A DNA stretch of 64,000 bases from Ruditapes philippinarum. Its lineage: Eukaryota. The notes below the pieces were generated by a model that saw nothing but the letters and a program-made list of their open reading frames with translations, searched no databases and was not told the DNA's origin. Where the stretch lies: contig NW_026865359.1 of the NCBI RefSeq assembly GCF_026571515.1, positions 1 through 64,000 of the forward strand. The letters are read 5' to 3'. This document shows positions 1 through 64,000 of this stretch, one piece after another. Numbering within the stretch: the stretch's first letter is position 1; each line of letters starts with the position of its first letter. The position numbers and the translations under genes were made by a program.

Positions 1-1790
1 TTTGACAAAGTGACATACTTTCATGTTCAGCTATGAATTTTGGACCATATGCACAGATTTATATGTAATATTACAGTTTGATATCCGCTGACCTAGATAA
101 TTTGTTGAAGTGGTATATTTTGATGTACAGCTATGGCATTTGGACTATGTACACAATTCAGATGTAAAATACTTGGACAATACAACTAGTCTTAATTTGT
201 TTCCTTTATCTTTTTTGAAGATTTGTTTAAACCTTTTACATGTATTTGTTTGCTTTAAGAAACAGTTTAAAAAGTCGAGCGGTGCCCTCGTCCGTCCGTG
301 GCTCTTGTTCTAATTACTCTGAACACATTTTCAAATAGATAAATGCTTGCTACGGTCGTTGTCACTTCTTATATATAATTCCTAAGACTGATTAAGTTAT
401 TCAAACTTCGATTATTATAATGAACGTTATTAGTCTTAGTACAAAAACGTCCCGGTTGAATGATATTATAGTAAACATAGTCTCACTGTAAAGAGAACCG
501 GTCATGTGTCCATCTGTTTGATACTTAACAATCATTCTTCCATTATGTTTTCTTCTTATATCTAGAAGACATTGACTGCATTTTATTCAAATGACAATGT
601 GATAACTAAATATTCACTTTTGCATTGGTTAATTATCAATATACTACTTTTAATCTGATGTTAAGTTTTGTATTTAAATTGTTAACTACTGACTAAAACT
701 ATTTTTGCCCTACCCAAAATCCGCATGCTTTAAATGCCACTTCTGTATGTAAGGAAATATCGTAATGGTATTAGGTCTGACTCATAATATTAATGAAGAT
801 AAACCTTCGTTGAAAGGGGGAATATTGCATCTAGACCGATAAGCTAGTTTATACCGTACCTCTGAACGGATAACAAGGTGCTAAAAAGACGGCTTTGCAT
901 ATTTGATATATATACAAGTAAATCATTATTTTTACAATATCTATTGATTATTGAAGTGATTATTGGTACAAACGTAAATGATTAATTTTATACTAAAGTA
1001 CTACACTATTTTCGTGTAGAAAACAAAAAATTTATTTGATTTGAATAATTTAAAATATATCATAAACTTATACTATGTTTTAAGTTTAACAAACCGATGA
1101 CTCAAGATAAAACGTAAAGATTCAAAACATATAATGTATATGATACGTTTATTGTATATTTGATACGAGATATTAAAATCATTTATCGAATTTTGATTAC
1201 GAAAATACATTTATTTAGGAGATATACCTTCATTGCTTGAAATTTTTTTTTTTCATTTACCATTTCATTCTATATTTTGTTACAAATCCGTATAATATGT
1301 TATAAATGTTGACAGAAATAGCAATAAGTTAGCCATATCAAAGTGAACTTTATATTGCAGACTTTTTGTCTTTGTTGTCATGACAAATTACATAAACATA
1401 ACATGTTAGACGAGTGTATAGACCGTTCACATTTCGTTATTTCCTTTGAAACGGAAGAAGCATTGTATGCGTTCACATTATATAATTCTGAAAGAGCAAA
1501 AATCATCAGTATTAACTGTTTGATTTTAACAATTTGTTCTCATCGAAGGGATTAACCAACAGTAAAGGTTATAGTATTTTATTTGAAAAAAACCGATTCA
1601 ATGGGAATATAAGTAAACAATTTCAGTGTTACCCAGAAAACAGTAATTTGACATAATTTAAAACGGTATGTCTTAATACCAAAAACGTTATTTGACATTT
1701 GTAACAAATGTAAGGAAATATGCCGGACTTGATTTGAACCAGCACAAGAATAATTCAAATTCGCATACATCTGTCCTCATTTGTAAGTAT
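1..1790 (+). repeat. Diverged direct duplicate of about 11745-13320 (region upstream of gene A)
   Basis: Colinear shared blocks: aacacattttca..agataaatgctt; tttatacc(g/t)tacctctgaacggataac; gcaataag(t/c)tagccatat; tttgaacca(g/a)cacaagaat. Confidence 0.8.
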
Positions 1791-4700
1791 CATAAGTCGA
1801 GTGTTGGAGACAGCATTTTGTTAAACGTTGATAACATAATATTGCATTTTAATATGTAGGTACTGTACATCTCCTTTGAGTATGATAAATTTTAAACTAT
1901 TTAGTGTCAAACTGATGGTCACATGACTTGTTGTTAACAATATCATACAAATGGGGCGTTCAAGATTTGCCTTGACGTAGCTAATAGAGTAAATTATGAT
2001 TATCGATATTTAAATAACTTTGATTATCTATACAACTTTGGAATAAAGAATGAGATTACAGTTAAAAACACGCACTAGTATTTATTAGTAACAAACGGTC
2101 ATGGCTGAATAAAAGCATTTTAATTATTCAATCTATTGAATGTCTTTGTGTTTCAATATTTTAAAATTTTAAACTAATGACTATAACTGTTTTGGCCACG
2201 ACTCCCGATTGCAAAAACGTGCCAAAAAACAATGTGAAAACATTAGAGTGTCGGCTTAAGCCAAAGCGAGCTATTCAGGTAAAATTTAAGCTTTTACCAG
2301 CCATTGACATAAATGTGTCTAGAACTCCTGGTATTGTGTTCAGTACAATATGGTTACCAATGTTGGCAGGTGTGTGCAATCCGGCCTATAAAAACTAGGG
2401 TTCTCTATTATATCTAAAGAGAGTAAATTAAATGCATTTATTCCACTTGAACTTGAACTTGATGACATAATAGCATGTTATAGTATGTGAAATTAATGAA
2501 AATGTACAAAACTCATGATCCCATGTCAGTTTTTACACCAAAATGGCTATCATCTCTGCCTGTTAGCCATTTTGTTGCATTGTTTTAACTATCGCTTAGT
2601 ATATAAGCATGCTTTTGGCTAATATTTTTTTTGTTCTTATCAATTACAAAGTGGGTATACATGACCAAAATAATACCGTTTTCAATGCATTAGTTGTTTT
2701 TCTACGACTATCAGGCACTACTAGCTAAAGTTCGAAAACATTATTTTTCTTGAAATATTATACTTACAGTTCTCTAAGCATGTAAGATAAAATAACTGAT
2801 TTATTAGACGATGTTATGTTTCGCATGTATTTTCATCTTTATTTTTTTGTATGACATCTAAAGATTTAAGATAATAACTTCATTGTATTCAATCATAATT
2901 ATACATAACATAATTTACAAAAAGAAACATATAATAAAAGCAATGAAATTAATTGAAAACAATTCTATGTACATTTCGCCCCTTCCGCTCCCTCTGAAAT
3001 TACACTAAATATGAATTTTGTACAGGCATTAAAGTCTATTTTTTACGTAGTACTATAAAAGACACATCATACCTCAGCAAAAAGTGAGTTGTTTACCCAC
3101 TGTTTTCTCATTTAGGGCACAAGCTGTTTTTTCCTGGGCTTTTAATGGAAAAGCACAACTGTGTCACTTTGAAAGTTCCTTTATAACCGCGGTATAAACA
3201 CAACTGCGGATGTTTCTTAATTCAAAATTACCATGTGTAAATATTGAGTTCTGCTTAAGCTAATGCAAGAGGGATTGGGCCGTATTAAGCAGTCCATGAA
3301 TAGACGCAATCAAACCGAGCCCGCCATATTGTTAATGTTGCCGTTTTAGACTTTCTTTAGGGATTCCTATTATCTCTAATTTCTATTTAGAAAGGCCAGC
3401 CATGAGTTTAATAACGTTAACATATTGTCTTTACAGCATGTTAAGTGCTCATCTCCTGAAGACAGAAGCGCTGAAGGGTGAATACCGACGTATACTTTAA
3501 CTGAAATTTGTTTTATTAACAAATAACAATTATAGTTTTATATCATTTAAAAGTCCGTGAGTTAAGTGTTGTATCATTTGATTTAAAAGGATCTTTTAGC
3601 ATGGAAATCATCTTTTATTAATCAGAGCATATTATTTTGTCTTAAAAATTAATAGCTGTTCCATCCAATCGATAACTATGCAAACTCATTGCCTAAATCA
3701 AGAAATACGGCAAATAATTCATGTAATTGATTTCTTCAAATGCCCTAGAAATTGAGCGAAATAATCATCAAAGGATTTATGAGATCTACAACAAGACTTA
3801 GCGGCGGAGATGAAGTAATTGTTTTCTTATTGATTATATTGTCTAGGTTTTTTGAACAAATTGTAAAAATTAACCGAACTTAAAAGCAACGTATGCAAGC
3901 ATATCTCAAAATACTCAAGATACCAGTTAACAAAATGGTTATCAAATATAAAATTACACAAACATGTATACAAAATAAGATTTTAATAGTCCAAGAAGTG
4001 ATGATATTTCTCATATACATGTAATCTATCAAGTTTGCATGTTTGTATTTTTGCAAACTCACCATGAGGCGTACGTGCGGATTGCTGTTAGCGTCTTGAC
4101 GATCAAAGCACTTAAAATTCGGAACATAATATAAAAATCCCTGTGAAGCATACACATATACTTAAAAAGTAGATTTATTTCGTACTTAAACGAAACAAAA
4201 AATAAGATAAATTACATCTGTAATCTAACGGACCTACGCGTTGTCTTGTTATATGGCCGATTTTGTAAGTAAATAAACCTGAAATAAGATTGTCTTAAAA
4301 TCCTTTAACTTATACTGGTGACATATTTATTAAAGGAATAGGAATGGATGGATTGATGTCTGTCTAATATAAATATTCATCATTTAAAAAGAGGAACCAT
4401 GACAGTTTTCCTATTGACATCAACCCTATAAGAGAGAAATTCGTGTTTTAAGACACTATTTTTTACTTGAGAAATAAGTTCATGGGCGCCGCCATTTTGA
4501 CGTTCTGTCATTCTCGCGAGACAGACGAGACCGAGATTGTGACGTGTTACACCCACTTCCGGTATAGGTGTACACGCTGGTACAACTGAAATATATCTTG
4601 ATGAAGAACTTATTAATGTTATTGCGTACATTATATATTATTTATGGAAACATCATATGGAACTGAATTGCTTTAATTAATTAATTGAAGACGCCGCGAC

Positions 4701-5046
4701 ATTAATTATTATTTGTGAATGTCCGATATTCAAGCTTGCTGATGATCTAAGCAATGACTGCTTAATTTTCAAAGATAAACCATAAATTTAATTTGGGTAC
4801 TATGAGAAACTTCTTCAAATTGACGATAAATCCTTTTAGTTTGTACTTAATTTTCGCTAGACAAGCTGCAAGTAAAATATTAACTAAATCCAATATGCAG
4901 ACGCGATTTTCCGCCATTGACGCTAAAAATGAGAATGGCGCAGGAAAATCGGCAGCCAGACTAATATCGTATGAAAACAAAACTGTCCGCTAGGTTATTA
5001 AGGCACTCAGTCAAAACTGGTAGCAACAGGTTGCCCATTCCCTATA

Positions 5047-7519
5047 CACTGCGGTATACCGTACCCCGGATATTGCTCGATATTATGAGGACTTTCATCC
5101 CATTTCGCGACTTTGAACGAGGAAAGAAGGTAAGTTCAGTGACGATATTTAGTCATTTTGAATTGGTTTGATATAAATTTTATAGAAAAACAAATACTTC
5201 GATAATTTCTCTAGTCACTGAAAACCCAAAAATGTTGAGAAATAGCTTTGAAATGTAATTAGGAGGTAAAATTCGCCTCTTTCCTCACGTGATAAATGAG
5301 CTCGGATCAGTCAAATTTGATGTTTTTGTGCATATACTTCCTTAAAAGAAAAACTTGAATCGAGTGAAATGTGATAATGATGATAATGTTTATGTTATAA
5401 ATGTTCAATCAACAATAGAACCTCAGATGACCGTGCATTTTGAGAATAAATACACATGTCAGTGTACCGAGTATGTTGGAGTTGCCCGCCGGTATCACGA
5501 GTATTGCTTTTTAGTGTAACGAGTATTGGTTATCAATATAGAGTAAATGCAAGTAGTAAACACAGAGTATTTACTACATTTAATTTTAAATATTTCTTAT
5601 TGTGTATACTTATTTACACTTTATGTGCAGAATATGCAGAGTTCGGAGGTACTTTACTGAAAACATCTGCGAATAATCCAGATTTTCATTCCTGCTCATG
5701 AAAAATCTCAGCAATTTTCTGTGTTTAAAAAGTTCTCGTTGCTATCGAAGGATCAAACTTTCCAGAGTTTGTTAATAATTATTGCATATCTTACTTTAAA
5801 TAGTAAAAAAATGCATCCAAAGTGCATTAATGCTACCTTAAGATTGTCAATATTAGACGGTATTGAGCAAGTTTGCCGATATCTAATATCAACCGACTTC
5901 CTTCTAAGCCAAAAATGCATATAAAGGTAACTTTCGGTCATTTTGCACCTGCACACCGTCTGCACGTGAAATTTGTTACGTCATTAGCAATGAGTTATCG
6001 TATGACTACCGATTGGGTACAGGTAAAAAACGAATAATGGATTTTGATAAGATTATGATAAAGGGCAGCAGATGCAATAGAAAGGTTATGTTCCTTATAA
6101 CCTTTTACCTCATAAAGGCGTGTTTGGAAGGCTTTACAACCCACCCCCTGTGCTCCCTTCTGTTTGGGAGTTTGAAGTGGGGCATTAGCCCCTCTAATCG
6201 CCGAAAAGATTTGGGACTTGTGGGGGGTGGGGCTAAAATAGTCTCAGGTCGATTTAAAGGTATCGTGTATAAACAACGCCGAAGGACTTTATCTCAATCA
6301 ATTGAAAAGTTGCTGCACCTTGAAATCAGTTTTGATGGGAAAAACAACGACGCAAAATAGAGATTTTTGGCAATTTTGAGACGTCCTCCAGTTGCCATGG
6401 TAACTGGAAATTTAAAATTGAGCATGCTATTTCACAGGCTATGGCCCAGCCAACATTTGTGCCCAGTTTGGTCAGTATTGAAGCATTTTTTTATAGTTTC
6501 ATAGCAGTTTGAACTTGTAACAAGAGGCTTAATTCAATGAGCAGTAAAAGATTAAGACGATACTGGCATGCTTGGACGGCATAAGCACTCGGGTCAATAT
6601 TTTACTAAGTGTGTCGATATGTTTCATAAGACAAACTTGCCCTGTAAAAACCTTTTATTAATGTCATCTAAATATGTTTTGTTATCCTTTTTCTTGTCAG
6701 AGATGGGTCTCCTTGATCACAGTTTCTTGAGACTCGTATTTAAAGATTTTTATCGTCAAATTCGATGGTTCTACCCTGCTCTCGAGCCTGTTTCCGACCC
6801 TGCACACACTTTATTTCATCTATAGTGTGATTTTCAATCAAATGGGAAATTAAATCTCTGTATTTGCCCATAGGAAAAGAACAGTAATAACACTGAAAAT
6901 CCATTGTTGAATCAGAATATTTGAATAAATATCATGTAATCAGCACATTATCATCAAAGTGAAATGAAATCGATAAACAGACGTGAAAATTAGACAAAAA
7001 TATCGATTTTCCATTTTAATATGCTCATTCTGTTTTGCAATACACTGTACACTAAAGTTGGACTATTTTGCAATACTCTGTACACTTAAAATCAATACTC
7101 GGTACACTTTCTTGCATCTTTTAAGGCCTGTATCTTTTTGAACTTTCACACTTTTTTCCTGAAATTTGGACAACGCATACTTGGATTGTGAATAAAAAAA
7201 TTGCTCGATTCAATTTTTTTCAATATTGGTAATATAATAATTTCTAACGATTCTACAGTATCACGGTCAGTATTTTCTAGTGAGGAGCTGATCGTTTAGG
7301 GGTAGTTTAATCAATTTTACAAATACCTGGAATACTTTTACGTCTTTTAGAGCTACAAAAATACCTCTAGACATATAAACCCCGTTGAGATAAATGAAAT
7401 AGCCATTAGTTTGGAAAATATCGTCGCTGAACTTACCTTCGTTCGCCGTTCAATGTCGCGAAATGGAATGAAAGTCCTCACAATATCGAGCAATATCCGG
7501 TGTACGGTATACCGCAGTG
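5047..7519. mobile_element. Non-autonomous DNA transposon with CAC...GTG termini and 5-bp TSD (Transib/RAG-like superfamily signature)
   Basis: About 105-bp TIRs (CACTGCGGTATACCGTAC... / ...GTACGGTATACCGCAGTG). CTATA duplicated at 5042-5046 and 7520-7524. Internal inverted AGTGTACCGAGTATTG-like motifs. Confidence 0.8.
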
Positions 7520-8266
7520 CTATACGCATATTCTCGGGTTTATCCAGTTCCCTTAAGCTTTTTTCCACGTTAGCTACTTACCAAATTCCTTTCCCCGACA
7601 GATACGCATTTCTACTACCGTAAATTTAATCCAATAAAACAAAAAATCATAAATCTACTTAATATTTGAAATGATTATTGGTAACTGAAAAAAAATGTGT
7701 TGCTATTTTATGACGTGCTGTAATTTACAGTATAATTTGACAGGTGTGGAACCTAATTCCCCCTAAGGTCATTCAGTTCACTGATGAAGCGTAAAAAAAA
7801 TACATGTCCTTTTCGTCATTAGAATATTTGACAAGGGTGATTGACCAATCAGGGCAACATTGTGCATGATCAAAAGGTCTGTCGGCACAGAGGCACACAA
7901 GGAGCAATAAAAATCGTCAGTACACAGTGTGACAAGAACATTTGGTGCAAATTAGGAATATTAAAATGGACAATGCGCAGTATTAGACATAAGTAGTAAG
8001 AACCAGCAATTGTGTGAATAACTTATGCAAATTAGACTTTTGAGCAGCCAATAAAAATGTTTTGCCTGCAGTTAATATTAGGCTACGATTACGATGCGCA
8101 GCATATCATATGTTGACAGACATGTTAACAATTTACTTTTCAAAAGAGTTGCTTATATTTTTGAAATGTGTACATCAATTATAACATATGTTCACACCTT
8201 TAAATTTGAAAGTCAGAATCGAACTGGAAAACTTTAATGATATGTACTATTAAGAACACGTTTTAG

Positions 8267-9155
8267 TAGGGTTTTTATAATGGAAGTGGCTAGCGTACGG
8301 GCCCGTACGGCTAGCCAAAAGTTTAAGCCGTACGTGAGTCACGTACGACTAGCAAGGACACACTGTATTGGCTAGCCGTACGGCACTTTTCAAAATTTTA
8401 TGGAAGTCGAAAATGCATAATTATGTTATTTTATGACTTTAAGCGAGGATTTTAACCAAGAAACAGCATTAATTGTCTTCGGATGTTAACTTTTTAGAGA
8501 TTCATCGCCTTGATCGCTATATATCGATCTTTGTCATTGCAAGATGTCGAGAAAAAAATAGCCTTTGGTTGCATTTACACCAGAGACATAGATTATCTAT
8601 GTCTCTGATTTACACCAATTGAAATAGTTTACAAAATTTTGATCATAATCCTTTTTTGTTTCATTAAGTTTAATTTTCGACACCTTTAATATGAAAAAAG
8701 TGTGTCCATCAAGGAACGTTTGCATGTTCCGTGAAAGGCATTCTAAAATTCTATTGTCAGTCCCTGGATAGGTTTTAATTAAGGCTAATTAATTGATTGA
8801 CTGTGCTTATATGTTCGATATTTATCTACTGTTTTGAAAATCATATAATTATTTTTGCATTTCACCGGGTTTTTTTTTTCAATGTTCTTTTTATTTATTT
8901 ATTCCACTCCGATAATTTTTTATTCGATCCATGTGCTTAAAATTAACACAAATGATTTAATAATTCATCTTTCATACAAATAAAACAACAAATGATAAGC
9001 ATGAAAATCAACAACATTTTATAACGTTCGACTTCCATATAATTTTGAAAAGTGCCGTTCGGCTAGACAATACAGTGCGTCCTGGCTAGTCGTACGTGAC
9101 TCACGTACGGCTAGAACTTTTGGCTAACGGCTAGAACTTTTGGCTAGCCGTACGT
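8267..9155. mobile_element. MITE with long inverted arms rich in GTACGGCTAG motifs; left end TAGGG (hAT-like), right end eroded into poly-T
   Basis: 8298-8410 is the reverse complement of about 9029-9153. Confidence 0.7.
8581..8607. mobile_element. 27-bp perfect palindrome with 8-bp TSD (ultra-short hAT-like insertion)
   Basis: CAGAGACATAGAT-T-ATCTATGTCTCTG flanked by ATTTACAC at 8573-8580 and 8608-8615. Confidence 0.75.
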
Positions 9156-9173
9156 TTCTTTATTTTTTATTAT

Positions 9174-9204
<31 letters not shown>

Positions 9205-10999
9205 GATATTGTTACGTATTTTGAACCATAAAAAAAATCTCCTCTACACCTCTTGTGAAAATGAAATTGTCTGGTCAATACTTTATTATATTAATATTTC
9301 CTTACGATTCAACTAGATTTATCATGAATCTAAAGATGTGGGGAAATGACATCACGCGCACCTGTTTTTATACGGCCAATACACAAACATGGCCGCGCTT
9401 ACTGATTTGTAGAAATCGGTGATTTAGCGATTTAAATTTTGTTATCATTCGTTTAATATTATTATTTGGCGGCAGAAAATTTGCAGATTTATTATTTATA
9501 GTTTTCTTTTTCTGAAATCAAGTTTTTATTCTAACCTTGTCTTTCCCTTTAAACTACTTATAGCTTTATTATAAGATATATATTTTGCTGACGAGATATA
9601 CGCAGGCGTATCGCTTGAATAATCAATAGTTTAAGTTGATCTCCGGAAACCGTTTTCCGTTGAATTTTATAGATACTACGTAAAATTTAAGTCTTCTTAA
9701 GTATTGCCAGCGGCACACTGTATTACTCCTTTAAGTACGTATCCTTACTTAATGCAATTTGCGTGTTTACTTATTTCATGTTTATGTTTGACCGCTGACG
9801 CTATCGTGAATATTATACTATTTAAAGGATCGTTGACACTTATTTTAATACAGAAGTGATATATCAATTCATGTATGGTATTTTATTATTAAGTTGTTTT
9901 CTCTTACAATGCATTTATTTGTCAAAACGTTCAAGTACTTGCATGTCCGTCGTAAAATAGAAGTTTTATATGGTATGGTAAAACATTCTATCTCACAGTG
10001 CGTCATTGAAAAAGAAAACGAATTAAAACATGTGTACATTGGTATACATTTTACGACGCGGGCCGTTGCTATCGACCGGAAGAACAATTTCTCGCGCATG
10101 CACACACTACGAAGGACAAGTCGGTCAATGCCCTACACAGGAATGCAGTAGACTTTCATAGAAAATTCTACCTATGTTGACAGTACAAAATATTTTATTA
10201 CAGGCATATCTAAACATGAAAACAACATATTTTATATTATGACACGTATGATGTCATTTTTAAAGTTGCTTATTATCCATTAACCTTTAATAAGCGTATA
10301 TTTTATCAAAACAGGATAAGATGCCGTTTATAGCGTTGTGGTTCAAGTTGACAAGTGATAATGAGAAGCATTAACATTTATGTTCATTTCAGATCAAATA
10401 TATGACTGTGATACCTTATGTGATGCCTTACAATATCTTGAGCAGTTAAGTCAATTTAATTGTTACACAGTAGCGAAAAACCACATGTTTTGGCTCGACG
10501 ATTTTTGTTGTTTGTTTTTGCTGTTTTTGTTTTTGTATTTTTTTGTTGTTGTTTTTATATTTTTTCTTTTCAAAGAAAAAAATAGAGGTGATGTTACAGT
10601 CATGTCGGCGTTCTCGTTAATAAAGATCCTGTATGTTGACATTCAGGTTGTTACCACACTTAAGTGAAATTATACATATGTACATAGTTATGCTTATGAA
10701 ACAATTTTCAAAAAATCAAAGAATATGTAAAGTATGAACTGCAAATATTTGTGCATATTTTATGTAATCATTAAATATAAAGTTGGGCTTTATAGAAAAT
10801 GAATTTCTAATTACCTCCCTTAATTTACATGAAATATTATATTCGGTAATATCCTTATAAATAATGCTTTTTGGAACTTACAATTTTGATAAATCTTAAT
10901 TTGAGCATCATATTTATGATATAAAACCATGACAAAATTGTGTTACAGGATCTTTAAGTTCTAAGTGTATTGTCTTCATACTTGGCCACAACAAACCTT

Positions 11000-12185
11000 G
11001 GGACAATACCGTCAAGAAAAACTAAACTTAACTTGATTTTCATTTATAAATGACCTTACCCTTCAAAGTCAAATGTCTAACGGTTGCTTGGAATTTACTA
11101 ATTTATGCTATAAGTGACTATAACATTGTTATTCTTTTTAAAGAATTGTCTTCATACTTAAACAGAACAACCTTTAAACCGACCAGAAGACATTTACTTT
11201 CCCGCAAAAATGACCATTACCTTAAAGGTCATATTTTTGTAATTAATTAATGGATTATCTTCACACTTGGACAAAACAACCTTTTGGACAATACATTCTA
11301 AATAGTTGAACTGACCTTTACCATGAGCTTTAAATTGCCTTGACCGTCAATATCAAATTATTGAATTTTGGTAAAATTGTCATAAATTTCTTATGTATTT
11401 ACAGATTTTATTTATATTTGGACAAATATAGAGACTTGCTACCAAACAAATTGGTATAATTGAATATATTGAATAATTTATATTTGTCATTGACCTTTTT
11501 ATTGACCTTGACCGAGGTAAAATTAATGAAATTCGATTATTTAATTCTATAGATTTGGACCACATGCACAGTCTTAAATATAAAATTTGACTTAGATTTT
11601 GATGATGATGATACCTTTCTTTTGATATCAGCTGACCTAGATAGTTTGATAAAGTGGCCTTCTTTTCTGTCCTTTGATGTACACCTGTGCGCAGTTTTAG
11701 ATGTAAAATTTAACTTAGATATCAGCTTATCAGCTTACCTAGAATTCGACAAAGTGACAGACTTCAATGTCCCTTGATGTACAGCTTTGACATTTGGACC
11801 ATGTGCAAAGCTTTAGATGTAATATCAGATGGCCTAGATAATTTGTTGAAGTGATATATTTTGTCATATGCATAGGTTAAGATGTAAAATTGAACTTTGA
11901 TATCAGCTGACCTAGATTTATAGTGACTTTCTTATCATTTGATATACAGCTATGAAATTAAGTCATTTGCGCATGTTTAGATAAAAATTGAACATTAAAA
12001 GAAGTTTACCTAGATTTTATGTACAGCTATGAAATTTGAACCAGGTGCACAGTTTTAGCTGTAAAATATTTGTGCAAAACAACAAATCTTTTTTTATTCA
12101 TTTAAAAAAAGATTTGTTTAAACTTTTTAATTTGAAGAATATAAAAAGTCGAGCGTTGCTCCTGCCCGGTGGTGGCTCTTATTTT
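11000..12185 (+). repeat. Degenerate tandem-repeat/HINE-like element (tgacctaga...gatgtacagcta units); its 3' end is also present at 1-310
   Basis: Repeated gatatcagctgacctaga / tttggaccatgtgcaca units ending in aaaagtcgagcg...ggctctt. Confidence 0.6.
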
Positions 12186-14442
12186 AGTTTATCACAACAC
12201 ATTTTCAGATTTTAGATAAATGCTTCCTACTTTTTTGTCACTTCACATATAAAGTACCAAAGACTGATAAAGGTATCTAAATTTTAATTATAATTCAACT
12301 TTCGTTTATACCTTACCTCTGAACGGATAACACGTTGCTGAAAAGAGTTGGATAAATGACATAAATACAAGTAAATTATTATTTTTACAATAACTTTTAT
12401 GTCTTAGTTAAACGTTGTTCATGTGATTATTGGTACAATTTCGAATCATTAATTTTATACAACTAGCCTCGTGTAGGAAAATAAATTTATTTGATTTGAA
12501 TAAATATCAAGTAAGATCAAAAACTCATATTGATGTTAAACAGCGATTCAAAATAAGACTGTACGATTTAAAACTTAAAATTTACATGTTACCTGTTTAA
12601 TTGTGGACTTAATATGTGATATTTGAGTATTCTATCAAATGTATTATTATGAAAATACATATATGTTTAAGATATACTTCATATGCATTTACATATTTTT
12701 TTTTCAATTACCATAGTACCATTTATTTTGTTATAAACGCACATTATATGAGAAATATTGCAATAAGCTAGCCATATTAAACTTCACTTTATCTTGTAGA
12801 GTTTTTGTCCATGTTGTTTGTTGTCATGAACATTGCATGATAGACGAGTATGGAATGTACAAACATGATACCTTTTTACATTAGGTATTTTCATTAGAAA
12901 CGGAAACAGCATTGGTGCGTACGCATTCTGTGAAGGGCACAATAAGGACTACTAAAAGAATGTAATTTAAATTAAAGGTATTTGATTCATTCGATTCCGA
13001 CATAAGCAACTTTGCATCAAGCCTGCATGAAATACAAGTACCTGATATGTAAATATCATCCAATAGAAATATTCGGTAAAAGTGTACGAAGTTTGGCTGG
13101 CGTCATAATTAAAGCATTGAACTTCTTGTTATTAAGGAGTCGTGATGCGAGTTCTCTTTGGGCCATATTCGCTTTACAATCTCATGCGTATGTGATTCCA
13201 GGTTAACCAGAATACAGCAATTTCTCGTAATAAAAAAATTCGTGATTTGACATTTATAACAAGTAAAAGAAAACAATGCGGGACTTTTTTGAACCAACAC
13301 AAGAATGATTCAAATCCTCGGTTGAAAGTATCATCAGGATCAACAGCATGCTCAGTTAGAGATAAAACTGTATTATACGTAAATTAGGTAATATTACTTT
13401 ATTAGTACAGCCAGCTTCTTTTTCTTAGTCAAAAAAGGCATAGTTTTGTCAAAATCAACATAAGGGTTATGGACATTGGATGATAATGACCTATAATGAA
13501 TTTTATGCTCTCAAATAAGCGTGTGAAGTTTCAACTCATTTCCTTCAGTAGTTTTTGAGATGCAAATACTTAACCAAGCAAAGTAGCTCTCCCTCTTCTT
13601 AGAGAAGTCCAGATAAAAACAAGATAGTTAGTCGATGATGCATTTAACAGGCGACATTTTAACTGCTTCACCTAGGACACCATAGAAACGTACTAAAAGT
13701 TGCAGCAAACTTGATTGCGCTACTTGTAAGTAAATACAGGTTATCGGAAGATGAATCTTATATATTGGATGTCAATGTTCAGGATCAAAAGCCACTGTAT
13801 ATCTATCCGTCTACCAGACAAAATAAAACAAAAGCATGAGACTCACAGACACCCTCTTTTTTCCACGCCCTCCTCTCCACCAAAACAAATCACAATTAAA
13901 TGATATTTTGGTATTTTATCTTTCCGACAACATTTTAAATGGAATACAAATAGTGTATGTGTTAAGCAGCTTCAGAAAAAGTTAATATGCTTTTACCTTT
14001 CATCTAAAATTAGATTGATTCGTTACATAGATATTGTGTTCAAACGCAAATCGTTTCAGATACTTAACTGCTGGCAAGCACCCAGGGTATTTGTTGCCTG
14101 TTACATTGGATACGGCCTTTTACATTACGATAAGCATGCGAAAAAGGAAACTTACCAAATTTGAGTTAGTTCCAAAACGTTATCTATATATCATTGAGAC
14201 AATACATGTTCATAGTCGGTTTCAATATGTCCACGATGATGGTCAATTTTAAACTTCAACACCAATATAAACAACACAAAAGGCGAAATAAACATCACAA
14301 CTATGTCCGTTTTACTCCATTTACAAAATAAGTTTCGACAAATTAAAGCATGGCTCCTAGCTTTGCCGTATTCAATTGCACCGCGCTTTGAAATAGGAAC
14401 CAACATGTTACCGAATGGCTGCGACTATAGCAAGACTGGTTT

Positions 14443-14850
14443 GTAACCGCCGTATGAACACATCTGCGGATGTTTCTATATTCAAAATTTCACCATTTTC
14501 TTGTTAAATGTTGAATTTTGCTTAAGCCGGTGCTAGGGGGCGTGGACGGTAACTTGCACTTTCCAGTACCGTCCATGAACAGGCTCAATCAAACCGAGCC
14601 TGCAACATTTTACAATCTTGTCGTGTTGGGCTTTCTTTAGGGATTCTGTATTTCTCTATTTCATTGTCACATCCGTGTTATTTGTGCCGTGTGGTGGCTG
14701 TTAAAAGTCTCCCCGTACATTTAATCAATGATGTTATTTTCGATCCTTGAAGATCGTTCGGCACGACATTATTGTTGTGTATACATGATATGTGGTAATT
14801 TTAGTTTCTTCTATTTGGCCTTTTTCAACTTGGGTGGTTCCAGTATTCCT
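14443..14850 (+). repeat. Dispersed repeat with further copies at about 3185-3385, 40660-40860 and 43510-43790
   Basis: Shared core gtaccgtccatgaacaggctcaatcaaaccgagcctgcaacattt...ctttctttagggattc. Confidence 0.75.
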
Positions 14851-15144
14851 AATTGAATACTGTATAATCAAAAAAGAAATTCATAAGAACAAAATATGTT
14901 GAAATGATTATACAAAAGAAAAACAAAATAGATAACAAAAAAGAGAAAATAAACACAATAAAAAAAAACATCATAAGAATTCCGTTCGGACTTTGTAGTG
15001 TACGACGATAAAGACTTAAGTTATAAACAGTTGTTTACACTTCCAATCCCGGATAATAATGCACACTTACCCTTCAATGCACTACTGTTAAGTCCAAATT
15101 GTCATTTCAGGACAATAAAACCAGGGATGGTTATTCCTTCCTCC

Positions 15145-15249
15145 ATTGACTGATTGATTGATTGATGGATGGATGGATGGATGGATTGACGGACTGACGG
15201 ACGGGCTTGCCGGCTGGCTGGCTGATGATTGATTGATTGATTGATTGAT

Positions 15250-15280
<31 letters not shown>

Positions 15281-15283
15281 TTG
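15145..15283. repeat. Compound tetranucleotide microsatellite (GATT/GATG/GACG/GGCT/ATTT)
   Basis: Directly visible, about 350 bp upstream of the gene A ATG. Confidence 0.9.
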
Positions 15284-15630
15284 ATCTAAAACATCTCAAA
15301 TGAACTATATGATTAACAAGTTTCACATCAGCTTAGAAAACACATTTTGTGAGTTTACATATTAAGGTTGACTGTGATGGGTAATGGGAATTTCTAAATA
15401 ATTGGCAAGAATATTTCATTTATTTTCATTAAAAATTAGGTTTTACCTTGGTTTATTTTCAACCTATTTTGATTTTCTTGATTGCTAATAAGAATTTGAA
15501 TTTAAATAAAATTCCCATGTTTGATTATAAATGCTTTCTGCACAGTATGCAGCGAACTTCATCCATGATTTATTAGAGTTCCTATTTGTTGTTTTAGTTT
15601 TTTGCTGTTGTTTTTTTTTTTCAGCACACA

Positions 15631-16360
15631 ATGACAGACAAATATTATCGACTAGTTACCATTTTGGTAAATATATGTCCTGGCCCTCTACGGGAATTGT
15701 TTCTGAAACAGGCAGCCGGAGACCCTAATCTCAAGACACCATACACTACATTAGATGCTTATTTAGCGTTCAGGAGAAAAGATATCAATAGAGTTACCCA
15801 AAAACCGAAATGTGTTATACGAAAGGATCAATTTGATTTGTTATTTCCATCTGCTGGGCAAGGTCAAACAGATATCGGCGCATGGGATGTGACATTATTA
15901 ACAGCTCTGTTGAAAAACATTTTTAGCTTAGCCCAAAATGATCTTGTGTGTATCGAAAAAATCAGGACAATCAGAAATGAGCTCCAACATATCGCAGGTA
16001 CGTGTAAAATAACAGAACATGATTTTAAGAATATATACACAAACCTTAGTGTGAACATTGTAAACTTAGCATTATCTGTTAAGGGTCAAGTCTATGCAGA
16101 CAAGATTGAACAAGATATTAAAGAGGTAGAAAGTTCTATATTAACAGATCTAGGAGATGTGCTAAGGTCGTGGTACATGAGCAAAATCGTTAAGTTGGAA
16201 ACAAAAATAGAAAACCTTAAGGTAAAGATAGATGAAATAAAACAAGATACAGGCAAAACCATGAAGACACTGAATAAAACCACTGTCAAGCGAACACGAG
16301 CCGGAGGTAAAAGTTTGAAACGCTTCAAAACTGTTGATCATATACTTGAAAAAATGAGAG
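15631..16360 (+). CDS. Gene A coding exon 1: DZIP3/hRUL138-like HEPN domain and coiled coil
   Basis: Acceptor tttttcag at 15624, ATG at 15631, donor AG|GTAAGC at 16361. Sequence QFDLLFP..WDVTLL..RNELQH..ITEHDF, then heptad-like KLETKIENLKVKIDEIKQD. Confidence 0.88.
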
Positions 16361-19300
16361 GTAAGCCTTCATATGAATTTTAAACTTTATGTCAAAAAGT
16401 AACTGCCATTATAATTTGGTGGTCGTTTAAACCATTGAGACAATGTCTGACAGTAAATGTTGATACTCGTTATTAAAGAATTTTATATATAATAAATAAT
16501 ATAATGTTTATATGATTCTTATTATTGATTTACAATGCTTAAACATTTTTCTTGTGTAATCTACATTATATTTTCAAATAGAAAACTTTGCGTCGTTGCT
16601 GAGGAAGAAACTTAACAGTGATTTTACACCTCCACCAGAAACTGCGAGAATCATTAAAGAAATCGAAGATAATCACCTAGTGGTCGTGTCAGGATACGGC
16701 AAAGGTCTATATCTACAAGCGGCACTCTCTGCTATTGATAACCAGGATTATGAAGCGGGAGAAAGCATCCTATGTTCAAGTCCCACTGACTGGCGCCACA
16801 TCGGTAATGAAGATGCCGAGTTAGTTGTATTCCTTCACCCATTTGGCGAAGGTACATTTGATTTACAGAAGGCAAAAGACTTTCGTTCAATTGCGGACAA
16901 TATTGTAGAGACAACTGACTCCAGGGACAATGATGATGTGCTAGATGTTGTCATAATAATGGACCAATCAATTTTAGAAGAATGGAAACGTCATTTTAGA
17001 CATGATATGATGAAACAACCAATCGTTGTCTACAAACCAACCACTGAAGACTCACCTGTGGACCTTATTGAAGGTACATTTATTTAATTACGCTAATTCA
17101 TTTTATTGTTTACAAATATAACCATGTTTTAAAGGCTTCTGTGTCTGATTATTTATTACTATTTATGACAAAATATTTCACTCATTTGTAGTAAGTCAGC
17201 TATTTGTTAGGTGTGTCACTTCCTTTTATAAACATCAAGATCTAGATACTTGACATAATCCTTTAGAATACATGGTCCTAATCCTACCATTTGAAATATA
17301 CGTTCGGTGTAGGATAAGAACGAGCTACTGATTCAATTATATGATACGATATTATTTATTTCGTTTTTTAGTAGAAAGCAGTATGTCACAGGTTGAAGCA
17401 GATCCACACTACAAAAACTTACTTGGTATGTAAAATTCAGAATTTTTATTAGATGAAAAGAAGCAAGCATATATAACTTATTATCATAGCATCAATATTG
17501 TGTTGCACAATTATGGATTTTTCATTTATGTTAGAAATAGTATAGTCAAACACCTATAAGAATAGTTAACTCTGGTACTTAGTCATCTTAGAAGAATGTT
17601 CGTTTTTTCCTTCTTGCAGTTCAATCAATTGCCTACAATAAACATCATAGAGCAAAGATGGCAGATAAACACTTTTTGGAAAACGCATTGGAAGAATTCC
17701 GCTCCAAGAAGGTAATCGTCATTTCCGGTCCACGTGGCAGTGGAAAAACGACGCTTGCTCTCTCCCTACTGTCGTCATATCAAGATGGTCATTATCTCAT
17801 ACTAACAGAACCGGGTGATCTCAGTTGTATTAGATTCGGTGTCACCTGTGTTGTGATCATCGAAGATCTTGGAGGAAAGTACATGTTCGAAATGTCCGTT
17901 ATTCAAAAGTGGTTGCGGAAGTTTGATATGCTCTACTCGGCAGTCAAAGATGGCAAACTAAACGTGATTATCACATGTCTAAAAGACCGGTTGAGTTCAT
18001 GCGTTCACGATTCGAAGCACCCAATGCTGGAAACTGTCATTGAATTACCGAAAGATTGTTTTGTTGAAATCAAGACAGAGTCATCGACAGGTTCGTATGA
18101 AATGTTCCATCTATCAGTATATTTAATCTTAAATTTTCCGAATATTTGTTTCAATATTGAATCTTAAATTTTGGTAATTATTCATTTATTTACGTTTGCT
18201 GGCTTAAGATATATATTTACATATAAATGTATTTAAAAAAGATCTTATTCTTGTTTGCATAAAGGAAAAAATACGATCTCAAATATGTTTTCAGATGGTA
18301 ATTCTGTAGTGTATGCTGGAAAAAGGTTAGTGCTCTTTTGTTCGTTTTTTTCTATTCCAGTTGATACTTAATTGTCAAGTGTTTGTTTTAGGATAAATGT
18401 TATTGTGTAACAAGCAGAATTTTTATAATCATAACTTGTTTTTATTATCTATTGTTATTTTGTGTGGGTAAGTAAAATATGGGACAAATAAGGTTATAAT
18501 TGTCCCAGGTAAAATATATTTTGATTTTACATCGAAACATCAAAAAAAGACATAAGCATACGACTGATGTATGAATATGAATAGACTTTTACTTAAATTT
18601 CTATATGTGTGACATATTCAGTCGGATAAAGCACACTCTTCAGCCGAAAATGGAACAAACAAAAAATTCAACATAAAATGTGCCATATTCGGTTGGATTG
18701 AGTTTTTCTTTGCTCATCAAAACGTTTTTGTCACTTACCCAAAAATATAAAAATGAACATACGATGTGCTTTTTAATTAAATAAGGCCGTTTTCAATAAT
18801 ATTGTTTATTTAAATATGGTGATGCTGCTGCTGATGATGATGATCATGCTGATGATTATCATGAAAATGATGATGATGATGCTGATAAGATGATGATAAT
18901 GGTTATGTAGATATTGTGGCGGATTTATGATTTGTCAGATTGCACAGTGTTTTGATGATCTTTCTCTTTTGTTTCATAGGCAAAATAAAGACACGTTCTC
19001 TGTTTTCACAATATGAAAAGTAACTTATGTACGAGCATCTGAATTTTACTTTTCTATCATTTTCCCTTTCCTTATCGACACGATAAGTAAACCCCCAAAA
19101 AATGAGCCTATCAACAAGCATACTCTTTTTATATTCCCGACAGACAGTGAGTGCGGTAACTGAAGTGCAGGTAAACAACATACAAGTAAACACTGGATGA
19201 CGTTATATGTTAAAATATCCGGCTCCCTGGTAACTGTTTGGTAGAAATATGACAAAGTCACTTTACCGCTGTAAATAGGTCCCGTCGGGTCTTACATTCT

Positions 19301-22300
19301 GGTCTGTTATGGCAGCATGTTTACAAATTTAAAGCCAAAGGTGACCGTAATATTGAATTCGACAAGTTCAATAAATGCAGAATTGAAGCTTTTGAATTTT
19401 AGGGCAAATGAGCTTGATGTAATTGTTTTGACTTTATATCAAGCTGAAACAAGCTGTTCTTTTTCCGCAATACTTTAACTTCCAGCTGATCAATGCCGCA
19501 ATAGTTTTTTTCGACCTTATTAAATTAACCAAATTTAAATAGTCATAGCTCTTTGAATATTATATTTCAATGGTTAATATTCAGCAAATGCGTATAAAGA
19601 AGAATTATTATATATAAGGGTGGCGTTTGAAGGTTATCTCTTCGCCACATATTGCTCTCAACGAATATAGCTCTCCTGAGAGCATTATCAGTTAACATCA
19701 AACTAGAATTGCAGCGAATATAGCTTCCCACAAATCATTTTACTGATTATCGTCATTGTCATCATCATCTTTTCTTCCACTCCTTCTTCACCTTCTTCTA
19801 CTTCTTCTTCTTCTTCTTTTTTATATATTATCATCAGTACACCATTGTTAGAACATCATCTTTGACAGTACAACATCATAATAAACAGGCATCATCATCA
19901 TCATCATCAGAATCGTAGTCGACATCGTCATAATCAATAGAACATCATCATTATCATTATCATCAGAACATCATCATAAGTATTGATATATTATCTATCT
20001 TTATCATCATAAGTACATCATCAACAAAATCATCTGTGAAATCCTCATAAGTACCATCATTACAACACCATCACCGTGAATTCGAAAGGTTTGAAAATAT
20101 TCTTTCTGATATAAGTGGCACCGTTGCCGGGTGGTTACGAGGGTGGTTCAAAAAGTAATAGGACTGCAGTTCTACTGTTCACATTTTTTAATTTACGTGC
20201 ACAATTTTACAAGATAATAATATCGGAACATATCCTCTATCTACAGTGAAAAAATCAATGAAATATGTTTAGAAATAACGAGTCTGTGAAAATTTCAAAA
20301 AACAAGGGGTACGCGACCCGGCGCACGCTAACAGCACAATAGATGACGTTTATGACGTGGTAAAATAAAAACAAAATGTATCAAGCGTCATCCCTTCTGA
20401 AAAGAATTCTCCCTAGTGTTCTAGGAGTCTAAATCATGTAACTTTGACCAGACCTCATAATGTGGAGAATGAAGCGAGAAAGAAAACGATACATTCTTGT
20501 TCACTCTCCGATAAAAAAAAAGCCCGAAAGCCGGCCACTCTCCCGCTTTTTTCTCGTATTCTTGTATCTAATAGTAATCGATATAGATTAAGCAGCCATG
20601 AACTTATGCATGCTAATAAAAAAGCGATTAATATAATTATTTTTACACATATCATCGTACGTTATTAAAACAATATGATTATGTAAGTAAATAAAAATAG
20701 TTATCAAACTGAAAAAGTAATATTTTCCTACTAGGAACAGCATATCATTTTTAAAAGAAAACGGGGAAAAATATTAATAATTACCGTTAATCATTATTAC
20801 ATATTAAATACTGATAAACATATATCTAGTTTAATGAAATAGAATTTTGTTTGAAACAAAACATTTGGGCAGATCTGAATGCAGAAATCAAACATGCCGG
20901 ACAATTTCGTGACTGTTTACCGTCGATCATTTTGTAGCGCTTTTTGCATTTGACGTCACTAACATCCCGTTCAATTTCCCGCTATCATTCTCATCCTTTT
21001 TCCTGGGGTTTGTGATTTCGTATGTGCAGTTTTTGAATTGCTTGCGGAAAGCTGGGAACGAGTATCCTGATAGCCGATTAATTGTACTGTGTTAATTTTA
21101 TGTTTTCATAATGGGGTATCTAAAGGAGTATCGCCAATTTGTTGGCAAGTTAACTGATCGCACACATTTTCAGTTTTTTTTAACGAACGTCAAATTTCTC
21201 ATTTAAACGTTATGACCACTGCTGTTCAAAACTTGATGATTTAGCCATTTCATGTCTGAATGACGTCAAGTTTGGGCATAATGTCAACTTAAATGTAAAT
21301 AATTGTGTTGGTGGGAATAATGGGGAAAAAAAGAAAATAAATTAAATATAATAAAATAGAAGTTCCAAAATAAGCTTCAATAACGTTTTTATGTGCTGCG
21401 CCGGGTTTTGCGTTGTTGACCATGGTTTTAAATTTGATAACAACGGGGAACAAGGCGTAAAAGGCACAAGAATTCAGTATTTTATGGCTTAAATTTGAAG
21501 AAACACGATTAATTCGATCGCTGTTACATATAAAAATATTCTAAATAGAATTGAATATGAAGATGCAAGACTCTTAGTCCTATTACTTTTTGAACAACCC
21601 TCGTACCTCTCTGGTAGCTGTGTTGGTTCAATACCAACAGGGACAAGCCGTTGTAAATTTAAGCTCATTGCTCTATCTATAACCATATAGCTTTTTCACA
21701 TTCGAATTAATAAGGATGTCTCAAATTTAACAAAATGGATAAATAAAATCATTTTTTCATATCTTTCGAGTCTATACAATTCAATATGTACCCTGACTTG
21801 CGATAACAAGCATCTTTTACTTACAATCAATGTATACTTCAACTTGTATCTTTCTTTGTATAACAGAAAGAAGGCTCGTTTAGGCACTATATTTAAAGCA
21901 TCATGCCTCCAGATTCATGCTTATCTTCTTGAATATTTTGAAAATGTATTTAAGGTAAAATATTGTACAGTGAGCAAAACAAAAACAAATTATGATTCAA
22001 ATAAATAACCAAAAAATGCCATAAAATGGCAAAAAGGCCCATTTTCCTCTAGTTCGACTTTCTTGAAATATTTTTGGTCATCTAGAGGCATACAGCTTTA
22101 TCAAGTTACACGAATTTATTACATGTTTATTAATGTTATAGTAAAAAAAAACAAATATAAATATATCCAAAACATGAATGAGATCAACAATTTCCTTCCC
22201 TGTTATTTATATTAAAAAATATAAGAAAATAGACATCGGACTTCATATCATTTACCATAAAAAATAATTATGATGCTGTTGACAGTGATCAAACCAAGCT

Positions 22301-25255
22301 GATTATGATAAGATAATAAAAAAATCCATAATGTGATGATAATAATAGATATAAAATGGTAGTTATGATTATGATGATGAAAGAGATGATAATTATGATC
22401 TTGATGATAATGATAGGAGTTATAATGATCTAATGCTGATGATCAGTGTAATGATTAATGATGATAATGTTGGTATGCAGGTGTGAATGACTCTGCATTA
22501 TTAATATCCTGATTATGATGTTGAAGAAGATAATGATAATATTTTAATGACGATAAAATGGCAGAAATGATGATTACGGAGGCAATGGTAATTATGGTTT
22601 CGATGAAGAGTATGGTTGTGATAACAATTTTGATGACAATGAGCGTGGTACTGATTTTAAAGTGATGAATATTAAGGTTATAATCATTTCGATATTAATA
22701 GGCATCATGATTATTTTATAAGGAAGGGGCATATTATGATGAATGATGATGATAATGACAATATTCATCATGATTTGAATAATGATGGACGTGATGCTGT
22801 TTTTATTGATGATGATGTTGATGACGATGATGGATTAGGTGATGATTTTGATGATGATAATAGTGATGAATATGATGATGACGACAACATTGATTTAACA
22901 AAGTTCATGACGGGGAGCTCTATTGATCAACACAAGCATCATTTTTTTAATGTTATATTGTGAAAAAACTCCTTAGAGCTTTATTCTTAACTGATAAAGC
23001 TCTTGGATGGCGTTACAGTACCACGTTTATCTTGGCGCTATTTGAGTCAAGATCGAAATACCGCGTACGGTGTTAAGTCTTGAATAGAATTCCACTGAAC
23101 GCACATTATAACTGTGCATTATTACGAATTCTAGATTATAAGCGATGAATAATTGCGCTTGGGTTATATCATTTCGGTTCTACCACACATCAACAAAAAC
23201 TTCTGCCCACCTTATATCAAGGTGCGTCTGATTTATTTCAGCGCGTCACATTTTAATGGTTTCGTCACATATCAAAATAGAGATCATCAACGGTAATTTT
23301 ATTGCAAATTTACACGCACTTTTGGTCCTTCTATATCCAAAAGGGAAAAGTGCAGGTGGTGTAAGATATAAAATAGCACACAATACATCGGACTACATAG
23401 AGTCATTGTGCCCCCACCCCCACAGTTAGCGTTTAACATGTTTGTAGACTAAGTGAATTGTGACTTTAATGCTGAGTCCATATGTGTTGTATGCTTTATA
23501 TCTTAAATAGGTAAATTTGATCATGCCAAGTTGTATTAAGGTGTAATGATGTTGTATATTGGGAAGATGAAATAAGTTTAAGAAAAAAGTGTAATAGTAA
23601 GAGGTTGTTATGAAAAACCAAACATTATAAGAAAGTTCTATTTATTATCATGATTATTATCTTCTTATATAACTCGTATTCCTCAGAAAAATCTTGGATA
23701 ATTTTAATTTCAGTGAATTTAAAGGCATTTGAATTAACAATATATTCTGTGATAAATGTATGGTTCAATGTGACCAAAAACTGTCAGTTTATTCATTTCA
23801 GTGTAGAACAATGATCAGTCAAATATCACTGTTTAAAAACTGCAACAATTGTATTCTAAATAAACAACCTATTTACTACTACATTGTCTACACCTTTAAA
23901 AAAAGACTTGATAAAAGTCCTGTACGCAGAACATGTCTGTTTGATTCTATATATATGGTGTTATATTATATACAGCGTTCAAAAATTAATATGAATCCCT
24001 TTCGGTAACGCTTCATTCATTTGGCTAATGAGTAAATACGGTAATTACAAATGTACACGATATAGGGCTCGAATCTAAGATCACTTTCACTTGAATAACA
24101 GATAAACAAACGTACCACTGGAAAACCTCTGCCCTTTATTTAGTATCATTATTCAAGTACATCTACACAAACACATACCTGTATTATATTTTCTTAAAGG
24201 TCTAGAACATACACATTAATATTTTAGGAAGTGATTTTTTTAATATATAAGCACTTTCATGATGATGAAATTCCAGGAGGTAAACATGTTTTGTATAAGC
24301 ATTAGATTTTGACATCATTTGTCAATAATACTGTTTTATTCATGTATTATTATTATATTTCAGTCCGAACACATCATCCTATAACAGAGTAAAGATGATC
24401 CAAACGCATACAATTAAAACTCCTGAAAATGTGGAAATTTACGAGATGGAAGAATGTTGTCAACATCCAGATGGGTCATTTCTCTATTCAGCCAAAATAC
24501 AAGTATCATCAGTTAATGATAATAAAGATGATTCCATCTATACATCTCAGAGATATAAAACTGTTATTATTCATATCAGTTCAGACTTTGAATACCAATG
24601 TTACTACAATACGGATATAAAAGAAGACTGGTATACTACAAAACATATCTGCTGTACTGATACTGGGGATGTGGTGATGTCTGTGAAAAGAGAATTAAGA
24701 TTGTATAGAATATCAAGCGGAAGTCTTCAATTCATCAAATCTATAGATGTGGGGTTTGAGTGCACAAATATTTCCTTCTTCAAGAATAAGATTAACTGTT
24801 TTACTTATGGGGCATCATTAATTTTAGATACAAATCTAAATATAAAGAGAAGAGTAGAACTCATGGAAATTGCTGCCGACAATATTTTACCATGTTCATT
24901 ACAAAAGTACATCAGTACTTGGGATTCTGATTTTGGCAATAATTGTATCATATGTCAGGATCCCAGACTTAAGCAACTTAAATATTTAAGAAATGAAGGA
25001 TTTCTACCTGAGTGTATATGTGCTGCTACTGAGGACAGTGTATTCGTATTTGGAAAACAGGCTGGGGACTTCAAGATTTTACAGGTGAACACTGACTTGA
25101 TGGTGCTCTCAGAAATATGTAAAAACAATGAAGAGATTTTCCAGTTTCAACAAATGTATGAATATAAAATGGTGTTTGACAAAGATAATTCCAGATTAAT
25201 CATATTCTCAACAGCTACCGGGAACGCATTATTTCGTACAATTTACTTAGAGTAA
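15631..25255 (+). CDS. Gene A (spliced, 889 aa): HEPN_DZIP3-like + coiled coil + degenerate nSTAND3-like domain + nSTAND3-like P-loop NTPase + C-terminal beta-propeller-like domain
   Basis: Exons 15631-16360, 16582-17073, 17372-17425, 17620-18090, 18295-18325, 24364-25255. All introns are GT..AG with phases 1,1,1,1,2, giving one open 2670-nt frame. Motifs: WDVTLL...IRTIRNELQH (HEPN), ISGPRGSGKTT (Walker A), VVIIEDLGG (Walker B). Colinear with gene B. An acceptor 6 nt before the ATG implies an unlocated 5' UTR exon. Confidence 0.85.
16582..17073 (+). CDS. Gene A exon 2: degenerate (pseudo) nSTAND3-like NTPase domain
   Basis: Phase 1-1 exon. LVVVSGYGKGLY sits at the Walker A position, SPTDWRHI follows, and LVVFLHPFG sits at the Walker B (hhhhDDxFG) position. 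Confidence 0.82.
17372..17425 (+). CDS. Gene A exon 3: 54-nt linker micro-exon (VESSMSQVEADPHYKNLL)
   Basis: tttttag acceptor (TAGTAG tandem acceptor), G|GTATGT donor, open in phase 1-1. Same size and position as gene B exon 50796-50849. Confidence 0.7.
17620..18090 (+). CDS. Gene A exon 4: nSTAND3-like P-loop NTPase
   Basis: ttcttgcag acceptor, AG|GTTCGT donor. KVIVISGPRGSGKTTLA, VVIIEDLGGKY, NVIITC. Confidence 0.88.
18295..18325 (+). CDS. Gene A exon 5: 31-nt linker micro-exon (DGNSVVYAGK), phase 1 to 2
   Basis: ttttcag acceptor and AG|GTTAGT donor. Supplies exactly the phase shift needed to join the NTPase exon to the terminal exon at 24364. Confidence 0.65.
20138..21603. mobile_element. 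Tc1/mariner-type non-autonomous element in gene A last intron
   Basis: 28-bp TIR CGAGGGT(G/T)GTTCAAAAAGTAATAGGACT, TA on both sides (20136-20137, 21604-21605), no transposase ORF. Confidence 0.88.
22270..22890. repeat. Degenerate (GAT)n tract; others at 18820-18900, 19740-20075 (CAT) and the duplicate at 61895-62570
   Basis: Directly visible trinucleotide low-complexity sequence. Confidence 0.85.
24364..25255 (+). CDS. Gene A terminal exon: beta-propeller-like (NHL/six-bladed-like) domain
   Basis: tatttcag acceptor in phase 2. About 296 codons of repeated beta-strand/turn pattern (HICCTDTGDVVM, PECICAATEDSVFVFG, MVFDKDNSRLIIF). AATAAA at 25392. Confidence 0.75.
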
Positions 25256-25853
25256 ACGGATAATATGTAATTGTAACATGTATATTTCTGTTCCCAAACA
25301 TAGACAGTCTATGCAGTTTCACTGTACTCACCTGCTTCATTCATATTCATTAACAAAAAGATGATATTAATTTCCTCAAATTTTATAGATTAATAAAATG
25401 TCTCCGTTTTCAAACACGCTATAGGAAAAACTGTTAAATAAAAAATATTTTATGATTTCTTTTCAAATTAATAGAACGTCAGTTTAACTCGACAAGCCAA
25501 TTGTGTGTAAAACTGGATTAAGCATATTATAGGCTGTCAAACCAAATTGATACATTTTATGTTTAATTAGATATAATAATAAACACTTCTAGCTTATGTT
25601 AACCCTTGAGTCAGTGTCTCTGTGCACGTTTTCACTTTGTTTATTTTTAAAGAGCATGCAATTATAAAAATATTAACTTATTTTTTTTAATTACTTTTTG
25701 TTTGTTTTAGATAAATATATATGGTTAACATAAGTTATAATCCAGAAACATATATTTTCTTCTAGTTCCTTAATAATATGGTTGTAATTTGTGTCAGTTG
25801 TCGTTACAGACAGGTCAGTCATAAATGATCATATTATACCTGAATGTTTGTAT

Positions 25854-26180
25854 TTAAGGAACTCCACTTAGGTCTAAAACATCAGACTTTAATTTCTTAC
25901 ATTGGTCAAAAGAGATATGTAAAAGAAATTCAGAAAATATACTCTGAAATTAATTGAAAATTATAGCTCGATTTGAGTGAAAGACGTTGCAGTATTGATG
26001 TATACATTGATGTATACGGTCATTTTTTCATAATATTCAATTAGAATAATTATCCTAGAAAATGATCTGAAGTTAACACATTCAAAATTTATTGATCTAC
26101 ACATAGCAAATGGAATATTAATCTCTAAAGATTATTTCTAGTCCCGTTATGTCAAAAAAGCCTCAGTGAAGTCCCTTTAA
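25854..26180. mobile_element. Short TTAA-flanked MITE (Kolobok/piggyBac-like ends)
   Basis: ttaaggaactccacttagg ... cctcagtgaagtccctttaa form imperfect terminal inverted repeats. Confidence 0.45.
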
Positions 26181-26468
26181 TGCAGACAATTTTTATATTG
26201 TTCATATTCTATGTATACATGTCAATTTGGATTTTCATAATTTCATATTTAGCTTATATTTCATGTTCCATATTGTATATTACTTAGTAATTGATAATAT
26301 TACTTGTCGTAATAAATGAAATTAAGTCTACCTGTTCACGATGTTATGCCTCATATGTACTTGCACAATCTTTTAAGGAATTTTTCAAGTAATTATGTTT
26401 ACAAATATAATACTAGAAAACTTGCTTAATGAATTCTTTGAAAGTATGTTTTTTACATACCGTAATTC

Positions 26469-28835
26469 TTGAGCTCACCTGTCACAAAGAGACAAGGTGA
26501 TCTTTTGTCATCGCTTTTCGTCCGGCATCTGTCCGTCCGTCGTCCATTAAATTTTACTTTAAACGACAACTCCTCATAAACCACTGAGCAAATTTCATTC
26601 AAATTTCACAAGAATGTTCCTCTGGTGGTCAACTTTGAAAATTGTTCAAAAAATTTAATTCCATATAGAATTCTGGTTGCCATGGCAACTGAAAGGAAAG
26701 AACTTTAAAAAATCTTTTTAAAAAAAAACCCTTAAGAGCTAGAGCATAGATATTTTGCAGTAATCATCTTCTAGTGAGTGTCTTCTAAGTTTGTTTAAAT
26801 AAAAGCACTGAGGTCAAAATTAGTCCCGCACATTGGGAGGTCATGGGTTTTCCCATATGTCAATTGTAAAACTTAAAAAATCTTCCTTAAAAAACTCAAA
26901 GAGATAGAGCTTAGATATTTGGCATGAAACATCTTCTTTGCGTGTCTAAGTTTGTTCAAATAAAAGCCCTGGTGTCAAAATTGGTCCTGCCCCGGGGGTC
27001 ATTGAATGTCCATATATGTCTAATGTAAAAACTTTTGAAAAATATTCTTTTAAAAAACCCCAAAGAGCTAGAGCTAAGATATTAAGCATGAAACATTTTC
27101 TTAATGAGTGTCTACCAATGTTGTTCAAATAAAAGCTCTTGGGTCAAAAATTGGCCCGACCCAGGGGAGGCGATTGTTTTTCCTTATATGTATATAGACC
27201 TTTTTACGACGCGGTCGGATGCTATAAAAATTGACTGGAAGTGGTAGTTTTTCGCGCATGCGCAATTTGCGTAGGGCAAAAGAGCCTTGCCCTACATAGA
27301 AATGTAGTATAAATTCATAGACAATTCGGAGTTAGTTTAAGGTAAAAATTAGAAAATCATATAAAATAGCTTTTAACAGAACACAAAAAATGTCTTCATA
27401 GCTTTATGGACAATATGGCTAAAAGGGTACGGAAAGACGATTTTTTTTAAGAATTCCCCCTTATGATCACGACCCTGACATTGAAATTATTGTTGTAAAA
27501 AATGTTGAAATATATATATTAGCACATAAGCAAATAAGGAAGTCAATTTAATTGTTGTTGAAATCGTCAACATATAAAAACTATTTTATTATAACATATA
27601 ATATATAACATTTAAAAAATCGAGGTTAATTATCAATCTGAAAAAAAGTCAGTACACGTGTTTATAATGGGTTTTAGTTTTCAATTTAGCTAATTTAATC
27701 CTTTATCCGACTTGACTGAGATTCCAAACAAAAAATTTTAAGTCACATATATATTCAAATAATTTTTAAACTCTTGAGAAGTTAAGATGAGTGGTGGAAT
27801 AACACACATTTTGTCCGGTTCCTTGTAACACATGGAAGATGCACGTCACGGACACTATTTGTCACATCACAAAATCAATAAAAATTGATGAGATGGTATA
27901 AATGAAAGTTACTTAAATTACGATTAATCATTTTCATAGTTTTAAGAAATTAATATGTCATGTTACTAAAACGACCCGGTTGAATGATAAACTAGCTGGC
28001 AAATAACAAACCGGTCACGAGCCAACTTGTTTGACACTTACCGCCTTGCCAATCCACTTTCAAAGGAATATATTATATTTTATACATGGGTAATAATATG
28101 TGATCTTTAACACCCTGCTGTTTTAATTTAAATTACTGATGAAAAAGTCACCTAATGATACCTTGAATAGAGGACTTTTGGTCGTTGAATTACAAGTCCC
28201 GCTAATTTTGTGTATCTGTTATAACATATCAATTCACGTTTTAAGTACTTACCACCTCTATTCATTCCCAAAATTTCTTTTATCTGGGTGACATAACTTG
28301 AAATCACGCCTTTTAAAGCCTTAAAGTACACTAGAATGTATTATATCTTTATTGAGCTTTGGCCCTACGCAGAATGCGCATGCGCTAAAATGCAACATAC
28401 GTTGCTATAGAAAAATCGTACTGTAAAAAGTCTATAGTAAAAAAAAATATTTAAAAAAAAACCAGAGAGCTAGAGCTTAGATATTAAACATGGTACATTT
28501 TCTAGTGAGTGTCTAGATTTTCATGGAGAAAATCCTTTTAAAACACCCAAAGAGCCAGAGCTTAGACATTTGGCATGAAACATCTTCTAGTGGGTGTCTA
28601 CAAAGAATGTTCAAATAAAAGCCCTTCTTTCTAAAAGTTCTTTCCCTAAGTAATGGTAACCAGTAATCTTTTTACACATGCACTAATTCAGATACAAATA
28701 TGAACTTTGTGATATCAGTTTTAGATTTTATATTCTGCTTTTGTTTATAGATTACAATAATACTAATATATGTTCCTTGTCATGGAGAGTTTTATAAACA
28801 GGTGAGCGATTTTAAGGCCATCATGGCCCTTTTGT
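26469..28835 (+). mobile_element. Helentron/HINE-like non-autonomous element (bivalve pearl/DTC84-type layout) with internal tandem repeats, interrupted by a nested insertion
   Basis: 5' AGCTCACCTG, GTCC microsatellite, ~165-bp core repeats, 3' CAGGTGAGCG plus GGCCATCATGGCC hairpin, T-rich flanks. Confidence 0.8.
27195..28434. mobile_element. Nested DNA element with TAGAC...GTCTA ends, superfamily unassigned
   Basis: Ends TAGACCTTTTTAC / GTAAAAAGTCTA with TA on both sides; subterminal inverted GCGCATGCGCA..TGCGTAGGGC. Removing it restores the host repeat unit (tatatgtatatagtaaaa). A related partial copy lies at about 430-780. Confidence 0.7.
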
Positions 28836-29499
28836 TTTTTCTTCGAAACATTTCATATTAAAAACACATACTTGGGACTTGAATATTGATGTTAAAGTAG
28901 ATTACTATTGACATAAAGCTTTTAAATACTCTAGATGTCAAAACCTACTTACTTACAATTACATATCCTGGAACTCTTTTGTAAACTTTTGAATTGTTTG
29001 ATAACTAATCAGCTGTTATCCAATCCCAAAGCTGAAATCATTTTAGCTGTTGGTTTAAACGAAATATTTCAATTAATTTAATACAGTTTCAAACAGAAAA
29101 TGAGTATTATTATGCAATGTGTTGCCATAGAAATATGTGGCTAACAAAAGACAAGGAACCATTTATGAGGTTCAGATGAATTCTTACTTCAATAAACGTA
29201 TGTTCAAACTGTAAAATTTGGATAATCTGTTTATTTGATAATTCCAGGTGACTTTCTTCATTTATTATAAAAAATAATTTGTTAAAAGTAATGTAATTTT
29301 CATATCTACGTCTCACTAAACATGTAAATATGTAGTCTACATTAATTATGTACATGTTGTTTTTATAAATATCATACTATGTTTTGTTGTTTAACAATTG
29401 TATTTCCAATTTTCATCATCCAAATACTTTATAACTGTACTTGTATCATAGTTTGGAGACCTTTCTGTTGAAAATGTGTCAGGGTTAAATCGTATACAT

Positions 29500-29830
29500 A
29501 TACATGCACAGTGCGTTAACTGGATTGCGGGTATTAGTTACCCGCACTCCAGAGCATGCCCATTGATTGGCTCATTTTTGGTGGGGTTTACATATTGTGA
29601 CGGCAGAGAAAGTGAAAGCGACAGAAATGTCATATTCAGATGTTCGTTCATTGGTTCTTTTTTGCCGGGGTTTCATATTGTGACAACAGGGAACGTGCTT
29701 TTATGTTTGACTATGATACAAAAGAGAAAGAACATCAAAACACTCGGCAATCTGATTAATACTCGGGGGCTACGCCCCCTCGTACAAATCAGATAGCCTC
29801 GTGTTTCGGTGCTCTTTCTATTACTTATTG
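29500..29830 (+). repeat. Dispersed repeat with internal long hairpin; inverted partial copies at about 18925-19190 and 61190-61440
   Basis: aaacactcggcaatctgatt..cgggggctacgccccctcg..aatcagatagcctcgtgttt. The three copies give similar spurious ORFs (QKRKNIKTLGNL). Confidence 0.75.
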
Positions 29831-31599
29831 TTTATGCATGTATTCATTTTGTAAATACTTATTAATAAGTGATATTCATTTATTAATACTTAATATTCAT
29901 AAAAAGGCGTATGTACCTATTTTATGAAATAAATGATAATTATTATCAAGTGATAATACAGACTATTAAACTGAGTAACTGTTTAAAGATGTAAATTAGA
30001 TTTACATTTTAAAAAGCTGTTTGACATTGTTTTTGTGAAGTAAATGTTTGTACATATTAATTCATTTTTGACGTTATCTCACACAGAAAGCGAGTAATAA
30101 ACTTTGTATCTTAATGTAAATAGATTTAAGCTAATATTCCCAATTAAATGAAAAATGTATAACTTTATAAGTTTGTTTAATAATAATAGATGACTTTATA
30201 CTTCAATAAACTTATGTTCAAACTATAAAATAATGCTTATTTTATAATCCAGAATAAAACCAGTTTATTTTCAGTAATACTATTCAAGTTCACGGGTTAG
30301 GGTACAATTTTCGAGAGACGTTTTTTTAATCACTCTAAGTATATTGATGTTATGACAATGAATTTCTCTACAACCTGTATTGAATTTATCTTAGTGTGTG
30401 TATTGTAAGCATCATGTTTTGAAATATATTTCACTTTTTTAGTATAGCATACAGATATACATGGCACATAGTCTCTGTGTTTATGTTATCACAAGCTCAT
30501 GAATGGGTAGTTTTACAGAGTGAACATATAAGCGGGTTATTCATAAATTAACCAAAGAAGTTTTGTGTATTACAATTGTATTGCAGAGCGTTACACATGT
30601 TATCTTAACATTTGATAAAACACAGAGCACAGATTATCGTAAAATACCCATTAAACGAGTATAAATGATAAATGATAAATTGTAACATATACATAAAATG
30701 TTTATATTAACGTAAGATTATCCAACAATAGATTAAAAATTTAATAGCGGTTTTGTAACAGAATATGTAAAACGAGCATATTATTTCGATTTAAAATCAT
30801 TTATATTTTTAACTATATTTTGGATATGCATGTCATCAATATTTATAAATTGACATTCAAATAAAAATCTAAACAAGCAAAAATCTTGCCTTTACTTTTG
30901 TTTTCTATTATGATTTAGAAAGTACCTGCATTTAAATAAGACTTCAACCACAGCACGTTATAACTCTAGTCAAACACAGAAAACATGATAAGAAATAATC
31001 AAGAATACCCCTTGAATTTTATTAAGCGAGGTCTTTTTTTCAATTTAGCAGTATTTCAGCCTAACAAAATTGTTATGCAAAATCAACTCATCAAACACTT
31101 TAATACTCTGGACCAATACTTTACAGCTTTACATTTCACATCATCGTTGGATGCATAAATAAAGTGTATCTTCTTTCTATTTGTTACAGTTCTGTAAAAC
31201 TTATGATTTTTAATCTTGGTCTCTTATAGTTTCCGGTTTACTGTTTATATAAAATTTTTATAAAACTTAACTTTAGCATATTCATCCAACTATACATTGT
31301 TATATACACCATTGGCGTTGTATCTTCAAATTTAAATGTACTATTTGGAAATGTATCACAAGTTTGTGCTATAAATATACTAAAATGTCATTAATATAAG
31401 GTCTTAACAAAATAAAAAGGTCGTGATTTAAATCTAAAGTTTAAAAAAATTAAAAATCATATTCATATTCAAATACATCGCACTTACATTTCTATGAAGA
31501 AATAAATTAATGTAATATGCATAGAGTGATAAAACATCTGATCTACATGACCTTAAAATTAACATTTTATAACTTCTTATTAATACATATTTAGGCCAG

Positions 31600-33930
31600 T
31601 AGTAGAACAAGTACTCTGGACCGCGTAAGATTTATTCCATTTCAGATTTGACTACTTTGTTATCAGACTTATGAGAACCCTTATTTGCTTTGTCAGGTTC
31701 GGCTACATTTGGCACACTCTTTATCACAGACAGAATCTTCCACACGTTTGCAAGCATTACGAAAATCTTCGACATTCAGACTATCATAAACAGTGTGTTC
31801 AACACTAGGAATTTTGTTTCCTAAAGTGCCCAAATTTGTATTTATTTCATCGTCAATGATATCCTTAACTTCATTTTGTTGTTCTTGGGACACTTCATTA
31901 CTTGTTACTGTGTCAATAAAATGTTTAGTTACATGGTCACTAGATAACCTTTCTTCCTTAGAAACACTCGTTTCAAAGCTTTCACTAGTTAAATTCTTCT
32001 GTTGGAACAACTCAGAATCGTTAAATTGTTTTTCCGATAAAGTTTCAATGTCTGCAACACATTCTTTACTTTTATTTAATAATGTTTCCCTGGACATTTT
32101 AGTACTGTTTGAAAGACTGTCATCATATTGTTTTGAAACAGTACTACTTACAGTCTCGTCCTTACCTGAAACATTACCAGTAGGTTATTTTGCAACAGGA
32201 TCAAGATTTTGTTCAAATTGTTTTATTGCAGTGGTACTTGAAATTATTTCATGATCACAGTCAACGTCATTGCACTGTTGTACCATTGTAACAGTATCAC
32301 AAGACACACTTATTTTATTTGTAACATCAGAATCACTTTGTATCTCTAGATTATTACAAGATGTACTTTCTCTTTTGTTTTCCCTGATGCAATGTGTTTC
32401 CACATTTAAGTTCAAATTTCTTTTAAATTCATCAACATTTTTATCAAGTGTTGTTCTAACTGTTTTATTTCTTCATTTACTTTCTTGCACTCCCTATTCA
32501 ACCTTTCATATTCAGCTTCTAGGAACCCTCTATCCCCCTCTGATGATATCTGTCGTTTTCTGTCTCTGCTACTTATTCTGAAAGTAATATGTAAGGTATA
32601 GTCACTTGAGAGAGAGAGCCAAGACTTTGACGTTAAATTCGCATTGGTTTTAACGATTCAAAACAGTAAGATATATACATTTAAATGTTTGCAATTTTAA
32701 TGCAAATGAGTCATCGTTATTCAAAAATTTATATGAAGAATTGAGCAAATTTTACATAATAAACCTGTTAGTAATGTGAATTAACTTTACATGTGCTTTA
32801 TTTACAAAAGCATCCTTATTAAATGGCTTGTAGAATTTTATAGATATATTTTAATTATAAATGAAATCATTTCAAAGCATTTAGGCTTGTGCTATGTAAG
32901 TAACCCGCTTGCATTTGACTTAAAGCATGTCATTTCTTTATTCAGTTACACTACTGAAACACGACTGCAAAGTATGTAAACGTTCAAGTATCCATGTGCA
33001 TTAGGACTTAACCTTTCTACAAACGAACATATGGGATTATTTCTTCACCAAAAAGGAATAATTCTAATTAATGAAAATAGTTCAGTCAGACTTCCCATTT
33101 CCCCTTTAATTTAAAGTTTCATAACCCATTATTTTAATCGTTGTGTAAGTGAATTGGACTAACCTGTCTTTCTTAAGCTGCTTAAGTCTTGTTCTCAGCA
33201 CTAAAGTTTCTGTGACATCTTTTTTAACCCGACACGCTTGAAGGATGTCTCTTCACTGACGGCATTTTTCCATTCCAACTGAACATTTTTTGTCATTAAT
33301 TACTAAATTTGACTCTACATTGTTAACCCATTTTGAATAACTTGTTACTTGTTCATTTTCATTTTCACTAGTACTTGACTATAGAAAATTAGATTTTTCC
33401 CCGTAGTCGTTACATGTTCGGATTTAATTGGACTTATGTCATTCTCTATGGAAATGATTTCCAATGATTTATGTTAAGATATAGTAAACGACTCTGGATT
33501 ATTATGAGTTAGTTCAGGAATTCTGTGCTTCATGGTACTTTACCAGTATCGTGTTGAAGTTTCTATTCCGACACTATATCATCTTCTAAACTGCCCCCTT
33601 TAATAAGCAGAACTTCCAAATGTATCAATTTCAAAGTCAAAGAATAAATAATCATTATCACTATTTCTATTTTTATCATCCCCTTTTCAAAAGCTTTCAT
33701 TAGACTTGCTGCAACTGCCATTACTCACGTTTTCTGTTGTTGGTGAGTGATAATGAAGATCCAGTGACACTGGGTCTTTTCATCTGAGTGTAATTAGCAC
33801 CAGTCACGCACACAAACTCTAGGGAGACTAGACTTATATCTAATAGTCTGATTTCAGTTGATTCTTTGAAACATTTTTAAATGGCATGGTTATCACGGAT
33901 GCTTGATTTTGTCTGCTTTTCAGATACATA
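31600..33930 (-). pseudogene. Decayed, at least two-exon gene for a low-complexity S/N/E/K/D-rich protein with a short coiled coil; family unknown
   Basis: Minus-strand donor AG|GTTAGT (exon ends 33164) and acceptor tttcag (exon starts 32577) are phase-2 compatible. ORFs 32185-32415 and 31693-32097 share a frame separated by one stop. Frameshifts near 32455 and 31700, and several in-frame stops in 33164-33930. Confidence 0.6.
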
Positions 33931-35229
33931 TGCGTATGATTGTCATATTAGTCTATCAAACAGGTACATATATGTATATAATGAAAGTACATATATAGCA
34001 TGCGCTATTCAAAGTTAAGTTCTTCTGATCACTATTCATTATAACTTGTATCGGTCGAAATGAACATTCACACTGTATAACTATTCAATTCTTGTTATAA
34101 TACATTTACATGGAATTGAATGCAAAGTTAGATAAAAATTGATGTAAAACTTTAAAATCAGCACAATCTGTTACATAAGAGGCATACACAATCTGACGAG
34201 CACTTGCACTTATTTCAAGTCCATTTAAGATATATATCTTGCTTAGGGTTATAGATTTAATACATAACACATAGTAGATTCCCCTATCCCGTTATTACGT
34301 GAACTTTTCAAAATTATTATAGTGTAATTGGGATCCATCTTTGACTAAAACATACACAACATTGCCTTAGTCTGTTTTATATTTTTCTTTGCTGGCTTCT
34401 CAGGACTGAGAATTTCGAAAATAAAATAAATGTTTGCTTTCTCATTCATTAAAATTATGAATTAAAAAAATGTTTGTTCTCCGAAGAACAAAAAAATCAC
34501 TTTTGTGCGGTATTATTTCCATTTACTTGATCAAGATTTTGCTTGCAAATCATCTGAGCTAACAAGAATGTAAATTGAGAATGATCATTTCACATATAAC
34601 TTTGCAATATATATGATATCTATTGTAATATGTTTAAACATTATCAAGATCATTTTCTCTATTTTAACAAACCAAGGGACATAATTCAATTACTTCTAAA
34701 CAACATTATTTATTTGTATTCTCCCTTAAACTGATAAAATAATTTGCATTTACACAACAAATGGCTTGTCATGAAAGAATTTTTCTATCTTGGTGCTAGG
34801 AGCTTTAACCTGTATACAGACATTTGTGTTCGGTAGTACAACGTATACATTGTAAGTCGACATTGTAAAGGTCAGATCGGGACTCTAGAACATTATAAGG
34901 AATTATAAAGCAATGATAAAAGCTCAAACGGGCAAGTAAGAAAAAGATTTATTCTTCTGTAAGGTAGATGTATAGTTTCTGCACGGAAATAAATCCAGAG
35001 TGCCGACTGTTATTATGAACATGTCCTTGACATAAACAACTCAACAATGGACCAAACGCTGAAATGATATACGATGATATGTACTTAATTTTTCGTTGGA
35101 TATGTTTTATTTGTTTCTTCTTTATTTACTAACTGAAAAACATAAATGTTAAAAAAATGGGTTCGGTTCAGTGTTTTAAGAAAGTCTTTTAAAAATTAAT
35201 CGAGATATACTTGTTTTCATAAAAATGTA

Positions 35230-37800
35230 ACCAGGGAAAAAAATATAAAAAACTACGGGAATCCGTGGGAAAGTATATGCTATAACTTGGGATGTGGAAA
35301 AACCCATGTTACTATAATAAGACCCTTATCACAGCGACTTCCAAATATTCATGATAACCTACTTTATACTCTTCAAACAGAAAGGAGATATCGGATACCT
35401 AGCCAGAAAGGTAAGTTTATGATTATTTTTATCTATTTCAGGTGTAGTTAGTTAACGGCAATATTTCAAAATAAGATAATTATAATTGTTTTTACACATT
35501 TGAAAACCAAAAAGCGATCACATATTTATAGCAGCTGAAAACATTGTTGATAGAAGCATATGGGGCATATATACAAAAATATTACAAAAATCTAGAATAC
35601 AATTTCATAGATTAAGCAGCAGGTAAATGAAAAAATAAATTGTACACAAAAATGTGTTCAACAAGTGGCAAATTTTCTCTATCAATGAATAAATGATGGA
35701 TGGTTATAGCAAGACTAAAAGATGGACAATCCACATAAAATAACATTATATAGCTTGATAAGAAATAAGTAAAAAACATTACAGATTCCCGTAATTGTAA
35801 TGTAAGGGATCTTTGTCTTAATCAGAGTCAAAATAGACTGAACCACTTTTATATTTAAGACAAAAAACCGCTCGCTCGCACAAAATATTTCCTTTAAGCT
35901 GCATTAAATAAATATGTGACAATAGTTTGCCTTCGGCCTAAAAACCAAGCTTTCTACAGTTTCATTAAATTTTAAAACAGTATTGTTGTAAATCTCATCA
36001 AATATTGTTTACATATGACGATTTAAAACGGAAATCCCCACTGTAATACTCAAGTTCGTATATGAATTTTAAGAGGCAATGGGGACTTTAATCAGCTCGT
36101 GTATGCGCTACGTCACAGTGTTAAATTTGCTATCCAGAAATCAACAAATATGAACTTTTCTTGTGCAACCAAACACACCTTAACCTTTTTTGCTCACGGT
36201 GCATTAGGCCTGGCGTTCAGATAAGGGTAATCATCTGATAAAAAAGATCCTTTACAATGCGGAAATATACCGTAAGATTAGATCTGTCACTTATAACCAT
36301 GTTTGTTGATTTAATATTGATGTTGTTGATTTAATACATGTATTGATGTACGGATTGTCCGAGGAGGAATTTCTCCTGCAAACAGAAATTAAACATCCGA
36401 TTTCGGAAGCAGCGAAGCAGCCGAGCCTTTAATGACTTTGAAAAAGTCGTATTAAATGTGGAATAACACGATTAATTTCGTGAGTATCTAAAATTATTGT
36501 AAAGAGTGAATAAAACATTTACATACATATGCTAAACATTTCGGTACCCATTTTCATTTTTTAATTAAGTGCAAATACATTGGTTATTTACATTTTGTCC
36601 ATTCGATGAATAATATTTTCTTGTCTGCGTAAACGAAAAATGGAATGCTCATCTAGTAGATTTTATGAAATGAGGTAGCTTTGTTAGACTTCATAATATG
36701 GATCCAGATTAAAATGCACAGACAATGATGATGTAACGACTTCAGCTTAAAATAAGTTGTCCATCTATTTTAATATATACCGTTTTGCATTGGACAAAAC
36801 TGAATCAGCGTAGGGACAGTATATGGTTAAAGTATATTCCAGATCGTTGTACTTTCAATTGCTTTACCTACATTTCCATCGCTATTGACCGAACAGGCGT
36901 ATTTTCGAATTAACACTCGCGTTAAGAAAAGATACACAGCAAAAAAAGAACGACGAAACCACTAAATATCATTGCGACGTTACTGAATTTAGCTACTATG
37001 TGTGAAAACGCTTCCCTTTTAACACTGTTCTCAAATATATCACTGCGTCATATGTGTTGACTTTAGACAAGCGATTTTATGCGTTTGGTTACACGAAATA
37101 CTTAATTAATTAAATCGAATTTATTGTTAAGAGGAAAGGGACAACTAAACACTGTGCTTATTGTTTTTCAGAAGTGACAAGAGATACCCTAACAGGCCAG
37201 TTATTTAAGAAAATTTTTACCATGATTAAGCGGCCTAGTGTATTTATTGGTATATCATGGTTTGCTACATTTATGACAAATTATTTCATATTCATCACAA
37301 CTTTTTTTCTGGTAACATTTTACTAATTCCTTTCCATTTAACTTTAAATGTTAGAAGGGAAAGTATATAAAAATAACTCCGGGAAACCGTAGAAAAAAGA
37401 CAATAGTTTGTTGTAAATTGGGATTTGGTAAAACCCGTATGTTACTATAATAAGACCCTTATCATAGCGATTTCAAAATATTCATGATAACCTACTTTAT
37501 ACATTTTAAACAGAAAGGGGAATGTCGGATAAGTGACAGGAGAATTATCTTTATGATCAATGTATCTATTTTCGGTGCAAAATAAGGTAATAACAATGTT
37601 TCAAAACACGGTGATTAAAATTGTATTTACATATATGCAACAAAAAGTTATCTAATATTTAAAAACAGTAATATCATAGTTGATAGAAGCACCTATATCA
37701 AACATATATATTGATTATTTCATATGTTGCATTACGTTAGAATACAATTATATTGTTTAAACGTATTGTTGAAAAAAAAATTACAAAACAAAATGTGTTT
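35230..37800 (+). repeat. Local direct duplication: about 35230-35660 repeated at about 37360-37800
   Basis: tgttactataataagacccttatca..aaatattcatgataacctactttatac..aaacagaaagg appears in both. Confidence 0.8.
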
Positions 37801-40800
37801 AATAAATAACATCTGGAAAACTTTGAAAAATTAGTGATTTCGTTTTATTGTCAACAAGTACATGTATATCTGTCCATTATTAGATGAGTGTTAGAGTTGT
37901 TCACATTACATTGGCTTTCATATACTATAGATTAGTCATACTTGGCAAATGTAAACTGTTCGTATACTTCATTTAAACTTTACATGATTTTAGAGCGTAT
38001 TACCTAAAATATGTAAAATGAATGAATGAGGGGGTCGCAGATCACTTTTATAGGTATCTTCCTTAAAGTATGATTTTTATTTATGCGAATTTAAAGGTCA
38101 TATATTTGACAATCAAGGTAAGCAAGAGTTAAATTGTTTTGTTGTTTAGAACTGGTGAAAAGCTTTCTTATATTTCTTAAACACACAAAGCCTTTTCTAA
38201 TGAGTTTCATAAAATAAGTGATGAAAAACAAAACTCAAATATGAAGCAAAAAGAAATTCTAAGACAAAATACAGTTTCAAGATATAACAAGATATCTGCT
38301 TTTGAAAAGTAGCAAGACAAAAATATCCGGGCCGAATAGCTGAAAAATTTAGACGGAGATAAATTTTTTTTATCTCATTCTAAAACATTGCATAGTTTAA
38401 ATAGCCAGTATGAAGTTTTCTTTTTTATATAGAAACAAACCAGTAGCGAACTTTGTAAAAGAATCAAGGAATCTAGTTGCAAGGTTCCGTTATATTCGAT
38501 CTGTTTGTTACAAAAGTTTTATTCTAAATTAAGCATATTTAACAATTTCATTGAAGACATAAATGTTAACTTTAAGTCCTATAAACTGTCAGAGTTGCCA
38601 TTCAACTACTGACCAAGAACATCAGTATTAAAAATAACTCATGTATTAGGTAAATGAATGAAAGCAAAATATTAAATCTAAGTTATTACATTTGAAAATG
38701 TAACAATTTCTGATAAATAACACAAATGCACTTATTTGTGGAATTTTACAGTCTCAGAATGGTAAAAGTAATTAGTATTTTTAAATCTCTTGTTATTTTG
38801 GTTGTTGATATTCATAGACAAGCAGAACACTTTACACATTTGAATTATCTGTACAATTACTGTATCTTGCAATTATGTGATTTCATTATGCAATACAATG
38901 TTTTGACTTAAACTTTGCGTACATGTACATGACTGATGATGACTCTTACTATCGTCGGATAACCACGGCCGAGCCAGTTACATATATCAGCCGTTGGATG
39001 TTTGGTTGCTTTTCAGTCGATAAGAAGTATGTTAAAACAGCTTTTTCATTGGTTGTCTCATGGTTGGTTTCATTAGGCTATGAAAACCAATCAAAACGTT
39101 CTATACGCCGTTTATTATTACAGAAAAAAAATGTGGCAACCAGTTAGATTAAGTCATTATTTTTTTTTTAAATATGAAAGATTTGCAGCAAAGAAAACGT
39201 AGATAACTTACAGCTATTGTCCTCGTTTGATAATTTGGTCTTAACGGTGCATTAAAGGGTCAGTCTGCATATTTTCCTGTACCTGCAGTGTCAACAACAT
39301 TATAAATTTTACTTCTATTAAGAACATGGACCATCTTAGTGGTGTCGTTGGTAACGTCTCTGTAAAATGATTTTCACTCATAGGTTCGAGCCATATTATT
39401 ATGATGATTATATATTGTTTATTCCTTTTACTTACTTTGTCTGTCTTTTGTATAATTATTTAAATATGTTTTGTTTTTTCTAAATTTCTATTCTCTATTT
39501 TCTTTTTCTTTTTTATTTCATTTTGTTCAACTCCTTATAATGATAACAACTATATGTCAAGTGATACTCAAGTTATACTTTTTACATTTCTTATAACTTA
39601 AGGTTTTTTCCAGCTGATGTCTGTCGTTTTCCTCAATCTTAATATATGTGTACATCAACCCGTGTGTAAAAATAATCTTTTCTAAGAACTTGTTACTATT
39701 TGAAACTTAACCGTTCAAATCAAAAAGATACTTTTAAAAAGTCAAATACAAGTGTACCTAAGATTAGAGCATGTTAATGCATAAATACCGACGCTATGCG
39801 TATTACACTATCAAAGCACATAAAATATGATGTTTTACTTTGTGTTTTATTTATTATGATTCAGTCTATCCTACCTATTTTTCACATTGTTATTATTGTT
39901 TGTTATGTAAACAAAGGTTCAAGTTATCAAATTGGGGTAGTACTGATTGTATTTATCTCGTCGTTGAAGAATATAAATTATGTTATACGCGATTTCATTG
40001 GTCGATTTTTTACGCACCTGTTGCAGTTTATCGTCGTTATATTACATGTTAATCGACCGTGGGCATCCGATGATGGATTTTTACATTTGGAGGGAACTTT
40101 TTGAAATATACTATAAATCTTATTGTTTCATTTATTTGTTGTAAAGAAAAACGTTTTAAGTGTTAAAGTAATCAGGGAATACTTGTGAATTTTATGTGAT
40201 ATTTATTGATTTCAATTATTACACATAAATACCACAGCGACGTGTATAAATACTAGACAAAAATAGTTAAAGCACATACTATTAACTGTGAAAAAGAAAC
40301 TATTTGTATATACAAAATATTGATATCTTCAAAAGGGAAAAATGTTTAACTTCATTTTAAAGCGAAAGTCATTCTTAAATAATTGGCTTTGATGATAATG
40401 TTCAAATCCCTATTGAATTTCGAACATCTTTCTTTTGCGATCGGACATAAGCGGATTGAAGAGTCCACTAGTGATGAAAACAGGCAGTCTTTTGTAATCA
40501 TGCATGTATTATTGAAGTTGGTGTTCTTAATAAACGGGAATGAAACGGAGTTTAAAAATTCCTTAAAACCTGATATTAAAATGATACTTTTGTTTTCATT
40601 GCTTCGAGGATTCACACTTTTACATATTATTTTTATATTCACAACATCAGGTATTCAGTGCCGTGCACCAGCCGTAAAATGTTGCCCAGTGTTCAGTGTT
40701 GTTATTCAAAATTGCACCATTTTTTATGTTTAAATGTTGAATTCTCCTTTGGCCATTGCAAGGGCCGTGGGCGGTAACATGCATTTCCAGTACCGTCCAT

Positions 40801-42015
40801 GAACAGGCTAAATCAAATCGAGTTTGCAACTTTTTCAATTTTGTCATTTTGGGCGTTCTGTTTTCACTACATTGATATATGTTTCTGTTTTTTTCATGGG
40901 TGATTTATTCCACCACGTACGTGTAAAAAATTAAATGCCGCAATACCGATGCAATGGATTGTGTGAGAGGTAGTGCACTTATATTTCCTTTCTCATAAAT
41001 AATCTCAGTCTAATCGAGTCAGCATTTTGAAAAATATATTGTTGTTGTTATTGCTTCCGAGGAATCACCGCTTTTCCAGATTGTTTTTTACTTCACAACA
41101 AATGCCACTTTAGCCGGTGCAAGTGGGCGTGAGAGATGTTGCACTTTTTCTCACAAAAAATATACTCAATCTTACCGAGTCTGCAATTCTAAAATAATAT
41201 TGTTATTTTAATTGCTTCCGAGGGAGCACACCTGATAATACTACCTTTACCTAGGCCAAACAACGTCTGATATGCACTGGGCATGTAACTTATCAAAGTA
41301 ACTCCTCTTAGGTAAAAATTCCTAAAACATAAAATTTGAAATAATTCCAAAGATCAAGTGCTGTACTTAAAATCGAAACAATCTGCAAAAGACAAAAATA
41401 GAAAAGTGCCCAGAGTCGAATTGAAAAAAAGATATTTTAGCTAGATTTTGCCAGGCTTTTCTTTTTCTTTTGGTCACTTTGAACAATGAAAATTATCAAG
41501 GAAACCGTTGTGAGGAAATGATCAGAAAATTTGCACACAAGTTATTAGTCCATACTTACTTTAAACGGTACACAGGAATATGAACATATTTCCAATTCCT
41601 CCATGTCAAAAGCTCTTATTTAAACGTCGTTTCTTGCATCTTTGCAAGAATCAAAATATAACGGCGTGATAATATTTATGAATACAATACTGAATTCTAT
41701 TAAATTGGCATACAACTGTTAAACAAGTATATGTTTTGTCGGAATTTGTCTAATTAGCAATTTAGAATGACGTCTTTTTTCATATTTTGTAGAAGACAAT
41801 ACACACTTCTGGAAGTTTTTAAAGTGTCAATCTGAAGAGGACAATAAATAGAACCAAAAAGCAAGTATTGTTTTGTTATTTGTTGTTAATTATTGATGCA
41901 GGTATGCTATACAAAAGATTATCAAAAAAGCACACACGTTGACACGTTACATATCATCATACATATTGTACAGTTCTGATAAAACTTTAAGGAAAACCTT
42001 ATGTTCTTTTTAAAG

Positions 42016-43012
42016 ACAAGAGCAATGTTAACATGGTCATCTCCCGCCGAATGTGTTTGCTCATTGGAAGAATGTATATGTAGTAGAGCAGAATTATTCA
42101 ATTTAAAGAGATTTTTAGTAAAGAAAATTGATGACTGAATTGATTACAGTTTTAAAACCTATGTGAATACTGATGGTTGAAAATAACAAAGGGCAATAAC
42201 TGAAAAAATATTGCAGGGTAGGTTATCATTCTTGTGTGCTGCAATCCTCTTCAATGAGATCTATACACCTATGATGTTTCAAGTTGATATCTGTTACACA
42301 TTTTGAGATAAACTCCGGACAAAAAGTATGAAAACTAAAAAAGAACAATAACTCAAAAATCATAAAGGGTAGAGTTATCTTTCTTGGACACAGCATTCTA
42401 CTCAATAAGATCTATCCATCTATGAAGATTCATGTTGACATCTCAAAGACTTTAGAGTTATGCTTCACTCAGGTAAAAAATTAAGTATGAAAAATAACAA
42501 AGGCAAAAACTCAAAAATTGTGCAGGGTAGAGTTATCATTCTTGTGCATTACACACCTCCTGAGTGCGATCTATCCACCTATGAAGTTTCATGTTGATTT
42601 CTCAAAGGCTTTTTGAGTAAGGCTCTAGACGAAAATTAAGTTTGAAAAAAAACAAAGGGCAATAACTGAAAAAATATGCAGGGTAGAGTTATCATTCTTA
42701 TGCACAGCACTCATCCTCAATATGATATATCCACCTATGAAGTTTCATGTTGATTTCTCAAAGGCTTTTTGAGTAAGGCTCTAGACGAAAATTAAGTTTG
42801 AAAAAAAACAAAGGGCAATAACTGAAAAAATATGCAGGGTAGAGTTATCATTCTTATGCACAGCACTCATCCTCAATATGATATATCCACCTATGAAGTT
42901 TCAAGTTGTTACCGTAAATAGTTTTGAGATATGTTCCGGACAAAAATGTCGGACGGACGGAAGGACGGAGACTATTACTAAATCCCCCAACGCCTTTTCG
43001 GCAGGTGATAGA
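42016..43012 (-). mobile_element. Helentron/HINE-like element with internal tandem repeats
   Basis: Starts ACAAGAG; repeated aacaaagggcaataact...gggtagagttatcattctt units; GGAC microsatellite; terminal cccc...gg hairpin region. Confidence 0.75.
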
Positions 43013-43879
43013 AAGGCCATTGTTGCATATCTAATTGTTCATCTAATATATGGAAAATATGCATATTCTTAACTACAGTCTATTTTACAATTAATGGTAG
43101 AGCAATTCAGCAGTAGCAATAGAGTTGCGTCCAAGGTTTTACAAAATTGATGAAGGCCCTTTCCAGACAAAATGTAGTGACAAAATGTTAACTTTGATTT
43201 AAACAAAACTTGTTTCGTAGTTGATGTGAAAGGCAGACCTAGAAACAAAGAAAATATTTACCGCAGTACATGTTTCAAGGAAGAAAAATCAAATGTTTAA
43301 TATAAATTATGTCACCATTTATTTGTTTTGCTATAATGAAATTAAGTGAGAATAATAAAATTGGACAATATGAAATAGAAACAACTAGAGAAAAATATTA
43401 ATTAAAACGGTAAGAAACATAATAATAAACACCAACAAATTTAAATGCCTCCTACATATAAAGATCAAGCTAAGGCATCAACAGTTAAACAAGGTTGTAT
43501 ATAAAAGAAAGTACCGCCCATGAACAGTCTCAATCAAACCAAACCGAGCCTGCAACATTTTCAATTTTGTCGTGTTGGACTTTCTTTAGGGATTCTGTTT
43601 GTCTCTATTTTATTGTCATATCCGTGTTAGTTGTGTCGTGACGCGGCTGTAAAAAGACTCCCCATACATGTTATCAATAATCCTTGAATATCGTTCAGCA
43701 CGACATTTTTGCTGTGCATACATGTTATGTGGTACTACTTTTAGTTTCTACTTGTTTGCCCTTTTCAACTTTGGTGGTTCCAGTATTTCTTCTTTAATGG
43801 TAAAGGTAAAATAATGTATAATCACCCTCAGGATATGTTGCCTGCTTTTTAAATTTGTCTTTTGACGTCTAATCTGTGA

Positions 43880-46720
43880 TATGCAGGCCTCATAACCTCA
43901 GATCTATTTTCAAAATTCCATTTTCTTTACATGCGTCTGGTTTCCATCAGTGTCAACCACTTCCTCTGGCATCACATTTCTCTGACTGGGTCCCAGCCGT
44001 TTTATGTTATCCAAGAATTCATTTGGATTTTGCGTTACCGTTGTTGCAATATCCTCTGCTATAAAGCGTCTGTATTCACGTTCGCATTGTCGTAGACGCT
44101 TATCGAAACGAGCCCTTGCGTGTGAATATTGCAAAAGTTTAACGTCCCGTTGATCTCGGGAACCATAACATTTAATAATTTCATACTCAGATGATGTCAC
44201 AACATCCAATAATTGGCTTAGCTCGTCGTTCCAATAAGGTTTATTATTTTTGCGTCGTTTATTCATTCTTGAAGATACTTTTTGTACTGGTATACTGTAT
44301 ATTTAACGATGTCACAATATAAAGAGTAAAATATATCAATTTCATCTTGAATCAATCAAAGTAATTACGTCTAATAAAGCATTTCTAGCTCGTTCATTAT
44401 CCATAAAGACACAAAGTATTTTGTTCAGTTTGTTACTAGGTTCATTTTTACAATTACCGGTTTTGTCTGGCGTGTTGTGTAAAGGATTCGTTTTATCTAA
44501 TACCTTAACGGTAAAATACCCTTTCAATATATAGTGGTCAGAATAACAAACAACAGGGCCATGATGGCCCTGAAGTCGCTCACCTGTATATAGGCCCACA
44601 GAGCGAGGCCAGTTTAAACCCCAGGGCTTTTATTTGAACAAAATTGGTAGACACCCATTACAAGATGTATCATGTTAAACATCTAAGGTCTAGCTCGTTG
44701 AGTTTTTAAAAAAAAGATTTTTTAAGTTTTTATTATACACGTATAGTTAAAAGCAATGACATCCCTAGGGCGGGGCCAGTTTTGACCCCAGGGCTTTTAT
44801 TTGAACAAACTTTGAAGACACTCACTAGAAGGTGTTTCATGCTTAATATCTAAACTCTAGCTATTTCTTTTTATTCAAAGAAGATTTTTAAGTTTTTGCT
44901 ATACACATATAAGGAAAATTAATGTCCCCCGGGGCAGGGCCAATTTTGACCCTAGGGCTTTTATTTGAACAAACTTTGAAGATACTAACTGGAAGATGTT
45001 TCATGCTTAATATCTAAACTCTAGCTATTTTGGTTTTTTCAAAGAAGATTTTTTTAAAAAGCTTTTGCAATGCACATATAAGGAAAATCAATGACCCCCG
45101 GGACGGGGCCAATTCTAACCCCAGGGTACTTATTTGAACAAATTTGGTAGACACCCATTAGAACATCTTTTATGCTAAGTATCTTAGCTCTAGCTCTTTG
45201 GCTTCTCTAAAAGAAGTTTTTTTAAGTTTTTACTATATGCATATAGGGAAAATCAATGACCCCCTGGGGCGGGGCCAATTTTGACCCCAGGGCTTTTATT
45301 TGAACAAAATTGATAGACACTCATTAGAAGATGTTTCATGCTAAATATCTTAGCTCTAGCTCTTTGGGTTCTTTAAAAGAATATTTTATAAGTTTTTACT
45401 ATATGCATATAGGGAAAATCAATGACCCCCTGGGGCGGGGCCAATTTTGACCTCAGGGCTTTTATTTGAACAAACTGGATAGACACTCACTAGAAAATGT
45501 TTCATGCCAAATATCTAAGCTCTACCTCTTTGGGGTTTTTAAAAGAAGATATTTTAAGTTTTTTTTCTATCGGTTGCCATGGCAACCAGAGTTCTGCATA
45601 GAATTAAATTCGTTGAACAATTTTTAAAGGTGACTACCAAAGGAACATTCCTGTGAAGTTTGGCTCAGCGGTTTGTGAGGAGATGCCATTTAAAGTAAAA
45701 GTTTACGGACGACGGACGACGGACGGACGGACGGGCGGACGCCGTGCGAAAAACGATCACAAAAGCTCACCCTGTCACTTTGTGACAGATAAGCTAAAAA
45801 TGACTCCAAGCAATTGTAGTTATCTTGGGGTACACACATTTAGTCTACTTAAAATTTTCCTTTATGAAATACATGTGTAATTTTCGAATCATTTAGAAAA
45901 TCAACAAATTCTCTACAATGCTGATTAATACAGTAATCTATACTTTATCGGGTAGGTATATGATCGATATTTCCAAGAATGTCTGACATCAGTACAAATA
46001 ATCATAAAGTCAATGTTTTTGTACAAATATATCAATAATTAAATATGTGAAAAGAATTATTGAGCATTTCTACCAAAATGGAGTTTTCAAGGTGTACTAG
46101 TAAGTTACATGAAAATAATAGCACATTGTTGTATAATGATCGATTTTTAAATTAAATAAGGAAAACACCCTCATATGATATATCAGGAATATTTACATCG
46201 TATAACTAATACATCCAAATGTTATTAATACACCAACACCTCCTGAACTTTTTGATGCGTTTTTATCAATATGACTTCTGATAAGTCCTAACAAAACATA
46301 GTTATCAATTTCAATAACGTTATCGTTAATCGTAACGTTATCGTTTATAAGATGTGTTTCACATACAGAAACAATATAAACGTCAATGGCATTAATAAGA
46401 GCACATCTAAATTTATGGTTGTTTGCCGTCCATCCACAAACGTTAAAATGCGCGACCCTTAAATTGCCTTGAAGAAGGGTACTGTTCTACTGTTCTAAAC
46501 GTCATGATTGTCCAGGTCAGAATGTCGTTGACGACCATTCGCGTCCACCCGGAAGCTGCGCCCATTAGGCATCTCACAAAGTAACGTATGAGTATTGATC
46601 TCAATCAGTCTTTCAGCATGTGATTTACTGCTCTTTAGTAATGTTCTTTTGTAATGTTCACTCTTATTTAGCCTCATTTTATTTATTGATATCTGAATTT
46701 TTTTCATCCTTAGAGGCAAA
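43880..46720 (-). mobile_element. Decayed non-LTR retrotransposon fragment (CR1/L2-like): ORF1 tail, APE endonuclease and linker; RT absent
   Basis: The minus strand reads LRVAHFNVCGW...IVSVCETHL...SGGVG (about 46470-46230), YSDH (about 44545) and KPYWNDEL...NPNEFLDNIKRLGP (43910-44266). SSKSHAERLIEIN...FRVDANGR resembles an ORF1 C-terminus. Confidence 0.8.
44549..45797 (-). mobile_element. Helentron/HINE-like element, same family as 26469-28835, inserted in a LINE
   Basis: GGGCCATGATGGCCC hairpin plus CGCTCACCTG, about 6 tandem core repeats (gaccccagggcttttatttgaacaaa...), GACG microsatellite. Confidence 0.82.
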
Positions 46721-47283
46721 ACTTATCTTGACCAAGGGCTAACTAGTCATATGAAAATCCTACTCAAATATTTTTGCAATAAGAAAAATATAATTACATT
46801 TTAAAAACATTTTATAGAATTAAAAAAAGACAAAATGAAACAATAATTGATAACTAGTAAGACATTCTTAAGAATCAGAAAGATATCGTTAAAAAACGAG
46901 AATTTAATGAAACAATCGCTTTTAACGACTTTACATATAATATAAAAAAACTAACAGATGTATAAAGCCAAAACTTAGAGAGTGAAATAACTAATGAGGA
47001 GTCATTATTTGATCTAAGAAAAGTGTCAAACAACAAAAGTCCAGGCTAATCTGCGTTAATAAAGTGCTTTGAAAAAAGTGGGACATTTTATTCAAAGAAC
47101 TCTTTATGCACTCAGTTGTCCATTACTCAAACATAAGGAAAAATTAGGAATACATGTTAACCCAAAAGGGATAACCTTAACATTTTACTAAAAATTGGAG
47201 GCCCGTAATTTTGCTACATACTATATATAAGATTGGAATTAGTTTTTCTGCTGCGTTGATTAGATGCTGTAAAGTTATATGTA

Positions 47284-48210
47284 TTCCCCAAACCTACCCC
47301 CCCCCCGAAAACTTATGGGAGGGAAATTGTATTTGTAGCATCCGTCCGTCCTTCCGTCTGTCCAGCTGTCCTTCCATACGAACTTTGTCCAGTCCATAAC
47401 TTTGTCATTCATATGGATTTTGAAATAATTTTGTATAATTGTGAAGCACATAGGAATAATGTGACAGTTGCAACATCTATGTCTGGAGACAAAGATTTAA
47501 ATCAAACTTCAACATCAAATTGTAAATGAAAAAATGACGTTCGTGTCCAATTAACAATTTTGTCATTGACTCATTGTTAGGTGGATTTAAGAATAATTAT
47601 GCATGAAATGTTAGACACAGTGACGAGGTGTACAGCGAAAGAATAAGGGCCCTACTTACCTCAAAGGTCAAATTCACACTTGTAGACCAAAAGTTATGGT
47701 ATCATTTTTTATAAAAGTACACATATGACTATATCCGGCCAATAATTCCGTCACTGATGGATAGAATTAAGAATTTTTATGCTTCTTAAAAGTGTTGGAC
47801 ATATGACGACGTGCAGAGAGCAAGAAAATTTAGTCCCTACCTCAAAGGTCAACGTCGCACTTGTAGAATATTTCTTAAAAACCTTCTAAACCACAATGGA
47901 GAGACTTTTGGATATTTTGTGTGTGACATTACCTTCAAGTCGTTTACTGATATTTATCAAGTCCCATTGGTAATAATTGTCCCTGTTACGAAAGTGCATA
48001 GGGTTATCAAGACTTTTATATCAAAATTCACATAAAGTACTCTTTAGTGAAGAACTTGCATATCTTGAATGTAGCATTTCCTACCAGACATTTGCAAACT
48101 TATCAAAACGTTATGAGTTATACAGCTTTAGTTATAAATTTGAGCTTATTATTTGAAACAATTTTGACTTTTACAGCAATGTATCTTAAGTGAGCGATGC
48201 AGCGCCATCC
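47284..48210 (+). mobile_element. Degenerate HINE-like element(s) immediately upstream of gene B coding exon 1
   Basis: GTCC microsatellite head, repeated cctacctcaaaggtcaa units, gtgagcgatgcagcgcc tail. Confidence 0.5.
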
Positions 48211-48463
48211 TTTTCGAGTTTTGTAATGTATGTCTGCTTGATGTTGTGCTTATCCCCAAACAGTTGCAAAATTGAGGTCATTCAATCTATCAATGTTCAC
48301 AAATGTATGCACTTTGATGCTCTCTTTTTGCACTTACGCATCTTAAGGTCACGGTCACAATGACCCTTTAACATATACATAAATATTTTTTATTTTGCCT
48401 ATAAATTAAACATGCTTCAAGTAAAGAATTATACATAAGAATATATTCTTTTTACAGATAATC

Positions 48464-49136
48464 ATGGCGGACAAGTATTATAGGCTTGTGTGTTTTCTAG
48501 TTAACATTACTCCCCGACCACTAAGAGAGTTATTCCTTAAGTACACGTGGACGGACCCAAAATTTTCAACTTGTTCAACCATTGATGCTTGTCTTAAATT
48601 AATGAAACATCAGCTTTACCTTTTAAAGAAGAAAAAAATAATCAGACAGAAACAATGGGAACTCCTGTTTCCATCAACACCTGGTAAGGTGGTAGATGAA
48701 ACATCTTGGGACATAACTCTGGTTATTATATTAATAGAGGAATTTCACGGAAACAAGCTTCAACAGGTAGAAGAAGACGCTATTTCCAAGATACGAGGAA
48801 TTCGAAATCGACTTCAGCACTTTGCTGAAACTTCAATTGATGATGCAGACTTTGACAATATGTGGACAATTTTAGAATGCGCAACCATTGATATAGCTAA
48901 GCAAATACAACCTTCACCTATGTACGTAAACGCTATTCAAGGAAACATTAACGAAACCAAAATTAATAATCTGCCGAATCTCGGAGATTCTTTACGTTAC
49001 CTATATGAGACTATTATAATTCAAATGAAATCTGACATGGAAGATATGAAAGAAATCATGGAAGAACTTGCTGAAAAATGTAATGAATCTCGAAACATTC
49101 TTCTGAACACAACTGAGAAGCGTGTTGGACCAACTG
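48464..49136 (+). CDS. Gene B coding exon 1: DZIP3-like HEPN and coiled coil
   Basis: QWELLFP..WDITL..RNRLQH..IDDADFDNMW. Acceptor tttacag at 48457, donor G|GTATTA at 49137. Confidence 0.88.
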
Positions 49137-52100
49137 GTATTATAGTTACTCTAATATTAATTCATCCTGGCATTATATACTCCATCGCAATGATTATTTT
49201 TTAATTTTTATTAGATTATTTTTTCTTAATTCGTCCAAAGATATGATTGGATATAACTCGTGTGTTAACATGGGTTTGCAGTTGCAAAATATATGAACAA
49301 ATATGCAATCTAATTAAGAAAACAGCAATGAATGGAAGCGAAAGGATATCATTTTGAGCTTAAAACGCAAAATCATGAGTAAAAACAAATGATTGGTTTG
49401 GATTGCAAGATGGTAGAAAATCTGATTCAAAGCAATGTTATTAATACCTAAGATGGTCCCAATTATTTTTGTTTTAAAAGTGTTTTAAAAATTCCGAATT
49501 TATTTTTGTTCTTTTATAGGTGAAAAAGTAAAACGAATGAAAACAGTTGACCATATTCTTAAAAGACTAAATGGTATGTGGAATTCAAGTAACCTAAAAT
49601 CAATTATAAACCATGGCTTCAAAACTTACAAGTGCCTTACTAATTTGTTATATATTTAACGTACTTATGCTGTGTTTTGTAATTAAACAACTTTGATCCG
49701 TTTAAAATAAGTTGAATATTTATTGTTCATTTAATATTGACAGGGTAAAGTAAGATGTATAAATAAATAAATATATTCATTAATCTGTTCATTTATAAAT
49801 CATTTCGAAAGATTAAAACAAATTTTAGAATATTAACTTTCTCTACAAATGCATCGCCTAAATAAGAGACAAATCATTAAATAAAATATTTCCATTAAAC
49901 AGTAAAAATACCATCATCCTATTGTACAACTTATTCATTTCTGAAATGATTTGTCAAAATTACATTAATATATGTGTCATTAATCCTCATTAAAAAGAAA
50001 AATAAATACGTTTTTAAATTTTTATTCATGTTTCAAGACAATTTCACCATGTCGATGAAAGAGGACTTGCCAAATAACTTCGATAGTCCACCGGAAGTCG
50101 CTGATATCAAAACAAAGCTGCGAGATGTTCACCACGTCGTTGTTACAGGGTCAAGGGGTAGTCGGTATATCGAAGCTGCTCTAGCTTCATTACAAAGTAT
50201 GGACTACAATCATAATCGATGTGTTGAAATGAAAAATTCGTGTGACTGGCGACACATAGACCCGGATGAAGTGGATCTTGTATTATGCCGAGAACCTTTT
50301 GGCGACTATGTGTTTGATAAGGACAAGACAAAATCTATGGCAGATATATTCAGTAGTATGCTACAAGTTGCAAAGATTTCTGAAAAGTACAAGAACATAG
50401 ATATTGTGATCGTGTCCGAGAAGGAAATACTCCAGGAAGTATTAAAGTTCACGGAACATGACCTTCTTCAGGAAGTGGTAGAAGTTTATCAGCCTACAAC
50501 GGAATCAGATCCAGCAGATCTAACAGGTTAAATGTTCTTTTTGTACTTATGTACTTGGAAGTCTGCCACTTTTCTAAACGATATGCAATTGGATCATGGT
50601 TCTTTTATTGATAATACTCTGATTGGATAAAACAGTTTAATATTTCTATGATACAGCAGAATAATAAAGATTGAGAAATAAGATTTATTAACGAGTTACA
50701 TATAGATAAAACAATATTGTTTGTGTCTGAACATGTACAGAAAAAGTTGTTGATTATAAAACATAAGTTAAATTTACTTCTTATACTTCGAATAGGTACA
50801 TGTGGCAATTCCGAGATGGATTTTGATCAAGCAACACGGAATCAGCTGGGTAAGAGAAAACAAATCTATTATTTATATATCAGTTAAGTTCATTTACGAA
50901 AAAAATCAACTTAGTTTTCGATTTCCGCTTGAATTGCAGAATTATAAGTAACAGGTAAAGTAAAATGTTCAAAAGAAATCTAAAAGCATAAACTACATGT
51001 AATCAGTTAGATAAGTAACAATAAACCAACAATAATGGCATTAATTAATGTTTCAATATTTTTCGATAAAAACAATCAATGAATTACTTTAAAAGTAGAT
51101 TCAATTCAATTCAGGGGCTCATTGACATGCCGGGTCAGAAATTTTTTTTTGAAATAAATTTTCCATTTGATGTTGGTCTAGACCAATATTTTCTTGTAAA
51201 AATTTCAGATCATTTGCTCTTTTCGCGCAATTTGTTTTTTTTTTCCAGAAAATGTCGATCAAACAGTGTGCCATGATAAATCTATATGCATGCCTATGTA
51301 CTTTCGGTATATTAATTGTTCAATTCAACAAATGATTAGAAACTCTTGATTTTAATTTGCACTTCGATAATGATTTGAAGGCAATATGTACAATCACTTT
51401 CGACCATAATCTTCTAATTCGATACCATTTATTACTGGTGTTACAATTTCAGGATACAATTTTATATGTGGTTTGTGTAGTTATGTGCTTTAAAATATTC
51501 TAGAATAAACACCAAAAGGAATGTGGTATAGAATTTTCAACATTTAATAAAAATGAATATCATGAGAGAAAAAAATATTTTTTCAAACAAAAATCGTTTC
51601 AGATTTAACTGCGGTATTTGTTGAGCGGTACAAAGATGACAACCTGCATCCCGCTAGTGTTGTAAATGAGGCGAGAACGACATTTAAGAGAGACAAGGTT
51701 ATTGTTATAACAGGGCCGAGGAAATGTGGAAAGACTACTCTGGCTGTAACGCTAGCATCAAGGTACCAGAAAAACCAGTTTCTGGTTCTCAACAAACCTG
51801 ATGACATGAAACTAATAAGGCTTGGCTGTATTTGTACTGTATTAGTTGAGGACTTTGCGGGGAAAGGCAGTTACAATGGTACCTATGCAGAAGCTTGGTT
51901 AAGAGAATTTGAACTGCTGTTCAGTGCCGTATGTTCTGGAAAGCTAAATGTTATTATAACGTGCGAGAAGAGAACACTTCTTAAATGCAATGAGGAAAAC
52001 GGTCCTCACCCAATTCTCAAAAACACCATCGTTCTCGAGCAAGTCAGCAGAACTGTTAAGCAGGAATCAACTAGTACTGGTACTATTTTTCATGGTTTTG

Positions 52101-55100
52101 TATTTTTGTAATAACTTTTTAAATAATTACAGTGACAGGAATTTAATGTTATTAGTATTTAAAGATATTTTTTGTAAGTAATATTTGTTTGAGTGGATAT
52201 CATTTTTCACAATCTTATTTTCATAACAAATATACATTTACAGATTTCAATGACACAGCCGCCATTGCAACACGTACTGTACAAAGGTGTTCGTTCAGTA
52301 TGGAAACGTAAGTTGAGAGTTCATTTTTTCGTTTATCCAATTGTTACTTTTAGATTAGTATTATTTCTCCTGAACTAAAACTTCTGTAATCAAAAATTTG
52401 ATGAAAAATCAATTATACATAAGTGCAGTGTGACGCCGCATTTTTATACGCCCGAAATAATATCGGCGTATATTGTTATGCACTTGGTTGTTCGTCCGTC
52501 CGTCTGTCCGTCCGTCCGTCTGTTAAAGGGTTGTATTTTTCGGTCTGTATTTTTTGAACCGGTTGAAGGAAATTCAAAGTACTTGGCAGACATATTTACC
52601 ATAATCAGACATATTTACCATAATCAGAAGATGTGCAGAGCGAAGGTTTGACCTTTCTCATGTCAAGATCAAGGTCTCACCTAGTCATTTTGTTTTAATA
52701 TCAAAATGTTTTGTCCGCTTTTAATCTTTTGAACCGATAAAAAGAAATTAAAGCTTTTTGGCATACATATTACTTATATTGAAACGGTGTGCAGAACACA
52801 AGTTTGAACTTCCTAAAATTAAATTTGACCCCGCCCCGGGGATACATTGATTTACATAGACTTATATAGGGATGTTCGTGTCTGGTCTGTATCTTTTGAG
52901 CCAGTGAAAAGAAATTGAAACTATTTGAAATGTTGTTAATCATAATGAGATGATATGCAGAGCGCAGTTTTGGACTACCTCAGATCAAGGTCAAGGTCAC
53001 ACTGACTCATTCAAAATACTTATTTAAAGTGTATATATTACAAAAGGAGTTGACAATGTATGAATTTATTGATATGTTTCCTCCAAATATATACATATAT
53101 ATATATATGAACATGTATTAACCTCTCTTTATTTTTATTACTTTATAATGTTGTTGTTTTTTTTTCTTTTCAAACTTTATTTTTTTAGATTTTTGTTTCT
53201 GTTAAGATTAAAATAATTAAGGACCTTTTATTGGTTTCTATGATTTAATTATTTTTTAATGAGACAATCTTATTAATTGAAATTGATGTTACTTGAGATA
53301 TGTAAATTCACTAAATAATAATAAGTTTTAAATGAGGCATATAAAAAGTCAAGTAACAAATCCAAGATCTCAGTTATTTGGCATGTATTATTACACAGAA
53401 GAACCCTGCTATTTTTTCCAAGTATCATTTCTCTGATATTATAAAATGGCTGTGCCCAGAGGGTTAGAATATGGGCAGGTCTGACACAGTTTACGTGTAC
53501 ACAGATTTGTATAGTACGCATGTTTTAAAAGTCTTTTCCTCCACTTTACAACATGCAGAGCATAAATATTTAGCTTGTATCATCACTTTTTAAAAGTAGA
53601 ATTATTAGTTTTGTGATGAATGTTTGTGTGAGTATTGACGTTATAAGTGTAACGGGAGGTTATAAAAAGAAGAAAATTAGTTGTAAGCATTTTATTATTT
53701 ATATGCACAATATTTTGTGCTTCTGAATTTCTGATATAATATCATTTTATGTTTCTTTGAATTGTTATCATTTAAAATCAACAATATTGTTGTTTTCTGT
53801 CAGTATATATACTCCGTGACAATTGCATTGAGATAATTAATCACCATAGTAGTTTTTAAGGGCATGAGTGGTGACATGTCAGGGGTATGTTCTCCACAGC
53901 CGAAGGTGTGGCATATACAATTGTCACTAAGTATTCATGTGACAAGAGCATATCTCTTTGACATGTATCAATATAGATCTCAATATTGATAATTGAAATA
54001 AAACATGTTATGAACAAATTTTATAAATGGTATCCTCTCTGTTGAACATTATTTTTGACAACTTTAAATTTTATTTACTTAAAACAAATTTGCATTCGGA
54101 CGTATATTGCCACGCTATGCTGTGTTCTTGTTTATTCTGCCAAGGTTGATATTTTTGAACATTGATAAATTAGATTTGTCATCAAAATGGTCACCAAATA
54201 TTGTTAAAAAGTATTACTTTATAACTTCATAGAGAATCATTATTAATAACAGACATTAAGTTGTGATTATAAAATTTAAACAATTACAAAAACAAACATT
54301 TTCATTCTTTAGAAATAACAACTTTGTTTCCAACGAATCAGACCACGTTGAAAAGAGTACACACTCTTCAGACGCATTCAACAACATAAAAGACACGTGT
54401 TCAATGAATGAGAACACTATTCTTTGTCTAAATTCAACTGGAACAGTCTTAAAGCTTGACAAAGAGCTCGATGTCGAGGCAACGTTTTTAACAGAACAAC
54501 AAACGGCTTTTGAAAGGATATGTTGCTTAGATGATGATAGGTTCCTTCTTGTGAATGGCAAAGAAGTTTCTATATATGAACTGAAGTCAAATGAGATTCA
54601 CCTCATAACGACAACGATTCTTGACCACGAATCTGACTTTATAGCAAAGGGAAAAAAAGGAATGATAACAATCTTAAACAAGAACATCATATACGAGTAC
54701 ATGTATGACGGTTACTTTGAATTACAGTTTAAAAAGCTCCTTCCTATGAAACCATTGATGGACAGTTTCGTAACAGACGCGTCCGTCATATCTGAACGAA
54801 ATTGCGTTATCGTTGTAAAACAGGGTTCCATTCAATCGATAACATACAAAGAAAAAAGGACAATTGAACGAGTACTATATTTTGAAAGAAATGAAATTCA
54901 ACCAGTGGCTGTTTGTGCTGGAAAGGAAGTTGTACTTATTCTTTGTCTGCAGAACAATCAGGCGAAAGTTTTGAAGTTTGGAATTGATCTTGAGAAACTT
55001 GGATCTATCAGGCTTGACGAGGTTGCATACAGCCCATTCAACGTCTCATCAATGATGTATGATTCAAACTTATCCAGACTTCTTATCACATACAGCGGAA

Positions 55101-55162
55101 AACTTGACGCTTTCGTAGGCGGTAAGATTCGTTGTTCCTTCTTCTTACAAACTGGGCGTTAA
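48464..55162 (+). CDS. Gene B (spliced, 886 aa): paralog of gene A, HEPN_DZIP3-like + coiled coil + degenerate nSTAND3-like + nSTAND3-like NTPase + beta-propeller-like
   Basis: Exons 48464-49136, 49520-49573, 50038-50526, 50796-50849, 51603-52079, 52244-52307, 54313-55162. GT..AG introns with phases 1,1,1,1,1,2, giving an open 2661-nt frame. MADKYYRLV vs MTDKYYRLV in A; IRGIRNRLQH; ITGPRKCGKTT; VLVEDFAG. Acceptor again 6 nt before the ATG. Confidence 0.87.
49520..49573 (+). CDS. Gene B exon 2: 54-nt micro-exon (GEKVKRMKTVDHILKRLN)
   Basis: ttttatag acceptor, G|GTATGT donor. The peptide matches gene A GKSLKRFKTVDHILEKMR. Confidence 0.85.
50038..50526 (+). CDS. Gene B exon 3: degenerate nSTAND3-like domain
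   Basis: VVVTGSRGSRY at the Walker A position, DWRHIDP, LVLCREPFG at the Walker B position. Ends PTTESDPADL, like A's PTTEDSPVDL. Confidence 0.83.
50796..50849 (+). CDS. Gene B exon 4: 54-nt linker micro-exon (GTCGNSEMDFDQATRNQL)
   Basis: aatag acceptor after a pyrimidine tract, G|GTAAGA donor, open in phase 1-1. Confidence 0.7.
51603..52079 (+). CDS. Gene B exon 5: nSTAND3-like P-loop NTPase
   Basis: The frame is open upstream of the listed ORF (51806): KVIVITGPRKCGKTTLA...TVLVEDFAGK...NVIITC...HPIL. tttcag acceptor, G|GTACTA donor. Confidence 0.87.
52244..52307 (+). CDS. Gene B exon 6: 64-nt linker exon, phase 1 to 2
   Basis: tttacag acceptor, AC|GTAAGT donor, open (DFNDTAAIATRTVQRCSFSME). 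Confidence 0.72.
52441..53010 (+). mobile_element. HINE-like fragment in gene B last intron
   Basis: tttttatacgcccg..cggcgtata hairpin, GTCC microsatellite, tcaaggtcaaggtca core repeats. Confidence 0.6.
54313..55162 (+). CDS. Gene B terminal exon: beta-propeller-like domain
   Basis: ttctttag acceptor in phase 2. RICCLDDDRFLLV, PVAVCAGKEVVLIL and MMYDSNLSRLLITY parallel the motifs of A's terminal exon. Confidence 0.75.
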
Positions 55163-55504
55163 ATTATGAAATCAGTCGTTTGCCCAACGGTTTATGGAGA
55201 TAATTAAAACGTTTTATGAGACTAGGGTTTAAATTTCAGTGTATTTTATTTTTTATTCACATTTTACTTGCAAAGAATTTGTATCATAGGTACATTATTT
55301 TTCCTTATCCTGCAACAACCTGATACCATTATGATCATGTATATTATAATTGTTGGCCCTTGTTTGTCCAAAATCGGTACATTTTGTATAAATAGTGGAT
55401 ATTTCTTTCTGTAATGATAAGGTCTGATCCCATCATGAATTATAAAGTCGTGGCCCTTCAGTAGGTTAACTTTTTTTTAGTTTCCTTGTCTGCATGATAT
55501 GGTG

Positions 55505-56065
55505 GCTGATTTGTGCCACTCGTGTTTTCCGCGATCCAGCCAAGCAAAAAGTCGAGAATTAACAAGTTATAACGGCGGGGTTGCGGGACGAAAACACGCT
55601 AAATAGTCAGGGTGCGGGACGTAGTTTAATAACTAAAACTTCGCCCCGCGTGGGCGCGGGACGAGATTTAAGAAATAAAACGGCGGGGTCGCAGAGCAAA
55701 AACACGCTTATTAGCGCCCCCGCTAATTAGCGGATTTCGCTCCGCGCCCGCGCCATTTTAACTTTTAACATATCGACTTTTCGCTTAGCGGGGTCTTGGG
55801 ACGAAAACACGCTAATTAGCGGGGGCGCGCGGCGAATTTTTATTTATTAAAACCCCGTTATATGTAAACCCCGTCGTTTTATTTCTTAAATTTCGCTCCG
55901 CGCCCCCCCCCCCCCCCCGGGCCGAAGTTTTATTTATTAAACTTAACCCCGCGCCCTCGCTAATATGCGTGTTTTCGCCCTGCGCCCCCGCCATTTTAAC
56001 TTGTTAATTTTCGACTTTTCGCTTGGCGGGGTCGCGGGGCGAAAACACAAATGGCACAAATCAGC
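55505..56065. mobile_element. GC-rich fold-back MITE about 340 bp downstream of the gene B stop
   Basis: GCTGATTTGTGCCA ... TGGCACAAATCAGC ends; the arms are reverse-complementary over most of the length. Confidence 0.78.
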
Positions 56066-56940
56066 ATGACGACAGTTTTAATCTTAAAATCAATAACTTG
56101 CATATGTCTTTAACTTTAGCTCATCGCAGTTCACACACATTTCTTAACGTAAGCCATAATGATACCTCGATGTCCGTTGGCCGTTGCCAGTTGCTTCCTC
56201 ACTTGCTGGATGGCTTTTGATGAATCTGTACGGACTTAATACTAGTACTTAGAAAGTCCTTTGCTTAGCTTCTGCTTTCGGTCAAAATCTATAATTATTG
56301 TTATGTTGTTATTTACACATGTACAAATATTCTAAATAAAATATGTTTAAACCAACTTGCTTAAATGCTTTCAGTCCGCTAAACAAAATTGCTACCACAT
56401 CAAGAAATACATAAATTCTTTTAAATGACACCTTCTCAACTACTTTGTAGATTTTGATTAAACTGCATAAAGAAAAATCCATAGGTAATCCTTTAATAAT
56501 AATAAAAGTTACTCAAATGGTTCTGGTCTGTTGAGCAAGGAACATCTTGGTAAGGTAATTTTGTCTTAAAAGATCATATCCTCTGGTAAGCTGTTAAGTG
56601 CCAACGAGACCCTTTTGTTGACGGCTTATATTTTCTAACTTTTTGACCTTATTTTAACTACTTTTTAAAATGAATTGAATGTGTAACAAATATGTATCGG
56701 TTTAACTTCTTTTGAACGAGTATATTCCTTATGCATACAACAAGCGTTTCGGCCCTAAATGGGTCGAAATTGATAGAAATATAGGCATTTTCATGATATA
56801 AAAAGTATTTTTTCTCTAAAACCCGACATCATATACATTCATATACATATATAATTTATTCTATTCAGTAGTAGTCATCACAAAATGGCAAAATAATCAA
56901 TATTGTTTATGCGCCAAGTTTTTTATATGTATTATTTCAG

Positions 56941-56974
56941 GGTTCCAACTGACAGACAAACAGGATAGTAAAAG
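56941..56974 (+). CDS. Candidate alternative 34-nt linker micro-exon (GFQLTDKQDSK), phase 1 to 2
   Basis: ttattatttcag acceptor, AAAAG|GTACGT donor, open in phase 1-to-2. Ends AAA AG like gene A exon 5. Confidence 0.45.
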
Positions 56975-57763
56975 GTACGTCAAGGAGTTTCAAAACATCT
57001 TTTGTTTTTTAGATTAAATTATAATATCGTTATATAAATCCTAGTTATGGCCCCATTCAAGAACAATATTCGCAAATAATGGTTGGTATGTCTGCCGGAC
57101 TGGCGGTAGCTATATAGAATTATAGATCACTGCTTTTCTGGTCAGTAACTGAATAAAATTCCTGATTGCGTCTCTTTTATTCAATTTGTTTAATCTCATT
57201 GCTTAATAGCCTTATCATTACTTCTACTCAACACTACTGTTTAGAAATTACCAACATGTAAATAAAACTACCATTTTATGTATTAACCTAAGATTGCTTG
57301 ACAATACACATATATACAATTTGTATCTGACAATGCATTGTGTTACAATCATGTCATGCTGTAACTGGTCATAAACTAACCGACAACAGCAAACGGCCAT
57401 TTTTAATTGTATGGGTCGTCAGACAAATCAAATAATGGTAGCGAAATTTCAGACCCTGATGCCGAAAGTAGACCGCTTTTCTGAAGCGGTTACTTCCCTT
57501 TATATGTACACTAGCGCCTAAAAAATTCAGGGGAGATCACTGCGTAAAGATGATCTAATGACAGGCGCATTAATTTACAAGCAAAATAGTTCCCGAATGG
57601 TCGACGATTTCTTAATAGTGTTTATTATTTATAGATATATATGCTGATAGTAAGCTCCATGATTATTTACATCTGTGTTAAACAACAGTTAGCATCGAAA
57701 TAATAAGGGTTACAAACCCTTATTTAGAATAATATGGTTTTCTTCAGGCCGTTAACATATAAC

Positions 57764-57836
57764 TTCACCGTGGCCGAGGGGTTTGCGCGCTCGCTTATGA
57801 AGCGAGAGGTCTGGAGTTCAAATCCCAGTTAAGGCA
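57764..57836 (+). repeat. tRNA-derived SINE head / pseudo-tRNA
   Basis: A box TGGCCGAGGGG, anticodon-like arm CTCGC-TTATGAA-GCGAG, B box GTTCAAATCC. The acceptor stem does not pair well. Confidence 0.6.
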
Positions 57837-58739
57837 ACTCTGATTTTTTCAAATTGTTTAAGTCAAATAAACATTGAACTGAATATCAGTGTTGCGATTA
57901 GTCTTTTAGCCAATTTACTACAATTAAAACGCTGGAAAGCATTGGTGGCACTATACAAAAACGAATTGGTTTATAACCTCACAACCTTCACCTTTCTGAC
58001 ATACTGAGACCCAAACAAATTCAGCGCCTTCTTTGCTTTGATTATCAACCGCTTCTGCAGCGAATACTCCACCGCCGCTGCGATTGACCAACCGCTTCTG
58101 CAAAAGCTATGGCCAGTGTGGAAATGCATGTTATTAGATAAAATCACGATTGCATGTACATGTATTTTCCAAATTTGATTAAGAAATAATATCAGTCTGT
58201 GAGGTGTTTATCGGCTTTTTAACCACCGGTTTGGAATTGACCACGAAGGCCGTAGGCCTTAGAAAATATAACAGCCGCAAATACAAGTAGTAAACAGTGT
58301 TTATTGGCAGTTAAACACCTGGGTTTTTTCTTTGTCTATAGTGACAAAATCACGAGGAGTGTTAGAATTATTATTTCATGTAACAAAATGGGTTAATTTA
58401 TTTTGTAAAAGTTAACAAAAAGCACATTTGTAGTTGTCATTCTTTTTAGACATCAATCTAGGACAAGAGGAAAGGAAAGCTTAACTGAAAAAACGACTTT
58501 TAGAAAATATTTCTTGAAATGTTTCATCTTATCTTATGACAATTAGCTAAATATCTGCTTTTGTGTCAGTCGTCCGCCGTTACACAACAGCTCCTTCTTA
58601 TACTCTATTAATTTTGTAAGCTATGTATGCATTCCACATTTAAATAATATGTATTTTGACCTGACGATATGAAGACATCGTCAGGTTATGTTTACCACTG
58701 TTATTTACCTTTCTTGAACTGACCAGTTTTGGTGTCATA

Positions 58740-58812
58740 GTCGTGACACCGGGTAGGGTTGGAATCTATGATCCTTGGATGTAGAGACAGACTCATTAAC
58801 CACTAGGACACC
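58740..58812 (-). repeat. Degenerate tRNA-derived SINE head
   Basis: The minus strand reads GGTGTCCTAGTGGTTAA...GATTCCAACCC (A/B-box-like). Confidence 0.45.
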
Positions 58813-58859
58813 AATGCCTTTCATGCAGTACAACTTAGTTGTTTAAAGTCTGAGTGACT

Positions 58860-59090
58860 GGCTTCCCTCACTGGTGGTTACTTTGCTGGATTTGATCCGC
58901 TCTATCTCAAGATCTCTTTCGTTCATCTGTAGCTCAAATCTTATTTTCATCTGTCTTCTTTCTTCTTCACGCCTTCGGGCTCTATCCTCTCTGGCTAGGC
59001 ACTCTTCTTCCTTCTCTTAAAGAAACAATAAATCGCTGCCGAATAACCCTAGCTTTTCTCCTATTCTTAATCATTCGTCATAATACATAT
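58860..59090 (-). mobile_element. Ty3/gypsy-like gag N-terminus remnant
   Basis: The minus strand reads LRIGEKLGLFGSDLLFL*EKEEECLAREDRARRREEERRQMKIRFELQ, resembling the G..LGL.G..L + ERE-rich start of gypsy gag; contains a stop. Confidence 0.5.
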
Positions 59091-59189
59091 TGCTCAGATC
59101 ATCAAAATCTCAAAAAAGTAATTCCGGACGAGCCCAAAATTGTCAATTTGTGGTTTAACTTCTGAGCGGTACTTGTGATTATTACTTAC

Positions 59190-59850
59190 GAATTGCTGCA
59201 CTTCTTAGACTTGCTGCAATATAAGACTTGCTGCAGTATTGGACTTGCTACAGTATTGGACTTGCTGCACATTTGGACCAGCTATTCTTCTTAAACTTGC
59301 TGCGCGCCTTGGACTTGCGGCATTATAAGACTTGCTGCAGTATTAGACTTGCTGCACTATTGGACAAGCTAAGCTTCTTAGACTTGCTGCAGTATTGGAT
59401 GTGTTACAGTATTGGACTTGCTACAGTTTTGGACTTGCTGCACTATTGGACGTGCTCCACTTTTGGACTAGCTACTCTTCTTAAACTTGCTGCGCGCCTT
59501 GGACTTGCGGCATTATAAGACTTGCTGCAGTATTAGACTTGCTGCACTATTGGACAAGCTAAGCTTCTTTGACTTTCTGCAGTATTGGATGTGTTACAGT
59601 ATTGGACTTGCTACAGTTTTGGACTTGCTGCACTATTGGACGCGCTGCGCTCCTAAGACTTGATTCTTTTCTGGGAAGCGGACCGTTCCTAAGAATTGCT
59701 TCTTTTCTGGGAAGCAGACCGTTCTTAGACTTGCTTCTTTTCTGGGAAGCGGGTCCGTTCTAAGACATGCATCTTTTCTGGGAAGCGGACCGTTGCTAAG
59801 GCTCAACTCTTCACTAGAGAGTCGATCGTTTTCTAGACTTGCTGCTTTAT
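59190..59850. repeat. Compound minisatellite: 17-bp units (GACTTGCTGCAGTATTG) followed by four ~36-bp units (...CTTTTCTGGGAAGCGGACCGTT...)
   Basis: Direct tandem repetition, with a higher-order repeat of about 187 bp (59290 block recurs at about 59477). Confidence 0.9.
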
Positions 59851-60357
59851 TTGGTTTCTTCACTGGACCAGTAAGTTGCTAAAAATAAGCTTTCCGGCAA
59901 TATTTGAAGCTCCTTTTGAATTCGATTTTTTTCTTCTTTTTTTGTCCAATTTCATTTCATTCAAATACGCAACGCGTGAACCGGATAGAACGCTACAATA
60001 GTAACGTTACGTCAAAACAAATAAATATACAAAATGGCGGATATTTGTATTCCTTTTATAAATAAAATAGGTATTTTGAAAGGTTTGCTAATGCTGTCGG
60101 ACCGTATATGTCACGGACCGAATGTGGCACACGTGTGACATATTCGGTTCGAATTTGTCACACGTGTGATATGTTCGGTCGAATATAGCAGACTCTTCTG
60201 CCGAAAATGGAACATAAAATGTGCCATATTCGGTTGCATTTAGCTTTTCATACTCACCAAAAGGTATTTGTCACTTACCAAAAATGCGCATAAAATGAAA
60301 ATACGAACGTATACTTCACATGTGCTTTTTAATTAAATATAGCTGATTTCAATAGAA

Positions 60358-60501
60358 NNNNNNNNNNNNNNNNNNNNNNNNNNNNNNNNNNNNNNNNNNN
60401 NNNNNNNNNNNNNNNNNNNNNNNNNNNNNNNNNNNNNNNNNNNNNNNNNNNNNNNNNNNNNNNNNNNNNNNNNNNNNNNNNNNNNNNNNNNNNNNNNNNN
60501 N
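60358..60501. other. Assembly gap (144 N)
   Basis: Run of n characters. Confidence 1.
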
Positions 60502-61676
60502 GCATAGATATTTTAATGTGTATAAAAAACTTTTAAAAGTTTATAAAAAAGAAATATTTCACCGAATTTTTTAAAAGTGTAAGTGCTTATTTGTAAAATG
60601 TTTAAAATACTTATATTGGCTTCCAAGTCGTTAATTTGTACGTTATTTCTCTGATAAATTAATTCATTAATAATTCCGTTTTAAAATACAATGTTATTGC
60701 TAAAGTTTGCATGGAAAGAAATTGTTATGTTTGGTGTTAATGGCATTCTTTTCCTCCATTTGTTTTTTTGTTATATGAAAAAATCATTACTTTGGTAAAA
60801 TCATTAAACAATATGCCGCAATTAATTTGAACATCTGAAGTCGTCTTTGACGAAAACAGTCGCAATATAAAGTTATTTTTGTCATACGACATTTAATAAA
60901 GATACAAATTGTATGTTTATCATTATTTTACCATTTTCTCATTTCACAGTGCGAAAAAGTGAGGAATTTGAGTAAATGAAGGTTCAATACTGAATTTATT
61001 GAAAGAGTATAATAAAAGTTCCTTGCACATCAGTTTTCTGGTGATAACACCGGTGCTTTATAATTTAATCTTACACCAACCTGTACGCAAACCTGAGTGC
61101 TTTAAAATGGCGTAATTCCTTTCCTTTTATGAATGAATGAAGTGCTAAGGATGACGTTATTTCGTCGTAAATATTCAAACACTGCTATAAATAATAGAAA
61201 GAGCATCGAAACACGAAGCTTATGATTAGTCAGATTGCCGAGTGTTTTGATGTTCTTTCTCTTTTGTTGCATAGCCAACAGTAACCAATGTACGATCATC
61301 TAAATTTTACATTTCTATCGTTATCCCTTTCCTTATCGACACAATAAGTAAAGCCCAGAAAAATTAGCCTATCAAAAAGCATAAATTTTCATATCCCCAA
61401 CAGACAGTGCGTAACTGGAGTGCAGGTACACAACATGCATGTAATCACATGATGTTGTAATAGATTGGAGTTCACTAATAACTAATATATGCACTCCAGT
61501 TAACATTTCATAATATTCACACTGGCGATAGCTTTCGCAGAAGCTGTGGGTCCATCGCAGCGGCGGTGTAGTATTCGTCGCAGAAGCGGTGGATAAAATA
61601 CGGCCAAGTTTAAAGAAATACTATAGAACAGTTTTAATTTTGCCTATATGTCTATATGAAAACTCAGGAAAACGTC

Positions 61677-64000
61677 CATAAGTTCGATTTTCTTGAAATA
61701 CTTCTGCTCATCTAGAGGCATACAAATTTATCAAGTTACACGAATGTATTAAATGTTTATCAATGTTATAGTAAACATACAATTAAAATATAAAAATACC
61801 CAACAGATGAATGCGATCAACGATTTCTTCCCTTTATTTACATTGAAATACATATCAAAACAGACATCGGACTTCATATCATTTATCATAGAAATAATGA
61901 TAATGTTGTTGAAAGTGATCAAACCAAGCTGATTTTGATAAGATAATAAAAAAAAATCTATAACAAATGTGATGATTATAATAAATTTAAAATGGAAGTT
62001 ATGATTATAATGATGAAATTGATGATAATTATGATCTTGATGATAATGATAGGAGTAATTATGATCTAATGCTGATGATGAGTGTAATGATTAAGATGAT
62101 TATGCAGTTGATTATTATTTTAATAATGATAATGCTGGTATGCAGGTGTAAATGACTATGCATTATAACGATGCTGATTATGATGATGAAGGTTGATGAT
62201 GATAAGATTTTAATGATGATAAGAATGGCAGTAATGATGGTTGCGGAGGCAATGGGGGTATGGTTTCGATGAAGATAATTTGGGTGATAACAATTTTGAT
62301 GACAATAACGTGATATTGATTTTAAAGTGATGAATATTAAGGTTATAATCATTTTGATATTTATAGGTGTTATGATAATTTAATAAGGAAGAGGCATATG
62401 ATGATGATGTTGATGATGGTGGTAATGATGATGACCAAAATCATCATAATTTGAATAATGATGGACGTGATGATGCTTTTAATGATGATGTTGATGACGA
62501 TGATGGTTTAGGTGATGTTTTTGATGATGATAGTGGTGAATATTATGATAACGACAACGTTGATTTAACAAAATTCATGACGTGGAGCTTAACGAATATA
62601 GCTCTTGTAAGGCGTTATAGCACCACGAGTAATGCTGTCTTGGAGCTATTTCAGTCAAGAGCTAAATGCGCGTACGGTGTAAAACTCGAAGAAAATTCCA
62701 CTGAAATAGCTCATGATAAAAACGGTGCATAAATACTAATTCTAGATAACAAGCGATAAATTGTTGTTAAGGATATATTATTTCGGTTCAATCACACATC
62801 AACAAAAACTATTGCCTGATTTGTTTCAGGACGTTACATTTTAATGGTTTCGTCACATATCAAAATGAAGATCGTCACCGGTAATTTTATTGCAAATTTA
62901 CACGCACTTTTGGTCCTTCTATATTCAAAAGGGAAAAGATTAGGTCGTGTTAGATATTAAATACTATGCAACACATCGGACTACATAGAGTCATATTGCC
63001 CCCACAGTTAGCGTTTAACATTTAATGTTTGTATGCTAAGTGAATGGTGACTTTAATGCCGAGGCCCTCAGTGTTGTTTGCTATATATCTTAAATAGGTA
63101 AATTTGATCATGCCTATTTGCATCAAGGTATAATGATGTTGTATATTGGGGAGATGAAGTTAAAGAAAAAAGTGTAAATTTAAGGCGTAGTTATGAAAAA
63201 AACCAACCATTATAAGAAAGTTATATTTATAACATGATTATTAACTTCTTATTTAACTAGTATTCCTCAGAGAAATCTCGGATAATTTTAATTTCACTGA
63301 ATTTAAAGGCATTTGAATTAACAATATATTCTGTGATAAATGTATCGTTAAATGTGACCAAAAACTGTCAGTTTAATAATTTCAGTGTAGAACAATGATC
63401 AGTGAAATATCACAGTTAAAAAACTGCAACAATTGTATTCTTAATTAACAACCTATTTACTACTACATTGTCTACACCTTGAAAAAAAAAGATTTGATAA
63501 AAGTTCTGTACGCAGAACATGTTTGTTTGATACTATATATTTGGTGTTATACTATATACAGCGTTCACAAAATTAATATGAACCACTTTCGATAACGCTT
63601 CCTTCATTTGGCTAATGATAAATACGGTAATTACACGATATAGGGATCGAAATTTGAATTACAGATAAACAAACGTACTACTGGAAAACCTCTGCCCTTT
63701 ATTTAGTATCATTATTCAAGTACATCTACACAAACACATACCTGTATCATATTTTCTTAAGGGTCTAGAACATACCCATTAATATTTTAATAAGTGATTT
63801 TTTAGTTAATAAGCACTTTCATGATGACGTAATTCCAGGAGGTAAACATGTTTTGTATGAATATTAGATTTTAACAACATTTGTCAATAGTACTGTTTTA
63901 TACTTGTATTTTTATAATATTTCAGTTCGAACACATCAACCTATAGCAGAGTAAAGAAGATCCAATCGCATATAATTAAACCTCCTGATAATGTGACAAC
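61677..64000 (+). repeat. Segmental duplicate of about 22047-24438 (3' part of gene A last intron plus terminal exon start)
   Basis: Colinear near-identity by eye, e.g. agttcga(c/t)tttcttgaaata...tctagaggcatac, the GAT-rich tract, and ggaaaacctctgccctttatttagtatcattattcaagtacatc in both copies. Confidence 0.92.
63926..64000 (+). CDS. Start of a third beta-propeller-like exon (close paralog of gene A terminal exon), truncated by the window end
   Basis: tatttcag acceptor conserved. SNTSTYSRVKKIQSHIIKPPDNVT vs A's PNTSSYNRVKMIQTHTIKTPENVE. Preceded by about 2.2 kb homologous to gene A's last intron. Confidence 0.75.

Follow-up and report, generated by a model that had tools for sequence, protein, structure and literature searches.

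Two tandem genes in the stretch of the Ruditapes philippinarum genome analysed here (positions 1 to 64,000 of contig NW_026865359.1, a 64,000-nucleotide stretch that we call the window) are uncharacterised and unusual members of the HEPN-headed, immune-receptor-like families that are known to be expanded in bivalves. What makes them unusual is that a HEPN domain predicted to cut RNA is joined to two NTPase modules, one dead and one live, and to a fast-evolving, predicted six-bladed propeller. We should say at the outset that no new category is opened by them; papers have carried the general idea from 2013 onwards. RefSeq already models paralogues, as uncharacterised proteins, and the preliminary description of this DNA overstated the novelty of the architecture: proteins that join HEPN_DZIP3 to NACHT or nSTAND3 and to repeats have already been published or listed in databases, from bivalves and corals alike (PMC3710099, PMC9646362, PMC10236652).

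Gene models and exon plan

Both gene models were built from splice sites, junction phases and homology, and the exon ORFs were all found where the preliminary description had placed them. Gene 1 has six exons (15631-25255, forward strand; 2670 nt encoding 889 aa) and gene 2 has seven (48464-55162, forward strand; 2661 nt encoding 886 aa), which reproduces exactly the lengths claimed for a pair of spliced genes with common domain order and splice phases. Every intron is of the GT..AG type, no exon contains an in-frame stop, there is no frameshift and all splice sites are intact, while the junction phases match between the genes, being phase 1 throughout and phase 2 at the last junction only.

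Gene 1 opens with an exon for the HEPN_DZIP3 domain and a coiled coil (15631-16360, ending in phase 1 at the donor G/GTAAG), followed by exons for a degenerate nSTAND3-like P-loop, the putative pseudo-NTPase (16582-17073, phase 1-1), for the linker joining the two P-loop domains (a 54-nt micro-exon at 17372-17425, phase 1-1, with AG/GT sites and 88% identity to residues 409-425 of P0001 in tblastn) and for an nSTAND3 P-loop NTPase (17620-18090, phase 1-1). A further micro-exon, of 31 nt (18295-18325; acceptor TTTTCAG, donor GTTAGT), matches DGNSVVYAG of P0001, a RefSeq paralogue model in which both gene 1 micro-exons thus recur, and moves the phase from 1 to 2, so that the terminal exon, for the predicted six-bladed NHL-like beta-propeller (24364-25255, stop codon included), is in frame.

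Gene 2, likewise on the forward strand, follows the same order, with HEPN_DZIP3 and coiled coil in exon 1 (48464-49136, donor G/GTATTA), a 54-nt exon 2 (49520-49573; GEKVKRMKTVDHILKRL) that is 94% identical to P0009 of Mercenaria in tblastx and tblastn, a degenerate nSTAND3-like domain in exon 3 (50038-50526), a 54-nt micro-exon (50796-50849), the nSTAND3 NTPase in exon 5 (51603-52079), a 64-nt micro-exon that runs from phase 1 to 2 (52244-52307) and a divergent, B-type propeller in the terminal exon (54313-55162, acceptor TTCTTTAG). Since exon 2 matches the final part of exon 1 of gene 1, what is a single exon there is interrupted in gene 2 by one additional intron, in phase 1. The least certain exon is that at 50796-50849, the best candidate by splice signals and frame, which equals the 54-nt micro-exon of gene 1 in length and phase and brings the total to 886 aa; the 64-nt exon was picked, for its consensus donor GTAAGT, from three open candidates of that length that fit the phase and have AG/GT ends.

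This arrangement of exons is found in XP_060580204.1, a RefSeq paralogue model of 889 aa from R. philippinarum, is common to the RefSeq paralogue models of 889 and 893 aa from that species, and occurs also in Mercenaria proteins of 894 and 872 aa. The order first proposed, from effector through NTPase to sensor, is seen in both gene models, and the tripartite layout of HEPN, P-loop(s) and propeller recurs in P0001, P0007, P0009 and P0010.

The HEPN domain and the coiled coil

The assignment of a HEPN domain with an intact motif holds for both genes. Pfam HEPN_DZIP3 (PF18738) scores 48.6 bits in gene 1 and 54.2-54.5 bits in gene 2 against a cut-off of 27, and the Rx4H motif, with an Asn after the Arg, is kept as RNELQH (15973-15990) and RNRLQH (48803-48820). 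The window genes and the R. philippinarum paralogues have the form R-N-x-L-Q-H, as has P0009; in P0007, a homologue from Mercenaria, the sequence reads RNSLQR, the His being lost and the whole architecture retained. Support for a putative four-helix HEPN fold comes from the HMM match and from the ESMFold confidence for exon 1 (chain pLDDT 80-83, in a dimer prediction). In the full-length AF2 model, which is poor as a whole (pLDDT 59, pTM 0.34), the same region is all-helical at a pLDDT of only 35-60. The domains are putative RNases.

A coiled coil is also present, as one long helix (approximately residues 129-210 in the structure model of a paralogue) and as a predicted parallel dimer. The exon 1 homodimer prediction has an in-register parallel interface at residues 171-214, with a partner pLDDT of 80-83, an ipSAE of 0.48 (best control 0.00) and agreement between runs in at least 50% of contacts. 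Of 30 homodimers of solved structure 21 attain that ipSAE mark, and of 23 solved monomers none does; the predicted interface is mostly generic coiled coil. Since the coiled coil is predicted to dimerise unaided, the HEPN pair may be pre-formed rather than assembled by ligand, and the earlier proposal of ligand-driven oligomerisation is weakened both by this and by the lack of a STAND arm, to which we now turn.

A dead and a live P-loop domain

In both genes the second P-loop exon encodes a recognisable nSTAND3 domain (PF20720; 47.8 bits in gene 1, 46.6 bits in gene 2, cut-off 27.2), with Walker A and Walker B at GPRGSGKT (17727-17750) and VVIIED (17850-17867) in gene 1 and at GPRKCGKT (51713-51736) and TVLVED (51836-51853) in gene 2. 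The first P-loop exons score 23.6 and 22.8 bits, under that cut-off. SGYGKGLY (16689-16712) occupies the Walker A place in gene 1, TGSRGSRY lies at 50145-50168 in gene 2, and no family copy aligned retains the Lys-Thr of Walker A or the acidic pair of Walker B. By hhalign the first and second P-loop exons are homologous (probability 95%, E 2.7e-8), a relation newly found here, and the below-cut-off score and lost Walker motifs, taken with this homology, mark the first as a pseudo-NTPase derived from nSTAND3. What had been called a double nSTAND3 is therefore double in having two homologous P-loop domains, but the first copy has neither Walker motif and falls below the Pfam cut-off. Such a pair is a candidate for NTP-driven switching.

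In the sense of Leipe et al. 2004, what defines STAND and NLR NTPases is an arm, helical and winged-helix, that follows the P-loop domain directly. No such arm is seen after the second P-loop in the paralogue structure model, where this domain stops near residue 570 and the propeller begins near 604, the 30 or so residues between them forming a low-confidence linker, and at 471 and 477 nt the exons are too short to encode one. The predicted lack of an arm behind the P-loop pair is the next of our new findings, and it means that oligomerisation of the NLR or Avs type cannot simply be assumed.

The propeller, its evolution and its copies

The terminal exon of gene 1 is predicted to fold as an all-beta propeller (AF2 pLDDT 75, pTM 0.77), and VIA-align superposes it on the NHL domain of Brat with six blades, a Z of 21.7 and an rmsd of 2.8 Å over 238 aligned residues. 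The top 16 rows of structural matches are all NHL, WD40 and other propellers coming lower at Z 15-17, and the best matches are RNA-binding NHL domains (Brat, Mei-P26, TRIM71/Lin41 and NHL-2, Z 18-22), so that the terminal beta-rich domain of the preliminary description can now be specified as a predicted six-bladed NHL-like fold. Pfam NHL gave no match for either propeller exon even at E<=1, and a profile search found only nine proteins among 1.84 billion representatives. The propellers are acidic (pI 4.9-5.5), and that of gene 2 is about 20% identical to that of gene 1 and single-copy in the genome. Ligand sensing is their putative role.

Of particular interest is how differently the exons evolve. 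Among paralogues dN/dS is 0.43 for the HEPN exon (E1), 0.33 for the first P-loop (E2) and 0.24 for the second (E3), and it is 1.09 (CI 0.83-1.42) for the propeller exon (E4). Across six propeller copies, at least 341 nucleotide changes have produced 0 stop codons, at least 20 being expected under neutrality (P<=1.7e-9). The head is under strong purifying selection and the propeller stands at a dN/dS of about 1 without any stop codon, and this contrast between a fast-evolving propeller and a constrained head is also newly found. A domain-averaged dN/dS of about 1 does not on its own prove positive selection, and amino-acid variability was not significantly higher in the loops of the propeller than in its strands; it is from a propeller-specific value of about 1.1 without a stop codon that the sensor reading gains support. 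Histories and dS values are mosaic between exons.

The R. philippinarum genome holds at least 150 HEPN_DZIP3 matches, 194 nSTAND3 candidates and 40 exons resembling E3. The family is organised in tandem and in multiple copies and, to the extent that the searches show, occurs in venerid clams only. Some copies are damaged: the head of gene 3, which lies on the same contig, is frameshifted and its RefSeq model truncated at 303 aa, and the HEPN exon of the C10784 copy is split. About 9 kb downstream of gene 2 lies an orphan propeller exon of the gene 1 type (A-type), which starts on the forward strand at 63929, fills the window to 64000 and continues beyond it to contig position 64811; its ORF and acceptor are intact, the latter with the same phase 2, and it is without a head of its own. 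Upstream of it stands a copy of intron 5, the last intron of gene 1 (60164-63995 against 18607-24433, 83-84% identity). A rather improbable but thought-provoking reading is that of a chassis-plus-cassette receptor, in which hypervariable propeller exons would be exchangeable on a conserved head of HEPN, coiled coil, pseudo-NTPase and NTPase, with a micro-exon that sets the phase as the junction, and the orphan would be an alternative terminal exon. If this were true, one head would have two sensor specificities, the mosaic dS would reflect ongoing cassette exchange among paralogues, and we would be looking at sensor switching at the level of exons, which is not described for NLR-like receptors.

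What might these proteins do?

We lean, with modest conviction, towards the view that the genes are intact tandem members of a cytosolic, NLR-like conflict or immune receptor family with a DZIP3-type HEPN effector. Two chains would join in a parallel coiled-coil dimer that sets their HEPN domains side by side, and the pseudo-NTPase and NTPase, derived from a duplicated symmetrical phase 1-1 exon, would act as an intramolecular, nucleotide-dependent switch. The hypervariable acidic propeller would bind a non-self ligand, likelier a protein than RNA, and binding would free or re-orient the HEPN pair into a composite Rx4H active site, whereupon cellular or viral RNA might be cut and, as with RNase L, translation arrested or an abortive response set off.

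Several rivals have to be weighed against this receptor model. The HEPN domain might be a non-catalytic RNA-binding or adaptor module, a possibility discussed for sacsin and human DZIP3, with signalling or scaffolding left to the coiled coil and NTPase pair. The lost His of P0007 in a whole architecture speaks for this, as do the dN/dS of 0.43 that makes the HEPN exon the least constrained part of the head and the reported RNA binding of the isolated sacsin HEPN domain; yet R-N-x-L-Q-H is retained by P0009 and, in R. philippinarum, by the paralogues and the two window genes, and Rx4-6H by 194 of 202 DZIP3-type HEPN proteins in pearl oyster (PMC9646362), and we regard this as unlikely, if well worth keeping in view. 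We think it a good deal less likely still that the proteins are TRIM-NHL-like regulators of the clam's own mRNAs, with the propeller binding RNA motifs and HEPN degrading the transcript, and are not immune receptors. RNA-binding NHL domains are indeed the propeller's best structural matches (Z 18-22), but Pfam NHL is silent even at E<=1, the propellers are acidic at pI 4.9-5.5, and one would hardly expect of housekeeping regulators a dN/dS of about 1.1, turnover among multiple tandem copies or confinement to venerid clams.

A hypervariable sensor, turnover in copy number and mosaic exon histories could also, by analogy with fungal HET-type NLRs, point to conspecific self/non-self recognition (allorecognition, or defence against transmissible neoplasia) in place of pathogen sensing. 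Fungal NLRs with such features control allorecognition (PMC13449251), but the same signatures are also compatible with evolution driven by pathogens, and we give the idea only a very slight chance. Least probable of all is that the copies are young duplicates drifting into pseudogenes, relaxed constraint alone accounting for the dN/dS of the propeller: the frameshifted head and 303-aa model of gene 3, the split HEPN exon of the C10784 copy and the headless orphan exon are what such drift would leave, whereas neither gene 1 nor gene 2 has a stop or frameshift, their splice sites are wholly intact, head exons stand at dN/dS 0.24-0.43, and six propeller copies with at least 341 changes have 0 stops (P<=1.7e-9).

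Why does this matter? HEPN-headed NLR-like genes make up some of the largest immune-type expansions that are still unexplored in bivalves and corals, and we know of none that has been tested biochemically. The venerid-clam subfamily is compact (about 890 aa), with one domain per exon, and its dead/live NTPase pair, predicted dimerising coiled coil and sensor with a strong signature of diversification make it a tractable model. It could serve to find out whether DZIP3-type HEPN domains of animals act as RNases gated by a ligand, and could show how an effector is controlled by a P-loop switch without a STAND arm. The subfamily also bears on disease resistance in a major aquaculture species.

Comparison with known systems

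RNase L and Ire1, with HEPN domains of the KEN type, are animal RNases whose activity needs two HEPN domains juxtaposed, and they are controlled by a nucleotide-binding kinase or pseudokinase module and a ligand-binding repeat domain. They differ from the clam proteins in belonging to another HEPN family, in having a kinase-fold rather than a P-loop regulator and in their ankyrin or lumenal sensors; their RNase activity is demonstrated, that of the clam proteins predicted. With TRIM-NHL proteins (Brat, Mei-P26, TRIM2/3/71, NHL-2) the clam pair shares a predicted six-bladed propeller (Z 18-22, rmsd 2.8-3.6 Å, about 240 residues) and a coiled coil upstream of it, but it has no sequence-level NHL signal and no RING or B-box, its propeller surface is acidic, and HEPN and NTPases are N-terminal.

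Prokaryotes offer two further parallels. In the two-gene nSTAND2 system an inactive STAND fused to HEPN or GT4 pairs with an active STAND (PMC8195603, Kaur et al. 2021), so that here too a STAND-type module dead for NTP binding stands beside a HEPN effector with an active paralogous NTPase; there these are separate proteins of the nSTAND2 family with a predicted toroid, whereas in the clam a single animal polypeptide carries both, on two exons, as modules of the nSTAND3 family without an arm. Bacterial Avs5, or AVAST type 5, is SIR2-nSTAND3-TPR (bioRxiv 10.1101/2025.07.08.663546) and thus has the same tripartite logic of effector, nSTAND3 and repeats and the same Pfam NTPase family, but its effector is SIR2 and not HEPN, its AAA+/STAND module is full and its repeats are helical. 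The PADLOC Avs5 model matches only residues 12-54 (E 0.0019, 14.3 bits), some 40 residues round the P-loop, and the best PADLOC matches, PDC-S73 and PDC-S01, cover the P-loop only. What survives of the term Avs-like is the NTPase family in common; the likeness to Avs5 is one of analogy and not of membership.

Closest are the mollusc and cnidarian families themselves. The DZIP3 HEPN is fused to NACHT, LRR or TPR and has undergone a lineage-specific expansion in oyster (PMC3710099, Anantharaman et al. 2013); in pearl oyster HEPN-NACHT-repeat genes number more than 50 and have been proposed to act as sensors inside the cell (PMC9646362, Takeuchi et al. 2022); HEPN_DZIP3 is expanded in Manila clam (PMC11592408); and coral NLRs carry it with an NTPase and repeats (PMC10236652). 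Canonical HEPN_DZIP3-nSTAND3-ankyrin genes of the same R. philippinarum genome, such as C4797, have the same two Pfam families, order and expansion as the window genes, as in order and families do database clusters named 'DZIP3/hRUL138-like HEPN/Novel STAND NTPase 3 domain-containing protein'. The C4797 form has one nSTAND3 (110 bits), then about 400 residues and ankyrin repeats, in a single large exon, whereas in the window genes nSTAND3 is weaker (47 bits), the two P-loops have separate phase 1-1 exons, one of them is a dead duplicate, and a propeller is present. With the HEPN_DZIP3-NACHT-repeat proteins the clam pair shares an N-terminal DZIP3-type HEPN with Rx4H, a central P-loop NTPase, a C-terminal repeat sensor and large, tandem, lineage-specific expansions, and intracellular sensing with an RNase effector is proposed for them, all being known in silico only. 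It departs from them in its NTPase, which is nSTAND3, in a dead and a live copy without an arm, and not NACHT, in the coiled coil between effector and NTPase, and in its sensor, predicted to be an NHL-like six-bladed propeller in place of LRR, TPR or WD40.

How are the two genes built?

Both genes are real and intact, and the reconstruction of their exons confirms this. They lie in the opening 64 kb of a contig of 123 kb, from the 1.41-Gb genome (roughly 31% GC) of the Manila clam, Ruditapes philippinarum, and their exon models were built from splice signals, phase bookkeeping, the homology between gene 1 and gene 2, and tblastn with a RefSeq paralogue. This paralogue (P0001, XP_060580204.1, ‘uncharacterized protein LOC132736991’, probably encoded on contig C1963) is the closest database relative, and it served as a natural full-length proxy, the exons of the window themselves being searched and folded singly. 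Gene 1 (6 exons, 2670 nt, 889 aa, all on the + strand) opens with an exon for the HEPN domain and coiled coil (15631-16360), followed by the first P-loop exon (16582-17073, phase 1-1), a micro-exon (17372-17425) whose peptide is common to the RefSeq paralogue model, the second P-loop exon (17620-18090, also phase 1-1), a 31-nt micro-exon that leads from phase 1 to phase 2 before the propeller (18295-18325), and the terminal propeller exon (24364-25255). Gene 2 (7 exons, 2661 nt, 886 aa, likewise on the + strand) runs through HEPN and coiled coil (48464-49136), a short second exon (49520-49573), first P-loop (50038-50526), micro-exon (50796-50849), second P-loop (51603-52079), a 64-nt micro-exon from phase 1 to phase 2 (52244-52307) and propeller (54313-55162). 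Its second exon is split off by an extra phase-1 intron (49137-49519) at a point where gene 1 exon 1 is continuous (about 16308), and the two coding sequences align exactly across that junction.

Every intron of both genes is bounded by GT..AG, no exon contains an in-frame stop, and the final junction is in phase 2 while the others are all in phase 1. The exon-sized open reading frames named in the preliminary description were all found on the + strand, and its lengths of 889 and 886 aa and shared splice phases are exactly reproduced by our models. The gene 1 micro-exon peptides, ESNMSKVEADPHYKNLL and DGNSVVYAG, recur in the P0001 model; the two gene 2 micro-exons, placed from splice signals, frame and length only, are the least certain parts of the models. 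We did consider a direct splice from gene 1 exon 4 to the propeller, through a phase-2 donor 4 nt downstream and with no micro-exon, and rejected it because that donor is not conserved in gene 2 and because the micro-exon peptide is present in the RefSeq paralogue. A search of the last intron for micro-exons as conserved islands was unsuccessful, the introns themselves being 78-88% identical among paralogues, and Rfam gave no match to the window.

What do the heads of these proteins contain?

The HEPN assignment stands up well to a profile check, with HEPN_DZIP3 scoring 48.6 bits on exon 1 of gene 1 and 54.5 bits on that of gene 2 (cut-off 27), and the motif is intact in both, as had been claimed (RNELQH and RNRLQH, respectively). 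Behind the domain, exon 1 encodes a long helix, and when two copies of the exon were given to ESMFold2 they were predicted to form a parallel, in-register coiled coil, with contacts at residues 171-214 and additionally at 6, 9-10 and 122 (position 122 follows the catalytic His by two residues). The dimer score was 0.48 against 0.00 for the best control (pLDDT 80-83, with at least 50% of contacts shared between runs), a level that 21 of 30 solved homodimers attain and none of 23 solved monomers. The prediction supports dimerisation rather than proving it, and coiled coils are an easy case for such methods. A full-length Mercenaria mercenaria homologue of the same architecture (P0007, XP_053405834.1) has RNSLQR in place of the Rx4H motif and has lost the catalytic His, and therefore not all members of the family can be RNases.

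Two P-loop-fold domains had been described behind the HEPN domain, and the two are homologous, but the first copy falls short. The second P-loop exon is by its profile and motifs a bona fide nSTAND3 domain, scoring 47.8 bits in gene 1 and 46.6 bits in gene 2 against a cut-off of 27.2, with Walker A motifs GPRGSGKT and GPRKCGKT and Walker B motifs VVIIED and TVLVED. The first P-loop exon scores under the cut-off, at 23.6 and 22.8 bits, and in all copies examined it has lost both the Lys-Thr of Walker A and the acidic pair of Walker B. A profile-profile comparison nevertheless finds the two exons homologous and colinear (probability 95%, E 2.7e-8, 130 columns). Each is encoded as one symmetrical exon of phase 1-1, a pattern consistent with the duplication of an exon and a later loss of activity in the first copy. 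Purifying selection still acts on the dead copy (dN/dS 0.33), which is therefore functional in a role other than that of an NTPase. In the PDB, a search of chain sequences found nothing but P-loop motif matches.

The reading as a STAND-type NTPase is weakened. A helical and winged-helix arm is the defining feature of STAND and NLR NTPases, and AF2, applied to the full-length paralogue, places no more than about 30 residues, modelled with low confidence, between the second P-loop domain and the propeller, so the arm is absent. The model is a poor one (pLDDT 59, pTM 0.34), in which both P-loop regions are alpha/beta, and on account of these scores we dropped all conclusions from it about the arrangement of domains. 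By contrast with these armless genes, a canonical HEPN-nSTAND3 gene in the same genome (C4797:3500-10500) has a HEPN exon and then one exon of 883 codons, encoding an nSTAND3 domain (110 bits), a further stretch of about 400 residues, and ankyrin repeats.

Two observations made alongside deserve mention. Across its whole P-loop domain, the canonical NTPase on C4797 scores 48.6 bits against PDC-S73, a candidate defence family. On a different contig (C13327:95000-104999), an ORF with COR-A and Death domains is followed, 2.7 kb downstream, by an exon-3-like nSTAND3 exon (GPKKCGKT); the ORF may be a different kind of head for this type of NTPase exon, or simply belong to a neighbouring gene.

What kind of propeller is it, and how does it evolve?

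The terminal exon has no match in Pfam. Folded by AF2 from only 7 sequences it is all-beta (pLDDT 75, pTM 0.77), and Foldseek with this model returns propellers in general; VIA-align ranks six-bladed NHL domains at the top, with Brat at Z 21.7 (rmsd 2.8 A over 238 residues) and Mei-P26, TRIM2/3/71, Lin41 and NHL-2 at Z 18-21, ahead of WD40 and other propellers at Z 15-17. The terminal beta-rich domain of the preliminary description is thus borne out, and is best matched by the NHL type. The propellers are acidic (pI 4.9-5.5), which argues weakly against RNA as their ligand despite the NHL likeness. A profile search with the propeller recovered only 9 proteins among 1.84 billion representatives; the named ones are all proteins of the venerid clams R. 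philippinarum and Mercenaria mercenaria, and they include full-length proteins of 894 and 872 aa with the layout of the window genes. Word-indexed protein searches gave 5, 7 and 1 matches, numbers which reflect the index and say nothing on absence.

Pairwise Nei-Gojobori comparisons among gene-1-type paralogues give dN/dS values of 0.43 (HEPN and coiled-coil exon), 0.33 (pseudo-NTPase), 0.24 (NTPase) and 1.09 (propeller; bootstrap 95% interval 0.83-1.42), reaching 2.17 for the propellers of gene 1 and the C10784 copy. Six propeller exons contain no stop codon despite at least 341 nucleotide changes, where neutral change would be expected to produce at least 20 (P<=1.7e-9), and the high ratio is therefore not one of decay. 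Variable sites are unevenly spread along the propeller, the last blade including hypervariable segments, but they are not significantly enriched in loops over strands (Fisher p 0.41). When gene 1 is compared with its paralogues on C10784, C1963 and C8466 and with gene 3, a further family member on the same contig, dS varies two- to five-fold among the exons of a given pair, with its minimum in the propeller (for gene 3, 0.61, 0.65 and 0.34 in the head exons and 0.13 in the propeller). Such unevenness points to exchange among paralogues, and suggests gene conversion or exon exchange.

How far does the family extend?

The gene-1-type propeller is present in six genomic copies, 67-75% identical, and the gene-2-type propeller in a single one. 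The genome has about 40 exon-3-like P-loop exons, at least 150 hits and 319 candidates for HEPN_DZIP3, and 194 candidates for nSTAND3, many of which follow a same-strand HEPN hit at a distance of 2-3 kb. Gene 3 (96430-103723 of the contig, + strand) has a frameshifted head and an intact propeller exon, and its RefSeq model (P0015) is truncated at 303 aa. The family may include several unrelated propeller types. On C7470, a 314-aa ORF (44154-45098) lies ~4 kb downstream of the head of a distant paralogue and has weak matches to beta-propeller repeats (SBBP, Mal s 1-like); its sequence shows no significant similarity to the propellers of the window (hhalign probability 1.7% against their profile).

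A headless gene-1-type propeller also lies ~9 kb downstream of gene 2 (63929-64811); it may serve gene 2 as an alternative terminal exon, be a relic, or reflect a fault in the assembly. Its reading frame is intact, with 69% amino-acid identity to gene 1, as is its phase-2 acceptor, TATTTCAG; upstream, in a segment from 60164, comes a copy of the last intron of gene 1 (83-84% identical), with neither a HEPN/NTPase head nor the gene-1-type linker micro-exon that we sought there, and an assembly gap (N, 60358-60501) falls at the edge of the duplicated segment. Intergenic satellite-like tandem repeats are found at 26701-27167, 44603-45563, 42180-42908 and 59193-59800; the arrays at 26.7 kb and 44.6-45.6 kb share a 164-166-bp unit in opposite orientations, that at 42.2-42.9 kb has a unit of 156 bp, and units of 17, 87 and 190 bp occur at 59.2-59.8 kb.

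What might these proteins do, and what are they like?

Much of the setting is familiar. A 2013 table already listed DZIP3-type HEPN domains fused to NACHT, LRR, TPR, CARD or Death, and expansions specific to the oyster and Nematostella lineages (PMC3710099); the pearl oyster has >50 HEPN-NACHT-repeat genes, whose products have a putative RNase site and were proposed to act as intracellular sensors (PMC9646362); an N-terminal DZIP3-like HEPN is frequent in coral NLRs (PMC10236652); and HEPN_DZIP3 is among the expanded families of the Manila clam (PMC11592408). Protein-atlas clusters of mollusc proteins with PF18738 and PF20720 have 63 and 89 members, one being named after both domains, and the paralogues are already in RefSeq as uncharacterised proteins. 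Our literature search found no published link between nSTAND3 and HEPN, no description of a dead/live P-loop pair or an NHL-like propeller in such proteins, and no experiment on them. The two genes are an undescribed variant within the known animal HEPN-headed NLR-like receptors, to which we add the pairing of a dead with a live NTPase, the lack of a STAND arm, a predicted coiled-coil dimer and a diversification signal specific to the propeller.

We infer that they are most likely cytosolic, NLR-like conflict receptors. The earlier interpretation is partly supported. The coiled-coil dimer would keep two HEPN domains together, the pseudo-NTPase and NTPase might act as an intramolecular nucleotide switch, and the diversifying propeller would bind a non-self ligand, and this binding would in turn allow RNA cleavage at a composite Rx4H site. 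In concept, the nearest precedent is a prokaryotic nSTAND2 two-gene system, which combines a dead STAND-type module and a HEPN effector with a live module (PMC8195603). As for the Avs-like label, bacterial Avs5 does carry nSTAND3, as the window genes do, but the PADLOC Avs5 model matches them in the P-loop region only and the STAND arm is missing; they are therefore better said to work like Avs than to be members of it.

What the first reader, a model, noticed from the sequence alone, without database searches (positions are those of the whole stretch)
16582..18090. Conserved pseudo-NTPase paired with an intact-Walker-A NTPase, and no helical/winged-helix STAND module
Seen: in both paralogs the first NTPase-like domain keeps the scaffold (hhhh[ST]G, DWRHI, PFG) but lacks the GKT lysine (GYGKGLY; GSRGSRY) and the Walker B acidic pair (VFLHPFG; LCREPFG). 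The second keeps GxxxxGKT and hhhhED. The second domain ends about 30 aa after IITC and passes through a short linker directly to the propeller, so the GxP helical and winged-helix domains typical of STANDs seem absent. Inference: the dead domain is maintained as an allosteric, nucleotide/second-messenger-binding, autoinhibitory or decoy module, implying a non-canonical activation mechanism.
Basis: partly seen in the sequence, partly recalled or inferred. Interest (0 to 1): 0.7.

Follow-up and report, generated by a model that had tools for sequence, protein, structure and literature searches.

The report
Clam receptors with switchless twin pseudo-ATPases
Clams carry a large family of likely immune-sensor genes in which the usual ATP-driven on/off switch has been cut down to two bare cores, one fully dead yet conserved and one half-decayed, so the predicted RNA-cutting head would have to be turned on by some other route, most likely clustering.

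Summary
Both window genes are intact and spliced: HEPN RNase-type domain, coiled coil, two truncated nSTAND3 nucleotide-binding cores (D1, D2), short linker, beta-propeller. D1 keeps the AAA+/STAND fold but has no Walker A lysine in any of 46 genome copies or 62 database domains. It stays under purifying selection (dN/dS about 0.35). The GxP helical and winged-helix module is absent: transcript-type contigs join D2 to the propeller through a 31-nt exon.

D2 lacks the sensor-1 arginine (0 of 38) and has lost its lysine in one clade here and in 9 of 9 Mya copies checked. D1 is strongly acidic and also occurs without D2, in arrays fused to a peptidase-like tail. The HEPN motif stays intact (20 of 21), and the propeller diversifies (dN/dS 1.37).

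Best reading: a clam-lineage receptor family that has lost the STAND switch and keeps the cores as scaffolds, activated by ligand-driven clustering (inferred). It resembles bacterial lidless inactive STANDs. Eight literature searches found no animal case.

The parts
15631..16360 (+). Gene 1 exon 1: DZIP3-like HEPN domain (RNELQH at 15973-15990), coiled coil, basic hairpin
   Evidence: Pfam PF18738 48.7 bits; model; helices and hairpin in the AF2 model of close paralog P0005; RNA contigs
16582..17073 (+). Gene 1 exon 2: D1, dead lidless nSTAND3 core (phase 1-1 exon)
   Evidence: spliced contig 16580-17071
17372..17425 (+). Gene 1 54-nt micro-exon, D1-D2 linker
   Evidence: joints 17075-17374 and 17424-17619; low pLDDT 397-417 in P0005
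17620..18090 (+). Gene 1 exon 4: D2, lidless nSTAND3 core with Walker A GKT and Walker B ED, no sensor-1 Arg (phase 1-1 exon)
18295..18325 (+). Gene 1 31-nt micro-exon, linker to the propeller
   Evidence: joint 18323-24362 GT..AG in two runs
24364..25255 (+). Gene 1 last exon: fast-evolving beta-propeller (NHL-like), likely sensor
   Evidence: AF2 all-beta; Foldseek Brat NHL E 8e-9; dN/dS 1.37
48464..49136 (+). Gene 2 exon 1: HEPN (RNRLQH) and coiled coil
   Evidence: PF18738 54.2 bits
49520..49573 (+). Gene 2 54-nt exon completing the basic hairpin
   Evidence: splice consensus and alignment to gene 1; joint not seen in RNA
50038..50526 (+). Gene 2 D1 exon (dead core, GSRGSRY and REPFG)
   Evidence: joint 50524-50794
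50796..50849 (+). Gene 2 54-nt linker micro-exon
   Evidence: joints 50524-50794 and 50848-51602
51603..52079 (+). Gene 2 D2 exon (GPRKCGKT, LVED, IITCE)
52244..52307 (+). Gene 2 64-nt linker exon (predicted)
   Evidence: frame and splice consensus only
54313..55162 (+). Gene 2 last exon: divergent beta-propeller
   Evidence: RNA pieces cover part of it

Best explanation
The two genes encode clam proteins in which an RNase-type HEPN head and a fast-changing propeller flank two bare copies of an nSTAND3 nucleotide-binding core, the first dead and the second partly decayed, which likely serve as a switchless scaffold: the propeller would bind a foreign ligand, and the resulting clustering would turn on the HEPN RNase without an ADP/ATP exchange. 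Shown: the architecture, the splicing of gene 1, the loss of the helical and winged-helix lid, the loss of the sensor-1 Arg in both cores, purifying selection on D1 and D2, diversifying selection on the propeller, and an intact HEPN motif. Inferred origin: a new phase-1 donor cut the long canonical nSTAND3 exon about 39 codons after sensor-1. This made a symmetric one-domain exon that was duplicated; D1 kept the Asp-Trp and Phe-Gly features and lost the nucleotide site, and D2 did roughly the reverse. Inferred function: acidic D1 is a protein-contact module, possibly holding the basic hairpin and HEPN head closed until the protein clusters. D2's P-loop is a residual, dispensable phosphate or NTP-binding modulator in venerid clams.
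For: No lid: GxP is in 0 of 62 D1 and 0 of 35 D2 domains against 29 of 34 canonical database domains and 12 of 12 canonical genes of this genome. The AF2 model has only a disordered linker (575-600) between D2 and the propeller, and RNA contigs show the direct joint. In EfAvs5, the solved nSTAND3 relative, ATP sits between NBD and WHD and is read by the TTR arginine (PMC11897194, passages). Lys, Walker B acid and Arg occur together in 0 of 50 D1, 0 of 33 D2 and 34 of 38 canonical non-redundant domains. D2's lysine is dispensable: absent in 5 of 38 genome copies and 9 of 9 named Mya copies, while the HEPN motif survives in 20 of 21 full-length proteins, Mya ones included. dN/dS: D1 0.35 and D2 0.42 over 14 disjoint pairs; propeller 1.37 (95% interval 1.02-1.98) against D1 0.30 and D2 0.24 in two disjoint close pairs. 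D1 and D2 exons share candidate phase-1 boundaries (acceptor about -36 to -38; donor +39 in 19 of 46 D1 and 24 of 38 D2). D1 is mobile, in arrays of 2-5 before a peptidase-like tail. The 35 residues before D1 are net basic in 33 of 35 proteins and D1 is net acidic in 47 of 50.
Against: D2 keeps its lysine in 33 of 38 genome copies and in all 9 named Mercenaria D2 domains, across deep paralog splits. That suggests a selected nucleotide or phosphate contact in most venerid copies, more than a scaffold needs. No ligand, oligomer or RNase activity is shown. The full-length model does not fix how the domains sit together (pTM 0.37), so the D1-hairpin contact is only a charge argument. The lower bound of the propeller dN/dS interval is barely above 1, and gene conversion may distort dS. 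Trees do not show D1 and D2 as sisters (support 74; canonical not one group), so the single-duplication origin rests on exon boundaries that are RNA-verified only in the window.
Confidence: 0.5

Rival explanations
1. Pseudo/active pair: D2 binds NTP, and D1 packs on it as an allosteric lid or trans-acting neighbour that replaces the lost helical module, so nucleotide state still gates the HEPN head.
For: D2 keeps its lysine in 33 of 38 genome copies and both Walker B acids in 16 of 33 non-redundant copies. 39 of 52 D1 places have a D2 exon within 12 kb downstream, and 39 of 43 D2 places have a D1 upstream. The linker is about 21 aa in most proteins. Bacterial nSTAND2 pairs combine an active and an inactive STAND (PMC8195603 section 15).
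Against: Both nSTAND2 partners keep an arginine finger, whereas the sensor-1 Arg is in 5 of 50 D1 and 1 of 33 D2. Mya copies keep the whole architecture with both cores dead. D1 occurs without D2. The linker is disordered in the model.
Confidence: 0.2
2. Docking or capping partner: the bare acidic cores bind the winged-helix face of canonical HEPN-nSTAND3-ankyrin receptors of the same cell, either joining their filaments to add RNase or peptidase effectors, or capping them.
For: In EfAvs5 filaments an acidic NBD face meets a basic WHD face (PMC11897194). D1 is acidic and keeps the canonical Trp and Phe-Gly positions (90% and 98%). Canonical long-exon nSTAND3 genes are numerous in this genome (21 of 21 scored over the cut-off, 194 candidates).
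Against: No canonical gene was found in the DNA fetched around family loci. The family has its own diversifying propeller and intact HEPN, so it looks self-contained. The interface was not tested.
Confidence: 0.15
3. D1 (and D2) are nucleic-acid receptors, as proposed for bacterial inactive STANDs, and activate the HEPN head directly.
For: This role is proposed for iSTANDs (PMC8195603 section 19; PMC12839542 section 21). D1 has the same lidless, Walker-less form, and the effector is an RNase-type domain.
Against: D1 net charge is a median -6 per 100 aa, negative in 47 of 50. D1 evolves slowly while the propeller carries the diversification.
Confidence: 0.08
4. D1 is an integrated decoy for pathogen proteins that attack nSTAND3 receptors, and its binding trips the HEPN head.
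For: D1 keeps the fold and some canonical surface positions and is reused in front of a second effector type.
Against: Decoys in an arms race are expected to diversify (general knowledge), but D1 dN/dS is 0.30-0.35. No such pathogen protein is known to me.
Confidence: 0.07

Closest known systems
Bivalve HEPN + nSTAND3 + ankyrin proteins (PF18738 + PF20720; Kaur et al. 2021, PMC8195603 Figure 4 source data, supplement hits seen)
   Same: Same HEPN head and same nSTAND3 family core; effector-NTPase-repeat order; lineage-specific expansion.
   Different: Those have one complete NTPase with GxxGxGK, DD, T[ST]R and a GxP helical module in a long exon. Here there are two truncated cores, no lid, no sensor-1 Arg and usually a propeller.
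Avs5 (bacterial Sir2-nSTAND3-repeat; PDB 9jap, 9nc9; PMC11897194 and 10.1101/2025.07.08.663546, passages read)
   Same: The nSTAND3 NBD fold (Z 9.5-9.8); EfAvs5 binds ATP without hydrolysing it and is activated by assembly.
   Different: Avs5 needs Walker A and B, the TTR Arg and NBD-WHD contacts; D1 has none of these and D2 has only the Walker motifs.
Bacterial inactive STANDs: BrxB, BrxF, PglW-iSTAND and MoxR-vWA iSTAND/iSTAND2 (PMC12839542 section 21; PMC8195603 sections 15, 19)
   Same: [quoted passage not shown]
   Different: D1 derives from nSTAND3 in an animal, so the likeness appears convergent. It is conserved and acidic rather than fast-evolving, lacks the BrxB cap sheet, and sits in tandem with a second core in one chain.
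Bacterial nSTAND2 two-gene systems (active plus inactive STAND, HEPN or GT4 on the inactive one; PMC8195603 section 15)
   Same: HEPN fused in front of an inactive STAND core that is paired with a Walker-intact core.
   Different: Two genes, a different STAND family, and both partners keep an arginine finger; here one chain, a propeller sensor, and a second core that is itself often dead.
Pearl-oyster HEPN-NACHT-LRR/TPR/WD40 NLR-like proteins (PMC9646362, passages read)
   Same: HEPN head with Rx4-6H, expanded and tandem gene family, repeat sensor.
   Different: A complete NACHT switch rather than two bare nSTAND3 cores.

Membership tests
STAND NTPase, nSTAND3/Avs5 type | Sequence match to PF20720 above the curated cut-off | tested here: met
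   D2 47.8 and 46.1 bits against 27.2; D1 only 23.6 and 22.8 bits (E 5e-5, 8e-5), so met for D2 and not for D1 alone
STAND NTPase, nSTAND3/Avs5 type | AAA+/STAND alpha/beta core fold | tested here: met
   D1 model pLDDT 87.5; Z 11.1 NSF D2 (rmsd 3.0, 138 aligned), 9.8 Avs5 9nc9 (rmsd 4.6, 140 aligned); D2 has the same strand and helix order
STAND NTPase, nSTAND3/Avs5 type | Walker A GxxxxGK[ST] and acidic Walker B in D1 | tested here: not met
   Lys 0 of 46 and 0 of 62; first Walker B acid 0 of 50
STAND NTPase, nSTAND3/Avs5 type | Walker A and acidic Walker B in D2 | tested here: met
   Met in both window genes (GKT, ED); across the family Lys 33 of 38 in the genome, 22 of 35 in database proteins, 0 of 9 named Mya copies
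STAND NTPase, nSTAND3/Avs5 type | Sensor-1 T[TS]R arginine | tested here: not met
   0 of 46 D1 and 0 of 38 D2 against 11 of 12 canonical in the genome; 5 of 50, 1 of 33 and 35 of 38 non-redundant
STAND NTPase, nSTAND3/Avs5 type | GxP helical domain and winged-helix domain after the NBD | tested here: not met
STAND NTPase, nSTAND3/Avs5 type | Nucleotide-dependent oligomerisation | not testable with these tools
   needs biochemistry
Inactive STAND (iSTAND, BrxB-like) | Five-stranded core, Walker motifs lost, helical bundle absent | tested here: met
   D1 against the description in PMC12839542 section 21
Inactive STAND (iSTAND, BrxB-like) | Common descent with BrxB or MoxR-vWA iSTANDs, cap-like sheet after strand 4 | tested here: inconclusive
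   No cap sheet in the model; nearest relatives are nSTAND3; no direct profile comparison with BrxB was run
Inactive STAND (iSTAND, BrxB-like) | Proposed nucleic-acid sensing | not testable with these tools
   net charge argues against it
DZIP3/hRUL138-like HEPN | PF18738 match and Rx4-6H motif | tested here: met
   48.7 and 54.2 bits; RNELQH and RNRLQH; 20 of 21 full-length relatives
DZIP3/hRUL138-like HEPN | RNase activity | not testable with these tools
   predicted from the motif only (PMC9646362 passages)
NHL-type beta-propeller | Propeller fold with NHL repeats | tested here: inconclusive
   Foldseek best hit Brat NHL E 8e-9, but other propellers score alike; no Pfam NHL match for the window exons; weak NHL match E 0.007 in two relatives

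The most novel reading that the evidence does not exclude
Clams have turned a dead STAND core into a new adaptor domain. D1 would work as Death or CARD domains do: ligand-clustered HEPN-D1-D2-propeller receptors present D1 arrays that recruit the D1-repeat peptidase proteins, and perhaps dock on canonical nSTAND3 filaments. That would be an ATP-free RNase-plus-protease immune pathway, the first animal counterpart of bacterial iSTAND systems.
Probability: 0.2. Interest if true: 0.82.

Novelty: new variant of a known kind. Interest (0 to 1): 0.58.

Why it matters
Kaur et al. [quoted passage not shown] This family is an animal case that seems to have arisen independently, with about 40-50 loci in one genome and relatives in three clam genera. 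It keeps an intact-looking RNase head and a diversifying sensor while discarding the nucleotide switch thought central to NLR-type receptors. It offers a natural series, from canonical to lidless with a P-loop to doubly dead, for testing what a STAND core does apart from ATP. Such genes are also missed or mislabelled by surveys that count NACHT or NB-ARC domains in farmed clams.

Tried and rejected
Complex prediction of D1 with D2, ATP and Mg: verdict 'no answer', alignment not used, controls not folded; it is no evidence either way. Full-length AF2: domains confident, arrangement not (pTM 0.37). PDB sequence searches with the D1 profile and with P0001 gave nothing meaningful. The careful tree did not finish, so quick and FastTree trees were used; they give D1 and D2 each as one group but do not settle whether they are sisters. 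Run search: no listed holder is on record as RNA; raw-read runs gave only thin exon coverage at 4-6% of reads read, so no expression level or tissue is claimed. Earlier-finding look-ups by sequence and by a long word list found nothing. Rejected: pseudogene decay (open frames, splicing, dN/dS well below 1); hidden helical exons; second-messenger pocket in D1 (no basic or Gly-rich loop, acidic). Literature: eight searches listed no paper on tandem or inactive nSTAND3 in clams. The library lacks most subscription papers. In the PMC8195603 supplements file 13 was not searched and file 4 is cut; 'nSTAND3+nSTAND3' had 0 hits in the files searched. bioRxiv supplements were not seen.

Full report
1. 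What is in the window. The window is AT-rich animal DNA with two spliced paralogs on the + strand. Joining exons at GT-AG sites gives open frames of 889 aa (gene 1, six exons, 15631-25255) and 886 aa (gene 2, seven exons, 48464-55162) with no internal stop. Pfam finds a DZIP3-like HEPN domain in exon 1 (48.7 and 54.2 bits), a weak nSTAND3 match in the first NTPase-like exon, D1 (23.6 and 22.8 bits, under the 27.2 cut-off), and a full match in the second, D2 (47.8 and 46.1 bits). The closest named proteins are uncharacterised Ruditapes philippinarum models (99% to 80% identical over D1) and a Mercenaria model (59%) with the same layout.

2. Splicing. A 1424-nt contig of run X1 joins 16110-16358, 16580-17071 and 17619-18087 with room for the 54-nt exon, and contigs of X1 and X2 join 18323 to 24362 at GT..AG. 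These runs are only guessed to be RNA, but exact intron skipping points to transcripts. So D2 reaches the propeller through 39 codons after sensor-1 and a 31-nt exon. For gene 2 the D1-linker-D2 joints were seen and the later joints were not. A profile of the canonical post-NTPase helical segment (41 sequences) hit only canonical loci among 13,746 reading frames of the window and fetched loci, apart from one E 0.74 match, and hit 0 of 62 family proteins. The canonical hits are by construction.

3. Fold. AF2 on a 20-sequence D1 alignment gave pLDDT 87.5 and a five-stranded alpha/beta core. Its best structural matches are AAA+ cores: NSF D2 (Z 11.1, rmsd 3.0, 138 aligned) and the nSTAND3 protein Avs5 (9nc9 Z 9.8; 9jap Z 9.5) (Foldseek agrees weakly). 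The Atlas's first hit is an nSTAND3 cluster (0.91). The full-length model of the close paralog P0005 shows HEPN, a coiled coil (174-217), a hairpin, D1, a disordered linker, D2, a disordered linker (575-600) and an all-beta tail, with no helical domain after D2; pTM is 0.37, so the packing is unresolved. The tail matches propellers, with Brat NHL first (E 8e-9).

4. The family. The D1 exon has 53 matches among 63 scored candidates in this genome, and D2 has 60 among 79, some of them canonical; these are lower bounds. I dropped one overlapping D1 match, and from the D2 list kept 43, leaving out long-frame canonical-type hits and split pieces. Then 39 of 52 D1 places have a D2 exon within 12 kb downstream and 39 of 43 D2 places have a D1 upstream; 9 of the 13 unpaired D1 exons lie in D1-only arrays. 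A profile search of 1.84 billion representatives gave 57 hits at 1e-10 or better. Of 30 looked up, 26 are named, all from Ruditapes, Mercenaria or Mya, and 4 are unnamed. The range beyond these genera was not fixed.

5. Motifs. Among domains of at least 120 aligned residues in fetched loci (46 D1, 38 D2, 12 canonical): the Walker A Lys is in 0, 33 and 12; the sensor-1 Arg in 0, 0 and 11; D1 has invariant Gly, Trp and Pro-Phe. One D2 clade of 5 has lost the Lys and one of 8 the Walker B acids. In database proteins the Lys is in 0 of 62 D1, 22 of 35 D2 and 33 of 34 canonical domains, and GxP follows 0, 0 and 29 of them. All 9 named Mya D2 domains lack GK; all 9 named Mercenaria D2 domains keep it, four without Walker B acids. 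After collapsing at 70% identity, Lys, acid and Arg occur together in 0 of 50 D1, 0 of 33 D2 and 34 of 38 canonical domains. In EfAvs5 these residues and the WHD enclose ATP, and Walker mutants lose defence (PMC11897194, passages). Neither clam core can therefore work as that switch (inference from established STAND anatomy).

6. Selection. Over 14 disjoint paralog pairs dN/dS is 0.35 for D1 and 0.42 for D2. Among four close paralogs the propeller gives 1.01-1.71 in 6 of 6 pairs, against 0.25-0.44 for D1 and 0.14-0.37 for D2. Pooled over two disjoint pairs it is 1.37 (1.02-1.98) against 0.30 and 0.24. The HEPN Rx4-6H motif is intact in both window genes and in 20 of 21 full-length relatives. 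D1 is net acidic (median -6 per 100 aa, 47 of 50), D2 slightly basic, and the 35 residues before D1 are net basic in 33 of 35 proteins.

7. Origin. D1 and D2 each form one group (SH-type support 99 and 98; 98 and 94), so the loss in D1 happened once, before the Myida-Venerida split as far as sampled. The two exon types share candidate phase-1 boundaries. Canonical exons mostly begin at a similar acceptor but run on 165-1475 codons past sensor-1. The simplest account is a new donor that cut off the lid, then duplication of the symmetric exon (inferred; the trees do not prove sisterhood). The exon has stayed mobile: D1 arrays of 5, 2 and 2 exons precede a trypsin-like or Nal1-like tail with no HEPN in the DNA fetched upstream. 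One Mercenaria model has D1-D2-D2-Roc-COR-Death and another an ankyrin tail.

8. Mechanism. Best reading (0.5): a switchless receptor. The diversifying propeller would bind a ligand, and clustering would bring HEPN heads into an active dimer (that HEPN sites form at dimer interfaces is recalled, not from a call). D1 would be a conserved contact module, perhaps holding the basic hairpin and head closed, and D2's P-loop a dispensable modulator. Against this, D2's Lys is kept in most venerid copies, and nothing functional is shown. Rivals: D1 as lid of a nucleotide-binding D2 (0.2); docking on canonical nSTAND3 filaments, where an acidic NBD face meets the WHD in Avs5 (0.15); nucleic-acid receptor (0.08); decoy (0.07).

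9. Comparison and novelty. The parts are known. HEPN+nSTAND3+ankyrin is listed for oysters (PMC8195603 supplement hits), and HEPN-NACHT expansions for pearl oyster (PMC9646362, passages; family table in PMC3710099, passages). Lidless, Walker-less iSTANDs (PMC12839542, passages and section 21) and active-plus-inactive nSTAND2 pairs with HEPN (PMC8195603, passages and sections 15, 19) are described in bacteria. Avs5 Walker and Arg mutants are in 10.1101/2025.07.08.663546 (passages). Plant NLRs that work without an intact P-loop, and inactive ORC subunits, are partial eukaryotic precedents (the first recalled; ORC is mentioned); these NLRs keep their helical modules (recalled). Eight searches listed no description of this tandem lidless form. 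The protein is nSTAND3-derived but fails the STAND membership tests for sensor-1 and the helical module; it works, by inference, like an NLR-type receptor without the switch. Verdict: a real feature, a new variant of a known kind, interest 0.58.

Noticed in passing
G000 C10271 (L083, L084; P0001), C2576 (L085), C13043 (L086): D1-only arrays of 5, 2 and 2 exons, all followed by the same tail that resembles trypsin-like or Nal1_C peptidases; no HEPN exon found in the DNA fetched upstream. The first C10271 exon has a stop.
   Followed up: partly
window 61277-64000 and L096:1-812: A copy (about 83-85% identical) of the 3' part of gene 1's last intron and an open gene-1-type propeller exon starts near 63,925, with no HEPN, D1 or D2 exon between it and gene 2. 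It could be an orphan, or an alternative phase-2 last exon for gene 2; an N run at 60358-60501 lies just upstream.
   Followed up: partly
L087, L099 (same contig, about 96-104 kb): A third family copy with frameshifts in HEPN, D1 and D2 but an open propeller exon.
   Followed up: partly
P0018, P0011, P0023 (Mercenaria models): Variant architectures: D1-D2-D2 followed by Roc-COR-Death; an ankyrin tail in place of the propeller; extra HEPN domains before D1. Gene models not checked.
   Followed up: no
window 31693-32581: Ser/Thr/Glu-rich open frame on the minus strand without a Pfam match; a similar frame lies in L100, so a neighbouring gene may be duplicated with the locus.
   Followed up: no
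window 43910-44302 (-) and L097: A frame that looks like a LINE fragment (recalled likeness; no Pfam match), and endonuclease- and reverse-transcriptase-like frames further along the contig (by eye).
   Followed up: no
window 14500-14883: High-copy repeat element with very deep coverage in all four runs laid.
   Followed up: no
window 16260-16340 (end of gene 1 exon 1): A conserved basic beta-hairpin between the coiled coil and D1 in nearly all family members; it could bind RNA, pair with acidic D1, or act as a nuclear localisation signal.
   Followed up: partly

Follow-up and report, generated by a model that had tools for sequence, protein, structure and literature searches.

A transcribed, apparently headless propeller exon beside a HEPN-nSTAND3 gene in Ruditapes philippinarum and its possible use as an alternative last exon

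Genes and features of the locus

The window analyzed in this study is a stretch of 64,000 nucleotides of Ruditapes philippinarum DNA (contig NW_026865359.1, positions 1 to 64,000, forward strand). In its genes A and B, a PF18738 HEPN domain with the Rx4H motif precedes nSTAND3 NTPase modules (PF20720) and a propeller at the C-terminal end. Annotated full-length paralogues in R. philippinarum are LOC132736991, LOC132758493 and LOC132718587. A 31-nt family linker exon was identified in A (18295-18325) and in D (approximately 99135), and the NCBI models of E, F and G contain it as well. It carries the motif D-G/C-N-S-V-V/M-Y-A-G-I/K-S.

Gene B is the nearest same-strand gene upstream of a further propeller exon, exon C, and is the proposed source of a head for it. 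The NTPase exon of B (51668-52079, + strand; Walker A GPRKCGKT) ends in phase 1 with the donor CTG/GTACTA. The own linker exon of B has a length of 64 nt (52244-52307, + strand, phase 1 to 2) and ends in AC. The own propeller exon of B (54313-55162, + strand) is the only one of the B type in the genome and shows 17-21% identity to the A-type propellers. The head of B is 37-47% identical to A-type heads, which counts against a pairing of the B head with an A-type propeller.

Past the window, the 123-kb contig contains the complete gene D and no other cassette, so the suggestion that more cassettes may follow is not supported. The HEPN and NTPase exons of D are frameshifted in the assembly. D was considered as a second cassette with a dead head and rejected: 21 of the 24 extra bases lengthen homopolymers, for which reason the frameshifts are attributed to unpolished assembly, and the stretch is near-identical to paralogue F. 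A search of the whole R. philippinarum assembly identified seven such propeller exons in all, and exon C is the only headless one among them.

Exon C and its predicted fold

Exon C occupies positions 63926-64000 of the window (+ strand) and continues to contig position 64808, with the stop codon at 64806-64808. It starts in phase 2 and remains uninterrupted for 294 codons. The acceptor (63905-63925, + strand) is composed of a pyrimidine-rich run and CAG in the same context as in A, D and E, and is used in RNA. The first-pass annotation had placed a phase-2 acceptor of an A-type propeller exon at 63926 and had raised the question whether the exon stays open for about 295 codons; the acceptor was confirmed, and no stop or frameshift precedes the terminal codon.

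The amino acid identity to the propellers of A, D, E, F and G ranges between 64 and 74%. Exon C shares with them the single-exon propeller of about 295 codons, the conserved blocks and the protein end TIYLE. The alignment of A, C, D and E has 304 columns, of which 154 are invariant, and the framework blocks conserved in A, D, E, F and G are all present in exon C. No in-frame ATG was found near the start; the first methionine is located at approximately codon 45.

The AlphaFold model of exon C (pLDDT 81, pTM 0.81) comprises about 24 strands in a six-bladed propeller. The best structural matches in the PDB were the NHL domains of Brat, TRIM2, TRIM3, Thin and Mei-P26. Whole-domain TM scores to NHL propellers were 0.61-0.70 (0.67-0.70 for Brat and TRIM2) at a sequence identity of 9-12%. 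According to this model, exon C is predicted to encode a six-bladed NHL-like beta-propeller. A Pfam search at E<=0.1 identified no family, the NHL signature included. Among 1.84 billion cluster representatives, the propeller gave only three hits. The homologous-protein and representative searches returned no protein from this contig and none containing exon C, and its first 31 nt had no match in a metagenome scan.

Constraint and diversification

Against paralogue F, exon C shows five gaps, every one a multiple of three. The same comparison yields 24 gaps over 2.1 kb of intron and 8 over 360 nt of UTR, most of which have lengths not divisible by three. The 880 nt of exon C contain zero stops and zero frameshifts while the flanks have gained approximately 11-22 gaps per kb relative to these paralogues. 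Allelic RNA variants of exon C retain the frame as well. Mismatches in the exon amount to 14-15% to F and A and 12% to G; those in the intron are lower (9-10%). The propeller block evolves faster than the neighbouring non-coding DNA, with the frame retained.

The pairwise dN/dS of exon C was 0.8-1.4, similar to that of the complete genes among themselves. Since the complete genes also have values around 1, dN/dS alone is uninformative on function. Private changes at conserved sites were found at 20 of 174 positions in exon C and at 23 of 177 in the intact E. The private N:S of exon C is 23:4, and this ratio together with the 20 private conserved-site changes lies at the high end of the family. 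The share of variable positions was 40% in predicted loops and 14% in strands (Fisher p=5e-7). The constraint measures fail to separate exon C from the intact A and E, and, like the propellers of complete paralogues, it combines a kept frame with diversification. The marks of a pseudogene fragment, namely stops, frameshifts, framework loss and silence, are all lacking in this transcribed exon.

Search for a head upstream of exon C

The spacer between the stop of gene B and the cassette (55163-60099) contains no family exons and no prominent long ORF. Several AATAAA/ATTAAA sites are located 3′ of the B stop, and tandem repeats of 17, 36 and 190 nt were found at 59193-59800. The tblastn search (E<1e-3) identified no head exons in 55163-63925, and phmmer (E<=10) found no head remnant in 402 six-frame fragments of this interval, with the frameshifted head of D as positive control. 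In agreement with the first-pass annotation, the HEPN and NTPase exons are thus missing here: no PF18738 HEPN exon with the Rx4H motif, as present in A and B, could be found by either method, and the interval likewise lacks the pair of nSTAND3 NTPase exons, the 31-nt linker exon and the family linker peptide.

Contig C6644 was considered as the lost head of C and rejected. It is collinear with window positions 9580-17945 at up to 97.7% and represents a haplotig of the 5′ part of A; genome-wide, no other unpaired A-type head was found. C6644 and C1963, which carries F, look like alternative haplotypes. The cassette is likely to be headless in this haplotype.

An assembly gap of 144 N (60358-60501) lies within intron-derived DNA, so that no frame needs to be kept across it. 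Paralogue F is collinear over the gap: 60176-60354 corresponds to F 141415-141235 and 60531-61468 to F 141069-140154. The distance between the matched points is 166 nt in F and 177 nt in the window, including the 144 N. Because collinearity and spacing match F within 11 nt, in the same order and orientation, a head hidden in the gap was ruled out, as had been argued before from matches to the last intron of A on both sides. Those matches are real; the left one is a high-copy repeat, and the right one (61150-61468) is family-specific with four copies.

The left flank is formed by a MITE-like repeat (60100-60357, + strand, placed by fine alignments) with at least 70 genomic matches at 79-90%, at which the duplicated block has its 5′ limit. 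The 3′ part of the repeat is found in A (18607-18798) and F (141415-141235) at the corresponding intron position, where its 5′ part (60100-60175) has no counterpart. As the left flank is solely a high-copy repeat, a false scaffold join at this point would look identical. A mis-joined haplotype of gene A, previously named as a possible objection, was rejected, since C is 14-18% diverged from every paralogue compared to 2-5% for haplotigs in this assembly.

Origin of the cassette

The remnant of the last intron (60176-63904, + strand) comprises only its 3′ part. It is collinear with F and A, with gaps mostly not multiples of three, and 84-85% identical to F 141415-138649 and A 22051-24363. The duplicated block extends from the old last-intron repeat over the propeller exon and the 3′ UTR for at least 5 kb further. 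The cassette is a partial copy, from the 3′ side, of a HEPN-nSTAND3-propeller gene of the A/F/G type; exons 1-4 and the family linker exon are missing from the assembled sequence.

The homology of C begins at F 141415. The high-identity block between D and F (2.9% mismatch) stops at F 141433; from there through the propeller exon the mismatch is 11-12%, and the identity of D and F drops from 97% to 88% at the old-repeat site. The heads of D and F are near-identical but their propeller blocks differ by 12%, and the change sets in at the intronic repeat. Recombination at this repeat may have brought the block here or removed its head. The nearest relative of C shifts from F and A in the intron to G in the exon and UTR. 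RNA variants include an expressed C allele with an F-type patch, and protein P0001 has C-like ends and an F-like middle. These observations suggest that the propeller block is an exchangeable unit, bounded by the last-intron repeat, which can persist and be expressed without its own head.

Transcription of exon C and the candidate linker exon

RNA contigs from four studies (four runs, sampled from other individuals than the reference) match exactly over L015 3423-5332, which corresponds to exon C and about 1 kb of 3′ UTR. RNA coverage of the UTR extends to about contig position 65830, and AATAAA/ATTAAA signals are located at 65761, 65845 and 65850. The RNA end together with these poly(A)-type signals gives the distal exon C a 3′ end of its own. 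Coverage starts at L015 3423-3425; no RNA contigs of the four runs were found over L015 2801-3400, which leaves approximately 620 nt upstream of exon C uncovered. X4 record 24, a contig of 326 nt from a confirmed RNA library, aligns with 77 nt at L015 3423-3499, and its other 249 nt lie elsewhere and are absent from 60502-63925. Exon C is transcribed, and splicing at the acceptor at 63926 connects it with upstream exon sequence of at least 249 nt from outside 60502-63925. No read or contig was seen to connect any exon of gene B, or the donor at 56974, with 63926. The cassette is very likely to be real, intact and expressed.

The alignment of X4 record 24 opens 2 nt before exon C, and the upstream exon therefore ends in AG. 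This end is compatible with the donor at 56974 and with any family linker exon. Since AG is the terminal dinucleotide of the family linker exons too, the contig agrees just as well with exon C having its own head, carried by a different haplotype or missing from the assembly. A direct join of 52307 to 63926, proposed earlier, is indeed in frame and is disfavoured because exon 4 of gene B ends in AC.

The 34-nt open micro-exon candidate at 56941-56974 (+ strand, phase 1 to 2) was found as first described, with a good acceptor and the donor AAG/GTACGT. The arithmetic of the phases was also right: 52079 leaves phase 1, the 34-nt exon starts in phase 1 and ends in phase 2, the donor at 52307 likewise leaves phase 2 and 63926 accepts phase 2. 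Using a crude splice-site matrix, the candidate ranks second of 276 phase-compatible candidates. Its donor is among the two strongest of those ranked in the interval, and it is the only high-ranking candidate ending in AG. Approximately 0.9 equally good micro-exons are expected by chance per 8.8 kb of control DNA, so that on its sequence alone the candidate is not beyond chance. It is single-copy in the genome, and no homologue was found in the introns of A, B and D.

Discussion

The best overall explanation is that exon C is the surviving 3′ block of an A/F/G-type gene which is read from gene B, with a probability of roughly 40%. Transcripts from gene B would run past its terminal exon and join the cassette, most likely via the donor at 56974; that the upstream partner of exon C is transcribed from gene B is quite possible, if short of probable. 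The 34-nt exon, if defined and joined to 52079, would keep the frame from the B head into exon C, and the use of this path (52079-56941/56974-63926) is doubtful. The product would consist of the B head (HEPN RNase, degenerate NTPase and active NTPase) with an A-type NHL-like propeller replacing the one of B, and exon C would act as an alternative last exon altering the sensor. In its full form, one head of gene B would be combined with two propellers of about 20% identity by terminal-exon choice, the second having been captured via intronic-repeat recombination and wired by a new 34-nt linker exon. This is put forward tentatively and is itself somewhat unlikely. If true, an animal immune receptor of the STAND type would here swap its sensor at the level of splicing, observed soon after this arrangement arose by exon shuffling.

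Exon C could instead be a transcribed relic, a young gene fragment in read-through or spacer-initiated transcripts whose open frame is left over from recent head loss or gene conversion. The donor at 56974 would then lie in an extended 3′ UTR of B with exon C untranslated, or a cryptic promoter would lie in the 55-60 kb spacer. The missing head, the lack of an early ATG, the private changes at the family's high end, the patch exchange with paralogues in RNA alleles and the shift of nearest relative between intron and exon/UTR are consistent with this, and the 249 nt of the X4 contig could be contiguous spacer ending at 56974. However, the intact frame between gap-rich flanks, the constraint similar to that of A and E and the complete framework blocks argue against a relic, which is considered rather unlikely. 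An independent third gene, with its head lost from the reference by a false or collapsed join at repeat and gap or by a deletion in the reference haplotype, is also unlikely. It would explain the high-copy left flank, with a 5′ part that lacks a match in A and F as expected of a repeat-mediated join, and the AG end shared by every family linker exon. It also fits with the unpolished stretches and haplotigs of this assembly (the D head; C6644 and C1963) and with the haplotype variation in content of HEPN/NTPase genes in a pearl oyster (PMC9646362). Against it stand the agreement with F across the gap, the lack of any unpaired A-type head besides the haplotig of A and, for a mis-joined A haplotype, the divergence of C.

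It is improbable that the main role of the cassette is that of a store of variable patches, given or received in gene conversion between the family propellers, with incidental transcription. The mosaic of invariant blocks and hypervariable patches, the F-type patch in an expressed allele, the composition of P0001 and the contrast between heads and propeller blocks of D and F speak for this role, whereas known cassette systems have arrays in place of a single cassette, and exon C is spliced and has a long UTR. Splicing from the linker exon of gene A over 45 kb, the whole of gene B included, is highly improbable: its phase 2 and terminal AG fit and the propeller is of the A type, but read-through of the terminal exon of A and of the entire gene B would be required, and no sign of such transcripts was seen.

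HEPN/STAND receptor families have undergone a large expansion in bivalves and are thought to be NLR- or Avs-like sensors. If gene B is the partner of exon C, the locus would be a concrete case of sensor swapping via alternative last exons and of ongoing exon shuffling. Should the partner instead be a head that the reference lacks, the cassette would be a marker of misassembly or of presence/absence variation within a cluster of immune genes, which is ordinary for bivalves.

Proteins of the DZIP3/hRUL138-like type with HEPN, STAND NTPase and C-terminal repeats form NLR-like expansions in Pinctada fucata, and bivalve loci of this kind differ in gene content between haplotypes (PMC9646362); nSTAND clades have also been described (PMC8195603). 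The neighbours A and B resemble these bivalve proteins in the order HEPN, nSTAND3 and C-terminal propeller, in the tandem cluster and in the haplotype variation, whereas exon C is the C-terminal module alone and its propeller is an orphan, not LRR, TPR or WD40. With the NHL propellers of Brat, TRIM2/3, Mei-P26 and Thin, exon C shares the predicted six-bladed fold, at low sequence identity and with no NHL match in Pfam. Brat-NHL is an RNA binder, and an RNA-binding NHL-like propeller would suit an RNase-armed receptor.

The lamprey VLR LRR cassettes and the chicken pseudo-V conversion likewise involve headless sensor segments beside complete genes with signs of patch exchange. In contrast, there is one cassette and no array here, it is joined by exon splicing, and no somatic process is indicated. 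Partial duplicates and chimeric genes formed by repeat-mediated recombination are similar in that a 3′ fragment of a paralogue with a breakpoint in an intronic repeat lies beside a family member and is transcribed with foreign upstream exon sequence. The majority of such fragments decay, whereas exon C retains frame and framework residues as intact genes do. Alternative last exons with their own poly(A) sites alter the C-terminal domain of a protein. Exon C differs from them in that it comes from another paralogue lineage and needs a new linker exon for the frame from 52079; it resembles them in that two terminal exons of the same phase follow one head, each with poly(A)-type signals, and the distal one is spliced to upstream sequence.

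Organization of the gene family

The HEPN-nSTAND3-propeller family of the Manila clam, Ruditapes philippinarum, was mapped on the 123-kb contig C13846 of the 1.41-Gb assembly by tblastn, using the exon peptides of A and B as queries. Gene A occupies 15631-25255 and gene B 48464-55162; they are followed by a solitary A-type propeller exon (exon C) at 63926-64808 and by gene D at 96430-103723. Exon 1 of A and of B was assigned to the DZIP3-like HEPN family PF18738 and carries the Rx4H motif, PF20720 (nSTAND3) was detected weakly in exon 2 and clearly in exon 3 of A, and the C-terminal exons had no Pfam match. The Walker A motif of exon 3 is GPRGSGKT in A and GPRKCGKT in B. The first NTPase-like exon of A (16596-17087) and of B (49974-50531) does not reach the gathering threshold of nSTAND3 and has no proper Walker A motif (SGYGKG and TGSRGS, respectively), which fits a pseudo-NTPase paired with an active one. 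NTPases of the nSTAND type have been described previously (PMC8195603).

A search of the whole assembly with a propeller profile identified seven propeller exons, those of A, B, C, D, E, F and G. Each of A, D, E, F and G has its own A-type head (HEPN and NTPase exons). The suggestion in the first-pass annotation that more cassettes may follow is not supported. The sole spare A-type head, on contig C6644, is collinear with 9580-17945 at up to 97.7% identity and is, judged by this collinearity, a haplotig (the copy from the other haplotype) of A. The interval C6644:18001-28925 resembles the upstream region and head of A with 89-97.7% identity. The match ends within the NTPase exon (A 17945) and is followed by 8 kb of unrelated DNA; the other haplotype either carries a structural variant or is misassembled here. 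No protein encoded on C13846, and thus no annotated isoform, was among the protein-search matches.

Structure and coding state of exon C

At 63926, exon C is preceded by an acceptor whose context matches that in A, D and E. With the sequence extended past position 64000, exon C reads through 294 codons without interruption up to the TIYLE-stop of the family (stop codon at 64806-64808). The first-pass annotation had recognized the start of an A-type propeller exon at 63926 and had raised the question whether it stays open for about 295 codons. The AlphaFold2 model obtained from a ten-sequence alignment (pLDDT 81, pTM 0.81) is placed by Foldseek among six-bladed propellers of the NHL type, Brat and TRIM2/3 for example (TM 0.61-0.70). 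In the six A-type exons, hypervariable patches alternate with invariant blocks; 40% of the predicted loop residues are variable compared to 14% of the strand residues (p=5e-7). The pairwise dN/dS is 0.8-1.4 for all pairs, the complete genes included.

The mismatch of exon C is 14-15% to F and A and 12% to G, with a lower value of 9-10% in the adjoining intron. Between C and F, 24 gaps were found in 2.1 kb of intron and 8 in 360 nt of UTR, mostly not multiples of three, whereas all five gaps in the exon are multiples of three. Private changes at otherwise conserved sites are not more frequent in C (20 of 174) than in the intact, annotated E (23 of 177). By these comparisons, frame and scaffold of exon C are retained and its loops are diversifying, just as in the complete genes. 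With three matches among 1.84 billion cluster representatives, the propeller domain is lineage-restricted as far as sequence clusters indicate. A 270-aa propeller from a JGI contig (P0001) resembles C at both ends, sharing its two-residue deletion and having a similar tail, and F in the middle. It could represent a divergent C allele or a recombinant paralogue absent from the reference.

Missing head and assembly gap

Between B and exon C (55163-63925), no head exons were detected by tblastn (E<1e-3) or by phmmer (E<=10) with eight head queries against 402 six-frame fragments, in line with the earlier statement that HEPN and NTPase exons are missing there. As a positive control, the same phmmer search found all pieces of the frameshifted head of D. 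The 31-nt linker exon of the family, located at 18295-18325 in A (peptide D-G-N-S-V-V-Y-A-G-K-S) and also part of the NCBI models for E, F and G, has no counterpart in this interval.

The interval contains a 144-N gap (60358-60501). On either side of this gap, the DNA leading up to exon C is collinear with the last intron of the complete paralogue F (LOC132736991, C1963 minus strand): 60176-60354 corresponds to F 141415-141235 (84.5%) and 60531-61468 to F 141069-140154 (84.4%), with collinearity continuing from there to exon C. By length comparison, the flanking points are 166 nt apart in F and 177 nt apart in the window, including the 144 N. The estimated gap length is thus about right, and the gap lies in intron-derived DNA, with no room for the approximately 2.6 kb of head exons, in agreement with the argument against a hidden head previously drawn from intron matches flanking the gap. 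The flanking DNA on the right (61150-61468) is specific to the family, and each of its four copies lies in a last intron. On the left, 60100-60357 is a MITE-like repeat that occurs at least 70 times, which calls for some caution: the first 65-75 nt of the repeat have no counterpart in A or F, a pattern that fits recombination within the repeat and also a scaffold join through it.

Three further elements were observed in this region. An aspartate-rich open frame (DDDVDDDDGLGDDFDDD...), possibly a piece of a repeat element or the relic of a low-complexity exon, is conserved between the last intron of A (22736-22963) and the intron remnant before C (62451-62732); a low-depth odd joint in run X3 touches similar GAT-rich sequence. 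The element of about 90-100 nt at 61504-61605 has dozens of genomic copies with 92-95% identity, on other contigs often as inverted pairs about 2.9 kb apart, and probably forms the terminal repeats of a transposon family that is still young. Immediately before the cassette boundary, nested tandem repeats (periods of 17, 36/71, 87 and 190 nt) occupy 59193-59800, within the GC-richest part of the window.

A duplicated block with a shared boundary

The homology of C to its paralogues extends from the MITE-like repeat via intron, exon and 3′ UTR into the downstream flank, where it covers at least 5 kb and is common to D and F. A boundary at the same intron site was found between D (C13846:95310-106770) and F (C1963:145525-132727). 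Up to F 141433, over 4.1 kb that take in 5′ flank, head exons and the initial part of the last intron, their mismatch is 2.9%. Beyond this point it is 11-12% in the rest of the last intron and the propeller exon (about 29% in protein), and it returns to 4-5% from D 106770 on, so that heads and flanks together differ by 2.9-5%. This jump in divergence at the last-intron repeat site indicates that the propeller block has its own history within the family. D and F could be either alleles with a swapped or anciently divergent propeller block, or the product of recent head conversion.

The D head (C13846:96430-99050; HEPN and NTPase exons) carries about 30 small insertions compared to F and A. Since 21 of the 24 checked lengthen a homopolymer, in a stretch that hardly differs from F, the frameshifts are probably due to an unpolished long-read stretch rather than to decay of the gene. 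The propeller exon of D is intact.

Candidate micro-exon and expression of exon C

The 34-nt segment proposed as a micro-exon between B and exon C is present at 56941-56974 with a good acceptor and the donor AAG|GTACGT, and the splice phases given in the first-pass annotation, checked by counting, are correct. The segment occurs once in the genome, and the family introns contain no homologue of it. With a crude splice-site matrix, it ranked second among the 276 open candidates of compatible phase in the interval, and equally good candidates occur 0.9 times per 8.8 kb in control DNA of the same contig. Sequence alone is thus insufficient to establish it as an exon.

Four confirmed RNA libraries were among the runs containing exon C words. 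RNA contigs of four runs from four studies were placed on 60502-66500; exon C and about 1 kb past its stop were covered in all four, to about 65830, near which poly(A)-type signals were found, and several contigs match the exon C region exactly. The 620 nt upstream of exon C were bare in each of the four, which is the pattern of spliced RNA and not of DNA. In the confirmed RNA run X4, only 77 nt of a 326-nt contig were placed at the start of exon C, and the remaining 249 nt had no match within 60502-63925. The alignment begins two bases before exon C, so that the exon joined to it must have AG at its end. The 56974 donor (exon end AAAAG), one of the two strongest among the ranked spacer candidates, is compatible with such an end, and all family linker exons likewise end in AG. 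The AG end disfavours a direct join from exon 4 (ending in AC) or exon 3 (ending in TG) of B, and with it the 52307^63926 junction suggested earlier. Compared with the reference, the expressed C alleles carry clustered changes, most of them non-synonymous; none of these introduces a stop once linked changes are combined, and one allele has an F-type patch.

Proposed origin and use of the cassette

The best-supported reading is that of a headless, functional-looking propeller cassette, derived from recombination at an intronic repeat and expressed as a terminal exon. Recombination at the repeat would have brought the block to this place or removed its head, and exon C would now end transcripts that start farther upstream. 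On the same strand, gene B is the nearest source and the proposed path (52079^56941, 56974^63926) is in frame; its use of the cassette is therefore tentatively suggested, at slightly less than even chances, and the exact micro-exon path is more doubtful. Long-range use by gene A, whose linker exon has the AG end, is very improbable.

Exon C could also be a relic or part of an untranslated read-through transcript. The lack of a head would suit this, but the open frame and the exon gaps in multiples of three do not, and we regard it as unlikely, though the most serious rival. That C has a head of its own, absent from this reference or haplotype, is rather unlikely: the AG end would suit a family linker exon, but the gap offers no room and the only spare head belongs to a haplotig of A. 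A role mainly in gene conversion, to which the F-type patch would correspond, is improbable for an exon found spliced in RNA. Two findings are new here, a headless cassette that is expressed and a recombination boundary shared with D and F; the larger claim, if true, would be sensor switching through alternative last exons.

Bivalve genes combining HEPN, NTPase and repeat domains, with expansion and haplotype-level copy variation, were described for a pearl oyster (PMC9646362). In the clam Mercenaria mercenaria, the annotated family member LOC128551590 (P0007) stops soon after the NTPase exon and has no propeller. This head without a sensor is the mirror image of exon C.
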